From positions 103,385 through 167,384 of the forward strand of contig CAWIIV010000023.1 in the NCBI GenBank assembly GCA_963836205.1: a DNA stretch of 64,000 nucleotides, read 5' to 3'. Origin of the DNA: an uncultured Acidimicrobiia bacterium. GTDB lineage: Bacteria; Actinomycetota; Acidimicrobiia; Acidimicrobiales; AC-14. Position numbers and translations under genes: made by a program. The notes below the pieces were generated by a model, which worked only from the letters and a program-made list of their open reading frames with translations, was not told the origin of the DNA and did no database searches. The first letter of the stretch is position 1, and each line of letters opens with the position of its first letter. Shown here one piece after another: positions 1 to 64,000 of the stretch.

Positions 1-40
1 TGTTCAAGAGCCTCGCATTCGGCCGCTCTGCCATCCCTCC
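1..40 (-). tRNA. tRNA-Ser(TGA), 5' half (truncated by window edge)
   Basis: Reverse complement reads GGAGGGATGGCAGAGCGGCCGAATGCGAGGCTCTTGAACA: tRNA-Ser-type acceptor/D-arm and anticodon loop CTTGAAC. Confidence 0.8.
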
Positions 41-52
41 GGAGGCCCGAGA

Positions 53-1006
53 CTACTGCTGGATCTGGCGCCGGATCTGGCCCCGCAGGCCCTTCACCCA
101 ATCGTCGGCCGCCCGCCACGACGCCTCCGCGTCCCTCCGGATCTCGGGACCCTTGTCGCCCGCCTTGGGGTAGGACCCGAGGAACTTGAGGCCCGCCAGC
201 TGGGCGTGCAGGTCGCGGAGGCAGTCGGCCACCACCTCGTCGTCGACGTGGCCCCGGAGGTCGATGATGAAGCAGTAGTCGCCGAGCGAGCTCTTGGTGG
301 GACGCGACTCCAGCTTCACCAGGTCGATGTTGCGGGCGGTGAACTGGCCGAGGATGGCGTGCAGGCTGCCGGGGTGGTTGTCGCGCTGGAAGCACACGAT
401 GCTGGTGACGTCGTGGCCGGTGGGCGCGGGGATGCCCGACCGGGCGACCGCCACGAAGCGGGTGGAGTTCTCGGGGTTGTCCTCCACGTCGGCCGCCAGC
501 ACCTCGAGGCCGTAGAGCTTGCCCGCCAGCGACGAGCCGAGGGCGGCCGTCCCCTCGGGGTGCGCCTCGCCCACCTGGCGGACGGCCTCGGCGGTGGAGT
601 TGGCCGCCACCATCTGGGCGTGGGGCAGGTGCTCGTTGAAGAACGTCTGGCACTGGGCCATGGCCACGGGGAACGACACGACCCGGCGGACGTCGGCCAG
701 GGTCGTACCCGGCGGGGCCAGCAGGTTCTGGCTGATGGCCATCACCACCTCCCGCTGGATGAGGAGGTCGTGCTCGAAGACGAGGCCGTCCATCACCTGG
801 AGGACGGTGCCCTCGATCGAGTTCTCGATGGCGACGAAGCCCAGGTCGATGTCACCCTTGGCGACGGCCGCGAGCACCAGGGGCATCGACGGCAGGGCGA
901 CGAGGTCTCCGGCGGCGAGGTCGGGCTGGCCCAGCAGCGCCTCCTCGCCGAAGGTGCCGTGGGGCCCGAGGAAGCCGACCCGGGGCGTGGGGGGCGTGGC
1001 GGCCAT
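53..1006 (-). CDS. pheA: Prephenate dehydratase
   Basis: GFLGPHGTF, AIENSIEG, NSTRF, C-terminal ACT domain with KLESRP and FLGSYP. Confidence 0.95.
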   Translation of the reverse strand: MAATPPTPRVGFLGPHGTFGEEALLGQPDLAAGDLVALPSMPLVLAAVAKGDIDLGFVAIENSIEGTVLQVMDGLVFEHDLLIQREVVMAISQNLLAPPGTTLADVRRVVSFPVAMAQCQTFFNEHLPHAQMVAANSTAEAVRQVGEAHPEGTAALGSSLAGKLYGLEVLAADVEDNPENSTRFVAVARSGIPAPTGHDVTSIVCFQRDNHPGSLHAILGQFTARNIDLVKLESRPTKSSLGDYCFIIDLRGHVDDEVVADCLRDLHAQLAGLKFLGSYPKAGDKGPEIRRDAEASWRAADDWVKGLRGQIRRQIQQ

Positions 1007-1031
1007 GCCCAGCAGAGTAATGGCGACGATA

Positions 1032-1778
1032 ATGGCCGCTGTGGACGAGCCGACGCTGCGAAATCTGCTGGACGACGTCCGCACCGGCGTGCTCTCGGCC
1101 GACGACGCCGTCGCCCGGCTGCGGCGGCTGCCCTTCGCCGACCTCGGATTCGCCCGGGTCGACCACCACCGGGCCCTGCGCCAGGGCTTCGGGGAGGCGG
1201 TGTACGGGCCGGGGAAGACCCCCGGGCACTGCGCCGCCATCGTGGACGAGCTGCTGGCGGGGGGTGGGAGCCCCGTGATCCTCACCCGGGCCGACGACGT
1301 CCAGGCGGAGGCGGCCATGGCGATCAACCCCGGCTGCCTGCGCACCGGGACGACCCTGGTGTGGCGGCCACGCCACCTGCGCCCGGGCCGGATCCTGGTG
1401 CTCACCGCGGGGACGGCCGACCTGCCGGTGGCGGCGGAGTGCGTGGCCACCCTCCGGGGCCACGGGTTCGAGCCCAGCCTGGTGTCCGACGTGGGGGTGG
1501 CCGGCGTCCACCGGCTGCTGGCCACCGCCGACGAGCTGGCCGCGGCCGACGCGGTCGTGGTGGTGGCGGGGATGGAAGGCGCGCTGGCCAGCCTGGTGGG
1601 CGGGATGACGCCGGCGCCGGTGGTGGCGGTGCCCACCAGCGTGGGGTACGGGGCGTCGCTGGAGGGGGTCACCGCCCTGCTGGCCATGCTGGCGTCGTGC
1701 GCGTCGGGGCTGACGGTGGTCGGCATCGACAACGGGTTCGGCGCCGCCTGCGCGGTGGTGCGTATCCTCCCCGCGTGA
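1032..1778 (+). CDS. larB: Nickel-pincer cofactor biosynthesis protein LarB (PurE-like)
   Basis: RVDHHRALRQGFGEAVYGPGKT, TAGTADLPVA, DVGVAGVHRL, GMEGALASLVGG, VPTSVGYG, GIDNGFGAA. Confidence 0.93.
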   Translation: MAAVDEPTLRNLLDDVRTGVLSADDAVARLRRLPFADLGFARVDHHRALRQGFGEAVYGPGKTPGHCAAIVDELLAGGGSPVILTRADDVQAEAAMAINPGCLRTGTTLVWRPRHLRPGRILVLTAGTADLPVAAECVATLRGHGFEPSLVSDVGVAGVHRLLATADELAAADAVVVVAGMEGALASLVGGMTPAPVVAVPTSVGYGASLEGVTALLAMLASCASGLTVVGIDNGFGAACAVVRILPA

Positions 1779-2968
1779 CCCGCACGGCCTGGTTCCACTG
1801 CTTCTCCGGGATCGCGGGCGACATGGCCCTCGGCAGCCTGGTCGACGCCGGGGCCGACCTGGCCGAGGTGGTGGGCCTCCTCGAGCGGCTTCCGGTGAAG
1901 GGGTGGTCGGTGGAGGCGGAGGCGGTGCTGCGGGCAGGCGTGGCCGCGACGAAGGTCCACGTCCGGTGCGAGGACACGGCCGTTGTCCGCACCTACGCCC
2001 ACATCTCGGGACTGGTCGACGAGGCCCGGCTGCCGGAGCGGGTGCGCGACCGGACCCAGGCCGTGTTCGCGGCGCTGGCCGAGGTGGAGGGACGCCTCCA
2101 CCGGCGCCCGCCGGAGCAGGTCCACTTCCACGAGGTGGGGGGTCTCGACGCCATCGTCGACGTGGTCGGTACGTGCGCCGCCCTGGAGGTGCTCGGCGTC
2201 GACCGGGTGACGGCCAGCCCGGTGGCGACGGGCCTGGGCATGGTCCGCAGCGCCCACGGCGTGATCCCCAACCCGGCCCCGGCGGTGCTGGAGCTGCTCC
2301 GGGGCGTCCCCACGTACGGGCGGGAGATCAGCGTGGAGCTGACCACGCCCACCGGCGCGGCCCTGCTGGCGGCCATGGCCGTGGAGTACGGCCCCCTTCC
2401 CGAGCTGACCCTGGCCGCCACCGGCTACGGCGCCGGCGACCGCGACATCGACGGCCTGCCCAACGTGGTCCAGGTCGTGCTGGGCGACGCCCCGGCCGGG
2501 GAGCCGGAGACGACGCCCCGCCCCGGGCAGCCGGTGGTGCTGCTGGAGGTCAACGTCGACGACGCCACCGGCGAGGTGCTGGCCCACGCGGTGTCAGCCC
2601 TCATGGAGGCCGGCGCCCACGACGCCTGGCTGACACCCATCCTGATGAAGAAGGGACGCCCGGCCCACACCGTGAGCGCCCTGGGCGACCTGGCCCTGGC
2701 CGACCAGTTGGCGTCGGTCCTCACCGCCGAGACGGGCAGCCTGGGCGTCCGCGGCCTGACCCTCGAGCGCTGGCCGGCGGCCCGGGCGACGGCCGAGGTG
2801 GAGGTCGACGGGCTGCCGGTGCGGGTGAAGGTGAGTGCGGGCCGGGTGAAGGCGGAGCACGACGACGCGGTGCGGGTGGCCCGCCGCCAGGGCATCCCCC
2901 TGCGGGAGGTGCTGTCCCGGGCCGAGGCCGCCTGGCCCCGCGACCCGGGCCCCGACCGAGCCGGCTGA
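1775..2968 (+). CDS. larC: Nickel insertion protein LarC
   Basis: FHCFSGIAGDMALGSL, VHFHEVGGLDAIVDVVG, ELTTPTGAA, EVNVDDATGE, MKKGRP; GTGA overlap with larB. Confidence 0.93.
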   Translation: MTRTAWFHCFSGIAGDMALGSLVDAGADLAEVVGLLERLPVKGWSVEAEAVLRAGVAATKVHVRCEDTAVVRTYAHISGLVDEARLPERVRDRTQAVFAALAEVEGRLHRRPPEQVHFHEVGGLDAIVDVVGTCAALEVLGVDRVTASPVATGLGMVRSAHGVIPNPAPAVLELLRGVPTYGREISVELTTPTGAALLAAMAVEYGPLPELTLAATGYGAGDRDIDGLPNVVQVVLGDAPAGEPETTPRPGQPVVLLEVNVDDATGEVLAHAVSALMEAGAHDAWLTPILMKKGRPAHTVSALGDLALADQLASVLTAETGSLGVRGLTLERWPAARATAEVEVDGLPVRVKVSAGRVKAEHDDAVRVARRQGIPLREVLSRAEAAWPRDPGPDRAG

Positions 2969-3048
2969 CCCCTCCGAACTGGTGACGGATTCGGCCGTCA
3001 GACGACCGACAGTGTCACCGGTTGGCGGGGGGCTGTCGGTCGCGGGGG

Positions 3049-4785
3049 TTATTCCTCGAACAGGTCCTCGCCCCGGCGGAGGCGGCCGGCGATGCGCACG
3101 ACGTGGGGGAGCTCGCGGCGGGTGGGGGTGTGGGCGGCCAGGAAGCGGGCGGCCGCCACCAGGATCATGGCGCCCTCCTCCGACCCCGCCGGCCAGCCGT
3201 GGAACTGGCGGACCGCGGCCTCGACGATCTGGAACCAGTGGAAGCCGGCGTCCTCGGCCAGGAGGGCGTGGCCCAGAGCCGAGACCAGGGCGGCCGGGTC
3301 GCCACCGGCCCGGAGGTAGCCGTAGGCGATGGCGCCGGCCCGGTCGACGCCGCCCTGCTCGTCCCAGCAGGCCTGGAGGTCGGCGAGATCACCGCTGGAG
3401 GCGGTCGGGGGGCGGGCGGCGGGGACGTTGAGGAAGCGGTCGAGGTAGATCCGGAGGGCGGCATGGATCACGCCCCGGACCAGCTCGGGCGACGGGTGGC
3501 GGACCAGGCACTGGTGGAGGGCGTTGGCGTGGGTGAAGCCGTGGTGGACGACGTCCCAGTCGCCGAAGTCGTTCTGGACGTGGAACCGGGCGATGCGCAG
3601 GGCGGCGGCGTAGGCCACCGCCTGCCCCAGCTGGTGGGGGGCCGCACCGGCGGCGACAGCGGCGAGGATGGAGTCCACGATGTGCTCGGGGTCGTCGACG
3701 AGCACGTCGTGGGCGAGGGCGGTGACCGCGGCGTCGTCGAACGCCCCCGCCGACACGCCGGCCGCGGCCGCGGCCAGGACGTCCGGCAGCCGGGCCTCGG
3801 TGCGGGCGACGAGGGCAGCCAGGTCGACCGGGTGGCGCCAGCGCCCGCCCTCCTCCGAGCGCTGGGCGGCCGCTGTCTGGTCGACGAGGGTGGGCAGCAC
3901 CGCCGCCGCCCGCTCCCAGCCCACGTGGTCGAGGGCCTCGAAGGCCTTGTTGGTGAAGTCGACGGTGTGGCCGACGTCGAGGAAGACGTGGTCGGTGGCC
4001 GCGGCCAGCATCATCCTGGCCACGGCCGCGGGCTCGGCGCCAGCGGTGACGGCCGTCACCAGCGCCCGCTCGGCCGACTCCTCCGACCGGGTCTCGATGA
4101 AGCGCCGGTACCAGCCGGTCAGGCGCTCGACGGGCGGGGCGGGCGCCGACCCGTCCCCGACGCCCAAGGGAGCGAGGGGGAACCGGGGCGGGCGGCCCCG
4201 GGTGTCCCGGGCCACGAAGGCGAGGCCGTGGACCAGGGCCAGTCCCCGGTCGGACGGGTCGAGGTGGGGCAGGAGGTTGGCCATGGCGACCAGTACGGTG
4301 AGGCCCGAGCCCCAACCCGCGGCCCGGTTGGCGATGCCGAAGTCGAGCCCGACCCGGACGATGGCCGCCGCCGGCTCCCCCGCCTCCAGGAGGGCCAGCA
4401 CGGCCTTGGCCGTCACCAGGGTGAGGCCGCTCTCCAGTCCCTCGGCCAGCCGCCGGCGGTGGTGCTCGACCCGGCCGTCGGCCGCCTCGACGACCACGAA
4501 CACGTCGCCGCCGTCGACCTCGACCGGGAAGGCCCGGGCGTCGTCGGCGAATGGGTCGAGGGTGCCACCGGTGGCCAGGTCGAAGCGGGCGTGGTGCCAG
4601 TGGCAGGTGACGAGGCCTTCCTCCACCGATCCCCGGTGGAGAGGGAAGCCCATGTGGGGGCAGCGGTCGTCGAGGGCGTAGGCCGTGTCGTCGTGCCAGA
4701 TGACGCACACCCCGTGGGTGCCGACCTTGGCCAGGATCCGGCCTTCGGCCTGGAGGGCGTCGAGCGTGCCGACCCGGATGCGCAC
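3049..4785 (-). CDS. Rieske (2Fe-2S) domain protein with long helical C-terminal region
   Basis: CPHMGFPL...VTCHWHHARFDL Rieske motifs at the N-terminus. Confidence 0.85.
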   Translation of the reverse strand: MRIRVGTLDALQAEGRILAKVGTHGVCVIWHDDTAYALDDRCPHMGFPLHRGSVEEGLVTCHWHHARFDLATGGTLDPFADDARAFPVEVDGGDVFVVVEAADGRVEHHRRRLAEGLESGLTLVTAKAVLALLEAGEPAAAIVRVGLDFGIANRAAGWGSGLTVLVAMANLLPHLDPSDRGLALVHGLAFVARDTRGRPPRFPLAPLGVGDGSAPAPPVERLTGWYRRFIETRSEESAERALVTAVTAGAEPAAVARMMLAAATDHVFLDVGHTVDFTNKAFEALDHVGWERAAAVLPTLVDQTAAAQRSEEGGRWRHPVDLAALVARTEARLPDVLAAAAAGVSAGAFDDAAVTALAHDVLVDDPEHIVDSILAAVAAGAAPHQLGQAVAYAAALRIARFHVQNDFGDWDVVHHGFTHANALHQCLVRHPSPELVRGVIHAALRIYLDRFLNVPAARPPTASSGDLADLQACWDEQGGVDRAGAIAYGYLRAGGDPAALVSALGHALLAEDAGFHWFQIVEAAVRQFHGWPAGSEEGAMILVAAARFLAAHTPTRRELPHVVRIAGRLRRGEDLFEE

Positions 4786-4830
4786 GAAGGAATCCTCCCA
4801 CCGGGGAGGGCCGGTCACTAGCGTCTCGGC

Positions 4831-5292
4831 ATGCTCAAGGACTTCAAGGCCTTCATCCTCAGAGGCAATGTCGTCGACCTGGCGGTGGGGTTGGTGATCG
4901 GTGCCGCGTTCGGGGCTGTGATCACGTCGTTGGTGAAGGACGTGATCACGCCGTTGCTCGCCATTCCGGGCAAGACCAACTTCTCCGACCTGAAGATCAC
5001 CGTGGGAGGCGGGGTGATCCTCTACGGCAACTTCCTCAACGCGCTGATCGCATTCGTCCTCGTCGCCGCCGCGATGTACTTCTTCGTCGTCCGGCCGGTG
5101 AACAAGCTCATGGCCAGCCGCAAGACCGAACCCGACGTCGAGTCCACCACCCGCGACTGCCCGTGGTGCCTGAGCGCCATCCCGGTGGGTGCCCGGGCCT
5201 GCGCCTTCTGTACCCGGGAGGTGCCCGCACCGCCGCCTCCTCCGGCGCCGGCCGAGCCCGTGGCGGCGACGCCACCACCGCCCGCGGGATAA
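4831..5292 (+). CDS. mscL: Large-conductance mechanosensitive channel
   Basis: FKAFILRGNVVDLAVGLVIGAAF; C-terminal CxxC...CxxC tail. Confidence 0.95.
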   Translation: MLKDFKAFILRGNVVDLAVGLVIGAAFGAVITSLVKDVITPLLAIPGKTNFSDLKITVGGGVILYGNFLNALIAFVLVAAAMYFFVVRPVNKLMASRKTEPDVESTTRDCPWCLSAIPVGARACAFCTREVPAPPPPPAPAEPVAATPPPPAG

Positions 5293-5488
5293 CCGTCCGT
5301 CGGTGTCCATGCCCAACCTGGTGACACTTTTGGGCGCCAGGACGCCCGAAAACGTCACCGGTTGGAGGGGTGGGAGGCGGATTGGGTGAGGGGCAAGCTC
5401 GTCCGGGCGGCAAGGCGAGTACGGGTGGACGAGCCCGCTCAGGCCCCCCACCGTACGGACCGTTCGTTTCCGACCAGTCGCCTCCGTG

Positions 5489-6277
5489 TCAACGGCGGAT
5501 GAACCCGGGGTCGAGCCACTCGGCGGTGGCCGTCCAGGCGGGCGACCGGGGGTCGATGAGGTCCATGTGGCTGGCGCCGGCGACGACCCGGACCTCCACA
5601 GGGTCGCCCGCCGCTTGCGCCCGGCGGGCGTAGTCGAGGCTCTGCTCGGGGGGGACGGTCCCGTCGTTCCCGCCGTGCACCACCAGCTGGCGGACGCCCG
5701 GGCCGAGGGGCAGGCGTTCGGCCGGTGAGCCCAGGCGGTAGCGGTCGGGCACCTCCTCCGGCCCACCACCGAGGAAGCGAACGACGCCCGGTCCGATCAC
5801 CGACCGCCGGCCACGGGCGGCGGCGGCCAGGTCGAGCACGCCCGACAGCGAGACCGCGGCCCACACGGCCACCTCCGGGTGGGCGCCCGGGGCTCCGTCG
5901 GGGAGTCCGGGCCGGGCCGCCGCCCAGAGCGCCAGCGTGGCTCCTGCGGAGTGGCCGACGGCGGCAACCCGGCCGAGGTCGGCCAGGTCGGCGTGGTCGG
6001 CCAGCGAGTCGACGCCGGCGGCGACGTCGGCGAAGGTCGCCGGCCACCCGCCCCCGGACCACCTCGACCCCACCCGCCGGTACTCCAGGTTCCAGACCAG
6101 CCAACCCCGCTGGGCCAGGTCGGCGCACACCGAGTCCATGAGCTCGCGCCCGTAGGAGTCCAGCCACAGCCCACCGTGGATGCTCACCACCACCGGGTGC
6201 GGTCCCGACCCTCGGTCCGCCGGCAGCCACGCCTCCACGAACTGGTCGCGGTGCGACCCGTAGCGACAGACCTTCAT
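5489..6277 (-). CDS. Alpha/beta hydrolase
   Basis: IHGGLW, NLEYRR, GHSAG nucleophile elbow, HGxxDxxVP, SHMD. Confidence 0.88.
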   Translation of the reverse strand: MKVCRYGSHRDQFVEAWLPADRGSGPHPVVVSIHGGLWLDSYGRELMDSVCADLAQRGWLVWNLEYRRVGSRWSGGGWPATFADVAAGVDSLADHADLADLGRVAAVGHSAGATLALWAAARPGLPDGAPGAHPEVAVWAAVSLSGVLDLAAAARGRRSVIGPGVVRFLGGGPEEVPDRYRLGSPAERLPLGPGVRQLVVHGGNDGTVPPEQSLDYARRAQAAGDPVEVRVVAGASHMDLIDPRSPAWTATAEWLDPGFIRR

Positions 6278-6293
6278 ACTGCGGTAGGAATCC

Positions 6294-7874
6294 CTACGTC
6301 CGGTCGCGATACCAGACCGTTGCCGACCCGGGGATCCGCCCGCCCTCGGGGAGGGGCCCGCTGGCAAGGACGACCTCCATCGTCGCTCCGACCGCGCCCG
6401 GCCGGTCGGCCGCCGTGCCGCCGAGGTTGACCACGCACACGAACGCCGGTCCTCGGCGGAAGGCGAGCACCTCGTCGCCGGCATCGATCCACTCCAGAGG
6501 CTCGTCCCCGACCTCCCCCTTCCGCATACGGAGCGCCTCCCGGTACAGGCTGAGCATGGAGTACGGGTCCCCCGCCTGGCGCGCCGCGGTCAGCGCCGCC
6601 CACCCCGCCGGCTGGGGCAGCCACGGCTCACTGCTCTCCGGCCCGAACCCGAACGGGGCCGCCGAGCCCGACCACGGCAGGGGCACTCGGCACCCGTCCC
6701 GGCCCCGTTCCTCGCCCCCGGTGCGGAAGAACGTCGGGTCCTGCAGCACCTCGTCGGGCAGGTCGGTGACCTGGGGCAGGCCCAGCTCCTCGCCCTGGTA
6801 GACGTAGGCGCCGCCGGGGAGGGCGAGCATGAGCAGGGCCGCGGCCCGGGCCCGGCGCACACCCTCGTCGCCCCCGCCGTAACGGGTGACGTGGCGGACG
6901 AAGTCGTGGTTCGACAGCACCCACGTCGGGGGGGCGCCCACCGCGGCCAGGGCGTCGATGCTGGAGTCGATGGCGGCCCGCAGCCCGGCCGCGTCCCACG
7001 GGGCGAGGAGGAACTCGAAGTTGAAGGCGGTGTGCAGCTCGTCGGGGCGCAGGTAGCGGGCCAGCTGCACCGGCGTCTCCACCCACGCCTCCCCCACGAA
7101 GGCCACGTCCCGGTCGTACGAGTCGGTGATCCGCCGCCACCGGCGGTAGACGTCGTGGACGTCGTCGCGGTCCCAGTGCGGGTGGCCGGCGGCGGCCGCG
7201 CCCGCCACCGCGAAGCCGGCGGCCAGGTCGGGCAGGGCCGGGTCCTTGGCCAGGCCGTGGGCGACGTCGATGCGGAACCCGTCGACGCCCCGGTCGAGCC
7301 AGAAGCGCAGGATCGAGTCGAACTCGGCCCGCACCTCCTCGTTGGTCCAGTCCAGGTCGGGCTGCTCGGGGGCGAAGAGGTGGAGGTACCACTGGCCGTC
7401 GGGCGTTCGGGCCCACGCCGGTCCCCCGAACACGCTCTGCCAGTCATTCGGCGGGAGGTCGCCGGACTCGCCCCGCCCGTTGCGGAACACGTACCGGGCC
7501 CGCTCGGGGCTGCCCGGTGCGGACGCCAGGGCGGCGCGGAACCACGGGTGCTCGCTCGACGTGTGGTTGGGTACGAGGTCGACGATCACCCGCAGCCCGA
7601 GGCGGTGGGCGTCGGCGACGAGGGCGTCGAAGTCGGCCAGGGTGCCGAAGGTGGGCTCGACGTCGCGGTAGTCGGAGACGTCGTAGCCGGCGTCGGCCTG
7701 GGGCGACGGGTAGAACGGGTTGAGCCAGATGGCGTCGACGCCGAGGTCGGCGACGTAGCCCAGCCGGGAGCGCACGCCCGGCAGGTCGCCGATCCCGTCG
7801 CCGTCGGAGTCGGCGAAGCTCCGGACGTACACCTGGTAGATGACCGCCCGCCGCCACCAGGGGATGTCGGCCAC
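6294..7874 (-). CDS. GH13 alpha-glucosidase
   Basis: WWRRAVIYQVYVRSF, DLVPNH, GVDGFRIDVAH, SNHD, YQGEELG, RDGCRVP. Confidence 0.93.
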   Translation of the reverse strand: MADIPWWRRAVIYQVYVRSFADSDGDGIGDLPGVRSRLGYVADLGVDAIWLNPFYPSPQADAGYDVSDYRDVEPTFGTLADFDALVADAHRLGLRVIVDLVPNHTSSEHPWFRAALASAPGSPERARYVFRNGRGESGDLPPNDWQSVFGGPAWARTPDGQWYLHLFAPEQPDLDWTNEEVRAEFDSILRFWLDRGVDGFRIDVAHGLAKDPALPDLAAGFAVAGAAAAGHPHWDRDDVHDVYRRWRRITDSYDRDVAFVGEAWVETPVQLARYLRPDELHTAFNFEFLLAPWDAAGLRAAIDSSIDALAAVGAPPTWVLSNHDFVRHVTRYGGGDEGVRRARAAALLMLALPGGAYVYQGEELGLPQVTDLPDEVLQDPTFFRTGGEERGRDGCRVPLPWSGSAAPFGFGPESSEPWLPQPAGWAALTAARQAGDPYSMLSLYREALRMRKGEVGDEPLEWIDAGDEVLAFRRGPAFVCVVNLGGTAADRPGAVGATMEVVLASGPLPEGGRIPGSATVWYRDRT

Positions 7875-7876
7875 GC

Positions 7877-8335
7877 CTACCCGGGGATGCTCCGGCCGAC
7901 CCGGACCCGGTTGCCGCCGGGGTCGACCACGTGGAACTCGCGCATCCCCCACGGCTCGTCCCGGACGGGTGAGACGGGCAGCCCGGCCGCTGTCCACGCG
8001 GCGTGGACCTGGTCGACGTCGCCCACGTGGAGGTACGCCGCGCCCCGGTCCCGATCGGCGGTGGCCGCCACGAGATGGAGCTCGACGCCCTCGTGCTCGG
8101 CGGCGGCGAAATCCGCTCCGTAGCGCTCGACCCCGAAGCCGGCGGCGGTCCAGAAGGCGTCCGAGGCAGCCAGGTCCGGGGTCGCCAACACCGGTACGGC
8201 CCGCACCATGGCCGGATCCCTACGGGACAGGAGCCAGGTCAGGCAGCCGGCGCAGACCCCGATCTCGGCCCGGGCCCGCAGCCGGTCGAGCTCATCCTCG
8301 GGGTACTCCCGCTCGCAGCAGAAGCACGCGCCCAC
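7877..8335 (-). CDS. VOC/glyoxalase-family protein with Cys-rich N-terminus
   Basis: DEPWGMREFHVVDPGGNRVRVG; N-terminal CFCC...CAGC. Confidence 0.75.
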   Translation of the reverse strand: MGACFCCEREYPEDELDRLRARAEIGVCAGCLTWLLSRRDPAMVRAVPVLATPDLAASDAFWTAAGFGVERYGADFAAAEHEGVELHLVAATADRDRGAAYLHVGDVDQVHAAWTAAGLPVSPVRDEPWGMREFHVVDPGGNRVRVGRSIPG

Positions 8336-8336
8336 G

Positions 8337-8609
8337 TCAGCCCCGGCAGAGCTCGAAGGCGACGGCCACGATCTCCTTGGCGATCCGGGCCGACTCGTCG
8401 TCGGTGAGCATGGCCCGGGTGATGGGGTTGCCACCGAGCTTGGCGGTGAGCTCCTCGACCCGGGGCTGGAGGGCCTCGGGGAGGTCGGCGACGGTCACGT
8501 TGGCCAGCGACGACGTCCACGCCCGGTTCAGCCGCTGCTGGATCGCCCCGTGCGACACCAACTCGGTCACCGCGGCCACGAACAGCTCCCCTGCCGGACT
8601 GGGTTCCAT
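8337..8609 (-). CDS. Hypothetical protein
   Basis: Short helical ORF in tandem with the downstream genes; typical codon bias. Confidence 0.55.
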   Translation of the reverse strand: MEPSPAGELFVAAVTELVSHGAIQQRLNRAWTSSLANVTVADLPEALQPRVEELTAKLGGNPITRAMLTDDESARIAKEIVAVAFELCRG

Positions 8610-8878
8610 GGGAGTCGACGGTATCGCCGGGACGGCCGGTGCGGCGCCGGCGACCCCCACCGACCGGTGAACGGGGACGCTGGTCTGCGCCGTTCCGACT
8701 CACCGGTTCGCCGTGGTGCGGCGCCGGGACGCCCGTCCGGTACCATGGAGCAAGCGACGGGGCCGATCGGCGTCGTCGGGGTCGAGTGCGAAGCGCACCC
8801 AAAGCGCAGGGTTTCCGTTCTTCGGAGCGTGTGGCCGCAGCATCAACGGCCAACCTCCAACTGAAAAGGAAACACCCC

Positions 8879-10363
8879 ATGTCACCCGCACCCACGGGCG
8901 CACGCCGTCGCGGTCGCCGCCCGTCGCAGCCCTCCCTCCCGGCCGGCCGCCGGCCCTTCACCGAGCCGATCGCGGCCGCCCCCGCCTTCGAGGTGGTCGA
9001 CGTCCCGGTCGAGGGGACGACCTTCGCCGAGCTGGGCGTCCCCGCCCCCATCGTGGCCGCCCTCGAGCGGGCCGGCTGCCCCACGCCGTTCCCCATCCAG
9101 GCCGCCACCCTGAAGAGCTCACTGGCCGGGCGCGACGTCCTCGGCCGGGCCCGCACCGGCAGCGGCAAGACCGCCGCCTTCGCCATCCCCATCGTGGTGG
9201 CGATCGCCAAGTCCACTCGCAACCGGCGACCGAACCACCCCCGCTCGCTCGTGCTCGTCCCCACCCGGGAGCTGGCGGCCCAGGTGGCGGCCGCCATCGA
9301 CCCGTTGGCGGTGGCCATGGGCCTGCGCCGGGTGGCCGTGATCCACGGCGGGGTCAGCCAGGGCCCGCAGGTCACCGCCCTCCGCCAGGGTGTCGACGTG
9401 CTCGTCGCCTGCCCCGGGCGGCTGGAGGACCTCATCCAGCAGGGCCACTGCCGCCTCGACGAGGTGCAGGTCTGCGTCCTCGACGAGGCCGACCACCTCG
9501 CCGACCTGGGCTTTCTGCCCGCGGTCAAGCGCATCCTCGACCAGACCCCGCCCCGGGGCCAGCGCATGCTGTTCTCGGCCACCCTCGACCGGGCGGTCGA
9601 CGCGGTCGTGCGCCGTTACCTCGAGAACCCCATCACCCACTCGGTCGACAACGTCGACGCCACCCCGCCCGACCTCGAGCACCACGCCTTCACGGTGACC
9701 ATGGAGGACAAGCCCGCCGTCGTGCGGGAACTGGCCTCCGGCCGGGAGCGCAGCCTGCTCTTCACCCGCACCAAGCACGGGGCCAAGAAGCTGGCCAAGG
9801 ACCTGACCGCCCGGGGCATCCCCGCCCTCGACCTCCACGGGAACCTGTCGCAGTCCCAGCGCGATCGCAACCTGGCCTCGTTCGCCGACGGCTCCACCCG
9901 GGTCCTGGTCGCCACCGACATCGCCGCCCGCGGCATCCACGTCGACGACATCGCCCTCGTGGTCCACGTCGACCCGCCCACCGAGCACAAGGCCTACCTC
10001 CACCGCTCCGGACGCACCGCCCGGGCCGGGGCCAAGGGGACGGTCGTCACCGTGATCCTGCCCGACCAGGTCCGCGACGTGGCCTCCATGATCCGCCAGG
10101 CCGGCATCCGCCCCGCCGCCGCCCGCGTCGGCCCCGGCGCCCGGGAGACGCGGGCCCTCGCCGGCCCCGCGGCGGAGCCCGTCTTCCGGCCCCAGGCGGA
10201 GGCGCCCGTCACGGCCCGGCCCGGCCCCACCCGCGGCCGCCCGTCGGCCGGTCGCGGTGGCAGTGGCAGCGGCCGCCCGTCGTTCCCGGCCGGAGGCTCC
10301 GGCCGTCGTACGCCGTGGCCCGCATCGAGCGCCGCCGGCGGCCCCCGGAGACGTCCTCGCTGA
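8879..10363 (+). CDS. DEAD/DEAH-box RNA helicase
   Basis: PFPIQ, RTGSGKT, PTRELA, DEAD, FSAT, ARGIHV, HRSGRTAR. Confidence 0.96.
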   Translation: MSPAPTGARRRGRRPSQPSLPAGRRPFTEPIAAAPAFEVVDVPVEGTTFAELGVPAPIVAALERAGCPTPFPIQAATLKSSLAGRDVLGRARTGSGKTAAFAIPIVVAIAKSTRNRRPNHPRSLVLVPTRELAAQVAAAIDPLAVAMGLRRVAVIHGGVSQGPQVTALRQGVDVLVACPGRLEDLIQQGHCRLDEVQVCVLDEADHLADLGFLPAVKRILDQTPPRGQRMLFSATLDRAVDAVVRRYLENPITHSVDNVDATPPDLEHHAFTVTMEDKPAVVRELASGRERSLLFTRTKHGAKKLAKDLTARGIPALDLHGNLSQSQRDRNLASFADGSTRVLVATDIAARGIHVDDIALVVHVDPPTEHKAYLHRSGRTARAGAKGTVVTVILPDQVRDVASMIRQAGIRPAAARVGPGARETRALAGPAAEPVFRPQAEAPVTARPGPTRGRPSAGRGGSGSGRPSFPAGGSGRRTPWPASSAAGGPRRRPR

Positions 10364-10413
10364 CGGTTCGCTGACCGCTCAAGGTTGGCGGCCGTTCGGT
10401 CGATGGCGCCGAC

Positions 10414-12013
10414 ATGCGCCGACGCCACGTCTCGACAGCCGTCGCCACGCTGGTCGTGGCCGGCACCCTCCTCCAGGCCGCCCCGAGCCCGGCCACGCCC
10501 TTCCCCGGGGCTCCCGCCTGCCCGACGTTCCCGGCGGACTCGTTCTGGCACGCCGACGTGTCGAGCCTGCCCGTCCACCCGCAGTCGTCGACGTGGGTGG
10601 CCAGCGTCGGCACCACCGCCAAGCTCAAGGCCGACTTCGGGAGCGGCACGTGGGACGGCGGTCCCATCGGAATCCCGTTCACCACCGTCGCCGGGACCCA
10701 GCCCCGGGTGCCGGTGAGCTTCGACTACGCCGACGAGAGCGACCCGGGGCCGTACCCGGTGCCCGCCAACGCCCCCATCGAAGGCGGGCCGGCGTCGAGC
10801 GGCGACCGCCACGTGCTGGTCGTCGACCGCGATGCCTGTCGCCTGTGGGAGTTGTACAGCGCGTACCCCCAGTACGGCGGCACGTCGTGGACCGCCGGCT
10901 CCGGCGCCACCTGGGACCTGCGGTCGAACGCCATGCGTCCCCTCGGTTGGACGTCGGGCGACGCCGCCGGGCTGCCCATCCTCCCCGGCCTGGTGCGGCG
11001 GGACGAGGTCGTGGCCGGCTCCATCGACCACGCCATCCGCGTCACCGCCCCCCGGACGGCCAACGCCTACGTGTGGCCGGCCAGCCACAAGGCCGCCACC
11101 GGCGGTGCCTCCGACCCGCCCATGGGCTCCTGGTTCCGCCTGAAGGCCAGCTTCGACATCTCCGGCTACTCGGCCGAGAACCAGGTCGTGCTGCGGGCCC
11201 TCAAGAAGCACGGCATGGTGCTGGCCGACAACGGCTCGTCGTGGTTCATGAGCGGCGCCCCCGACCCGGCCTGGAACAACGACGACCTGCAACTGCTCCG
11301 CACCGTCGCCGGCTCCGCCTTCGAGGCGGTCGACGTGTCGTCGCTCAAGGTGTCGTCCACCTCCTACGCCACCGCCGGCGGACCGACGACCACGACCACC
11401 GTTCCTCCCGCGACCACCACGACCACCCGGCCACCGCCGACCACGACGACAACCACCACCGTCCCCGCGACGACGACGACCACCCGGCCGCCGACCACCA
11501 CCACGACCACCCGGCCGCCCACCACGACCACCACCAGGCCGCCGACGACCACGACCATCCCCACCGCCAACCTGGTCGCCAACCCGGGCTTCGAGTCCGG
11601 CCTGTCCGGGTGGAACACCGGCGACAGCCGCACCAGCCTGGCCCGCACGTGCACCGTCGCCCACACCGGCTCGTGCTCGGCTCAGATCGGCCGCACCAGC
11701 TCCACCGGCGAGGCCGTGCTCGACGACTCCCCCAACACCGTCGCCTCGTCGACGGCCGGCGCCACCTACACCGCGTCGGCGTGGGTCAAGGTCCCCGTCG
11801 GACGGTCGGTGACGCTGCGCATCCGGGAGTACCGCGGCACCTCCGTGTCCCAGTTCCGAACCGTCGTCGCCACCGGAACCGGGGCCTGGCAGCAGCTCAC
11901 GGTCGCCTGCCGCCCCGGCCGGCGGCCGAACCTCGATGAGCGTCGACATCCTCGTGTCCCTCACCACCGGCCAGAAGGCCCAGGTCGACGACGTCAGCCT
12001 GAGGCGTACCTGA
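10414..12013 (+). CDS. Secreted protein: uncharacterised N-terminal domain, Thr/Pro linker, C-terminal carbohydrate-binding-like domain (frameshift near 11905)
   Basis: Signal peptide; T-rich linker; NLVANPGFESG...YTASAWVK; natural end VDDVSLRRT* lies in another frame (TGA 12011-12013). Confidence 0.7.
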
Positions 12014-12034
12014 GGCCCGTTGGTCACGTGGGAT

Positions 12035-12050
12035 GGGGACTTTCGGCCCT
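12035..12050. promoter_or_regulatory. DosR/DevR-like box
   Basis: GGGGACTTTCGGCCCT resembles the GGGAC-N4-GTCCC palindrome; lies upstream of the 12085 gene. Confidence 0.5.
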
Positions 12051-12084
12051 GGGGATCGACGCCGTCCCGGCTCACGATGGGGTC

Positions 12085-12330
12085 ATGGACAACAACCACC
12101 GCCTGCTCGCCTGTCTGATGGGTCCGTGCCCGGAGTGCGGGAACGGTCTGCTGGAGGCGGTGTCCGACGGCGAGCTGACCAACTTCGTCTGCCCGCAGTG
12201 CGGGTCGTGTTGGCACCCGGAGCTCGACTGGGTCCATCGCATCGACCCGTCCACCTGCGGTGGATGCAAGGCCCGTGAGCCCTGCCTCACCCCTTCCCGG
12301 CCGTACGGCCAGCCCATCCGGCACGGCTGA
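12085..12330 (+). CDS. Small Cys-rich zinc-ribbon protein
   Basis: CPECG...CPQCG...CGGC. Confidence 0.65.
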   Translation: MDNNHRLLACLMGPCPECGNGLLEAVSDGELTNFVCPQCGSCWHPELDWVHRIDPSTCGGCKAREPCLTPSRPYGQPIRHG

Positions 12331-12359
12331 GCGCGAACCCAGCCCGGAGCCGGTGAGGG

Positions 12360-12669
12360 TCAGGCGGCGTCGGAGCGATCGACCCGGATGACCTCGCCCG
12401 CACGGGGTGCGTGGACGGAAACCGCCGCCGCTCCCGGGCAAGGTCCCCAGCACCTTGACCCGGACCCGGCGCGATAGCCGGCGGTGAGCGTCGTGGGTTC
12501 CGACCCCGGCGATGACGGCGACGGCCGCCAGGGTCGCGAGCGTGAGGGTGAGGTTCGGCACCCCCAGCCCGAAGGCGGCGACGACGGCGAAGGACGAGAC
12601 CAGGCCCAGTCCGACCGCCAGGCGACCCGGCGCCGACGACCGTCCGGGTGGCGGGTTCTCAGTCGGCAT
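12360..12669 (-). CDS. Putative small membrane protein (probably frameshifted)
   Basis: Two hydrophobic segments (LAVGLGLVSSFAVVAAFGLG, LTLTLATLAAVAVIAG); C-terminus ambiguous. Confidence 0.35.
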
Positions 12670-12742
12670 GCTCGCATGCTCCGCCTCCGAGGCCCCTCGC
12701 GCCAGGACCGAAATACCCTTTCCCGCTCCGGTTCGCGAGGGA

Positions 12743-12758
12743 AGGGCCGTTGGTCCCT
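12743..12758. promoter_or_regulatory. DosR/DevR-like box upstream of the USP gene
   Basis: AGGGCCGTTGGTCCCT palindrome-like. Confidence 0.45.
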
Positions 12759-12815
12759 CATGACGACCACCATCCGGCCCTGGCGGCCGATGCCCGCGGC
12801 GACCACCTTGGAGCC

Positions 12816-13565
12816 ATGAACGGAATCGTGGTTGGTGTCGACGGATCGGAAGGCGCCGCCCAGGCGCTCCAGTGGGCCGCCCGGGAGAGCGACCTGCGCC
12901 AGTGGCCGCTGACGGCGGTGATGGCATGGGCCTGGCTCGAGCAGCACCCGGTCTTCGTCAAGGAACAGTTCGACCCCGGCTACGACGAGGACGACGCCGG
13001 CCGCGCCCTCGACGCCTACGTCGAGGCCGCCCTCGGCCCGGCCGCGGCGGCCAAGGTCGAACGGCGGGTGGCGTGCGACCTCGCCCCCCGGGCCCTGCTC
13101 GACGCCGCCCTCGACGCCAACCTGCTCGTTGGTGGGAGGCCGGGGCCTGGGAGCTCCGCGGCCTCCTCCTCGGATCGGTGACCCAGCAGTGCCTCCACCA
13201 CGCGCCCTGCCAGATCGCGGTCGTCCACCCCCGAGATGCCGGCGACACCGCCGACGACGGGCCTCACGAGACCACCGTCGAGCGCATCGTGGTCGGCATC
13301 GACGGAATCCGAGACCGCGCTCCAGGCGTTGCGGTGGGCAGTCGACGAGGCTCGTGGCCGGCAGGCCGCCCTCACCGCGGTGCACGCCTGGCAGGTGCCG
13401 TACCTCGTCGGGTTCCCGTACACCGGTGTGTCCTTCGACCTGACGGGGATCGAGGACGACGCCCACCGGACCCTCGACGCCGCCGTCAACAGTGTCGACA
13501 CGACCGGGTTGGTGGAGCCGGTGGAACGGGTCGTCGACAACGCCGGGGCCGCCTCCGATCAGTGA
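12816..13565 (+). pseudogene. Tandem-domain universal stress protein, frameshifted and 3'-truncated
   Basis: IVVGVDGSEGA..ALQWAA; LLGSVTQQCLHHAPC and second IVVGIDG domain in shifted frames; stops prematurely. Confidence 0.8.
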
Positions 13566-13848
13566 TGGTGCTGGTCACGCCCGTGACGGCGACGCTCCAC
13601 CCGCCCCGCTCGCCGGCGCCGACGTCGTCGGCCTCGAAGGGGACGACCGCGTCCCCGGTGCCGGCGTCGAGCTGCGACCCGGCGCGGACACGAAGCACGA
13701 TGCTCTCCCCGTCCACCGCGTAGGCCACGGGGAGGACGACAGGAAGGGCGGCGGCGTGGAAGCCGATCCGGCCGATCGTCGTGGTCGAGAGGAGGTGGAC
13801 GCAGTCCGCCCGGGAGAGCAGCTCCAGTCCGGACGAATCAATGCTCAT
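13486..13848 (-). pseudogene. Pyridoxamine 5'-phosphate oxidase-family protein, 3'-truncated
   Basis: LELLSRADCVHLL...GRIG...PVVLPVAY...FEADD...GWSVAVTG, then homology is lost near 13560. Confidence 0.75.
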
Positions 13849-14148
13849 GGGTGGAGGACCGGACTCATGGGTGGAGGACCGGACTCATGGGTGGAGGACC
13901 GGACTCATGGGTGGAGGACCGGACTCATGGGGTGGAGGACCGGACTCATGGGGTGGAGGACCGGACTCATGGGTGGAGTACCGGACTCATGGGTGGAGGA
14001 CCGGACTCATGGGTGGAGTACCGGACTCATGGGTGGAGTACCGGACTCATGGGTGGAGTACCGGACTCATGGGTGGAGTACCGGACTCATGAATGTCGAC
14101 CGGGCTCATGAATGTCGACCGGGCTCATGAATGTCGACCGGGCTCATG
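13844..14148. repeat. Tandem array: 12 x 20/21-bp CTCATGGGTGGAG(G/T)ACCGGA followed by 3 x 19-bp CTCATGAATGTCGACCGGG
   Basis: Read directly; no unique spacers. Confidence 0.95.
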
Positions 14149-14181
14149 TATCGAGGATCGCCGTCGGCGGACCCTGCGATC

Positions 14182-14197
14182 AGGGCCAGAGGTCCCA
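14182..14197. promoter_or_regulatory. DosR/DevR-like box between divergent PNPOx genes
   Basis: AGGGCCAGAGGTCCCA. Confidence 0.45.
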
Positions 14198-14314
14198 ACG
14201 CGGGACGGTCGTCCGGCCTTCTCCCCCGCTCGACGATGGCCGAGCCTCGACACCGGGCGATCGCCCCACCCCTCGGCGTGCGCGAACCTGGGCTCGAACC
14301 CCGAGGAGCCCCAC

Positions 14315-14734
14315 ATGAGCGACATCGACCCGTCCCCGGCGCTCGAGCCCATCCCCCGGGACGAGTGCGTCCGGCTGCTGGCGACGCAGCAGGTAGGCCG
14401 GCTGGCGGTCGTCGACGGCGATCGGCCTCTCATCTTCCCCGTCAACTTCGTCGCCGAGGGCGACCACGTCGTCATCCGCACCGCCGAGGGTTCCAAGCTC
14501 GACTTCTCCCGGCTCCGGCGGGTGGCCTTCGAGGTCGACCACATCGACGCCGAGCAGCGGACCGGATGGAGCGTCGTGGTCCAGGGCATCGGCCACGAGA
14601 TCACCACCGCCCTCGACCCGCTGTCGGAGCGACTTCGTTCGCTCGAGCTGGTGTCGTGGCTGTCCGGCGAGCGCAGCCACATCATCCGCATCGACGCCGA
14701 GCGCGTCACCGGCCGGCGCCTCTCGGCCGGCTAG
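14315..14734 (+). CDS. Pyridoxamine 5'-phosphate oxidase-family protein
   Basis: ECVRLLATQQVGRLAVV...PLIFPVNF...RTAEGSKL...AFEVD...GWSVVVQG...VTGRRL. Confidence 0.88.
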   Translation: MSDIDPSPALEPIPRDECVRLLATQQVGRLAVVDGDRPLIFPVNFVAEGDHVVIRTAEGSKLDFSRLRRVAFEVDHIDAEQRTGWSVVVQGIGHEITTALDPLSERLRSLELVSWLSGERSHIIRIDAERVTGRRLSAG

Positions 14735-14738
14735 GTCT

Positions 14739-15494
14739 TCACCGGCCGACGACCGCGAGGATCGCCACCGCCAACTCGGCGCGGCAGATGACGAGATCGG
14801 GCAACCAGGCGTTGGGCTGGTTGTAGGCCAGGGCGGAGCCGTCGAGGCGGGAGGCGTGGAGGCCCGCGGCCGCGGCCACCGCCACCGGGGCCGCCGAGTC
14901 CCACTCGTACTGGCCGCCGGCGTGGATGTAGGCGTCGACGTCGCCGGTGACCACCGCCATCGCCTTGGCCCCCGCCGACCCCATCGGAACCACCTCCGCG
15001 TCGAGCGCCCGGGCGACCTCGTCGACGATCGCCGGGGCCCGGGTCCTGCTGGCCGCGATCCGCAACCGGCCCGGCCGGCGGACCGGCAGGGCGGCCGGAG
15101 GATCAGCGGAGAAGACCTTCGCCGTCGCCGGCAGGGCCACCGCGCCCGCCACCAGCCCGCCACCGGACCACAACGCCACGTGGACGGCCCAGTCGTCACG
15201 GCCGGGCTCGCCGAACTCGCGGGTGCCGTCCAGCGGGTCGACGATCCACACCCGATCGCAGTCGAGCCGGCGCCCGTCGTCGATCGCGTCCTCGACCAGC
15301 ACGGCGTCGTCTGGGCGAAGCACAGCCAGGTCACCGACGATCAGGGCCGCCGACCGGCGGTCACCCTCCTGCCGCCGGAACGCCGGCTCGGTCGCGCCCA
15401 GCTCCTCCCGCAGGACGACGAGGACTTCGCCGGCCCGCGTCGCCAGGTCGCGAGCCAGCCCGTGGTCGGACAACGTGGCTGACGATGACCGCAC
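14739..15494 (-). CDS. cysQ: 3'(2'),5'-bisphosphate nucleotidase
   Basis: RVWIVDPLDGTREF, WAVHVAL, MGSAGAK, QYEWDSAAP; start approximate. Confidence 0.88.
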   Translation of the reverse strand: MRSSSATLSDHGLARDLATRAGEVLVVLREELGATEPAFRRQEGDRRSAALIVGDLAVLRPDDAVLVEDAIDDGRRLDCDRVWIVDPLDGTREFGEPGRDDWAVHVALWSGGGLVAGAVALPATAKVFSADPPAALPVRRPGRLRIAASRTRAPAIVDEVARALDAEVVPMGSAGAKAMAVVTGDVDAYIHAGGQYEWDSAAPVAVAAAAGLHASRLDGSALAYNQPNAWLPDLVICRAELAVAILAVVGR

Positions 15495-15619
15495 CGCACC
15501 CCCGGGGGTGTAGGGCCGCGTGCCGATGGACGACGAGCCCACGCCCGCAGGCCGGGAATCGGCGAAGCGTACAAGGCCCGACACCGACAGGAGTCGAAAG
15601 GCCCCGTCCGTCGGTCGCG

Positions 15620-16375
15620 CTACGAGCGCCCGCTCTCTCCGAGCTGGTCCTGCCCTCCGAAGCCCCGACCGTCGCGGGGTCCGTCGTGACGGACTGATGC
15701 GCCCTGCATCACCGGTTCGGCCACCGGCGGATCGAGCGCGGCCCAGTCGGCATAGACCCGACCGACGACGTCGTCGTGCACCGGATGCTGTTCGACGACG
15801 CTCGAGAAGTCGCCGTGGCAGTAGAGCTCGAATCGCTCGAATCGCGGTCCGCCGGAGAGCTCCTCCGTCTGGCGCACGAAGTAGAGCACGGTGCTGCCGG
15901 CGGCGCCTTCGTGCGGATTGTGGCCGCCACCTTCGAAGATGAGGCCGGCGTCGTGCTGGAGGATCGTGATGAGACGCTCGAACGTCCGCTCGTCCGGTCG
16001 GTCGACCTCGAGGGCCAGATGGTCCTCGAAGCCGAAGGTGCGTTCCGCATCGATGATGTGCTGCTCGAGCGCAGGGGCCGTCTTCGGGAACAGGAACAGC
16101 TCGATGAGGACACCGGTCGCAGGGGTGCGGACCCGGGCCACCGAGACGTCGCACGCTTCGTGGGTCAATCGGTACCGGGCGCACAGCCGGCGACGGACGA
16201 CGACGCTCGGGATCGGCGCGACGACCGCCAGCCCCCGGTCGCTGAACTCGGCGATGGCGTCGTCGAGGCGGGTCGGGAACAGCAGGACCGCCCGGTGGGC
16301 GAACCGGCAGCTCCGGCGCAGCGACGTTCGGGCCGAAGGGCTGATCCCGGGAAGGAGATGCGCGATATCCGTCAC
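15620..16375 (-). CDS. Hypothetical protein
   Basis: Coherent ORF with IELF, EDHLAL, FEGGGHNPHE, TVLYF and RFELY segments; start uncertain. Confidence 0.65.
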   Translation of the reverse strand: MTDIAHLLPGISPSARTSLRRSCRFAHRAVLLFPTRLDDAIAEFSDRGLAVVAPIPSVVVRRRLCARYRLTHEACDVSVARVRTPATGVLIELFLFPKTAPALEQHIIDAERTFGFEDHLALEVDRPDERTFERLITILQHDAGLIFEGGGHNPHEGAAGSTVLYFVRQTEELSGGPRFERFELYCHGDFSSVVEQHPVHDDVVGRVYADWAALDPPVAEPVMQGASVRHDGPRDGRGFGGQDQLGESGRS

Positions 16376-16848
16376 CGCGGCCGCCTCGGCCCGCGCGACG
16401 GTGGCGACAAGCCGGTCGGCATCGTGGGGGTCGAGCGCGCTGAACCCGGACGCGGGAACCCTACCAAGGCTGACTGGATTCTCTACGGTGCACCTCCAGT
16501 AAAACGTCGCGCCAGGCGGCAGTGCATGAAACCCGGCTCCGCGTGTGAAATCGTAACCGCGTCCGGGCGCCTACTTGGCCTGTCTCGGACGAAAGTGTCG
16601 GATGGACGCCCGGTCGCACCCTGAGGCGTCCGGTGTACGGGCCACCAGCTGCCATGCGATTCGTCGGCAGCTGGGAGGTCGGTGCCACGGGCGATGCGCC
16701 CTCGGCCGTGGGCCCGAGCTTGCCGCCTCTCGCCGCTCACACGCGGGCCAGCCGGCACCCCTCGCCCCGCGGTTGGCATTTCGCTCATGGTACATTGACG
16801 TTCTCCAATGACACACGAGGACATGGAGAACATGGAGAACAATACACC

Positions 16849-17109
16849 ATGCCGCCACCTGTGATTCCCTTCAAAGCAGGCATCGTTCTATTGCTCGGTA
16901 TCGTTTCGGCGCCCGCCCTCAAGCCGCTGTTTGACAAGACCGTGAAATCCACGGTTCACGCGGGTATGAAGATGAAAAAGGCGGCGTCCGACGCGACATC
17001 GGGATTGAAGGTTCTTGCCGCGGAGGCGGTCCAAGAAAAGTACGCGGCCGACGCCGAGGCTGATTCTGACGACGCGGAGTCTGATGTAATAGTGGCCGCC
17101 CCGCTCTAG
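16849..17109 (+). CDS. DUF5132-like small membrane protein
   Basis: Hydrophobic N-terminus (LLLGIVSAPALKP), then K-x-x-V-K-x-x-V and LAAEA helix; acidic tail. Confidence 0.65.
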   Translation: MPPPVIPFKAGIVLLLGIVSAPALKPLFDKTVKSTVHAGMKMKKAASDATSGLKVLAAEAVQEKYAADAEADSDDAESDVIVAAPL

Positions 17110-17182
17110 TTGGACGTCTTTACCAAATGTGCGGGGTGGGGCATGAAGCCGTCTTCCTCAGACTGAAGGAGAGTTCGAACAG

Positions 17183-18715
17183 ATGCCAACGAAGGCTCCG
17201 GATCGTCGGATCATTCCTGGCCTAGAGGTGGTGGGGCGCGGTGTCTACTTGCGGCCGAACCAGCCCTACCAGTTGAAGAGCGTGCTCTTCAAGCGGACGG
17301 AGTACCTGCCGTACTTCTCGAAGGAGACGGCGCTCACCTATGGGGTTCCGGCTGGCTATGAAGTCAACGACAGCCCGCCGATGCCTGCCACTCAAGCCCT
17401 GAATCAGTCCATCGTCGAGGAATCATGGGACCGATTCGAGAAGCGTACGACCATGGATGCGAGTCTCGCAGTAAGCAACGCTCCCTTCAGCGTCGACGTC
17501 AACGCCAGCCAGACGGGGCAACTGCGCCAGGAGGAGGAGTCCTACTACGCGATGAGGACTTCCTTCATCCCGTTGTGGACGGTGTATCTCCCCTCCACGG
17601 TCGGCGTCTCCGACGACGACTTCGAAATCGACGTCCCAGTGCCGTTCGACTCGGCCAAACGCCGTCAGTACGCCAAGTTCTTCGATCGGTACGGCACGCA
17701 CTTCATATCGAGGGCCTGGGTCGGAGGGAAGGCAGCCCTCGCCCTCACGATCAGCAAGCAAACGCAGATGACAAAGTCCGAAATTCAGGCCGGCATCAAG
17801 GCGAGCATGGCCGGGCTCGGAAGCAGCAGCGTCAGCACCAGTGACCAGGAGAGCAAGGACAAGCTCCAGACGAACTCTCAGTGCACGGTGTTCGGCAAAG
17901 GCGGCGACGAGTTGAAGCTCGCCGCCCTCAGCACGCTCGACAACGTCCTCTACAACGAATGGCTGGCCACCGTCAAGGATAACCCCCAGGTCATCGAGCT
18001 CGAGGTGCGGGGCATCTGGACCCTCATGCACGACGACGCAAAAGCGCAGGCCCTGATGGAGGCCTACAAGGAGGAAACGGTCAGCCCGCCGCTGCGAGTG
18101 GTGTTCAACCTCGACGGCCACGTCCATTTCTTCGAGGACTCGTGCTATTACACCTACGACATCGAGAAGAGAGTCACGTCGGCACCCAACAAGATCAGGG
18201 ATCGGTGGCCCGAGCTCTTCAAGGTCGGCTTCGAGCGGGTCGATGCCGCCTTTCTGGGAAAATACCTCACGTCACCGGAAGGTGAAGATCTCAGTCGAAA
18301 GCTCTTCCTCTTCAATCGCGACAAATACATCCGATGGGATATCGACAACGACACCATCGACCCTGGGTATCCCCGCCCGATCGCCGTCGGCTGGCCAGGC
18401 GTGGATTTCGAGCGGATCGATGCCACTCTCAACCTCACCCCCGAATCGATCTACTTCTTCTGCGGCAACAAGTACATCCGTTTCAACTCGTTGAAGCACC
18501 ACGCCGACGAGGGCTATTCGGAGTTGATCAGCCGGCGCTGGACCGGGGTCACCTTCGACCGCATCGACTCGGCCATGTACTGGGGCAATGGCAAGTGCTA
18601 CTTCTTCAGTGGCAGTCAGTACATCCGCTACGACACCGTGATGTGGCGAGCTGATCCGGGATATCCGAAGGCAATCCTCGGACACTATGTCGAGGATTGG
18701 AAGTTCTTCGAATGA
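17183..18715 (+). CDS. MAC/perforin (MACPF) domain protein with C-terminal hemopexin repeats
   Basis: MACPF signature FFDRYGTHFISRAWVGG; repeats xDAA..YFF.G..YIR.D...DPGYP; RBS AAGGAG. Confidence 0.9.
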   Translation: MPTKAPDRRIIPGLEVVGRGVYLRPNQPYQLKSVLFKRTEYLPYFSKETALTYGVPAGYEVNDSPPMPATQALNQSIVEESWDRFEKRTTMDASLAVSNAPFSVDVNASQTGQLRQEEESYYAMRTSFIPLWTVYLPSTVGVSDDDFEIDVPVPFDSAKRRQYAKFFDRYGTHFISRAWVGGKAALALTISKQTQMTKSEIQAGIKASMAGLGSSSVSTSDQESKDKLQTNSQCTVFGKGGDELKLAALSTLDNVLYNEWLATVKDNPQVIELEVRGIWTLMHDDAKAQALMEAYKEETVSPPLRVVFNLDGHVHFFEDSCYYTYDIEKRVTSAPNKIRDRWPELFKVGFERVDAAFLGKYLTSPEGEDLSRKLFLFNRDKYIRWDIDNDTIDPGYPRPIAVGWPGVDFERIDATLNLTPESIYFFCGNKYIRFNSLKHHADEGYSELISRRWTGVTFDRIDSAMYWGNGKCYFFSGSQYIRYDTVMWRADPGYPKAILGHYVEDWKFFE

Positions 18716-28617: not shown

Positions 28618-29294
28618 GTCCGTCCCACCTCGACACAGCCGTCGAAGTCGTAACCGAACAACTCCACGTCGGCGGGGAAGTTGTCGGCGACCAGTCGCTT
28701 CGTGCGTTCGTTGTAATAGGAGCGGTAATCCGCGTGGGGGGTGGCGTTGAGGTGGGGCAGGGACCCGTCGATCTTGAGCGTGTCGCAGACTTGCCGAAAA
28801 TCCTGGTCCAGCGTCTCGTACCGACCGACGAAATCGACGAGCAGCTCATTCTTCGAGTCGGCGAGGATCTCGCACTGCTGCTTGGGCGTGCCCATGGGAT
28901 ACGGATTCGGTGTCTGGATGACCCACTCCAGGTAGGGCTCGAAACCGCCCAGCTGCTTCACCGCCTCGTGCGTGGACGACGTGTCTTTTCTCAGAATGAA
29001 CTGATACATGGAAACCTGCCAATCCCACGGGTTGCGAACGAAGCCGAACTTGAAGAAGCTGTCGAACAGGTCGGAAGGCAACTCCTTCTTGGCGTCGCGC
29101 GCCTTGGCATGCAGCAGGAGAGACTCCCATACCTGGTACATCGGGTTGGGTTGGCCGTCCTTGGTGCGGGGTGGTCGCCGGATCTTGAACTTCTCGGGCT
29201 CCTCCGCGTAGGGCTCCAGCACGTGGCGGATGCTCAGCCCGGCTGTTTTCGAGACGTGGAAGAAGATGAACTGACGGCTAGGCGAAATCAGCAT
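28614..29294 (-). CDS. Sulfotransferase (family 2-like)
   Basis: FFHVSKTAGLSI (5'-PSB), FVRNPWDWQVSMY (3'-PB), VGRYETL, FGYDF. Confidence 0.88.
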   Translation of the reverse strand: MLISPSRQFIFFHVSKTAGLSIRHVLEPYAEEPEKFKIRRPPRTKDGQPNPMYQVWESLLLHAKARDAKKELPSDLFDSFFKFGFVRNPWDWQVSMYQFILRKDTSSTHEAVKQLGGFEPYLEWVIQTPNPYPMGTPKQQCEILADSKNELLVDFVGRYETLDQDFRQVCDTLKIDGSLPHLNATPHADYRSYYNERTKRLVADNFPADVELFGYDFDGCVEVGRT

Positions 29295-29297
29295 GGC

Positions 29298-30797
29298 TCA
29301 CACCCCCAGGCTGCTCGGCTCATGTCCCGCCGACCCGGGTTCCGTTCCGACGCCCGCCATCCTCACCAGCGCCTGCCGATCGATCTTGCCGCTCGCCAGC
29401 AGAGGGAGGTCGCCGACGACCATGAACGCGTCGGGGACCTCCCGTCGGGGCATGCGCTCGAGGCAGGCGGCACGGATCTCCTCCGCCTCGATGGCGGTGC
29501 CGTTGCTGGGAATGCAGAAGGCGGCCAGACCGACTCCGTATTCGCTCTCCCCGCTGGCCACGACGACGGCATTGTCGATCCCGGGAACGGTCCTGATCGA
29601 CGCCTCGATGTCGGCGAACATCACCAGCAGGCCGCTGCGCTTGACGGCGTGGTCGCTCCGACCCTGCACCTGGATACGGCCGTCGGGCCCGATCCGACCA
29701 AGGTCCTTCATCGGGAACCAGTCGCCGGCGACGGCCCGGGCGTCCGCTCGAACCACACCGTTCTCGTCGGCGTAGCCGCAGAAGCCGGAGGTGTGACGAC
29801 ACCAGAGCTCACCGACGTCGTTCGTCTCTCCCGGCGCTCCGTCCGCGCCGTCCGGTACGGGCCGCGGCCGCAGGCCGACCTCGACGTCGGCCAACGGCTT
29901 GCCCACCGTCTGCGACCGCGCCTCGGCCGGGTCGTCGGGACTCGACGCTGCGACCGCGCCCATCTCGGTGCTCCCGTAGAGCTGGACCATCGGTCCGTAT
30001 CGGGCCTCGTAGCTGGCGAAGGTGTCGCCGCGCAGCCGGTCGCCGGCCGTCACCGTGAGCTGGTACGGGCGAGAGTTTCTGCGCCCTTTGAGGAGCGAGT
30101 CACAGAACGTCGGCGTGAGAAAGGCCAGGTTCGGCTGGAACTCGCGCTCCCGGGCTATGAAGCCGAACACGTTGGCGCCGTTCTGGAGGTCGAGCGAGGC
30201 GCCCACGGCGGCGCCGGGGAGAAACGCCGCCCCCAGCCCGTACATGTGGGACAGCGGAACAGGGATCGCGACTCGGTCGGTGCTTTGCAGCTGGAAGCGC
30301 TCGATGCAGTTCAGCGCGTTCTGGCGCAGGCCTCGGTGCGTATGGACGGCCAGCTTCGGCGTCCCGGTGCTTCCCGACGTCCGGACGTAGAGCCGGGGCT
30401 CGTCGGCGCGCTCAGGCTCGCGATAGGCGACGTTCGGCACCAGCTCAAGGGAGTCCGAAGCCGTGAACCCGGTGAACACTGCCGGGCTGGCCGCGATCCG
30501 GTACGCGCAAAACGACAGGTCTTCGATGGGCGCCGCGCTGCATCCCCGCTGGGGTTTGGGCAGGAGCAGGAAGTCGTGGCCTTCCTCGAGGAGGAAGAGG
30601 AGGAGGAGCGCGCTCGGCAACGTGTTCTCGCACTCGAAGGCCAGGCAGGCATCCTGCTGGACGACGCCCTCCTCGAATCGGGCCCGCAGGTTGGCGAAGA
30701 CCTCGGGCAGCGCCGCGTAGGTGCACGAGCCCTTGCCGTCGGTCAGGACATTCGTCTCGACCTCGGAAGCGGCCGGTTCCTGGGCGATGAACTTCAC
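29298..30797 (-). CDS. AMP-dependent acyl ligase (class I adenylate-forming enzyme)
   Basis: TSGSTGTPK, YGSTEMG, KDLG, GRSD, LASGKIDR. Confidence 0.88.
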   Translation of the reverse strand: MKFIAQEPAASEVETNVLTDGKGSCTYAALPEVFANLRARFEEGVVQQDACLAFECENTLPSALLLLFLLEEGHDFLLLPKPQRGCSAAPIEDLSFCAYRIAASPAVFTGFTASDSLELVPNVAYREPERADEPRLYVRTSGSTGTPKLAVHTHRGLRQNALNCIERFQLQSTDRVAIPVPLSHMYGLGAAFLPGAAVGASLDLQNGANVFGFIAREREFQPNLAFLTPTFCDSLLKGRRNSRPYQLTVTAGDRLRGDTFASYEARYGPMVQLYGSTEMGAVAASSPDDPAEARSQTVGKPLADVEVGLRPRPVPDGADGAPGETNDVGELWCRHTSGFCGYADENGVVRADARAVAGDWFPMKDLGRIGPDGRIQVQGRSDHAVKRSGLLVMFADIEASIRTVPGIDNAVVVASGESEYGVGLAAFCIPSNGTAIEAEEIRAACLERMPRREVPDAFMVVGDLPLLASGKIDRQALVRMAGVGTEPGSAGHEPSSLGV

Positions 30798-32056
30798 GGC
30801 GCGGCGCTGACGGGTTCGGGGTGGTCGACCGGATCGACCGGAGGGGGCGGGAAATACCCGACCCGCTGCCAATGGGCGATGTACTTGCCCATCAGCGACG
30901 GCTCGGCGGGCGGGCAGACGATGTCGGTGCCGGCCAATCCCGCCTGCGTGTGGCTCGTGTCCATCGGCGGGCGCGGATAGAGCAGGTAATGCTGCGCCTG
31001 CAGGACCATCAGCAGGCCCAGGTAGAAAGGCTTGTCGTCGGACTGCGAAGCCCGCAACCTGACCTCTTGCCGCCACGCAGGATAGGAAAGCTCCTCCAAG
31101 CCGTAGCCGAAGGAACGGACCGTGGCCATGAGCTCCTGCCAGGGCATGGCCCGGGGCGTCAGGAGGTGGAACGCCTGCCCAGGGGAGCCCTCCTGGCGGG
31201 AGAGGTGGACGATGGCCCGGCTGATGTAGTCGACGGGCGCCAACGTGACGTCGACGTCGAGCGCTGGACAGGAGCCCATCTGCACGCAGGCCTTCAAGAC
31301 CAGCGGCAGGATGTCGTGCATCTCGTTCATCTTGCCGGTTTGGCTGTGGCCCGTGACCCGCACGCAGCGATAGATCGAGGCTGGCAGTCCCCGCTCCTGC
31401 GCCGACCGCACCATGCGCTCGGCGACCCACTTGCTCTGGGCGTAGCCGCCTTTGAGGGTGGGGTCGAGGGCGGGGATGGTGTCTTCGTTGAGCGAGTCGA
31501 CTCCCACATGGGCGCCGGTGAAGAGGAGGGCGAGCGTCGAAAGGTATTGCACGGACTTCGTCGTGCCGATACTGGCGAGACGCAGGATCTCCTCGGTGCC
31601 GGTGACATTGGTGGCCTTCAACCGGCCATACGGATACAGCGCGTTGGTGGACCCGGCGCTGTGGTAGATCACATCGATCTGGCCGGCCAGGCTGTCGAAC
31701 GCTTCCTCGCTCAGACCGAGGCGGGGCTGGGTGAGGTCGCCGACGACCGGGTGGATCCGGTCGGCGTACTCCTCCCGCCAAAGCTCATAGCTCTGGAGGT
31801 GGTCGGCCAATCGCAGTCGAGCGGCGTCGTGATGGTCGGCCCGAATGAGGCAGAAGACGTCGGCCCCCGTCGTCCGCAGCAGCTCTTCCAGCAGGAACGC
31901 GCCGACGAACCCGGTGGCGCCGGTGAGGAACACCCCTTGTGGTCCCGTCGTGGGGGCGCCGGTGGATGGCAGAGCGTCGTAAGTGATCGTGGGGTCGAGG
32001 AGCGCCTCTGCCTCGAGGTCAAGCATGCTCGTCCAGGGCGCGGTGGTCGGTCTCAT
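30794..32056 (-). CDS. Stand-alone thioester reductase (R) domain protein
   Basis: VFLTGATGFVG, GDLTQPRLGL, YHSAG, NVTGT, GYAQSKWVAE, PVDY. Confidence 0.92.
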   Translation of the reverse strand: MRPTTAPWTSMLDLEAEALLDPTITYDALPSTGAPTTGPQGVFLTGATGFVGAFLLEELLRTTGADVFCLIRADHHDAARLRLADHLQSYELWREEYADRIHPVVGDLTQPRLGLSEEAFDSLAGQIDVIYHSAGSTNALYPYGRLKATNVTGTEEILRLASIGTTKSVQYLSTLALLFTGAHVGVDSLNEDTIPALDPTLKGGYAQSKWVAERMVRSAQERGLPASIYRCVRVTGHSQTGKMNEMHDILPLVLKACVQMGSCPALDVDVTLAPVDYISRAIVHLSRQEGSPGQAFHLLTPRAMPWQELMATVRSFGYGLEELSYPAWRQEVRLRASQSDDKPFYLGLLMVLQAQHYLLYPRPPMDTSHTQAGLAGTDIVCPPAEPSLMGKYIAHWQRVGYFPPPPVDPVDHPEPVSAAP

Positions 32057-32068
32057 CGGGCCCCACCC

Positions 32069-32323
32069 TCACCCGCTCGAGAGCCGGCCGGCGATGAAAT
32101 CGGCGAGGAAGCGAATGGTGGAGAAGGTTTCCATGTTGAGGTCTTCCTCCTCGAAGGTGAACGAAAAGCGTTCCTCGATCATGCTGATGAGGCTGACCAC
32201 GACGATCGAATCGAGGCCCAGGTCCTCGACGATCGATGCGCCGTCGTGAAGCTGTTCGGACGTCAGATTGGGATTGAGCTCAAGGATGAGGCTCTTGAGT
32301 TGTTCGATGACCGGCTCCACCAT
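32069..32323 (-). CDS. Acyl carrier protein
   Basis: EDLGLDSI phosphopantetheine motif, 84 aa acidic. Confidence 0.9.
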   Translation of the reverse strand: MVEPVIEQLKSLILELNPNLTSEQLHDGASIVEDLGLDSIVVVSLISMIEERFSFTFEEEDLNMETFSTIRFLADFIAGRLSSG

Positions 32324-33020
32324 GTGCGGTTCTCCCACGCTCAATCTCGGGCGACATTCCTGGGCAATGCTGTGCGCGACACTCCGCGTCGACCTACCGG
32401 CTATGGAGCTACGACGCGGAAGACAGTCTGTCCCGCTCAGAGCGCTACTCATCCACCATTTCGACGTGCGATGCGACTCCGATCGACGACTCGACGGTCC
32501 CTCGCCGGGGTGTCCTCGGCCGGTGACGCGGGTCGCGTAGCAGGCAGCGCATCGCTCCTCCCCGCCAAGGGGTCGTGTCACCAGTCGGGTCCAGAATACC
32601 ATCACGGTTTGGCGGTCAGCACCGCTCGATACCGACCGGGAGGAAGGTGTCGAACGCACTGCCAAAGTACACCCACGGTGGGGGATTCGAGCCCGATGCG
32701 TAGCTCGCCCGCAGGTTGTCCAGGCATCCCGCCGGACTCTCGACCCATCTGTCGCGTGTTCGCACCCCTCCGGCCGCGGTCGGTGCCGGACTGCGGGTCA
32801 ACGGCACTTTCGAGGCCGGGGGGGTAGAGGCAGCCGGCCGATGACGGTTACCATCACGGTGTCGGATTGCGTGCCGGCCGGTTTGGCCGCGGGATGGGTC
32901 GCCGGCACGTGGTCCAGTGGCGTCCACCGGTGTGCCGGATGGGCGCCTCCCCAAGAGTTGGACGACCGACATTCGATCGTATGGGAGTTGTAACACCAGA
33001 ACCTCGGAGGCAGGACGCTT

Positions 33021-34607
33021 ATGGAATCCCTCAATATTGGTGTCGTAGGGTCCGGCATGTCCGGGCTGGTCGCGATCAAAGAGCTCCTCGACGAAGGCCA
33101 TCGCGTCACCTGCTTCGAGCGGGCTCCGACGGAGGGCGGCAACTTCAACTATCCGGTAGGGGCCGCCTACGACTCGATGGATCTCACGGTGTCGCAGTAC
33201 CATATGGCGTTCTCCTGTTTTCCGCCGCCATTCGGCGACAAACGCCGCTTCTGGAGTCGGGAAGAATACGCCAAGTACTTGCACGACTTTGCCAACAACT
33301 TCGGGCTCTTCAAGCACATCAAGTTCAACACCGAAGTCTTGAACATTCGGGGCGACGCCGGCAACACCCAGTTCCACGTCACCACCAAGGACAAGGAAAC
33401 GGGCGCGGTCACCGACACCGTCTTCGACGCGGTGGCCATCTGCTCCGGAGCCCATGCCACCCACATCCCGCAACTCCCCCAGTTCGAGGGTTCCGAGACC
33501 TTTGCCGGCACGATCGAGCATTCGGTGCACTACCGCAGCCCGGAGCCCTACCGGGGCAAGAACGTCGTCTGCGTGGGGTTCGGCGAAACGGCTGCTGACG
33601 TCACCTGCCAGATCGCCGAGGTCGCGGCCTCCTGTTGGGCCACCTTCCGCCGCTATCCGGCAGTGATCAAGCGCTGGTACGGGGAACACACCCACGACGC
33701 CTACGCCACGCGCATTCATGGCTATCTGCCCCGTTTCGTGCTCAACCGGATGTTCGTGCAGGACGCGGAGCGAACGCTGGCCGCGCCGCCGGAGGAGACC
33801 GATCCCGGGGATCGGCTGCTCGCGGAATGGACGGTCAAGGGTGGCACCCCCGCCCATCAACCACTGGAGAAGAACGACAACTTCCTCGCCGCCGTGTTCG
33901 AGGGCAAATTGCAGATCAAGCCGGTGGGGATCGAGCGTCTCGACGGCGACAGCGTCGTCTTCACCGATGGCAGCCGGGTCAAGGCCGACGTGCTGATGTG
34001 CTGCACCGGCTACGACGAGGGGAGGCCGCCGACGCTGCTCGAGGGCTACGACGTTCCCAACGTCAGGCAGCTCTACAAGCACGTCTTCGATCCCGACCTC
34101 GGGCCGCGCGTGGCCTTCATCGGGTGGGCTCGGCCTGCGCAAGGCGGCATTCCTGCATGCTCCGAGATGCAGAGTCGCTATTTCGCCCTTCTCTGCAGCG
34201 GGAAGCGGACGCTGCCGGGGAAGACCGAACTGCTGGAGTTGATCGCGCGGGATCGCGACTTCGAGGAGCGGTCGTATTACGCCCGGAAGTACCAGGGGAC
34301 GATCGTGAGCTACACGCCCTACATGGATGGCGTCGCCGAGCTCATCGACTGCCGTCCCCGACTGCGGGACTATCTCTTCAATCCACGGATGTTCTATCAC
34401 CTCATTTGTGGGGCAAACATTCCCACCGCCTATCGACTACGCGGCCCCCACGCCACTCCGGAAGTCGCCGAACGTGTCCTGTTGAGCCTGCCGATCGCGC
34501 ACACCGTGCCCGAGCTGGCGACGCTCAGCTACCTGCACGTCCTGTACCGACTCGGCGTCCTGAAGGAGCCGGAAGAGGCCCGCACCTACGAGGACGCGAC
34601 CGTCTGA
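33021..34607 (+). CDS. Flavin-containing monooxygenase (FMO-like)
   Basis: GSGMSGL, FAGTIEHSVHY (FMO motif), GFGETAAD, CTGY; RBS GGAGG. Confidence 0.92.
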   Translation: MESLNIGVVGSGMSGLVAIKELLDEGHRVTCFERAPTEGGNFNYPVGAAYDSMDLTVSQYHMAFSCFPPPFGDKRRFWSREEYAKYLHDFANNFGLFKHIKFNTEVLNIRGDAGNTQFHVTTKDKETGAVTDTVFDAVAICSGAHATHIPQLPQFEGSETFAGTIEHSVHYRSPEPYRGKNVVCVGFGETAADVTCQIAEVAASCWATFRRYPAVIKRWYGEHTHDAYATRIHGYLPRFVLNRMFVQDAERTLAAPPEETDPGDRLLAEWTVKGGTPAHQPLEKNDNFLAAVFEGKLQIKPVGIERLDGDSVVFTDGSRVKADVLMCCTGYDEGRPPTLLEGYDVPNVRQLYKHVFDPDLGPRVAFIGWARPAQGGIPACSEMQSRYFALLCSGKRTLPGKTELLELIARDRDFEERSYYARKYQGTIVSYTPYMDGVAELIDCRPRLRDYLFNPRMFYHLICGANIPTAYRLRGPHATPEVAERVLLSLPIAHTVPELATLSYLHVLYRLGVLKEPEEARTYEDATV

Positions 34608-34690
34608 GTCGCCGGGGAATCGGTCTGAGGACCTCTGGCCCGCACCGGTATCGCGCCCGACCCGCGGCTGCCCGCGGCCGCGATGCCGTC

Positions 34691-37132
34691 TCATTTGGTG
34701 GCGGAGCGAACCTGGTTTCCGTTGCTTCCGGAGCTCGAACCGGTCGGCTGACGTTCGTCACGCATCGGCGCACCGTTCTGCGGAGACGATGACTCGCCGA
34801 CGCTCGCCGGGCGGGCGGCGTCACCGCCGTTTCCTGATCCCAACCGCTCATCGTCGGAGGCCTCGGATTCGTCAGGCGACGGCGGGACCTGTGGTTCGAT
34901 GTCGGCGTCGGCGTCGGCGTCGGCGTCGAGTGCCGGCCCGATCTCGGCCCGGGCGACCGGCTGCGACGGCGGCTGGAGGGTGTGGGCGTCGCCCGGGGTG
35001 CGGTGGTGCCACAGCGGGAGGTGGGCGATTCCCAGGCCGGCGACGAGCCCAGCCGTCCACATGACGGTGCCGCCGACGATCCCGACGACCCCGAGCATGG
35101 CTCCGGCGATGACGATGACGCCCTGCCCCACGGCGACGGCGAAGCCAGCCCTCATGTTGCTGTTGAACTCGTCCCCCAGCTCGAACATGAACGGCAGCAG
35201 GCGCAGGCCCTGGCCCATCAACACGATTTGGGCCGAGTCGGTCGCCGCCGTCGATGCCCCTCGGAGCGAGACTGAGACGTTCGCTTTCTTGAGCGAGATG
35301 GAGTCGTTGATCCCGTCGCCGACGAAGCACACGGAGTGCCCCTCCGCCTGCAGCTCGGCGACGAGCGTCGCCTTCTGCTCGGGCAGGGTGTTGGCGAAAT
35401 ACCGGGTGATCCCCAACTCCTCCGCCATCCTTCGGGTGGGCTCCTCCTGGTCACCGGAGATGATGCAGATGTCGAGGTTCCGCCTCCGCAGCGCCCGCAC
35501 GATGTCGACGACCTCTGCCCGCAGGCTGGGCTCGAGCTCGATGGCGCCGACCAGCTGATCGTCGACCGCCACCATGACCAGGGCGTTGCCGCCTTCCTGG
35601 ACCGCCTTGACGACCTCCTCGATGGAGCCGGGAACGGAGATGTCCTCCATCTCCATGTAGCGCCCGCTTCCGACGCGGATCAGGCGGCCGTCGAGGCGCA
35701 CCCGGAGGCCGAAGCCGACCTCGTAGTGGGCGTCGTCGACCGACGGCACCGACAGGCCTCGATCGCTGGCCGAGTCCAGAATGGCCCGGGCGATGGGGTG
35801 CGTCTGCCGGTGCTCCGCGGCCGCGGCGTAGGCCAACACCGTGTCCTCGTCCAGGTCGGCGCAGATGTGGACCTGGGCGATCTGCGGCTGCTCCATGGTC
35901 AATGTCCCCGTCTTGTCGAAGACGACGAGGTCGACGTCGGACAGGAGCTCCAGCGACCGGCCGTCCTTGACCAGGATCCCGTGGTTGGCCGCCACGTTGA
36001 GGAAGTTGAGCATCGATATCGGCGCGGTGATCTTGATGTTCAGACCGACCGACGACCCGAGAATGGCGACCGAGAAACGGTACCCGGAGAGGGGAAGCGC
36101 GATCAGGGCCAAGGCCATGGTTGGGGGCACCGACCGGTCGGCCACCTGCTGGCCCTTGGAGACGATGCTGGCCTGGTAGGACGCGGTTTCCTTCAGCATG
36201 TTGCCGATTTGGGCGACCATCGTCGCCTCACCGGTCTGCTCGACGCGGACGAACACCTTGCCGCCCACCATCATGGTGGAGGTCAGCACCTTGTCGCCTT
36301 CGCCCTTCTCCACCGGCTGGGATTCGCCGGTCAGGGCGTGTTGGTCGACCGTCGCCACCCCGTCGACGATGACGCCGTCGACCGGGATCACCTGCCCGGC
36401 CTGGATGACCACGATGTCGCCGGCCTCGACATTTTCGATCGGGACCTCGACCTCGACCTCGCCGGCCAGGAGCCAGACGGTGCGCGGTTGCTCGCCGAAG
36501 ACCGCGATGAGGGTGCTCTGCGAGCGATCCTGGGTGATCAGCACGAGCTTCTCGCTCAGGAACCACACGAGCATGCCGAACGTCCCGGGGAGGAAGTAGC
36601 CGCCCATGAACGCGCCGATGACGTACACCGATCCCATGACCCGCATGTCGAGCTTCCGCTCGTCGACAAGGGACTTGTAGGCCCTCCGGAAGAGTCGCAG
36701 GGCGCAGTACCCGGAGGAACCGAGCGTCACGATCAGCGCCGCCGGGTAGACCAGACCGACCGCCGCCGAACCCATGCCCACCAGGGCGGCACCGATGTAG
36801 CGGTTGACGTTCTGCTCGTACTCGCTGACCACCAGTTCTCCGGTGGTGAGCTCGGTCACGTGCTCGCGTCGGGTTCGGCTGAGGATCGGGTCGACCTTCT
36901 CCGCCATGAAGCGCTGGAACTGGGTGTCGAGCGTCGTCTTGGAGGGCTCGGACTCGGACTCGGACTCGGACTCGGGATCCGCCTCCTCGCTCTCCGCCGA
37001 CGCCTCGTGCATCTCGAGGTAGGCCTCCCGGACGAGCGTCTTGAGCTCCTCTTGGAGTTTGCCGGGATGGTCGCGGACCCATTGCCTGGCCGCGGCAACG
37101 GCGGTCCCGCCGGCAGCCAGGATCAGCAGCAT
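34691..37132 (-). CDS. P1B-type (heavy-metal-like) P-type ATPase lacking CPx motif
   Basis: TGES, DKTGTLT, THPIA, SGD, GDGIND; the TM segment before DKTGT reads GSSVGLNIKITAP. Confidence 0.9.
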   Translation of the reverse strand: MLLILAAGGTAVAAARQWVRDHPGKLQEELKTLVREAYLEMHEASAESEEADPESESESESEPSKTTLDTQFQRFMAEKVDPILSRTRREHVTELTTGELVVSEYEQNVNRYIGAALVGMGSAAVGLVYPAALIVTLGSSGYCALRLFRRAYKSLVDERKLDMRVMGSVYVIGAFMGGYFLPGTFGMLVWFLSEKLVLITQDRSQSTLIAVFGEQPRTVWLLAGEVEVEVPIENVEAGDIVVIQAGQVIPVDGVIVDGVATVDQHALTGESQPVEKGEGDKVLTSTMMVGGKVFVRVEQTGEATMVAQIGNMLKETASYQASIVSKGQQVADRSVPPTMALALIALPLSGYRFSVAILGSSVGLNIKITAPISMLNFLNVAANHGILVKDGRSLELLSDVDLVVFDKTGTLTMEQPQIAQVHICADLDEDTVLAYAAAAEHRQTHPIARAILDSASDRGLSVPSVDDAHYEVGFGLRVRLDGRLIRVGSGRYMEMEDISVPGSIEEVVKAVQEGGNALVMVAVDDQLVGAIELEPSLRAEVVDIVRALRRRNLDICIISGDQEEPTRRMAEELGITRYFANTLPEQKATLVAELQAEGHSVCFVGDGINDSISLKKANVSVSLRGASTAATDSAQIVLMGQGLRLLPFMFELGDEFNSNMRAGFAVAVGQGVIVIAGAMLGVVGIVGGTVMWTAGLVAGLGIAHLPLWHHRTPGDAHTLQPPSQPVARAEIGPALDADADADADIEPQVPPSPDESEASDDERLGSGNGGDAARPASVGESSSPQNGAPMRDERQPTGSSSGSNGNQVRSATK

Positions 37133-37591
37133 CCGTTCCTCCCTACCCGGCCCGCTCGGCCAGGACTGCTAAGCAACATCTTCCCGCATCGCCACCGAGG
37201 TCGCGACCCGTTGTGGAGCGACGCCCGTCTTGGCGGAGCGCCGCCGAGGGCTCGTGACCGCCAGGATCGGGCCGCGGCAAGCCGGAAGCCCCCGCGAAGT
37301 GCTCAGTCTGCCTCAAGTCGATCTCTTCAGCGCACGCGCTTCCCAACCGGTCTGGACATTTGATCGTCATGGAACCGACCGTGCGCAGGCATCCCGACGA
37401 CCGGCCGACGGGCTGGCGGGCTGTGTTCGGAGACCAAAGAGCTGAACGTGGTCTGGCGCGACGCCGCGATTTCGGCGGACGTCAGATTTGCACCAGCACC
37501 GCACACACCGTTCTCGAGCAAGCTCGGGTGCCAACGCCACCGCTCGACTAGCGTCCTGCACTTCAGCAAGGTCCTGAGCGAGGAGGCCGAG

Positions 37592-39481
37592 ATGAACCCA
37601 CGGACGGTGCGGGAACGATTTCGATACCGGTTCGACAACGTTATGTCCAAGCGAGGGTTCGCGCTCATCCCCCTGTGGATGGGTTTCGTGTTCGGCCTGG
37701 GGGTCATCATTGCCCTCTTCCTGTCAATCGTCGACCAACAGCCGTCGACCCTCAAGGGCACCCTGAGCCAGATGTGGGCCCGTGGGCTGGGCGTGTTCTT
37801 CATCCAGACGGGCGACGGCAACATCGGGATCGAAGTACTGACCCTTCTGTACGGCCTGATCGTGCTCTTCGTCAGCCCGGTGATGGCCGGCATCGTCATC
37901 GTCATGGCCATGAAGAGGCTCACCGCGTTGGTGAGCGGCCGGTCGGTAGTGCTCGAAAAGGGCCACACGGTGATCCTCGGCTGGTCGGAGCAGGTCTACG
38001 CGGTGATCGCCGGGCTGGTGAAGGCGAACAAGAGTCGAGGAAAGACGACGATCGCCGTCCTTGCCACCGAAAATCAGCTCGTCATGGAGGACCTCATCAA
38101 ACAGAGGGTCGGCGACACCGGCTCGACCCGCATCGTCTGCCGCACCGGAAACCCGATCGACACCAACGACATCAAGGTCGTCAATCTTGACGAGGCCCGA
38201 TCGATCATCGCGCTCAATGCCGAGGGTCCGGGCGCGGACAACCTGGTCATCCGGACGCTGTTGGCGGTGACGAACAGCGCCGATCGCTCGAAGTCTCCGT
38301 ACCAGGTGGTCGCGAGCGTGAGCGACAGCCGGAATCACCCCGCGGCCCAGATCGCGGGCGGGCCTGAGACCGCCGTCGTCAACGCCGACGACATCACGGC
38401 CAAGCTGGTCGTGCTGACCGCCCGCCAATCGGGTCTGTCTTCGGTCTACACGGAGCTCCTCAACTACGACGGCGACGAGGTCTACATCGTCAAGGAGCCG
38501 GCGCTGGCGGGGAAGACCTTCGGTGAGGCGCTCCTCGCCTATGACACTTCCGCGGTCATGGGCCTCCAGGCGGCCGACGGGACCGTGAGGCTCAAGCCGC
38601 CCATGGCGACGATGATCGCCCAGACCGACAAGATCATCGCCATCTCGGCCGACGACAGTTCCGTACGGGTGGGGGGCGCGGCACCCGCCATCGTCGAGCA
38701 GGCCATCGCTCCCGTGACCCAGCGGCCGGCTACCTCCGCCAAGACGCTTCTCCTCGGCTGGAATCGGCGGGGCAGGATGATCCTCCAGACCCTGGACTCC
38801 TCCGTCGGCCCCGAGTCGACCGTGCGCGTGGTGGCCGGCAGTGAGCACGAACCGGCCATCGGCGGGTTGATCGGTGGCACCACCTGGACGAACATCACGG
38901 TCACCTACGCCGCGGGTGACACGACCAGCCGGGAGACACTCGAAGGCCTGGAGGTCGGCACGCACGACCACGTCATCGTGCTGTCGCCGGACACCATGGA
39001 TTTCCAGGAGGCCGACTCCGAGACGCTCGTGACGCTGCTGCACCTGCGCGACATGCACGAGAAGCACGGTGAGCCCGGTCGGCATTACTCGATCGTCAGC
39101 GAGATGCTCGACGACCGGAACCGGAGGCTCGGACAGCTGACCAAAGCAGACGACTTCATCGTCAGCTCGGAGCTCATCGCCCTGCTGATCACGCAGTTGT
39201 CGGAGAACCGCAACGTCGGAGGGGTTTTCGCCGATCTCTTCGACCCCCAAGGGGCGGAGATCTACCTCAAGCCGGCCGAGGACTATGTAGCCCTCGGGCA
39301 GCAGCTCGACTTCTACACCGTGATCGAGGCGGCCCGCCGACGCGAAGAAGTCGCGATCGGTTTCCGGGCGGCCGAGCAGAGCGGCAAGGCGCCGGGATTC
39401 GGAGTCGTCCTCAATCCCAACAAGAAGTCCAAGGTGACCTTCAAGGCCGGCGACCGGGTGATCGTCCTCGCCGACAACTGA
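37592..39481 (+). CDS. CASTOR/POLLUX-like ion channel with RCK domains
   Basis: RFRYRFDN, GRSVVLEKGHTVILGWS, RQSGLS.VY.ELL, TLVTLLHLR, DDFIVS, GAEIYLKP. Confidence 0.85.
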   Translation: MNPRTVRERFRYRFDNVMSKRGFALIPLWMGFVFGLGVIIALFLSIVDQQPSTLKGTLSQMWARGLGVFFIQTGDGNIGIEVLTLLYGLIVLFVSPVMAGIVIVMAMKRLTALVSGRSVVLEKGHTVILGWSEQVYAVIAGLVKANKSRGKTTIAVLATENQLVMEDLIKQRVGDTGSTRIVCRTGNPIDTNDIKVVNLDEARSIIALNAEGPGADNLVIRTLLAVTNSADRSKSPYQVVASVSDSRNHPAAQIAGGPETAVVNADDITAKLVVLTARQSGLSSVYTELLNYDGDEVYIVKEPALAGKTFGEALLAYDTSAVMGLQAADGTVRLKPPMATMIAQTDKIIAISADDSSVRVGGAAPAIVEQAIAPVTQRPATSAKTLLLGWNRRGRMILQTLDSSVGPESTVRVVAGSEHEPAIGGLIGGTTWTNITVTYAAGDTTSRETLEGLEVGTHDHVIVLSPDTMDFQEADSETLVTLLHLRDMHEKHGEPGRHYSIVSEMLDDRNRRLGQLTKADDFIVSSELIALLITQLSENRNVGGVFADLFDPQGAEIYLKPAEDYVALGQQLDFYTVIEAARRREEVAIGFRAAEQSGKAPGFGVVLNPNKKSKVTFKAGDRVIVLADN

Positions 39482-40123
39482 TTCACCCCGGGGCGGTTCA
39501 CCGCGGGCAGTGGTCGGACCCGCGCTTACAGATGTCACGGCGCTACGGGCGGCGACGACGCCGATCCCCCGGACCAGACGATCCGGACCGCCGGAAGTCA
39601 CTGGACGTCACAGCTCGGCCGGACGTCCCTGGGCAGCTTCGGAGCGCGATGGCCGCCTCGCCACGGCACGTCGTGACAACCGCGAGCCGCTTGACAGCCG
39701 GGCGTCCGAGGGGATCAACTGAACGGTGCAACCGTTCGCTGGGGATCCTCGTGGTGCGTTCCTGCACGGAAAGGTAGGTGTCTCCTGGGCGGTCGATCGG
39801 CTCCAGGCGGGACGCCTTCTACCGCATGTGCGCACCGGGGACGAGAGGTGACGCGGATTCAGTACCGCAGGTGGGCTGTGGCGACGACTTTTCAGAGCCT
39901 GCGTCACTCCATACTTGGCAAAGCTTGGACCACCGATTCAAGCCTGGATGCGGAGGCGCTGATTCAGTTCGCCTCGGCGTACGGAACGCGCGGAGGCGCC
40001 AACGTCCGCACGGACCGCCGAATCCCTGAACTGAGTTCAGGGTACGGTCGGTGCCTGATACGCTAAGGCTGAAGAGCAAGACGATATCTATTTCATACCC
40101 CGAGACATGGAGAGGATATAACT

Positions 40124-40330
40124 ATGGTCGGCACTTCCCTCCTGGTGAAGCCGGTGGTTGTGTACTTGGCTGGGCTTATTACCGGTCCCCTGCTCATTCC
40201 GGTCGTCAAAGGCTCGGTCAAGGGAACGGTAAAGGCAGGTTTGCACGTGAAGAAGCTCGTCGATGACGCGGCCGCAGAAGTCACCACGGAAAAGGCAGTC
40301 AAAGAGCCGCGCGTGGCGGTCCGCACCTAG
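40124..40330 (+). CDS. DUF5132-like small membrane protein
   Basis: YLAGLITGPLLIPVVKGSVKGTVKAGLHVKK; RBS GAGAGGA. Confidence 0.65.
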   Translation: MVGTSLLVKPVVVYLAGLITGPLLIPVVKGSVKGTVKAGLHVKKLVDDAAAEVTTEKAVKEPRVAVRT

Positions 40331-40857
40331 TTCCACCCCGCGTGTCGTCCCGAATTGGGACGGACCGCCAGCTTGTCCCCCTCTGCGGAGGGCTGTCCCC
40401 GAGGCGGGGACGGTTCGCCGGTGGCTTGACAACTGCGCCCATACCTGACGAGTCGCTTTCGAGCGGCTCTGTCGGCGCGTTCTACGGACCCGCTGGGCGC
40501 GGTGCGGGCTCCGAGCCCATCGTGGTCAGTTCCGTGTCGATCAAGCTGCGGCGACAGCGCCACCACCGGTGCGGCGAGATCCGGGGGGCGCAAGGGGCTA
40601 CAGCGGCGACACTGACGCACCCCGGAGATCCGTCGGTGTCCCATCGAGCGCGGCCATTCCGCTCGGTCCTGGTGGTGGAAGCGCGAACCCGTCGAGCGCG
40701 GCGGGCCGGCGTCACGTCAGAGGAAGAACCGGCGCTCCGCCCGCCCGTAGCCGAAGAACGTGGCCATTGAACTGTGCACAATGCTGTCGGCGACTGCGCG
40801 CATGATTGCGCTCGTCAATTGAACGGCACCGATGCCCGCCGCAGTCAGGAAATGGCG

Positions 40858-41193
40858 CTATTTCTTGGCACTGACGATGACGGTGGCCGGCTTCGGCGCC
40901 TCTGCGCTGGTGACCGGCTTGGGCGGCTCGGCGCTGGCCTTAACCGTCGTCTTGGGCACTTCGACGGTGGCCTTCGGCGCGGCCACGGTCGCCTTGGGCA
41001 GGGCCTTTTCCTTGGCGCCCACCTCCGCACGTGATTCGGCGGCGATGCCATGAAGTTCCGCAGCCGCCTCATGGGAAAGGTTCTTTATCCCCATTCCGAT
41101 TTTTGCGGTTCCTTTGACGGCACCTCTCGCCACCGGCCTAATCACGGCTCGGGTTGCGGCACCAGCTGCGTAAACGACAATCAGGCCAAGCAT
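40858..41193 (-). CDS. DUF5132/PacL-like small membrane protein
   Basis: YAAGAATRAVIRPVARGAVKGTAKIG...ELHGIAAESRAE; K/P/A-rich tail. Confidence 0.65.
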   Translation of the reverse strand: MLGLIVVYAAGAATRAVIRPVARGAVKGTAKIGMGIKNLSHEAAAELHGIAAESRAEVGAKEKALPKATVAAPKATVEVPKTTVKASAEPPKPVTSAEAPKPATVIVSAKK

Positions 41194-41373
41194 ACGTTCT
41201 TCTCCCACCTTCATCGAGATATACGCCCTAGCATTGTACCACCACGCCCAGATGCCGAACCCTCGGGCCGGCCCTCGGTCCGCTCCGACGACGGACGTTC
41301 GACGAGCGCGAGACCGGCGTCCGTTCGTCCCCCCCGGGGCTCCTCGTCGGTGGGACGAACCGCGTTCGGCCCC

Positions 41374-42699
41374 CTACGCGTCCGTGTAGAGGGGATCCTT
41401 GGTGACGAACTCGAAGGGTCGCTCGAACGTGTCGAGGTCGCGATGCGTGCGCAACCACACCGCGTCGGGGTTGGCCCAGAAGTCCCCTGAGAGCATCTGG
41501 CCGAAGTACGGGGCCCAGTACCGGGGCAGCCCGGGCGCGGCGGGCAGCCAGTCCCACAGCCTGGCGATGCTGAGGTTCGACCGTTCGTAGAAGGAATACA
41601 TGAGCCGGAAGTAGGTGTCGTACCCCGTCTTGACCAGGTTCTCGAAGGCGGTGATCTCCACCTCCTCGTCAGAACCGTCGAGCAGTCGGTGGATCGCCTC
41701 TGCCGCTTTGACCCCGCTTATCGAGGACAGGAAGACGCCGGCCGAGAACAACGGGTCGACGAAGCATCCGGCATCGCCGATCATGAACCACCCCGGCCCG
41801 GCCAGGTGATTGGAGTGGTAGCAGAAGTCGGATTGCACCCTCACCTCGTCATACCGGTTCGTCGCCCCTTCCAACGCCTCGGCGATGATCGGTGCCCGCC
41901 GAAGGTGATCCTCGAAGACCTTGTCGCGATCCATGCCCTTGAGCTTCGACGCGTGGGTGACCGTGCCGACGCTGAAGCTCTGGGGCTCGATCGGGATGCA
42001 CCAGACCCACCCCTCGTCGTGCGAGCTCACCACCTGGTAGCCGTCGTGGGCTCGGCTGGCGCTTTCCACACCGTCGAAATGGCGGAACAGGGCGATGTTG
42101 TTGAGACGAGAATTGAGTTTCCGCAGCCCGAACTTGCGGGCCAGGAGGCCGGATCGCCCACTGGCATCGACCACCCATTTGGCGGTGGCGGAGCAGGGAC
42201 GGCCGTCACAGGTGTAAGAGAGTCCGACGATCCGGTCCTCGTCCATCTCGAACTCGGTCACTTCGGCGTTCTGAATGACGTGTACACCAGCGCCGACCGC
42301 CAGGTCGGTGAGGAGCCCGTCGAGCTCGGCCCGCTCCACGTTGTAGGCGTAGTTTCGCCGATTGGGCTGCGGTTGGGTGAAGTCGAAGACGAAGTTCTTG
42401 TCGACCTGCCGGTCGTCGATCTGGACGCCAGGCTTGTAGACGAAGGGGCCGGCCGCCACCGCGTCGACGATTCCCTCCTGGGCCCAGAGCTCGATCAGGT
42501 ATGGGATCAGCGACTCGCCGATGTGGAACCGGCCCCGGTCCTCCTTGTCGACGAGCAGGACCGAGTGGCCGCGCGCGCCGAGGTGGTGGGCACAGACGGC
42601 GCCCGCCGGGCCCGCTCCGATGACGATGACGTCGAAATGCTCGCCCGCGGCTTCGGGCGTCGTTCGGGCTGGACCAGGGCTCGCAGGTTGCGAGGTCAT
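41374..42699 (-). CDS. Flavin-dependent halogenase (carrier-protein-acting type)
   Basis: GAGPAG, RFHIGESL, DASGR, GWVWCIP (WxWxIP), GDAGCFVDPLFSAGV. Confidence 0.85.
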   Translation of the reverse strand: MTSQPASPGPARTTPEAAGEHFDVIVIGAGPAGAVCAHHLGARGHSVLLVDKEDRGRFHIGESLIPYLIELWAQEGIVDAVAAGPFVYKPGVQIDDRQVDKNFVFDFTQPQPNRRNYAYNVERAELDGLLTDLAVGAGVHVIQNAEVTEFEMDEDRIVGLSYTCDGRPCSATAKWVVDASGRSGLLARKFGLRKLNSRLNNIALFRHFDGVESASRAHDGYQVVSSHDEGWVWCIPIEPQSFSVGTVTHASKLKGMDRDKVFEDHLRRAPIIAEALEGATNRYDEVRVQSDFCYHSNHLAGPGWFMIGDAGCFVDPLFSAGVFLSSISGVKAAEAIHRLLDGSDEEVEITAFENLVKTGYDTYFRLMYSFYERSNLSIARLWDWLPAAPGLPRYWAPYFGQMLSGDFWANPDAVWLRTHRDLDTFERPFEFVTKDPLYTDA

Positions 42700-43084
42700 C
42701 GGCAGTGCCTTTCGTGGCGCGAGGAACAGGTGCGGAGGACGCGGGAGATGGTCCTTGAGAATACAGAGGAACCGTCACGGTGATGGCTCCGGGTGAAGCA
42801 CTGAGGCCGTCGCAACGAGAGAGACGTCGACCCCGCAGACGACGTCGATCGAAAGACTAGGTCACCTAGTCGAAGCCGTGCCAACGGCCGCAACCCCCTG
42901 ACCACCGGCGACGCCCGGATCGTAGACAGGCGTGCCGGCGGGATGGCGGGCCGATGACGTCGGGTCGCGGAGTGGAGAAACGGCCCGCCCCCCCCTTGAG
43001 CCACGCCGAGCGTTCGGAACGGGCTAGAGGGTAGAGCGGGTGAGCTTTCGCAGCGCCAGCACCGGGGTCATCGAGCGGTGCGAC

Positions 43085-45270
43085 TCACACGCCGTAGCCG
43101 TCACGGGGGGTGACGGCGAGGGTGTGGGCGATGCCGGCCCCAAACGCGGACGGGCTCAGGGAGGGGATCTCGACCGGTCGCAAGGCGTCCCGGGTCGTGC
43201 CCGTCCCGAGTTGGCCGAAGTGGTTCCAGCCCCATGCCAGGGCATTGCCACCGTTGCCCAGCCCCTGGGTGTGGTAGCCGCCGGCGGCGATGGCCTTGAG
43301 GCAGCAGACGATCTTCACCGGGAACGACTTGTTGACGGTCGTGCCGTCTCCCACCTGTCCGACGTTGTTCATCCCCAGGCCCAGACCGACGCGGTGCTGA
43401 GGGCGACGCTGTGATAGCGCCGGCACCGATGGAGCTCGTCCCGGTCAGCGTCGTGCCTGTGGGCCTGACCTCGAAGAGGGCCCGCGAGCTGATCCCGAGC
43501 TGACCCTGGTCGTTGAGGCCCAAGCTCCAGACGCGGCCGTCGCGGGTCAGCGCCAGGCTGTGGAAGTTGCCGGCGGCCACAGCGACGAGGTCGGTCAGGC
43601 CGGCGACCTTCACCGGAACGGCGCTGTTCGCAGTGGATCCGTTGCCGAGCTGGCCGACATGGCCGAGGCCCCAAGCCCAGACGCTCCCGTCCGACCTCAC
43701 GGCCAAGGTGTGGGCCACGCCCGTCGCGACTGCGGTGACGCCCGTCAGGCCCGGCACCTTGCCCGGGATGGCCCGAGAGGCTGACGTGGCTCCCGATCCC
43801 AGCTGGCCGTACTGGTTCCAGCCCCAGGTCCACAGCGTCCCGTCGCGGCCGACGGCGGCGCTGTTGATCGTGCCGCCCGCGACCATGGTTATCCCGCTCA
43901 GACCGGTGACCCTCACCGGCGACGTCCGGTCGAGGGTCGTCCGTCGCTGAGCTGGCCGACCCTGTTGAGCCCCCATGCCGACACCGTGCCGTCGTGGCTG
44001 ACGGCGAGGTTGTGGTAGGCACCGGCGACGGTGGCGGCGATGCGCTCCGGGCCCATCGCCGGCGCGGGCGCGTGGACGTCAGCGGTGCCCCCGGTGCCGA
44101 GTTGGCCGAGGTTGTTCAGGCCCCACGCCTGCACCCGGCTGGCGGAGCGGACCACGACCAGGCCGCTGGCGCTGCCCACGACGATGTCGGGCATCCCGTC
44201 GCCGTCGACGTCGCCAAGGTCGAGGCCCTGGGAGGAGCTGAACTCCATATGGCGCGTGTATTGGAGCTGCTCGGGGGCGAAGGTGCCGTCAGGACGCTGG
44301 ACGTAGACCCCGGCGTAGTTCCATCCCCCGTGGGCGGTCACCAGGTCCGTCCGGCCGTCGAGGTTCACGTCGGCCGCTTCGAGTCCGTCGGCAAGGTCAA
44401 GGGTTGCGAGCGGGACGGCCGTGCCGAGGAAGCCGTCGGGCGTCTGATGGAAGACGTAGATCCGCGAATACGGGATGTTCGAGCTGTTCGTCACGGCGAC
44501 ATCGGTGCGGCCGTCACCGTCGAAGTCGCCCAGGACCAGGCCGTGGTCGTCGCCGTAGGGCCAGGGGGACGGGGTAGTCGACAGGCGGCGCGAACGTGCC
44601 GTCACCGAGACCGGCCCGCACCTGGACCAAGGCGACCATGTGGCTCGACGATGTCGGCGATCCCGTCCCCGGTGAGGTCGCCGACCTCGAGCTCTCCGTA
44701 GGGCCAGGTGTCCGTCGACATCACCACTGCAGGCCCGAAGTCGCCCCCGCCCAGGCCCAGCATCGTCCGGATGCCGGTCGTGAAGATCGTGTCGATGACA
44801 AGGTCGAGCCGTCCGTCGCGGTTGAGGTCGGCGATGTCGACCTCGTCGACCTGCAGGTCCGAGATGTGGCGGGCGGGGAGCAGGCCGCCATCGCTCTGCT
44901 CGAATACCTCGATGCCGTTGCTACTCGAGGTCACCAGGTCGATGTCACCGTCGGTATCGATGTCGGCGGCCGCCTCTGAGACGACGGAAAGTTCGCCGGC
45001 GCGGGATTGGAGCAGCTGGGGTTCGGCGAGGGCACCGCTCGGGGTCTGGACCAACAGCGCGACGTCGGAGGAGTGCGCGAGCGCGGCCACGTCCGCCCGG
45101 CCGTCGCTGGTGAAGTCGGCGACGACCACGGCTTCGGACCTGACGAGGAAGTACTGGGGGGCGGCGAAACCCGGACGGAAGGCGGTGGGCGATGTCGACG
45201 CGGTCTCGGCGGGAACCCCGGCGGCGACGAGAAGGACCGCGACCGCCATGACCGCCGCCCTGGCCGTCAC
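43085..45270 (-). pseudogene. Secreted FG-GAP/VCBS + RCC1-repeat protein split by frameshifts
   Basis: DFxxDGRxD repeats, then WGxNxxGQLG repeats, distributed over four to five ORFs. Confidence 0.8.
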
Positions 45271-45726
45271 CCTTGTGGTTGCGCGCCGACCGGGCGCGGT
45301 CGAGCGTTGCTTTGTCCGGACAAGAAGGTCCGAGCCCGGTCCCTCATAGGCGCGGAGTGCCTGTGGACTTGGTCCTGGCCATTCCGCGCCCATCCGTTCT
45401 GTCGCCGATCCGTTGCCCGCGTATCGACTCGGTGAGGCCGAGGCTGAAGGCCAATCGTTCTCCGCAGGGTGAGGATCTCGGGCCGGGACCGGACCGGCTC
45501 CGGCGATCCGCCGGCGACAGCTGACCTCGCACACACTGTCGTGGGCCCGTGGCACCAGCGCGTCGGTAGCACCGTGTCGCCCCGGGCTGCTCGTGTCTCG
45601 ATCGGCACCCGACCAGTCGACCAAGGGGGCCCACCGGGGCTCTGAGCCCTCCAGACCCGCCAACTGGCGCGTCCGCGTGACCAGGCTTGTCGTCTTGATT
45701 TGGATGGGGTTCCGTCGGTAACCCGA

Positions 45727-45749
45727 GGTGGGCGAGGGGGGACTTGAAC
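45727..45749 (-). other. att core: 3' end fragment of a tRNA (Leu-like)
   Basis: Reverse complement GTTCAAGTCCCCCCTCGCCCACC = T-loop plus acceptor 3' strand; no upstream tRNA body. Confidence 0.8.
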
Positions 45750-45842
45750 TCCGATCCAAGAGCCTCTGATCGATGTCGATCGATGTTGAAAAGTGCCTCT
45801 GACCTGGAATTTGTAGATCGGCGTGCTGATCCGTGTTGGACG

Positions 45843-45886
45843 CTTCTACCGGATTTCTACCCGTCCGGTAGAAGATCCGGTAGAAG
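45843..45886. repeat. Putative integrase arm-type sites (TTCTACC x2, TCCGGTAGAAG x2)
   Basis: Direct and inverted copies next to the att core; same motif at 63930-63950. Confidence 0.7.
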
Positions 45887-46291
45887 TCATGGGGTCCGCC
45901 TATGGGTACGGGCCCATCGCTCAACCGCCTCGGCGATGTCCGCCGCGACGTCAGGGTCGGCGGGCGGGTGGCCCTCGTCGTCGCAGCACGGTGGCTTGTC
46001 ACGTTCCTCACCAAGCGCGGTGATCGCGAGCGCCGCCAGCAGCTGTCCGTAGACGTCGGCGCCTGAACCGTCGTGCCGAGCCACAAGAACCACGATCGCG
46101 TGATCCTTGTCCGGCCAGGCGAGCAGCATCCGGTCTTGCCCGTAGAGGTGCCGACAACAGACCTGGCCAATTACCTCGCCTGAGAGCCGATAGCCAGCAG
46201 CCTCGCAACCTCGATCCTCGAGCTCGCCGGTGGTTCGCAGCGCGGCTGCACGTCGATGACCTCGGAGGGCACGGACCTGGCGATCCGCCAC
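45887..46291 (-). CDS. RelE/ParE-like toxin (putative)
   Basis: (VEVRLT)SVADRQVRAL...YRLSG...CCRHL...RMLLAW...IVVLVARH layout; downstream of HTH gene; start uncertain. Confidence 0.5.
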   Translation of the reverse strand: MADRQVRALRGHRRAAALRTTGELEDRGCEAAGYRLSGEVIGQVCCRHLYGQDRMLLAWPDKDHAIVVLVARHDGSGADVYGQLLAALAITALGEERDKPPCCDDEGHPPADPDVAADIAEAVERWARTHRRTP

Positions 46292-46296
46292 TGACG

Positions 46297-46785
46297 TCAG
46301 TCGGACTTCGACCGTGACTTCTCCCGCCGGCGTTCATCCTTGCGTCGGAGCTCATCGATCTCGCGTTGGAGGTCGTCACCGATCGGAACAACCCGACCAG
46401 CGGCGAGATCAGCGAAGCCCTCCTCGGAGCCGGCCAACGCCGCCCTATCGCGAAGGATGCGCATGACCTGGACGAGCAGCTGCCGGTCGTCCTTGTGCCG
46501 GCGGATCAGGTCGAGAGCACGCTTCACATCAACCAGCGAGAGGACGTTGACACGAACAGGGGTCGTTCCGGCGATCGGTTCGAGCATGCCGGCCTCGATC
46601 CATGCCCTCACCGTCGGCTGCGAGAGCCCGAGCACCTGAGCGGCTTCAGACACCTTCGCCCCCCGATCCCTGTCGGCCAAGTGGCCGCGCACGGCCTCAA
46701 GTGACCGACGGCGATCCGGATCGTCCTCGTGCTCAGCGAGCTCCGCCAGAGTCAGCAGATCGTCGACGACCTCGACCAGTGACAT
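46297..46785 (-). CDS. HTH protein, putative antitoxin
   Basis: KVSEAAQVLGLSQPTVRAWIEAGML; C-terminal EGFADLAAGRVVP typical of antitoxins. Confidence 0.65.
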   Translation of the reverse strand: MSLVEVVDDLLTLAELAEHEDDPDRRRSLEAVRGHLADRDRGAKVSEAAQVLGLSQPTVRAWIEAGMLEPIAGTTPVRVNVLSLVDVKRALDLIRRHKDDRQLLVQVMRILRDRAALAGSEEGFADLAAGRVVPIGDDLQREIDELRRKDERRREKSRSKSD

Positions 46786-46954
46786 GGAGTCGAGGATACA
46801 CCCAGCCTTCGGAAAACGCCATAAATTCACAAGCACTCTGCCACGCCCAGCCGGTGCCGACGTCAGCGGAGAGTACCCCGACGGGACCTTGCCCTAGCCT
46901 CGATTGTGTCTCTTCGGCCCACACTGTCATCAAGGGGTTGGCCCGGGAGATCAG

Positions 46955-48346
46955 TCAGTCGACTTGGGACGGCTGGCGGCGCCGCAGCGTCGGCTTCTTG
47001 ATGGATGGTTCAACCGTGACGTCGGACTTTACAGTGAACGGAAGCCCGTTCGCCTGGTGACCGTTGACACCGTTGCGGCCTCTAGTGGCCCTCGGAGCCG
47101 GCTCGACCACAACTGCGTCGAGCTTCGCTTCAGAAAGGCGACGTGCCAGCTCCTGCGTTCGTCGCTCGGCGACCTTCAGATAGTTCTCGCTGATGTCGAA
47201 CCCGACGCAGCGACAACCCAGTTCCATGGCGGCGAGAGCCGTTGTTCCGGAGCCGATGAACGGATCGAGCACGACATCGCCCTTCTGGCTGGCGATCGCA
47301 ACGCAGCGCGCCGGCAAGGATAAAGGGAACTCGGCGCCGTGACCGTTCTTGCCGCCAGCAGTCGACAGGGACCACACGTCGGTGAGCTTCTCCGTCGACT
47401 CGATCGCACCATCGAGGCCGCCGAGCCGCTTATCCAAACCACTTATACCATCACGGTTGAAGTATGAGCTGGGGTCGATGGCCAAATGCAGGATTGACTC
47501 TGCCTGGCGAGTCACTCGACCTTTGGCTGACTCCGGCGTTGAGTTCTTGTTCCAGGTGACGAGGCCCTTGACCCGATAGCCGATGCGAGAGGCCCGCTCG
47601 GCGACGCGGGCTGGGATCATCGCCAGTTCACCGTCCTGCAGGAACATATGACCAGCGCTGTAACGGCAGGCAAGGTGCTGCGTCCAGCCGAGTGTGTGAT
47701 CGGGGTGCCCGCCCATCGCTCGAAGCTTGTCCCGGGAGTTCTCGCGGATCGGGGTTCTGGTGTTGTAGGTGTCCATCAGGTTCCACCAGACCGAACCAGT
47801 GGATGTGAGGGCCGGCTTTAGCAGGAACAGCAGCTCCGCGGTGTGACGGATGAAGCCCTCGGGAGTCTGCTCGAAGCCGTACGGGCACTTGGCGCCGTCA
47901 GCCCAGGTGACGTCACGTCGGTTGTCGTACAGACGCATGCCCCAGTAGGGCGACGAGGTCACAACGCACTGCACTGAGCCCGGCACGAGCCGGCTCAGAA
48001 GGTCGGTCGAGCTGCCGACCTCGAGCCTGGGCGAGAGGTGATCGTCCGGGGCCGAGATCTGATCGCCGTCGACGGCCACGGCGGCCTTCAGCAGATAATC
48101 AGGCACCATGCTGCGTGGCACGAAGGTCTCTTGCCACTCATCCAAGTCGAGGAGACCCAAGACTTCTGCGATCGTTATCGTGCGAGGTCGAGCACCTGAT
48201 GAACGTCCCAGCGCTCGAACTAGATAGTTGGGGCTCATTCCCAGAACCACGACCGCTAGATTGGTCGGGATACTCCGGGCGCGCTCAGATGGGCCGAAAC
48301 TACGCAGCCTGGCAATGGGTGTATGAGGATGAATGTCCTCGATCAC
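46955..48346 (-). CDS. Site-specific DNA methyltransferase (N4C/N6A, beta class) with N-terminal extension
   Basis: VVTSSPYW (motif IV variant) precedes HGAEFP..LP and VLDPFIGSGTT (motif I). Confidence 0.88.
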   Translation of the reverse strand: MIEDIHPHTPIARLRSFGPSERARSIPTNLAVVVLGMSPNYLVRALGRSSGARPRTITIAEVLGLLDLDEWQETFVPRSMVPDYLLKAAVAVDGDQISAPDDHLSPRLEVGSSTDLLSRLVPGSVQCVVTSSPYWGMRLYDNRRDVTWADGAKCPYGFEQTPEGFIRHTAELLFLLKPALTSTGSVWWNLMDTYNTRTPIRENSRDKLRAMGGHPDHTLGWTQHLACRYSAGHMFLQDGELAMIPARVAERASRIGYRVKGLVTWNKNSTPESAKGRVTRQAESILHLAIDPSSYFNRDGISGLDKRLGGLDGAIESTEKLTDVWSLSTAGGKNGHGAEFPLSLPARCVAIASQKGDVVLDPFIGSGTTALAAMELGCRCVGFDISENYLKVAERRTQELARRLSEAKLDAVVVEPAPRATRGRNGVNGHQANGLPFTVKSDVTVEPSIKKPTLRRRQPSQVD

Positions 48347-48432
48347 GATGGCCGGGGCGTTGGCATCCTCGGCGAGGTTACCTCAGACCGGACTGGGACG
48401 CGGATTCCTCCCGGGTCTACCCCCCGGCCACC

Positions 48433-49572
48433 TCAGACCTCCAGTTGTCCTTCTGGATCGCTCGACGTCCGCAGTGACAGCAGCCAGGAACGTACCTCAT
48501 CCCAGGCGTTGTCGATCTTCAACTTGTTGCGCTTGCGGTCCCACTGCATCTTCTCGATGCCATCGATGGCATCCTCAATACGTACGAACATTGCCTTCTT
48601 GCCACTCAGCTGCGTACCGGCTTCCTCGGTCGGCACGAACGGCAGCAGATGAGAATAATTGTAGCTCGGTATTCCAGCCTGCTGGATGATCGATCGCAGA
48701 CCAACCATTTCACCGTCAGAGGTGATCTGTACCTTCGCTTCATTCTGTTGGGCAAAGGGTACAAGTTTAACTTCAAACTTTGCGTTGTACTCTCTCGGCT
48801 CAACCACGCGCCACCGCCGAGTCGCTTGAAGATCGCCAAGAGTCTCGATCCAGGATCGCTCAGTTGACTTCGCAATCGCATCGTAGACAGCTTGACGGTC
48901 ATCGTCCATCAGTCGGTCAGCATTGAGTTCCAGCACTAGCAGCGCATTCTGCAACGGCGTATCGCGACGCTTGAGTATGGACCGGTGCTGCTTCTTGAGC
49001 TGAATCCCGAGCTGAGCGGCCACGGCCTCCCTCGCTCGACCATCGATCACCTCACCCGAGCGAGACATGACCAGCGGCATCTGGTCGATGAAGCCGTGCT
49101 CTTCCATCGAGGCAACGAGCGCCTTGTATCGGTCGGACCGCTTGTTCTTAGCCGGAGACTTGATGATGCTGCGGACATTGAAGCCGCGTTGCCGCAGCCG
49201 GCCCTCGTCACGATCCAGGCGTTCCCGAGCGAGTTCTAGTCCTGGTTCATAGGGATGCACAACTCCGTCGGGATAGCGGATCATGGGCACATTGGGACCC
49301 AGCGTGAGCAGCTCAGATGACTGGCGACGCTCAAGGATGCCGCTGGCCAAGCAGGCATCAACCTTGGCGCGGACGTAGGCATCTTCCCCCAATACGTGCA
49401 GTTCTCGAGGGACGAGCACTCGAAGACGAACCAGCACCTCGCCGATCACCTCGTCGAGCTGCAAGCCGTCCGAGCGGCGCGGGAGCGCAGCATGCACCGC
49501 ATCGAAGATGGTGATTCGAGCGGCGTTGTCCGGCGGCAGCTCGAAGGTGCGATCGGACGACGGCTTAGCCAC
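48433..49572 (-). CDS. ParB/Srx-like domain protein with N- and C-terminal extra domains
   Basis: LVASMEEHGFIDQMPLVMSRSGEVIDGRAR...ELNADR; overlaps upstream gene. Confidence 0.7.
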   Translation of the reverse strand: MAKPSSDRTFELPPDNAARITIFDAVHAALPRRSDGLQLDEVIGEVLVRLRVLVPRELHVLGEDAYVRAKVDACLASGILERRQSSELLTLGPNVPMIRYPDGVVHPYEPGLELARERLDRDEGRLRQRGFNVRSIIKSPAKNKRSDRYKALVASMEEHGFIDQMPLVMSRSGEVIDGRAREAVAAQLGIQLKKQHRSILKRRDTPLQNALLVLELNADRLMDDDRQAVYDAIAKSTERSWIETLGDLQATRRWRVVEPREYNAKFEVKLVPFAQQNEAKVQITSDGEMVGLRSIIQQAGIPSYNYSHLLPFVPTEEAGTQLSGKKAMFVRIEDAIDGIEKMQWDRKRNKLKIDNAWDEVRSWLLSLRTSSDPEGQLEV

Positions 49573-50602
49573 GGACTTCGGTCAGCTCCGGCACTGTCGG
49601 TGACAACGAGTGGTCGCTCGCCTCGGGCTCGACCGCCCACCGGATCGACGCCGCAGCGATCGCCTGATCGAGATGATCCCGCAGGCCGGACAGTCGGTGC
49701 ATGGCGTCGGCACGCTTGTCCTCTGGCACGTCGAGGAGATCATCGACGTTGAGCTTCAACAGGGCAGCGGCGTGCATCACGGACCGCTGCCCGGCACGCC
49801 TCGGCGAGGAGAACCCCGTCGCATTCGAACGAATGGCATCGGCTCGACTATCGCGCTCGGCAGACACCTCAGCCAGCGCCGCCGCCTCAGACGACGCCGC
49901 GTTGACTCGCACGACCAGCTTGATGACGTCCACTGCCGGCATCCGGGCGGCAATGGCGAGAGCGGCCACCGCCTTGAGGGTCGACGTCAATCGGATCTTG
50001 ACGAGCGCCGCCTGAACGGAGTCGGACAGCTGCACGATGTCGGAGTCCGGAATACCGAGGCGAGCGGCACGCAACTCAAAGGTGGCCTGAGCCTTCCAAC
50101 GATCCAGTTTGGCCGGCTTCATGCCGGTCATCCGAGCGCAGGCCTTGGTGTCGAGCGTCTGCCCTTCCTGCACAGCGCTCCTGATGTAGCGCCGGACCTC
50201 AGCCTCGGTCATGGACAGGCCGTGGCACTGGTTGAGTTCGACCGACAGTGACCTCGCTTGCAGCCCGCTCAGGCCGGAGCAGATGTATGCCGAGATGGTG
50301 TCACGGCCGGCCTTGAGCGCCGCGTGCCGGCGGGTGTTGCCGTCGATCAGTTCACCTCGGTCGTTGACGACTATGGCCGGGAACTGGGCGCCGGCCTTCA
50401 TCTGCTCCGCGAAGCGCTTCACCATCTCGATTGGGGCCCGGTTCTCGATGAGTCGAACCTGCTGGCCCTCGACATCGACGATCTCGATCAGGGCGAAGTT
50501 GGGCTCCAACCGCCAGTTGACGTGACGTGCCTCCAGACGCTCTTCGACCTGAACTGATGACGCTGGGTGCCGTGCGCCAGTTCCAATTGAGCTGCGAGTC
50601 AT
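49565..50602 (-). CDS. ParB N-terminal-like domain protein (paralog B)
   Basis: MKAGAQFPAIVVNDRGELIDGNTR...ELNQCHGL; HTH-like ARMTG. Confidence 0.8.
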   Translation of the reverse strand: MTRSSIGTGARHPASSVQVEERLEARHVNWRLEPNFALIEIVDVEGQQVRLIENRAPIEMVKRFAEQMKAGAQFPAIVVNDRGELIDGNTRRHAALKAGRDTISAYICSGLSGLQARSLSVELNQCHGLSMTEAEVRRYIRSAVQEGQTLDTKACARMTGMKPAKLDRWKAQATFELRAARLGIPDSDIVQLSDSVQAALVKIRLTSTLKAVAALAIAARMPAVDVIKLVVRVNAASSEAAALAEVSAERDSRADAIRSNATGFSSPRRAGQRSVMHAAALLKLNVDDLLDVPEDKRADAMHRLSGLRDHLDQAIAAASIRWAVEPEASDHSLSPTVPELTEVRG

Positions 50603-50629
50603 CAGTTGCCTCCGTGTAGGTTGCCAGGC

Positions 50630-51748
50630 TCAGACGGGGCTGAGCACGGAGGCGGACGTATCGGTTGACTCGGTCGCCTCGGTCGCCTCGGTTGACTCGG
50701 TCGCCTCGGTCGCCTCGGTCGCCTCGGTCGCCGAGTCGTCGGTAGGCTCGGCCTCGTCGGCCTCCGGCTCGGGCGGCGGGGTCAGGTCCCACTCCTGCTC
50801 GGCCCGTCGTACGACTGTGTCGAAGCGGTCGCGGATGATCTTCAGCCGGGCGTAGGTGTCGTACTGGCGGTCGGGGTCGACGTCCAAGAGATCGTCGACG
50901 TCGAAGCCGAGCAGGGCGCCGATGTGCTGGGCCGATCCGGTGCTCCTGCGCTTGTTCAGCTTGAAGCCAGACGCCACCGCCCGGATCTGGTCGGCGCGGG
51001 CATCACGCTCAGCGCTGACGATCGCCAGGGCCTCCGCCTGGGATGGAGCGGCGTTGACCTGCCCCACCAACTTCTTGGCCTCGGCGGCCGGCATCCGCGA
51101 CTCACCCGCCAGGGTCGTGAGGCTTTCGAAGACCGGGGCCAGGTGGGTGGCCTGCAAGGCGATGCGGGTGCTTTCCGGCAGCACCTCGACCAGCCGATCA
51201 TCGATGGAGGCGCTCTTCGCCCGAGTCCGGAACTTCGTCTCGGCGATCCAGCGGGTGATCTTCGTGTCCTTGACGCCGGTCATGCGGGCCAGCGACTTGA
51301 CCTCGGGATGCTGGCCGCCGTCGATGGCTTCCACGATGAAGGCCCGGATCTCGTCGTCCTCCATCGCCAGTCCATTGGCCTGGTTGAGCTCCACTGACAG
51401 CGAGCGGGCCTCGAGGGCGGTGACGCCGCGGAGGATGTACGCCGGGATGGTGTCGAGGCCGCACTTGATGGCGGCGGCCAGCCGGGTGTTGCCGTCGATC
51501 AGATCGTGTCGCTCGTTGACCAAGACGGCCGGGAACTGCGCCCCGTGCTTCATGGCCGTGGCGTAGCGATCGACACGCTCCTTCGGCGCCCGATGCTCGA
51601 TGCGCCGGACCTGGTAGCCCTCAGTGTCCCGGATGTCAACGATCCGGAAGTTGGGCTCAAAGTCGTAGTCGACCCTGCGCTCGCTCAGCTTCGTCTCTAT
51701 CTGCTGGGACATCGCCGGGTGCGAGGTGCGGGTGTTGCGGGTTGCCAT
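50630..51748 (-). CDS. ParB N-terminal-like domain protein (paralog A)
   Basis: MKHGAQFPAVLVNERHDLIDGNTR...ELNQANGL; colinear with paralog B; acidic ATE-repeat tail. Confidence 0.8.
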   Translation of the reverse strand: MATRNTRTSHPAMSQQIETKLSERRVDYDFEPNFRIVDIRDTEGYQVRRIEHRAPKERVDRYATAMKHGAQFPAVLVNERHDLIDGNTRLAAAIKCGLDTIPAYILRGVTALEARSLSVELNQANGLAMEDDEIRAFIVEAIDGGQHPEVKSLARMTGVKDTKITRWIAETKFRTRAKSASIDDRLVEVLPESTRIALQATHLAPVFESLTTLAGESRMPAAEAKKLVGQVNAAPSQAEALAIVSAERDARADQIRAVASGFKLNKRRSTGSAQHIGALLGFDVDDLLDVDPDRQYDTYARLKIIRDRFDTVVRRAEQEWDLTPPPEPEADEAEPTDDSATEATEATEATESTEATEATESTDTSASVLSPV

Positions 51749-52022
51749 CGTGCTAGCGCCTTTCGTTGGAGAAGGCCCTAATCTTAGCAGATGCCCGAAG
51801 AGTGCGCAACCCATAGATCGGGTTTAACATCCGGAGGTTGAGGTCCCACCCTGCTAGTCAGAGCGGTGGATGCACTCTGACACTAGCAGAACCAAGGTCA
51901 AGATCTACTGCTACAGACTGAAGACCCGCGTGTTGATTTGGAATCTGCTAGCATCGGACAACGCAGACTGCTGGGGGGCCCCGGCAGTCCCTTCCCCTGC
52001 CAACCCGAGGGAGGAGGGCGCG

Positions 52023-52136
52023 ATGGTCGCCGCTACCCAGATCGCACGCCGTTTGGGCGCCATTCTGCCGCTGGCGATCCTCGCCCTGGCCATGCTGTTG
52101 GTGGTCATAGGGGTCCTAGTCATGCCCGACCGGTGA
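52023..52136 (+). CDS. Small hydrophobic peptide (37 aa)
   Basis: RBS GAGGAGG; single TM stretch ILPLAILALAMLLVVIGVLV. Confidence 0.45.
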   Translation: MVAATQIARRLGAILPLAILALAMLLVVIGVLVMPDR

Positions 52137-52280
52137 CACCGAGAGATCGCCGAAGGAGTAATGGATCACCTGGTTCGCTTCGCCGCCGTGGTGGCGGGAG
52201 CTGCTCCGCCCGAGAGGCTCGCTCGATCGCGAACTGCCCTGTCACAGCCGCCGACGCCGACGTCGCGAACTCCGACGCCC

Positions 52281-54072
52281 TCTAGGAAGCTTGACCTCCA
52301 TGTTCTGTCGTCGGTGAGTCAAGTTCTGAGACCGATTCCCTCGGACCGAGTTGGGTCAGGCCGCGGGACTGAGGGTGAAGCCGGACTGCTTGGCTATCCG
52401 GTCGAGCTCGCGGTCGAGGTTGGCGATGGCGCGTCGGAGCTTGCCGTCGGGGTCGCCCCTGGGGTTGGTGGCCAGGTCGGCCATGGCGGTGGCGGTGAAC
52501 CGGGCATGGGCGCGGTGCAGCACGACGGCGGCGTTGAGGCCGAAGTCGGTGACGGTGTAGCGGTGGGTGTGGGGGATCCGCTCGATGAGCCCGTGGAGGC
52601 GGAGCCGGCGCAGGTGATAGGTCATGCTGCCCGGGGTCATGGTCTCGGCGGGGACGCCGAGCAGGGGTGCGAGCAAGCCTCGCAGGTCGCGGTTGGCGAA
52701 ACCGGTGGGCAGCAGGTGGCAGACGACGAGCGCGCCGAACAGGGCCTGGGTGACGGGGTGGTCGAAGCGCAGGGCGGGGACGCGCTGGCCCTCGACGTGG
52801 ACGGGTAGGCAGACGCGGTTGTAGGTGTCGGCTCCGAGGATGGGGTCGCTGCTGGTTCGTTGCACCTGGAGGAGGCGCCGGTTGGCGGGGAAGCCGACCT
52901 GCCGCAGGGCGGGCAGGTTGGTCAGCCGCTTGCCGATCCCGAAGTCGCGGGTGTCGTTGACGGTCGTCTCCGTGCGAAGGGCGATCTCCTTCTTGAAGTA
53001 CTGCTTGATCCGGGAGTGCTTGTAGTCGACGTGGACCGACGGGATGACCCCCTCGGTGAGAACTCTGGTCCGGAACCGGAATCGCTTCAGCGTCGGCTTG
53101 GGGATCCGTCGCCCGAAGGTGAGCGACACCTGGTCGGGCCGGCCGGCGTCGAGGTTGGCCCGGATGACATCCTCGAAGAACACCCGCCCCGCCACGGGCC
53201 GGTCGAGAACCTGGGTGAGGGAGAACTCGGCTTGCAGGACCGAGATGTCGTAGCGGTAACCGGCAGCCCGGTCCTCGGGGGTGAAGGGGTGCGGGAGCCG
53301 GGCCAACCACTTGCGGACGAAGGCGTCGATCTCGTCGGGCCCCAGCCGGTCGCAGATCGCCTGCAGGGCGGCCGGGTCCTCACAGGCACCGAACGCGTTG
53401 TCCAGCCGTTCAAAGCCGAGCCCGGCCTTGGCCGCTTGCTGCTGGGCCCAGTGGTGGCCGTTGATGCACACCTTGGCCGTGTAGGGAAAGTAGGTGCAGA
53501 ACTTGACGAAGAACGGGCCGAAGTCGGCGTCGAAGCCGTAGAAGTAGAAGTGGTTCGGCATGGCGGTGGCGTTCACGATCCACGGGTAGGCCTTGCCCGT
53601 CATGGGGTTGAGCCGCTTCTCGGTCCGATAGACGCGGGTCTTCTCCTGGGCCCGGCCGACGAACAGGACCTGCTCGCTCACCCCGTCGTGGCCGGCCAGG
53701 TACTCATGGGCGACGTCGTCCTTGCGTTGGCCCTTGGTGAAGTGGACCAGGTCGAGGCCGTGGTCGCGGATGAACCGGTGGATCCCCTCGACGAAGGCGG
53801 TGGTCATCGGGTCCATCAGCGCAGAGGAGGCGAAGGGCATCTGTCGGTGGCCCCTGAAGAAGCCGACCACACCACCCGGGAACATCAGCTTGGGCTGGTA
53901 GAGGTTCAGGTACATGCGGTCGATGCAGTCGATCTCGAAGATGACGTGGTCGTCGAGCACGTCGGCCATCGTGGCGGGTACGGTCATCGTCGGGCTCCGG
54001 TCGACTCAGGCCCTCAACGGCCAACAACCGCTTCAGGCGGTACAAGCGACACCTTCGGGCGTCGCATCTAGG
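52281..54072 (-). mobile_element. IS-like element bounded by TCTAGG direct repeats, no terminal inverted repeats
   Basis: TCTAGG at 52281-52286 and 54067-54072 flanking one large ORF; subterminal hairpins. Confidence 0.7.
52356..53987 (-). CDS. Putative transposase of unassigned family with C-terminal winged helix
   Basis: CIDRMYLN, HFYFY..D.DFGP, KQYFK...LRTETTVND, MTYHLRRLRLHGLIERIPHTHRY. Confidence 0.7.
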   Translation of the reverse strand: MTVPATMADVLDDHVIFEIDCIDRMYLNLYQPKLMFPGGVVGFFRGHRQMPFASSALMDPMTTAFVEGIHRFIRDHGLDLVHFTKGQRKDDVAHEYLAGHDGVSEQVLFVGRAQEKTRVYRTEKRLNPMTGKAYPWIVNATAMPNHFYFYGFDADFGPFFVKFCTYFPYTAKVCINGHHWAQQQAAKAGLGFERLDNAFGACEDPAALQAICDRLGPDEIDAFVRKWLARLPHPFTPEDRAAGYRYDISVLQAEFSLTQVLDRPVAGRVFFEDVIRANLDAGRPDQVSLTFGRRIPKPTLKRFRFRTRVLTEGVIPSVHVDYKHSRIKQYFKKEIALRTETTVNDTRDFGIGKRLTNLPALRQVGFPANRRLLQVQRTSSDPILGADTYNRVCLPVHVEGQRVPALRFDHPVTQALFGALVVCHLLPTGFANRDLRGLLAPLLGVPAETMTPGSMTYHLRRLRLHGLIERIPHTHRYTVTDFGLNAAVVLHRAHARFTATAMADLATNPRGDPDGKLRRAIANLDRELDRIAKQSGFTLSPAA

Positions 54073-54249
54073 CTCGACCGGAGCCTACGAACACCTGCCG
54101 CCGACGCCAACCGCACCGACCTGGTCGCGCCACCACACCGCCTCGTCGGGCTGGGGCGAAGCCCCGTTAGAGATCGGCCCATCGAATGACGCAGGATACC
54201 CCCCGCCTTCGGAAACCCGCCGAAATTCCGAAGGCGTCTTCCCCGGTAA

Positions 54250-57227
54250 TCAGGGTCCGTCGATGCCGGCACCGCGGCCGATCCCTCGAGCCTGGGCGGT
54301 CAGGGAGAGCGACTCAAGCCGATCCTGAATGCGAGAGGTGGTTGCGTCGCGCTCGGCCTGCTGGACATCTGCCTCGGCAACCTTGAGCTCGGCGAGATAC
54401 GGCGCAGCCTCTTGTTCAGCTGTATCCCGGCGTCCGGTCGCCTCGGCGAGCAACTCGGAGGCGTCGCGCGACCGACACAGCGGGCCGGCGTCGCCGCCAC
54501 GCTGGAGCGTTCACCAGGGCGGTTCGACTCCTACGGAGAGCATCCTCGGCGGCGCGCGCGTCGCGCTCCGCTTCGTGGAGTGGCTGAAGGAATGGATCAG
54601 TGCGGCGCTTGACGTCGTCGAGCGCCCGGCGAGCGGCGGCGAGCTTCTCTTCCGCCGACCGAGCGTCACCGCCAACCCCGCTCGAGCCGGGGAGCTGGGC
54701 GGCCAGATGCCGGCGCTGGGCGACGGCCGGCGTGTCGGCTCGATCGTTGGCAAGAACCTGCTCCAGGACCTCGCGGGCCTCCTGGGATTCGTCGGTCACG
54801 ACGAGCAGGCGGTTCTCCTGCCGTCCACGGGTGGCGCCCACGTAGAGACTTCGGTGGCTGGTCGCCGCGGTGACGATGGCGATCCCGACATCGACCGTGT
54901 CGCCCTGGTGGCCGTGGGCGGTCGCGGCGTAGCCGAGCCGGACGTTCGCAGTGACGTAGTCGGCCGTGAGCGTCACCTGTCCGTGTCCGTGCAGGTGCGA
55001 CACGGTCATCCGGCCGTCGGCTCCGACGCCGACGACGTTCCACAGATCACGGTTGCGCACCGGTTCGCCACGATCGGTACGCAGGGTGCGGTCGTTGCGA
55101 CGGGTGACCACGACGTCGCCGACCGCCGCCGTCTCTTCCCCCGCCAGGCGCACGGAGGTCGAGCCCAGGTGGCCGAGCGCTCGGCGTTGCTCCTGGATGG
55201 CTCCGTTGAGGGCGTCGACGTGCTCGTTCGTCTCAGCGACGACGGCGACCGTTCGCCCATCGGCGGTGTCGTCGATCCACCCGCGGGCCGCGGCCGCGAC
55301 CAGGTCGTCGAAGGTGCCGTCGCTGACGCGCCTGTGACTGATGTAGGCGTCGATGGCGTCGAGCCTGCCGGATCGCAACTGGAGGGACGCGGCCCTTTCC
55401 CAGTGGTGGCGGAACCGGTGGATGGTGGCGAGCTTGTGGGTACGGCCGACACGGCAGAGCTCGTCGAACATGCCGCCCCGGCCCACCGCTTGGAGCTGGC
55501 GGGGATCGCCGACGAGGGCCAGTCGCCATTCCTGGGCCACGGCGAGCTTGACGAGTTGGTCGAGGGCACCAGTGCCGACCATTCCGGCTTCGTCGACGAC
55601 GAGCGTCGTGCCGGGCGGGAGCCGGAAGGATTGGCTCGGCTCGTGATCGGAGCGCCACTCGTACAGGAGCTTGGCCACGGTGTCGGCGTGAATGCCGGTC
55701 TCGTCGCGGAGGACCTTGGCGGCCTTGGCGGTGGGCGCGACCCCGAAGACGGGACGGCCATGACGGCGGAGGTCGTCGGCTGCGTGTCGCAGTGTGGTGG
55801 TCTTGCCGGTGCCGGCGGGGCCGACCAGGAGGACGAGCCGGTCGTCGCCGGCGACGGCGGCAGCGGCGTCGGCTTGGAGCACGTCGAGACCGGCTCGATC
55901 AAGGGTGGCGGACGGCTGGGGCGACGCCTCGTGGGCTTCGATGGCGAACAGGAGAATGTGCTCCTCCTGGGCGAGAACCCGCTCGTGGGTCAGGTAGGGC
56001 TCGACGGGGGCGATCCAGATCGAGCGTCCGTCGGACAAGCGAACCGGGTTGCATTCGACCGGCGGGTCCAGCGTTACACAGGCCTCGATGACTCGGTCGC
56101 AGGCGGCCTCGACCGCGTTCGCCCAGCCGTGTCCTGACATCTGGGACGTGGATGAGTCGAGGTCGCAGACGGCGCGAAGTACGTCAGCGCGAGTCCAGCA
56201 CGAGCCATTGGCCGAGAGCTGTTCGATCACATCGGCGACGGTGGCGGGCTCCCGCTCGGGAACAGCTCGCGCCGCGGCTCGCATGGCGGCGACGAGGCGG
56301 GCCGGCGTCCAACCGTGTCCTTCCGCCTCGTCCTTCCACCGGCGGCCGAGGTTCTCGACGGACTGATTGGTCTTGGTCGCTCGCGTATCGGACGCCGCCT
56401 CACGCGTGAGTGCTGCGCGCTCCCAGCGCGAGGGGTCGCGTCCCTCCCGCTCACGGAACTCCGCGAGCTTGTCGGCCAGGGCGGCCTCGACCTGCGCCGT
56501 CCGCTTCGAGAACCCGTCGAGCAGCTCGCGGGGCATGCCGACGATCTCGGCTTGTCCGTTCTCGATCGGCCCCCAGGCGACGCCGTAGCGGTGGGTCAGC
56601 TCGGCGCGCAGCACGGACTGGTAGAGGCCGCCCAGAGCACGCTGGTGGCGCTTGAGGTAGCGGGCGTCGAGCGCCATCCACCGCCCGTCGGGCGCTCGCA
56701 CCTTCGTGGAGATGACGACGTGGGTGTGTAGCTGCGGGTCGTCCTCGCGAGATGTCGCCTGCCGGAACGCCGCCATCGTCAGGCCGTGGACGTCCGGGTG
56801 CTGCCGGGCGCCATCGACACGCACCCGGGTGGTGGCGCCGAACCGTTCGAGGTGCTGGAGGGCGGCTCGGACTGCAAGGTCGTGGGCTTCGAGCAGGCCG
56901 GGGTCGCCGGTGAGGCCCCACCAGATCGACAGGGATTTGGGCGCCGAGAACGTGGCGTCGAAGCCGGCCACCGCCGGGATCAGCCGACCCTTGGCGTCGT
57001 AGCGGTCGACGAGGGGTGTGCCGAGCCGCGTCCCAGTAACGGGGTCGTGGCCCGACAGCAGACGCTTCGAGGTCGTCGGTCGACACCACGCCGTCGAGGC
57101 CCAGGCCGTCGGCCTGCCGGCCCAGCCACTGGCCCTCGCCTTCCGGGCCGTCCTCCGCGAGGTAGCGCGTGTAGTAGCGAGCAGATGCTCCGGCGGTGCG
57201 GGCGTGGATGGTGGTCACGCGCAGCAC
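54250..57227 (-). CDS. MobF (TrwC) relaxase-helicase, frameshifted near 57060 and 54480
   Basis: N-terminal YY (ARYYTRYL), FDATFSAPKSLS, DPQLHTH, GPAGTGKTT, VDEAGM, GDPRQL, YAATAHGHQG. Confidence 0.88.

Positions 57228-64000: not shown

Follow-up and report, generated by a model that had tools for sequence, protein, structure and literature searches.

A small thiotemplate pathway joined to a MACPF and P-type ATPase membrane cassette in a possibly mobile block of an uncultured Acidimicrobiia genome

The window, by which we mean the whole 64,000-nucleotide stretch of DNA analysed here, carries between positions 15,620 and 42,699 every gene type that a sequence-only reading had listed there, including a separate methyltransferase and three DUF5132-like genes. 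GC content over 16-46 kb is 0.63-0.69, against 0.72-0.76 in the left flank, and the island that contains the block also holds integrase fragments, a DNA methylase and a TrwC relaxase. The left end, common to the congener G001, is a hypothetical protein of 251 aa from its first start (15620..16375, minus strand, frame open to 16570), with no match in Pfam or PADLOC and with unnamed actinobacterial proteins of ~245 aa as its nearest ESM Atlas clusters; its ortholog in G001 (62% identity) also adjoins the MACPF block.

Eight genes, encoding an acyl carrier protein, a reductase, an AMP ligase, a sulfotransferase, a methyltransferase, an NRPS, a condensation protein and a sulfatase, form a minus-strand operon. 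The carrier protein (32069..32326, or to 32665; PP-binding 1.4e-08) has the serine motif LGLDS and is followed by a stand-alone thioester reductase (30794..32056; NAD_binding_4 2.5e-66; TIGR01746 316 bits, cut-off 213) with GxTGxxG and YxxxK motifs, and by a stand-alone aryl/acyl-ACP AMP ligase (29298..~30790; AMP-binding 1.7e-32, plus AMP-binding_C) that matched the NCBIfam acyl/aryl-CoA ligase models below threshold only and whose relatives at 44-49% adjoin chorismate-lyase-like genes. The PAPS-type sulfotransferase (28614..29294; Sulfotransfer_2 3.5e-13) has 249 relatives in species genomes, the best 80 of the 249 at 41-72% identity, and its stop overlaps by 4 nt the start of a 206-aa SAM-dependent methyltransferase (27997..28617; Methyltransf_11 5.5e-18). 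The A-(N-MT)-T NRPS (24765..28079; AMP-binding 1.2e-80, Methyltransf_12 3.1e-18, PP-binding 2.4e-13) likely starts at the ATG at 27938, and the 10-residue specificity code of its A domain, with residues picked by hand from the sequence, is one that we take to be Ala-type. The operon ends with a free-standing condensation protein (23096..24748; Condensation 2.5e-61) bearing a TubC-type N-terminal docking domain (TubC_N 2.3e-18), and with a type I sulfatase (21356..23038; Pfam Sulfatase 2.3e-43), a predicted lipoprotein with the lipobox LLAGC and the formylglycine motif CSPSR (CxPxR). Divergent from the operon is a flavin-containing monooxygenase (33021..34607, plus strand; FMO-like 6.3e-57; 80% to its G001 ortholog), and at the right end of the block lies a short flavin-dependent halogenase of the CmlS/phenol-pyrrole type (41374..42699, minus strand; Trp_halogenase 5e-30), with GxGxxG, WxWxIP and FxxPxFSxG motifs, an 85% ortholog in G001, and 219 bits with the CmlS model, under that model's cut-off. 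Genome G000 (4 Mb) has a single strong C-domain match genome-wide, inside the block, and G066 likewise has one.

These domains would be compatible with a small agd-type thiotemplate pathway. The AMP ligase would charge the carrier protein with an aryl acid, probably one resembling 4-hydroxybenzoate, the halogenase would chlorinate the aryl unit, the stand-alone reductase would release it as an aldehyde or alcohol, the A(Ala)-nMT-T protein would provide an N-methyl-alanyl thioester for the docked condensation protein to couple to the aryl unit, and the methyltransferase and the monooxygenase would tailor the product. The sulfotransferase could then cap a hydroxyl to give an anionic pro-form, unmasked outside the cell by the lipoprotein sulfatase; we put the chance that the sulfate is a removable mask at about even. 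The joining step is uncertain, since the condensation protein reads HNLMGEDG in place of HHxxxDG (HS.. or HI.. in orthologs) and so lacks the second His, and a look through the window for a chorismate lyase, aminotransferase or thioesterase found none, which leaves both the aryl substrate and the release chemistry to guesswork. By its sequence the block would make a chlorinated, sulfated, N-methyl-alanine-bearing metabolite; each feature anticipated by the sequence-only reading, namely halogenation, sulfation, N-methylation and an Ala unit, has its domain or motif.

The membrane genes begin with a small DUF5132-like protein (copy 1; 16846..17109, plus strand) directly 5' of a leaderless, 510-aa MACPF protein with a four-blade hemopexin domain (17183..18715, plus strand; Pfam MACPF 2.6e-21, Hemopexin 1.2e-25), in which the MACPF signature YGTH(F/Y)x6GG is visible. 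Both folds are present in its AF2 model (pLDDT 77.2), where Foldseek matches the hemopexin part to vitronectin and MMP hemopexin domains (TMt ~0.8) and the model also to Mpf2Ba1 (8b6v), GNIP1Aa (6fbm), Plu-MACPF (2qp2) and perforin (3nsj). No hydrophobic stretch was found at its N-terminus, and none of 28 aligned family members has a signal peptide, which counts against delivery to a target. Its stop is overlapped by the start of a small DUF697 membrane protein with hydrophobic segments (18697..19197, plus strand; Pfam 7.2e-13). DUF697 is a near-obligate neighbour, lying downstream of the leaderless MACPF-hemopexin gene at 36 of 41 loci in at least five phyla, and a complex prediction lends weak support to binding between the two proteins: the pair scored 0.36 (partner pLDDT at least 62, contact agreement at least 22%) and the best of three controls 0.00, a mark that 58 of the 80 solved complexes used for calibration reached, along with 2 of the 110 mismatched pairs, although scores up to 0.60 hold just 7 of the 80 solved complexes plus both of those mismatches. 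SPFH, channel and pump genes are often found near MACPF loci.

Farther to the right is a P1B-like P-type ATPase (34691..37132, minus strand; E1-E2_ATPase 2.6e-33, Hydrolase 2e-26; TIGR01525 403 bits, cut-off 346) with acidic, disordered tails. The earlier description of this pump as atypical is justified, as the CPC position reads VGL in the alignment to A. fulgidus CopA (3J09) and no HMA domain was found in the protein. The CPx motif is absent from 13 of 13 aligned sequences, and 12 of them keep the catalytic motifs TGES/TGEA, DKTGT and, if the alignment reaches that far, GDGxxD; the metal site of this ATPase is lost. Also on the plus strand are a short bestrophin-like (DUF4239) protein or fragment (19387..19959; Pfam 8.6e-08, C-terminal part of the profile only; G001 ortholog 69%), a 400-aa bestrophin-like protein with four hydrophobic segments (20043..21245; Pfam 4.1e-41), for which no counterpart was found in other MACPF loci, and a CASTOR/POLLUX-like RCK channel (37448..39481; Castor_Poll_mid 6.6e-30, weak RCK/TrkA_N matches), which has a 65% ortholog and a 32% paralog in G001. 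DUF5132-like copy 2 (40124..40330, plus strand) had no Pfam match at 0.01; it shares 66% identity with one of the G001 copies and 44% with copy 3 (40858..41214, minus strand), which is itself a Pfam DUF5132 match (5.3e-06, 26.8 bits, cut-off 25). Copies 1 and 2 are recognised solely by similarity to copy 3 and to the congener copies (for copy 1, tblastn E 9e-08 to 4e-07 with the other two and those of G001), and the position of copy 1 is likewise filled at loci L223/L224. G001 also has a Na+/H+ exchanger.

Co-location of these genes is conserved across lineages and gene orders. The biosynthetic set and the cassette are contiguous in four arrangements from at least three lineages, namely the window, its congener G001 and two metagenome contigs of other lineages. 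On the first of these contigs, L258 (GC 59%), a P-ATPase, MACPF, DUF697, a halogenase-like gene, ACP, thioester reductase, AMP ligase, sulfotransferase, methyltransferase and NRPS follow each other on one strand, with 8 nt between DUF697 and the halogenase-like gene, and are 45-72% identical to those of the window, with the exception of the halogenase-like gene at just 22%. The second, L228 (GC 67%), reads MACPF, DUF697, P-ATPase, DUF5132-like, ACP, thioester reductase, AMP ligase, methyltransferase and NRPS. In Methylococcaceae, loci L113, L115 and L117 have ACP, reductase, sulfotransferase, methyltransferase and NRPS with the AMP ligase and the CPx-less ATPase adjoining; in L115 and L117 the condensation gene comes next after the NRPS. 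The core of L116 is the same as far as the condensation gene, where the contig ends, and DUF697 lies upstream in L116 and L117. Among 40 MACPF loci of species genomes, the window included, 12 have the P-ATPase and 10 thiotemplate genes; among the 22 non-duplicate metagenome MACPF loci of at least 12 kb, NRPS/PKS genes occur in 11 and the ATPase in 9. The synthetases next to the cassette are diverse NRPS and PKS from several phyla, and the P-ATPase lies within 10 kb of a sulfotransferase at 20 of 79 loci. Many of the compared loci are metagenome-assembled genomes or short contigs, and kin among them are not independent. The co-occurrence of membrane or toxin genes with biosynthetic genes elsewhere was borne out.

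We consider it quite probable that the biosynthetic genes and the cassette are functionally linked, and a horizontally mobile two-part unit of about 20 genes and 27 kb is, by a modest balance of judgement, our best explanation of the block. Such movement as a unit fits the congener, where each of the 20 gene types reappears, with 62-85% identity between the proteins, at a different chromosomal site and in a changed order, and where the island DNA is 70-79% identical to the window's against 81-89% in the core flank. The accessory membrane cassette would act after synthesis, with the CPx-less ATPase and the DUF697 and DUF5132 proteins handling the charged product for export or self-protection, although it is rather doubtful that this ATPase is the product's own pump. 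The leaderless MACPF-hemopexin protein, tied to DUF697, might add to the same weapon a protein arm that is optional and directed against foreign membranes, probably those of eukaryotes; its fold, matching bacterial pore-forming toxins, counts for the two-part unit, as do the lipobox and CxPxR motif of the sulfatase. Substrate, product, transport direction, pore formation and target are all inferred here, and that MACPF and metabolite act together on target cells seems to us a tentative idea, more apt to be wrong than right. The partnership, in recurring among unrelated bacteria, suggests a protein and a small molecule acting as one weapon. The sequence-only reading is partly supported overall. 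The CASTOR-like and bestrophin-like genes are weaker members, since they accompany the cassette in this genus only among the loci compared, the pathway family can do without MACPF, and the storage or delivery of the product and its use against grazers, as that reading proposed, are conjectural.

The main competitor would see the cluster and the MACPF, ATPase and channel genes as separate passengers of mobile, low-GC islands with no shared function, which the relaxase, methylase and integrase fragments would suit. MACPF is optional for the pathway family: it was not found in any of the five Methylococcaceae (methanotroph) genomes that have the homologous pathway and ATPase. In congener G003, MACPF and DUF697 stand with no other window gene within ~40 kb, and of the 15 MACPF loci among the 40 that have flanks of 9 kb or more in both directions, 7 have the ATPase and 5 thiotemplate genes, the other 10 having none within 10 kb. 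Further ATPase relatives at 38% identity or more lie near thiotemplate genes in just 3 of 9 cases among the matches listed, and deletions in the miuraenamide cluster had no negative effect on production (PMC10051162). Against chance passengers stand the composite, which recurs in at least three lineages with four different gene orders, the single strand and 8-nt gap of L258, the ATPase inside the same pathway's operon in another phylum, and the sole strong C-domain match of G000 falling in the block. We regard this explanation as unlikely.

Less likely still, in our judgement, is a cell-autonomous system in which the leaderless MACPF hits the producer's own membrane from inside, causing regulated lysis, abortive infection or content release, with DUF697 as its membrane receptor or brake, and the ATPase and channels resetting ion gradients. 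The lack of signal peptides throughout the aligned family, the DUF697 partner with its weakly supported binding, the frequent SPFH, channel and pump neighbours and the island context all agree with it; yet PADLOC matched none of 10 cassette proteins, the MACPF most closely resembles, in structure, immune pore-formers and toxins secreted against eukaryotic targets, hemopexin is typically an extracellular ligand-binding fold, and the NRPS/PKS linkage would go unexplained unless lysis were the release route. We give little credence to a further idea, that DUF5132, the CPx-less pump, the channels and the G001 exchanger form or maintain a membrane compartment loaded with ions, in which the sulfated product or a mineral is stored, with MACPF as a membrane-remodelling part. 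Several ion-transport families are present in the block, and, as no more than a lead, internal membranes are common among the host taxa, which include cyanobacteria, methanotrophs, purple bacteria and large sulfur bacteria. One preprint places Microcystis DUF5132 genes on either side of the calcyanin marker gene and a Ca2+/H+ exchanger, with which they are co-expressed in intracellular carbonate formation (10.1101/2024.07.07.602159). The channels and DUF5132 are, however, restricted to high-GC lineages, and no shell or scaffold gene was recognised in the block.

Set beside known systems, our preferred two-part unit is new in its membrane half, not in its biosynthetic half. The gene set had been thought to have no described relative, a claim that did not hold, as the sulfotransferase, AMP ligase, ACP and reductase core belongs to a large, widespread family that, by gene content, appears to include the agd cluster of Microcystis, reportedly the subject of Pancrace et al. 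2019. The window's Sulfotransfer_2 enzyme is 58-59% identical to copies in agd-like Microcystis loci, equated with agd by gene content and not by accession match, and at loci where this sulfotransferase family occurs outside Microcystis the AMP ligases are 44-49% and the ACPs ~40% identical. By a review of this aeruginoguanidine/microguanidine NRPS cluster (PMC12371840), agd and the window share a thioester reductase, an N-methylating NRPS and a sulfatase; the agd-like loci have several sulfotransferases, a TPP enzyme, two to four tandem 270-aa genes, a reductase and an NRPS, whereas the window has no chorismate-lyase-like, radical SAM or TPP enzyme, no sulfotransferase beyond the one described and no prenyltransferase-like repeats, has an A domain reading Ala instead of Arg, and adds a halogenase and a monooxygenase. 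The MACPF/ATPase cassette, joined to the pathway in the window, does not occur within 10 kb in Microcystis loci L090, L092, L096, L098 and L139. The toxins Mpf2Ba1, GNIP1Aa and Plu-MACPF (Foldseek E 2e-13, 2.8e-13 and 6e-11) resemble the window protein, which has the signature motif, in carrying a MACPF fold at the N-terminus and a binding domain at the C-terminus, but here the binding domain is a hemopexin propeller, with DUF697 as neighbour and a biosynthetic cluster around it. CopA and ZntA, the closest solved P1B structures by sequence (E 5e-58 to 1e-54), share the TGES, DKTGT and GDGIND motifs with the window ATPase and differ from it in the CPx-to-VGL change, the HMA domain not found and the acidic tails. 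Masking by sulfation and desulfation is a general natural-product strategy, and one operon of the window encodes a PAPS-type sulfotransferase of the cytoplasm together with a sulfatase that is exported, which would act in that presumed order.

In the published cluster for miuraenamide A (miu) from 'Paraliomyxa miuraensis' (PMC10051162), the cassette appears to be already present, with no explanation given. The accessory genes that interrupt and follow the core there encode an ion channel, a 545-aa hemopexin-repeat protein, two heavy-metal-type P-type ATPases, three small hypothetical proteins, a metallophosphatase/5'-nucleotidase and a 164-aa 'GTPase', with its best match in Methylumidiphilus, that is probably DUF697. 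The link draws on the genes as tabulated there and on the order of accessions in L058; the best match of the hemopexin ORF, WP_269038991, fits the L058 MACPF by that order. Deletion of orf14-16 left production normal and that of orf19-23 raised it, in a foreign host, which fits a post-synthetic role for the cassette and no role equally well. Both clusters have a halogenating flavoenzyme, while miu, by the same account, encodes a large PKS/NRPS whose product is a brominated cyclodepsipeptide, with an MscS-type channel and neither sulfotransferase nor sulfatase.

Gene picking by third-position GC, followed by scans of the picked genes against Pfam and NCBIfam, reproduced gene for gene the content that the sequence-only reading had listed for positions 15620-42699 of the window (hereafter the block), which comes from a source assembly of 4.05 Mb that is 88.6% complete. 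The biosynthetic operon runs on the minus strand from 32.3 to 21.4 kb and encodes an ACP, a thioester reductase, an AMP ligase, a Sulfotransfer_2 protein, a SAM methyltransferase (27997-28617, between the sulfotransferase and the NRPS), an NRPS with A-(N-MT)-T organization, a free-standing C protein with TubC docking, and a sulfatase; an FMO gene diverges from this operon, and a short flavin halogenase lies at 41.4-42.7 kb. A frame at 28076-28849 was also considered as the gene between the sulfotransferase and the NRPS, and was rejected, its product being Arg/Pro-rich and lacking a Pfam match. Around and among the pathway genes are those for a MACPF-hemopexin protein, a DUF697 protein, two bestrophin-like proteins, a CASTOR-like channel, a P1B-like ATPase and three DUF5132-like proteins, the third of which (16846-17109) is located directly upstream of the MACPF gene.

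At about 16 kb the GC content drops from 0.72-0.76 to 0.63-0.69, and downstream of the block are RCC1/FG-GAP repeat ORFs, a DNA methylase (46955-48346), a TrwC relaxase/helicase (54416-57214) and two integrase fragments in different frames (about 59447-59982), the only form in which integrases are present in this island, which extends past the window edge. The mobile-element remnants to the right of the block (46955-60000) also include HTH regulators and four ORFs without a Pfam match. A tRNA scan of the window returned none, and in a search for direct repeats the families recovered were all short and of low identity, with no convincing att site among them. A stretch of about 115 nt without a convincing ORF (39689-39804) is 79% identical to its counterpart in the congener genome G001 (8163-8273 of locus L001) and adjoins a DUF5132-like gene in both genomes; no Rfam family reached its gathering score in the window, this conserved non-coding stretch included. 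The RCC1 and FG-GAP repeats are spread across three overlapping minus-strand ORFs (291, 230 and 522 aa) at 43101-46170, an arrangement that either a frameshift in a single gene or a fault in the assembly may explain; the repeat protein is eukaryote-like and absent from what G001 shares. Outside the island, in the core flank, a 20-nt unit (about 19 nt in the last copies) is repeated in tandem about 16 times at 13804-14133, and this array ends within the start of a pyridoxamine-phosphate-oxidase-like gene (14093-14734). Elsewhere in the window, short 9-nt tandem repeats are found at 50652-50737, within an ORF without a Pfam match, and at 63868-63915. The ORF at 15620 matched only unnamed actinobacterial clusters in the ESM Atlas.

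The NRPS carries A, T and embedded N-MT domains according to Pfam, with the T-domain GGNSL and MT LEIGCGTG motifs in place, and the ten specificity residues of its A domain, taken by hand from the translation with PheA numbering, form what we take to be an alanine code. Together with the N-MT domain, this code makes the N-methyl-alanine proposed by the sequence-only reading a reasonable call for the NRPS building block, although the code was read by hand and not computed. Flavin-dependent halogenases are marked by the signatures GxGxxG, WxWxIP and FxxPxFSxG, and the halogenase claimed earlier bears all three (GAGPAG at residue 28, WVWCIP at 231 and FVDPLFSAG at 313; Pfam 5e-30), which bears out that claim. 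The C protein is matched by Pfam Condensation at 2.5e-61 but reads HNLMGEDG instead of HHxxxDG; its orthologs read HS.. or HI.., without the second His, and C proteins in other loci resembling agd, the aeruginoguanidine/microguanidine cluster of Microcystis, keep HH. It is also the one strong C-domain match in the 4 Mb of the window's own genome. The sulfatase (Pfam Sulfatase, 2.3e-43) has the formylglycine motif CxPxR as CSPSR at residue 91 and an LLAGC lipobox, and because of these two features it should work outside the cytoplasm. The Sulfotransfer_2 homolog, AMP ligase, ACP and thioester reductase make up an agd-type set in the window. The aryl substrate is not encoded within the block.

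As for the membrane and pore-forming genes, the core of what we refer to as the cassette is formed by the MACPF-hemopexin protein, the DUF697 protein, the ATPase and the DUF5132-like proteins. The MACPF signature, Y/W-G-T/S-H-F/Y-x6-G-G, is represented in the window protein by YGTHFISRAWVGG, where H173, G181 and G182 are invariant and V180 nearly so in an alignment of 28 MACPF sequences, and Pfam recognizes both the MACPF domain (PF01823, 2.6e-21) and three hemopexin stretches (1.2e-25). An AF2 model (pLDDT 77.2; low confidence at residues 90-115) has two parts. In Foldseek searches, the N-terminal part resembles Mpf2Ba1, GNIP1Aa, Plu-MACPF, perforin and complement proteins (8b6v, 6fbm, 2qp2 and 3nsj at E 2e-13 to 1e-10, with a whole-chain TM of only 0.35-0.37), and the hemopexin part, modelled as four blades of strands at residues 306-484, resembles vitronectin and MMP hemopexin domains (TMt 0.77-0.83). 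No hydrophobic N-terminus or export signal is present in the sequence of this protein. Among the sequencing data sets listed for 17183-21245 there were none of RNA, and those of DNA covered only a small share. Complex prediction for MACPF and DUF697 gave a score of 0.36, compared with 0.00 for the best of three controls, with a partner pLDDT of at least 62 and a contact agreement of at least 22%. Of 80 solved complexes, 58 attain this mark, as do 2 of 110 mismatched pairs, but just 7 of the solved complexes score 0.60 or less, and so do both of the mismatched pairs that attain it. This prediction hints only weakly that MACPF may bind DUF697. The ATPase has the catalytic motifs TGES, DKTGT and GDGxND, and reads VGL where CopA of A. 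fulgidus has CPC; the CPx motif, in the TM helix before the phosphorylation site, is in fact missing from all 13 aligned ATPase sequences, and no HMA domain, common though not universal in the P1B type, was matched by Pfam at E 0.01.

Within the genus, every gene type of the block is found in G001 (= G005) on contig 4 at 94.9-130.5 kb, with 62-85% amino-acid identity and in a different order: the sulfatase adjoins the halogenase, the MACPF block sits beyond the CASTOR genes, and a second ATPase, a second CASTOR paralog and a Na+/H+ exchanger are present in addition. Island DNA is 70-79% identical between the window and G001, whereas the core flank of the window shares 81-89% identity with congeners, its counterpart lying some 320 kb from the block on the same contig of G005. 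Based on these differences in order, place and identity, the block appears to have moved, or to have been acquired, as a unit. Another congener, G003, has MACPF (63%) and DUF697 only, with no other window gene found within about 40 kb; overall, a search of 61 genomes of the order, among them that of the window, found MACPF in 3, each a member of this genus.

Pathway and cassette are also found together beyond the genus. On the metagenomic contig L258 (GC 59%), a single strand carries genes for ATPase (55% identity), MACPF (67%), DUF697 (45%), a halogenase-like protein (22%), separated from DUF697 by 8 nt, ACP (63%), reductase (68%), AMP ligase (58%), sulfotransferase (67%), methyltransferase (69%) and the A-MT-T NRPS (72%). 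In DNA, L258 is 91-95% identical to L021 and L063, both short contigs from a Gammaproteobacteria MAG; as that MAG is flagged as unpublished, the claim of contiguity is based on L258. On L228 (GC 67%), MACPF, DUF697, ATPase (67%) and a DUF5132-like gene are followed by ACP, reductase, AMP ligase, methyltransferase and NRPS, which brings the composite arrangements to four (window, G001, L258 and L228). The co-occurrence of membrane/toxin and biosynthetic genes on which the sequence-only reading depended thus recurs in G001, L258 and L228, the CASTOR- and bestrophin-like channels being genus-specific.

A scan of one genome per species, using an alignment of four family members as query, returned 43 MACPF loci with 44-84% identity over the full length, from Acidimicrobiia, other Actinomycetota, Chloroflexota, Methylococcales, Chromatiaceae, picocyanobacteria, Desulfobacterales and Myxococcota. 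Of the 41 loci where the match covers the full length, 36 have DUF697 directly downstream by tblastn, and de novo neighbour clustering found it often in multiple copies. Among 40 loci, the window included, neighbours were the ATPase (12), thiotemplate, that is NRPS/PKS, genes (10), ABC transporters (8), SPFH proteins (5), metallophosphatase/5'-nucleotidase (4) and two families without a Pfam match, c5 (10) and c6 (7); where at least 9 kb of sequence flanks MACPF on each side (15 loci), thiotemplate genes were present in 5 and the ATPase in 7. A metagenome scan added 64 loci (of 70) not duplicating those from genomes, and the 22 of these of at least 12 kb contained DUF697 in 18, thiotemplate genes in 11 and the ATPase in 9. 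All such counts are raw: MAGs and metagenome contigs supply most of the loci, and related loci are not independent. The synthetases near MACPF are mutually unrelated: there are bimodular NRPSs, PKS modules, an NRPS that has a TE, and an AMP ligase next to a chorismate-lyase-like gene.

Several of these loci have recurring layouts of their own. In picocyanobacteria and Methylococcales (L032, L034, L039-L042, L051, L024 and L025) the run is DUF697-c5-DUF697-MACPF-DUF697-c6, without c6 in L024 and L025; c5 (about 244 aa) and c6 (about 173 aa) match neither Pfam nor PADLOC. In Myxococcota-type loci (L058, L256, L259, L261 and L287) a divergent DUF6072 pair sits between the PKS/NRPS gene and the ATPase, the position held by DUF5132-like genes in high-GC lineages. 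Local hhalign comparisons among c5, c6, DUF6072, DUF5132-like proteins, the 15620 ORF, k11 and the bestrophin-like proteins all gave probabilities below 8%.

A similar set of genes has been reported, without explanation, within miu, the miuraenamide cluster. According to that report (PMC10051162), orf14-18, between miuB and miuC, encode a mechanosensitive channel, a 545-aa hemopexin-repeat protein, a heavy-metal P-type ATPase and two small hypothetical proteins, and miuC is followed by a metallophosphatase/5'-nucleotidase, a 164-aa "GTPase" whose best match is from Methylumidiphilus, a third small protein, a second ATPase and the brominase; its authors describe such interruptions of core genes as rare. 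The best match given there for the hemopexin ORF is WP_269038991, and the ATPase of the Myxococcota-type locus L058, two genes before the L058 MACPF, is WP_269038989; by this accession order, the miu ORF very likely belongs to the MACPF-hemopexin family. In Myxococcus xanthus, the same text states, deletion of orf14-16 left miuraenamide production normal and deletion of orf19-23 increased it, and because production was kept or raised the cassette would act after synthesis. In searches of the literature on MACPF proteins with hemopexin, NRPS/biosynthetic clusters, myxobacteria and cyanobacteria, these ORFs were the only trace of the association, and among the papers found to mention DUF697 none, by title and abstract, is about its function. 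The view that the gene set is not a described BGC therefore stands, within the literature searched and apart from the miu ORFs, for the recurrent MACPF-DUF697-ATPase companion of thiotemplate clusters, and needs correction for the pathway, which has agd-like relatives.

Because co-location survives rearrangement and spans phyla, a functional tie between pathway and cassette is supported over the possibility that they are independent cargo, carried by the island as separate passengers. The tightest links are those of the pathway with the ATPase and of DUF697 with MACPF, the two halves being bridged by DUF697 and the ATPase, and because of these links we favour a model in which the product is masked as a sulfate ester. 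In this model, the anionic ester would be handled by the CPx-less pump and the small membrane proteins, the lipoprotein sulfatase would remove the mask, and the MACPF-hemopexin protein, for which pore formation is predicted, would be an optional protein arm against foreign membranes. Several findings count against it, however: MACPF has no export signal, the C motif is degenerate, no aryl substrate genes are in the block, the channels are confined to the genus, and many MACPF loci, as well as most further ATPase loci (at least 9 relatives of at least 38% identity, among the matches listed), have no synthetase nearby. The genome scan behind these ATPase relatives used generic P-type motifs as patterns, so that the proportion applies to the relatives listed and not to the family.

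A cell-autonomous lysis or defence system would be another use for a pore-former, yet none of 10 cassette proteins had a PADLOC match at E 0.01. As a further rival reading, an ion-loaded compartment is suggested by DUF5132 genes that a preprint describes beside the calcyanin marker gene and a Ca2+/H+ exchanger in Microcystis (10.1101/2024.07.07.602159). Beyond the masked sulfate, we also considered, as a rather unlikely extension, that the leaderless MACPF-hemopexin protein, docked on DUF697 and served by a P-type pump without a metal site, is a portable accessory recruited by diverse NRPS/PKS clusters, in at least five phyla, for toxin entry into target, probably eukaryotic, cells. The pore might let in an otherwise impermeant sulfated compound, or the hemopexin propeller might bear the compound, by analogy with the apoproteins of enediyne chromophores; as a corollary, CPx-less P1B ATPases would pump organic anions or pro-toxin, and not metals.

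Natural-product clusters are interpreted in terms of enzymes, a transporter and a resistance gene. A pore-forming protein and a re-purposed P-type pump that accompany NRPS/PKS clusters in several phyla would add a layer of protein delivery or handling to small-molecule warfare; the puzzling ORFs of unknown function that split the miu core genes would be explained, clusters aimed at eukaryotes would gain a new genome-mining marker, and DUF697, DUF5132 and a clade of P1B-like ATPases without a metal site would have a testable role.

The closest known relatives of the pathway itself are in the agd-like family. A sulfotransferase scan found 249 relatives, and the best 80 of these include Microcystis, Dolichospermum, Aphanizomenon, Trichodesmium, Prochlorothrix, Thiothrix, Beggiatoa-like bacteria, Thioploca, Thiomargarita, Methylococcaceae, Chloroflexota and Desulfobacterales. 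In 79 of these best 80 loci (that of G001 left out), neighbours were a chorismate-pyruvate-lyase-like protein (37), an AMP ligase and a Sulfotransfer_3 protein (31 each), a HemN-like radical SAM enzyme (29), an ACP and a Sulfotransfer_1 protein (21 each), the CPx-less ATPase (20), and a thioester reductase and a TPP enzyme (19 each). In three Beggiatoa-like loci (L085, L101 and L112), a 595-aa paralog of class II aminoacyl-tRNA synthetases, which contains an editing domain and may be a resistance copy or a building-block enzyme, directly precedes the sulfotransferase and CPx-less ATPase. The Microcystis loci, in the order sulfotransferase, TPP enzyme, sulfotransferase, two to four tandem 270-aa genes, reductase and NRPS, fit the agd cluster by gene content: a review describes that cluster as having a sulfatase as well as several sulfotransferases, AgdS/T in multiple copies, and an NRPS (PMC12371840). 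The window's operon type, ACP-thioester reductase-sulfotransferase-methyltransferase-NRPS, is found in four Methylococcaceae loci (L113, L115, L116 and L117), with C after the NRPS in L115-L117, AMP ligase and ATPase alongside in L113, L115 and L117, and DUF697 upstream of the pathway in L116 and L117; one Methylococcaceae genome with the pathway has a single C domain in 3.6 Mb, and the window's MACPF as query found no homolog in five such genomes. Compared with the family core, the window differs in being without the chorismate-lyase-like protein, the HemN-like radical SAM enzyme, the TPP enzyme and the further sulfotransferases, representatives of which gave no tblastn match there at E 0.01. 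Judged by its genes, the window's pathway is a new member of the agd-like aryl-sulfate family, distinguished by its reduced gene set and its halogenase, and agd-type aryl-sulfate chemistry, so far tied to Microcystis, would reach Acidimicrobiia, methanotrophs, large sulfur bacteria and Chloroflexota.
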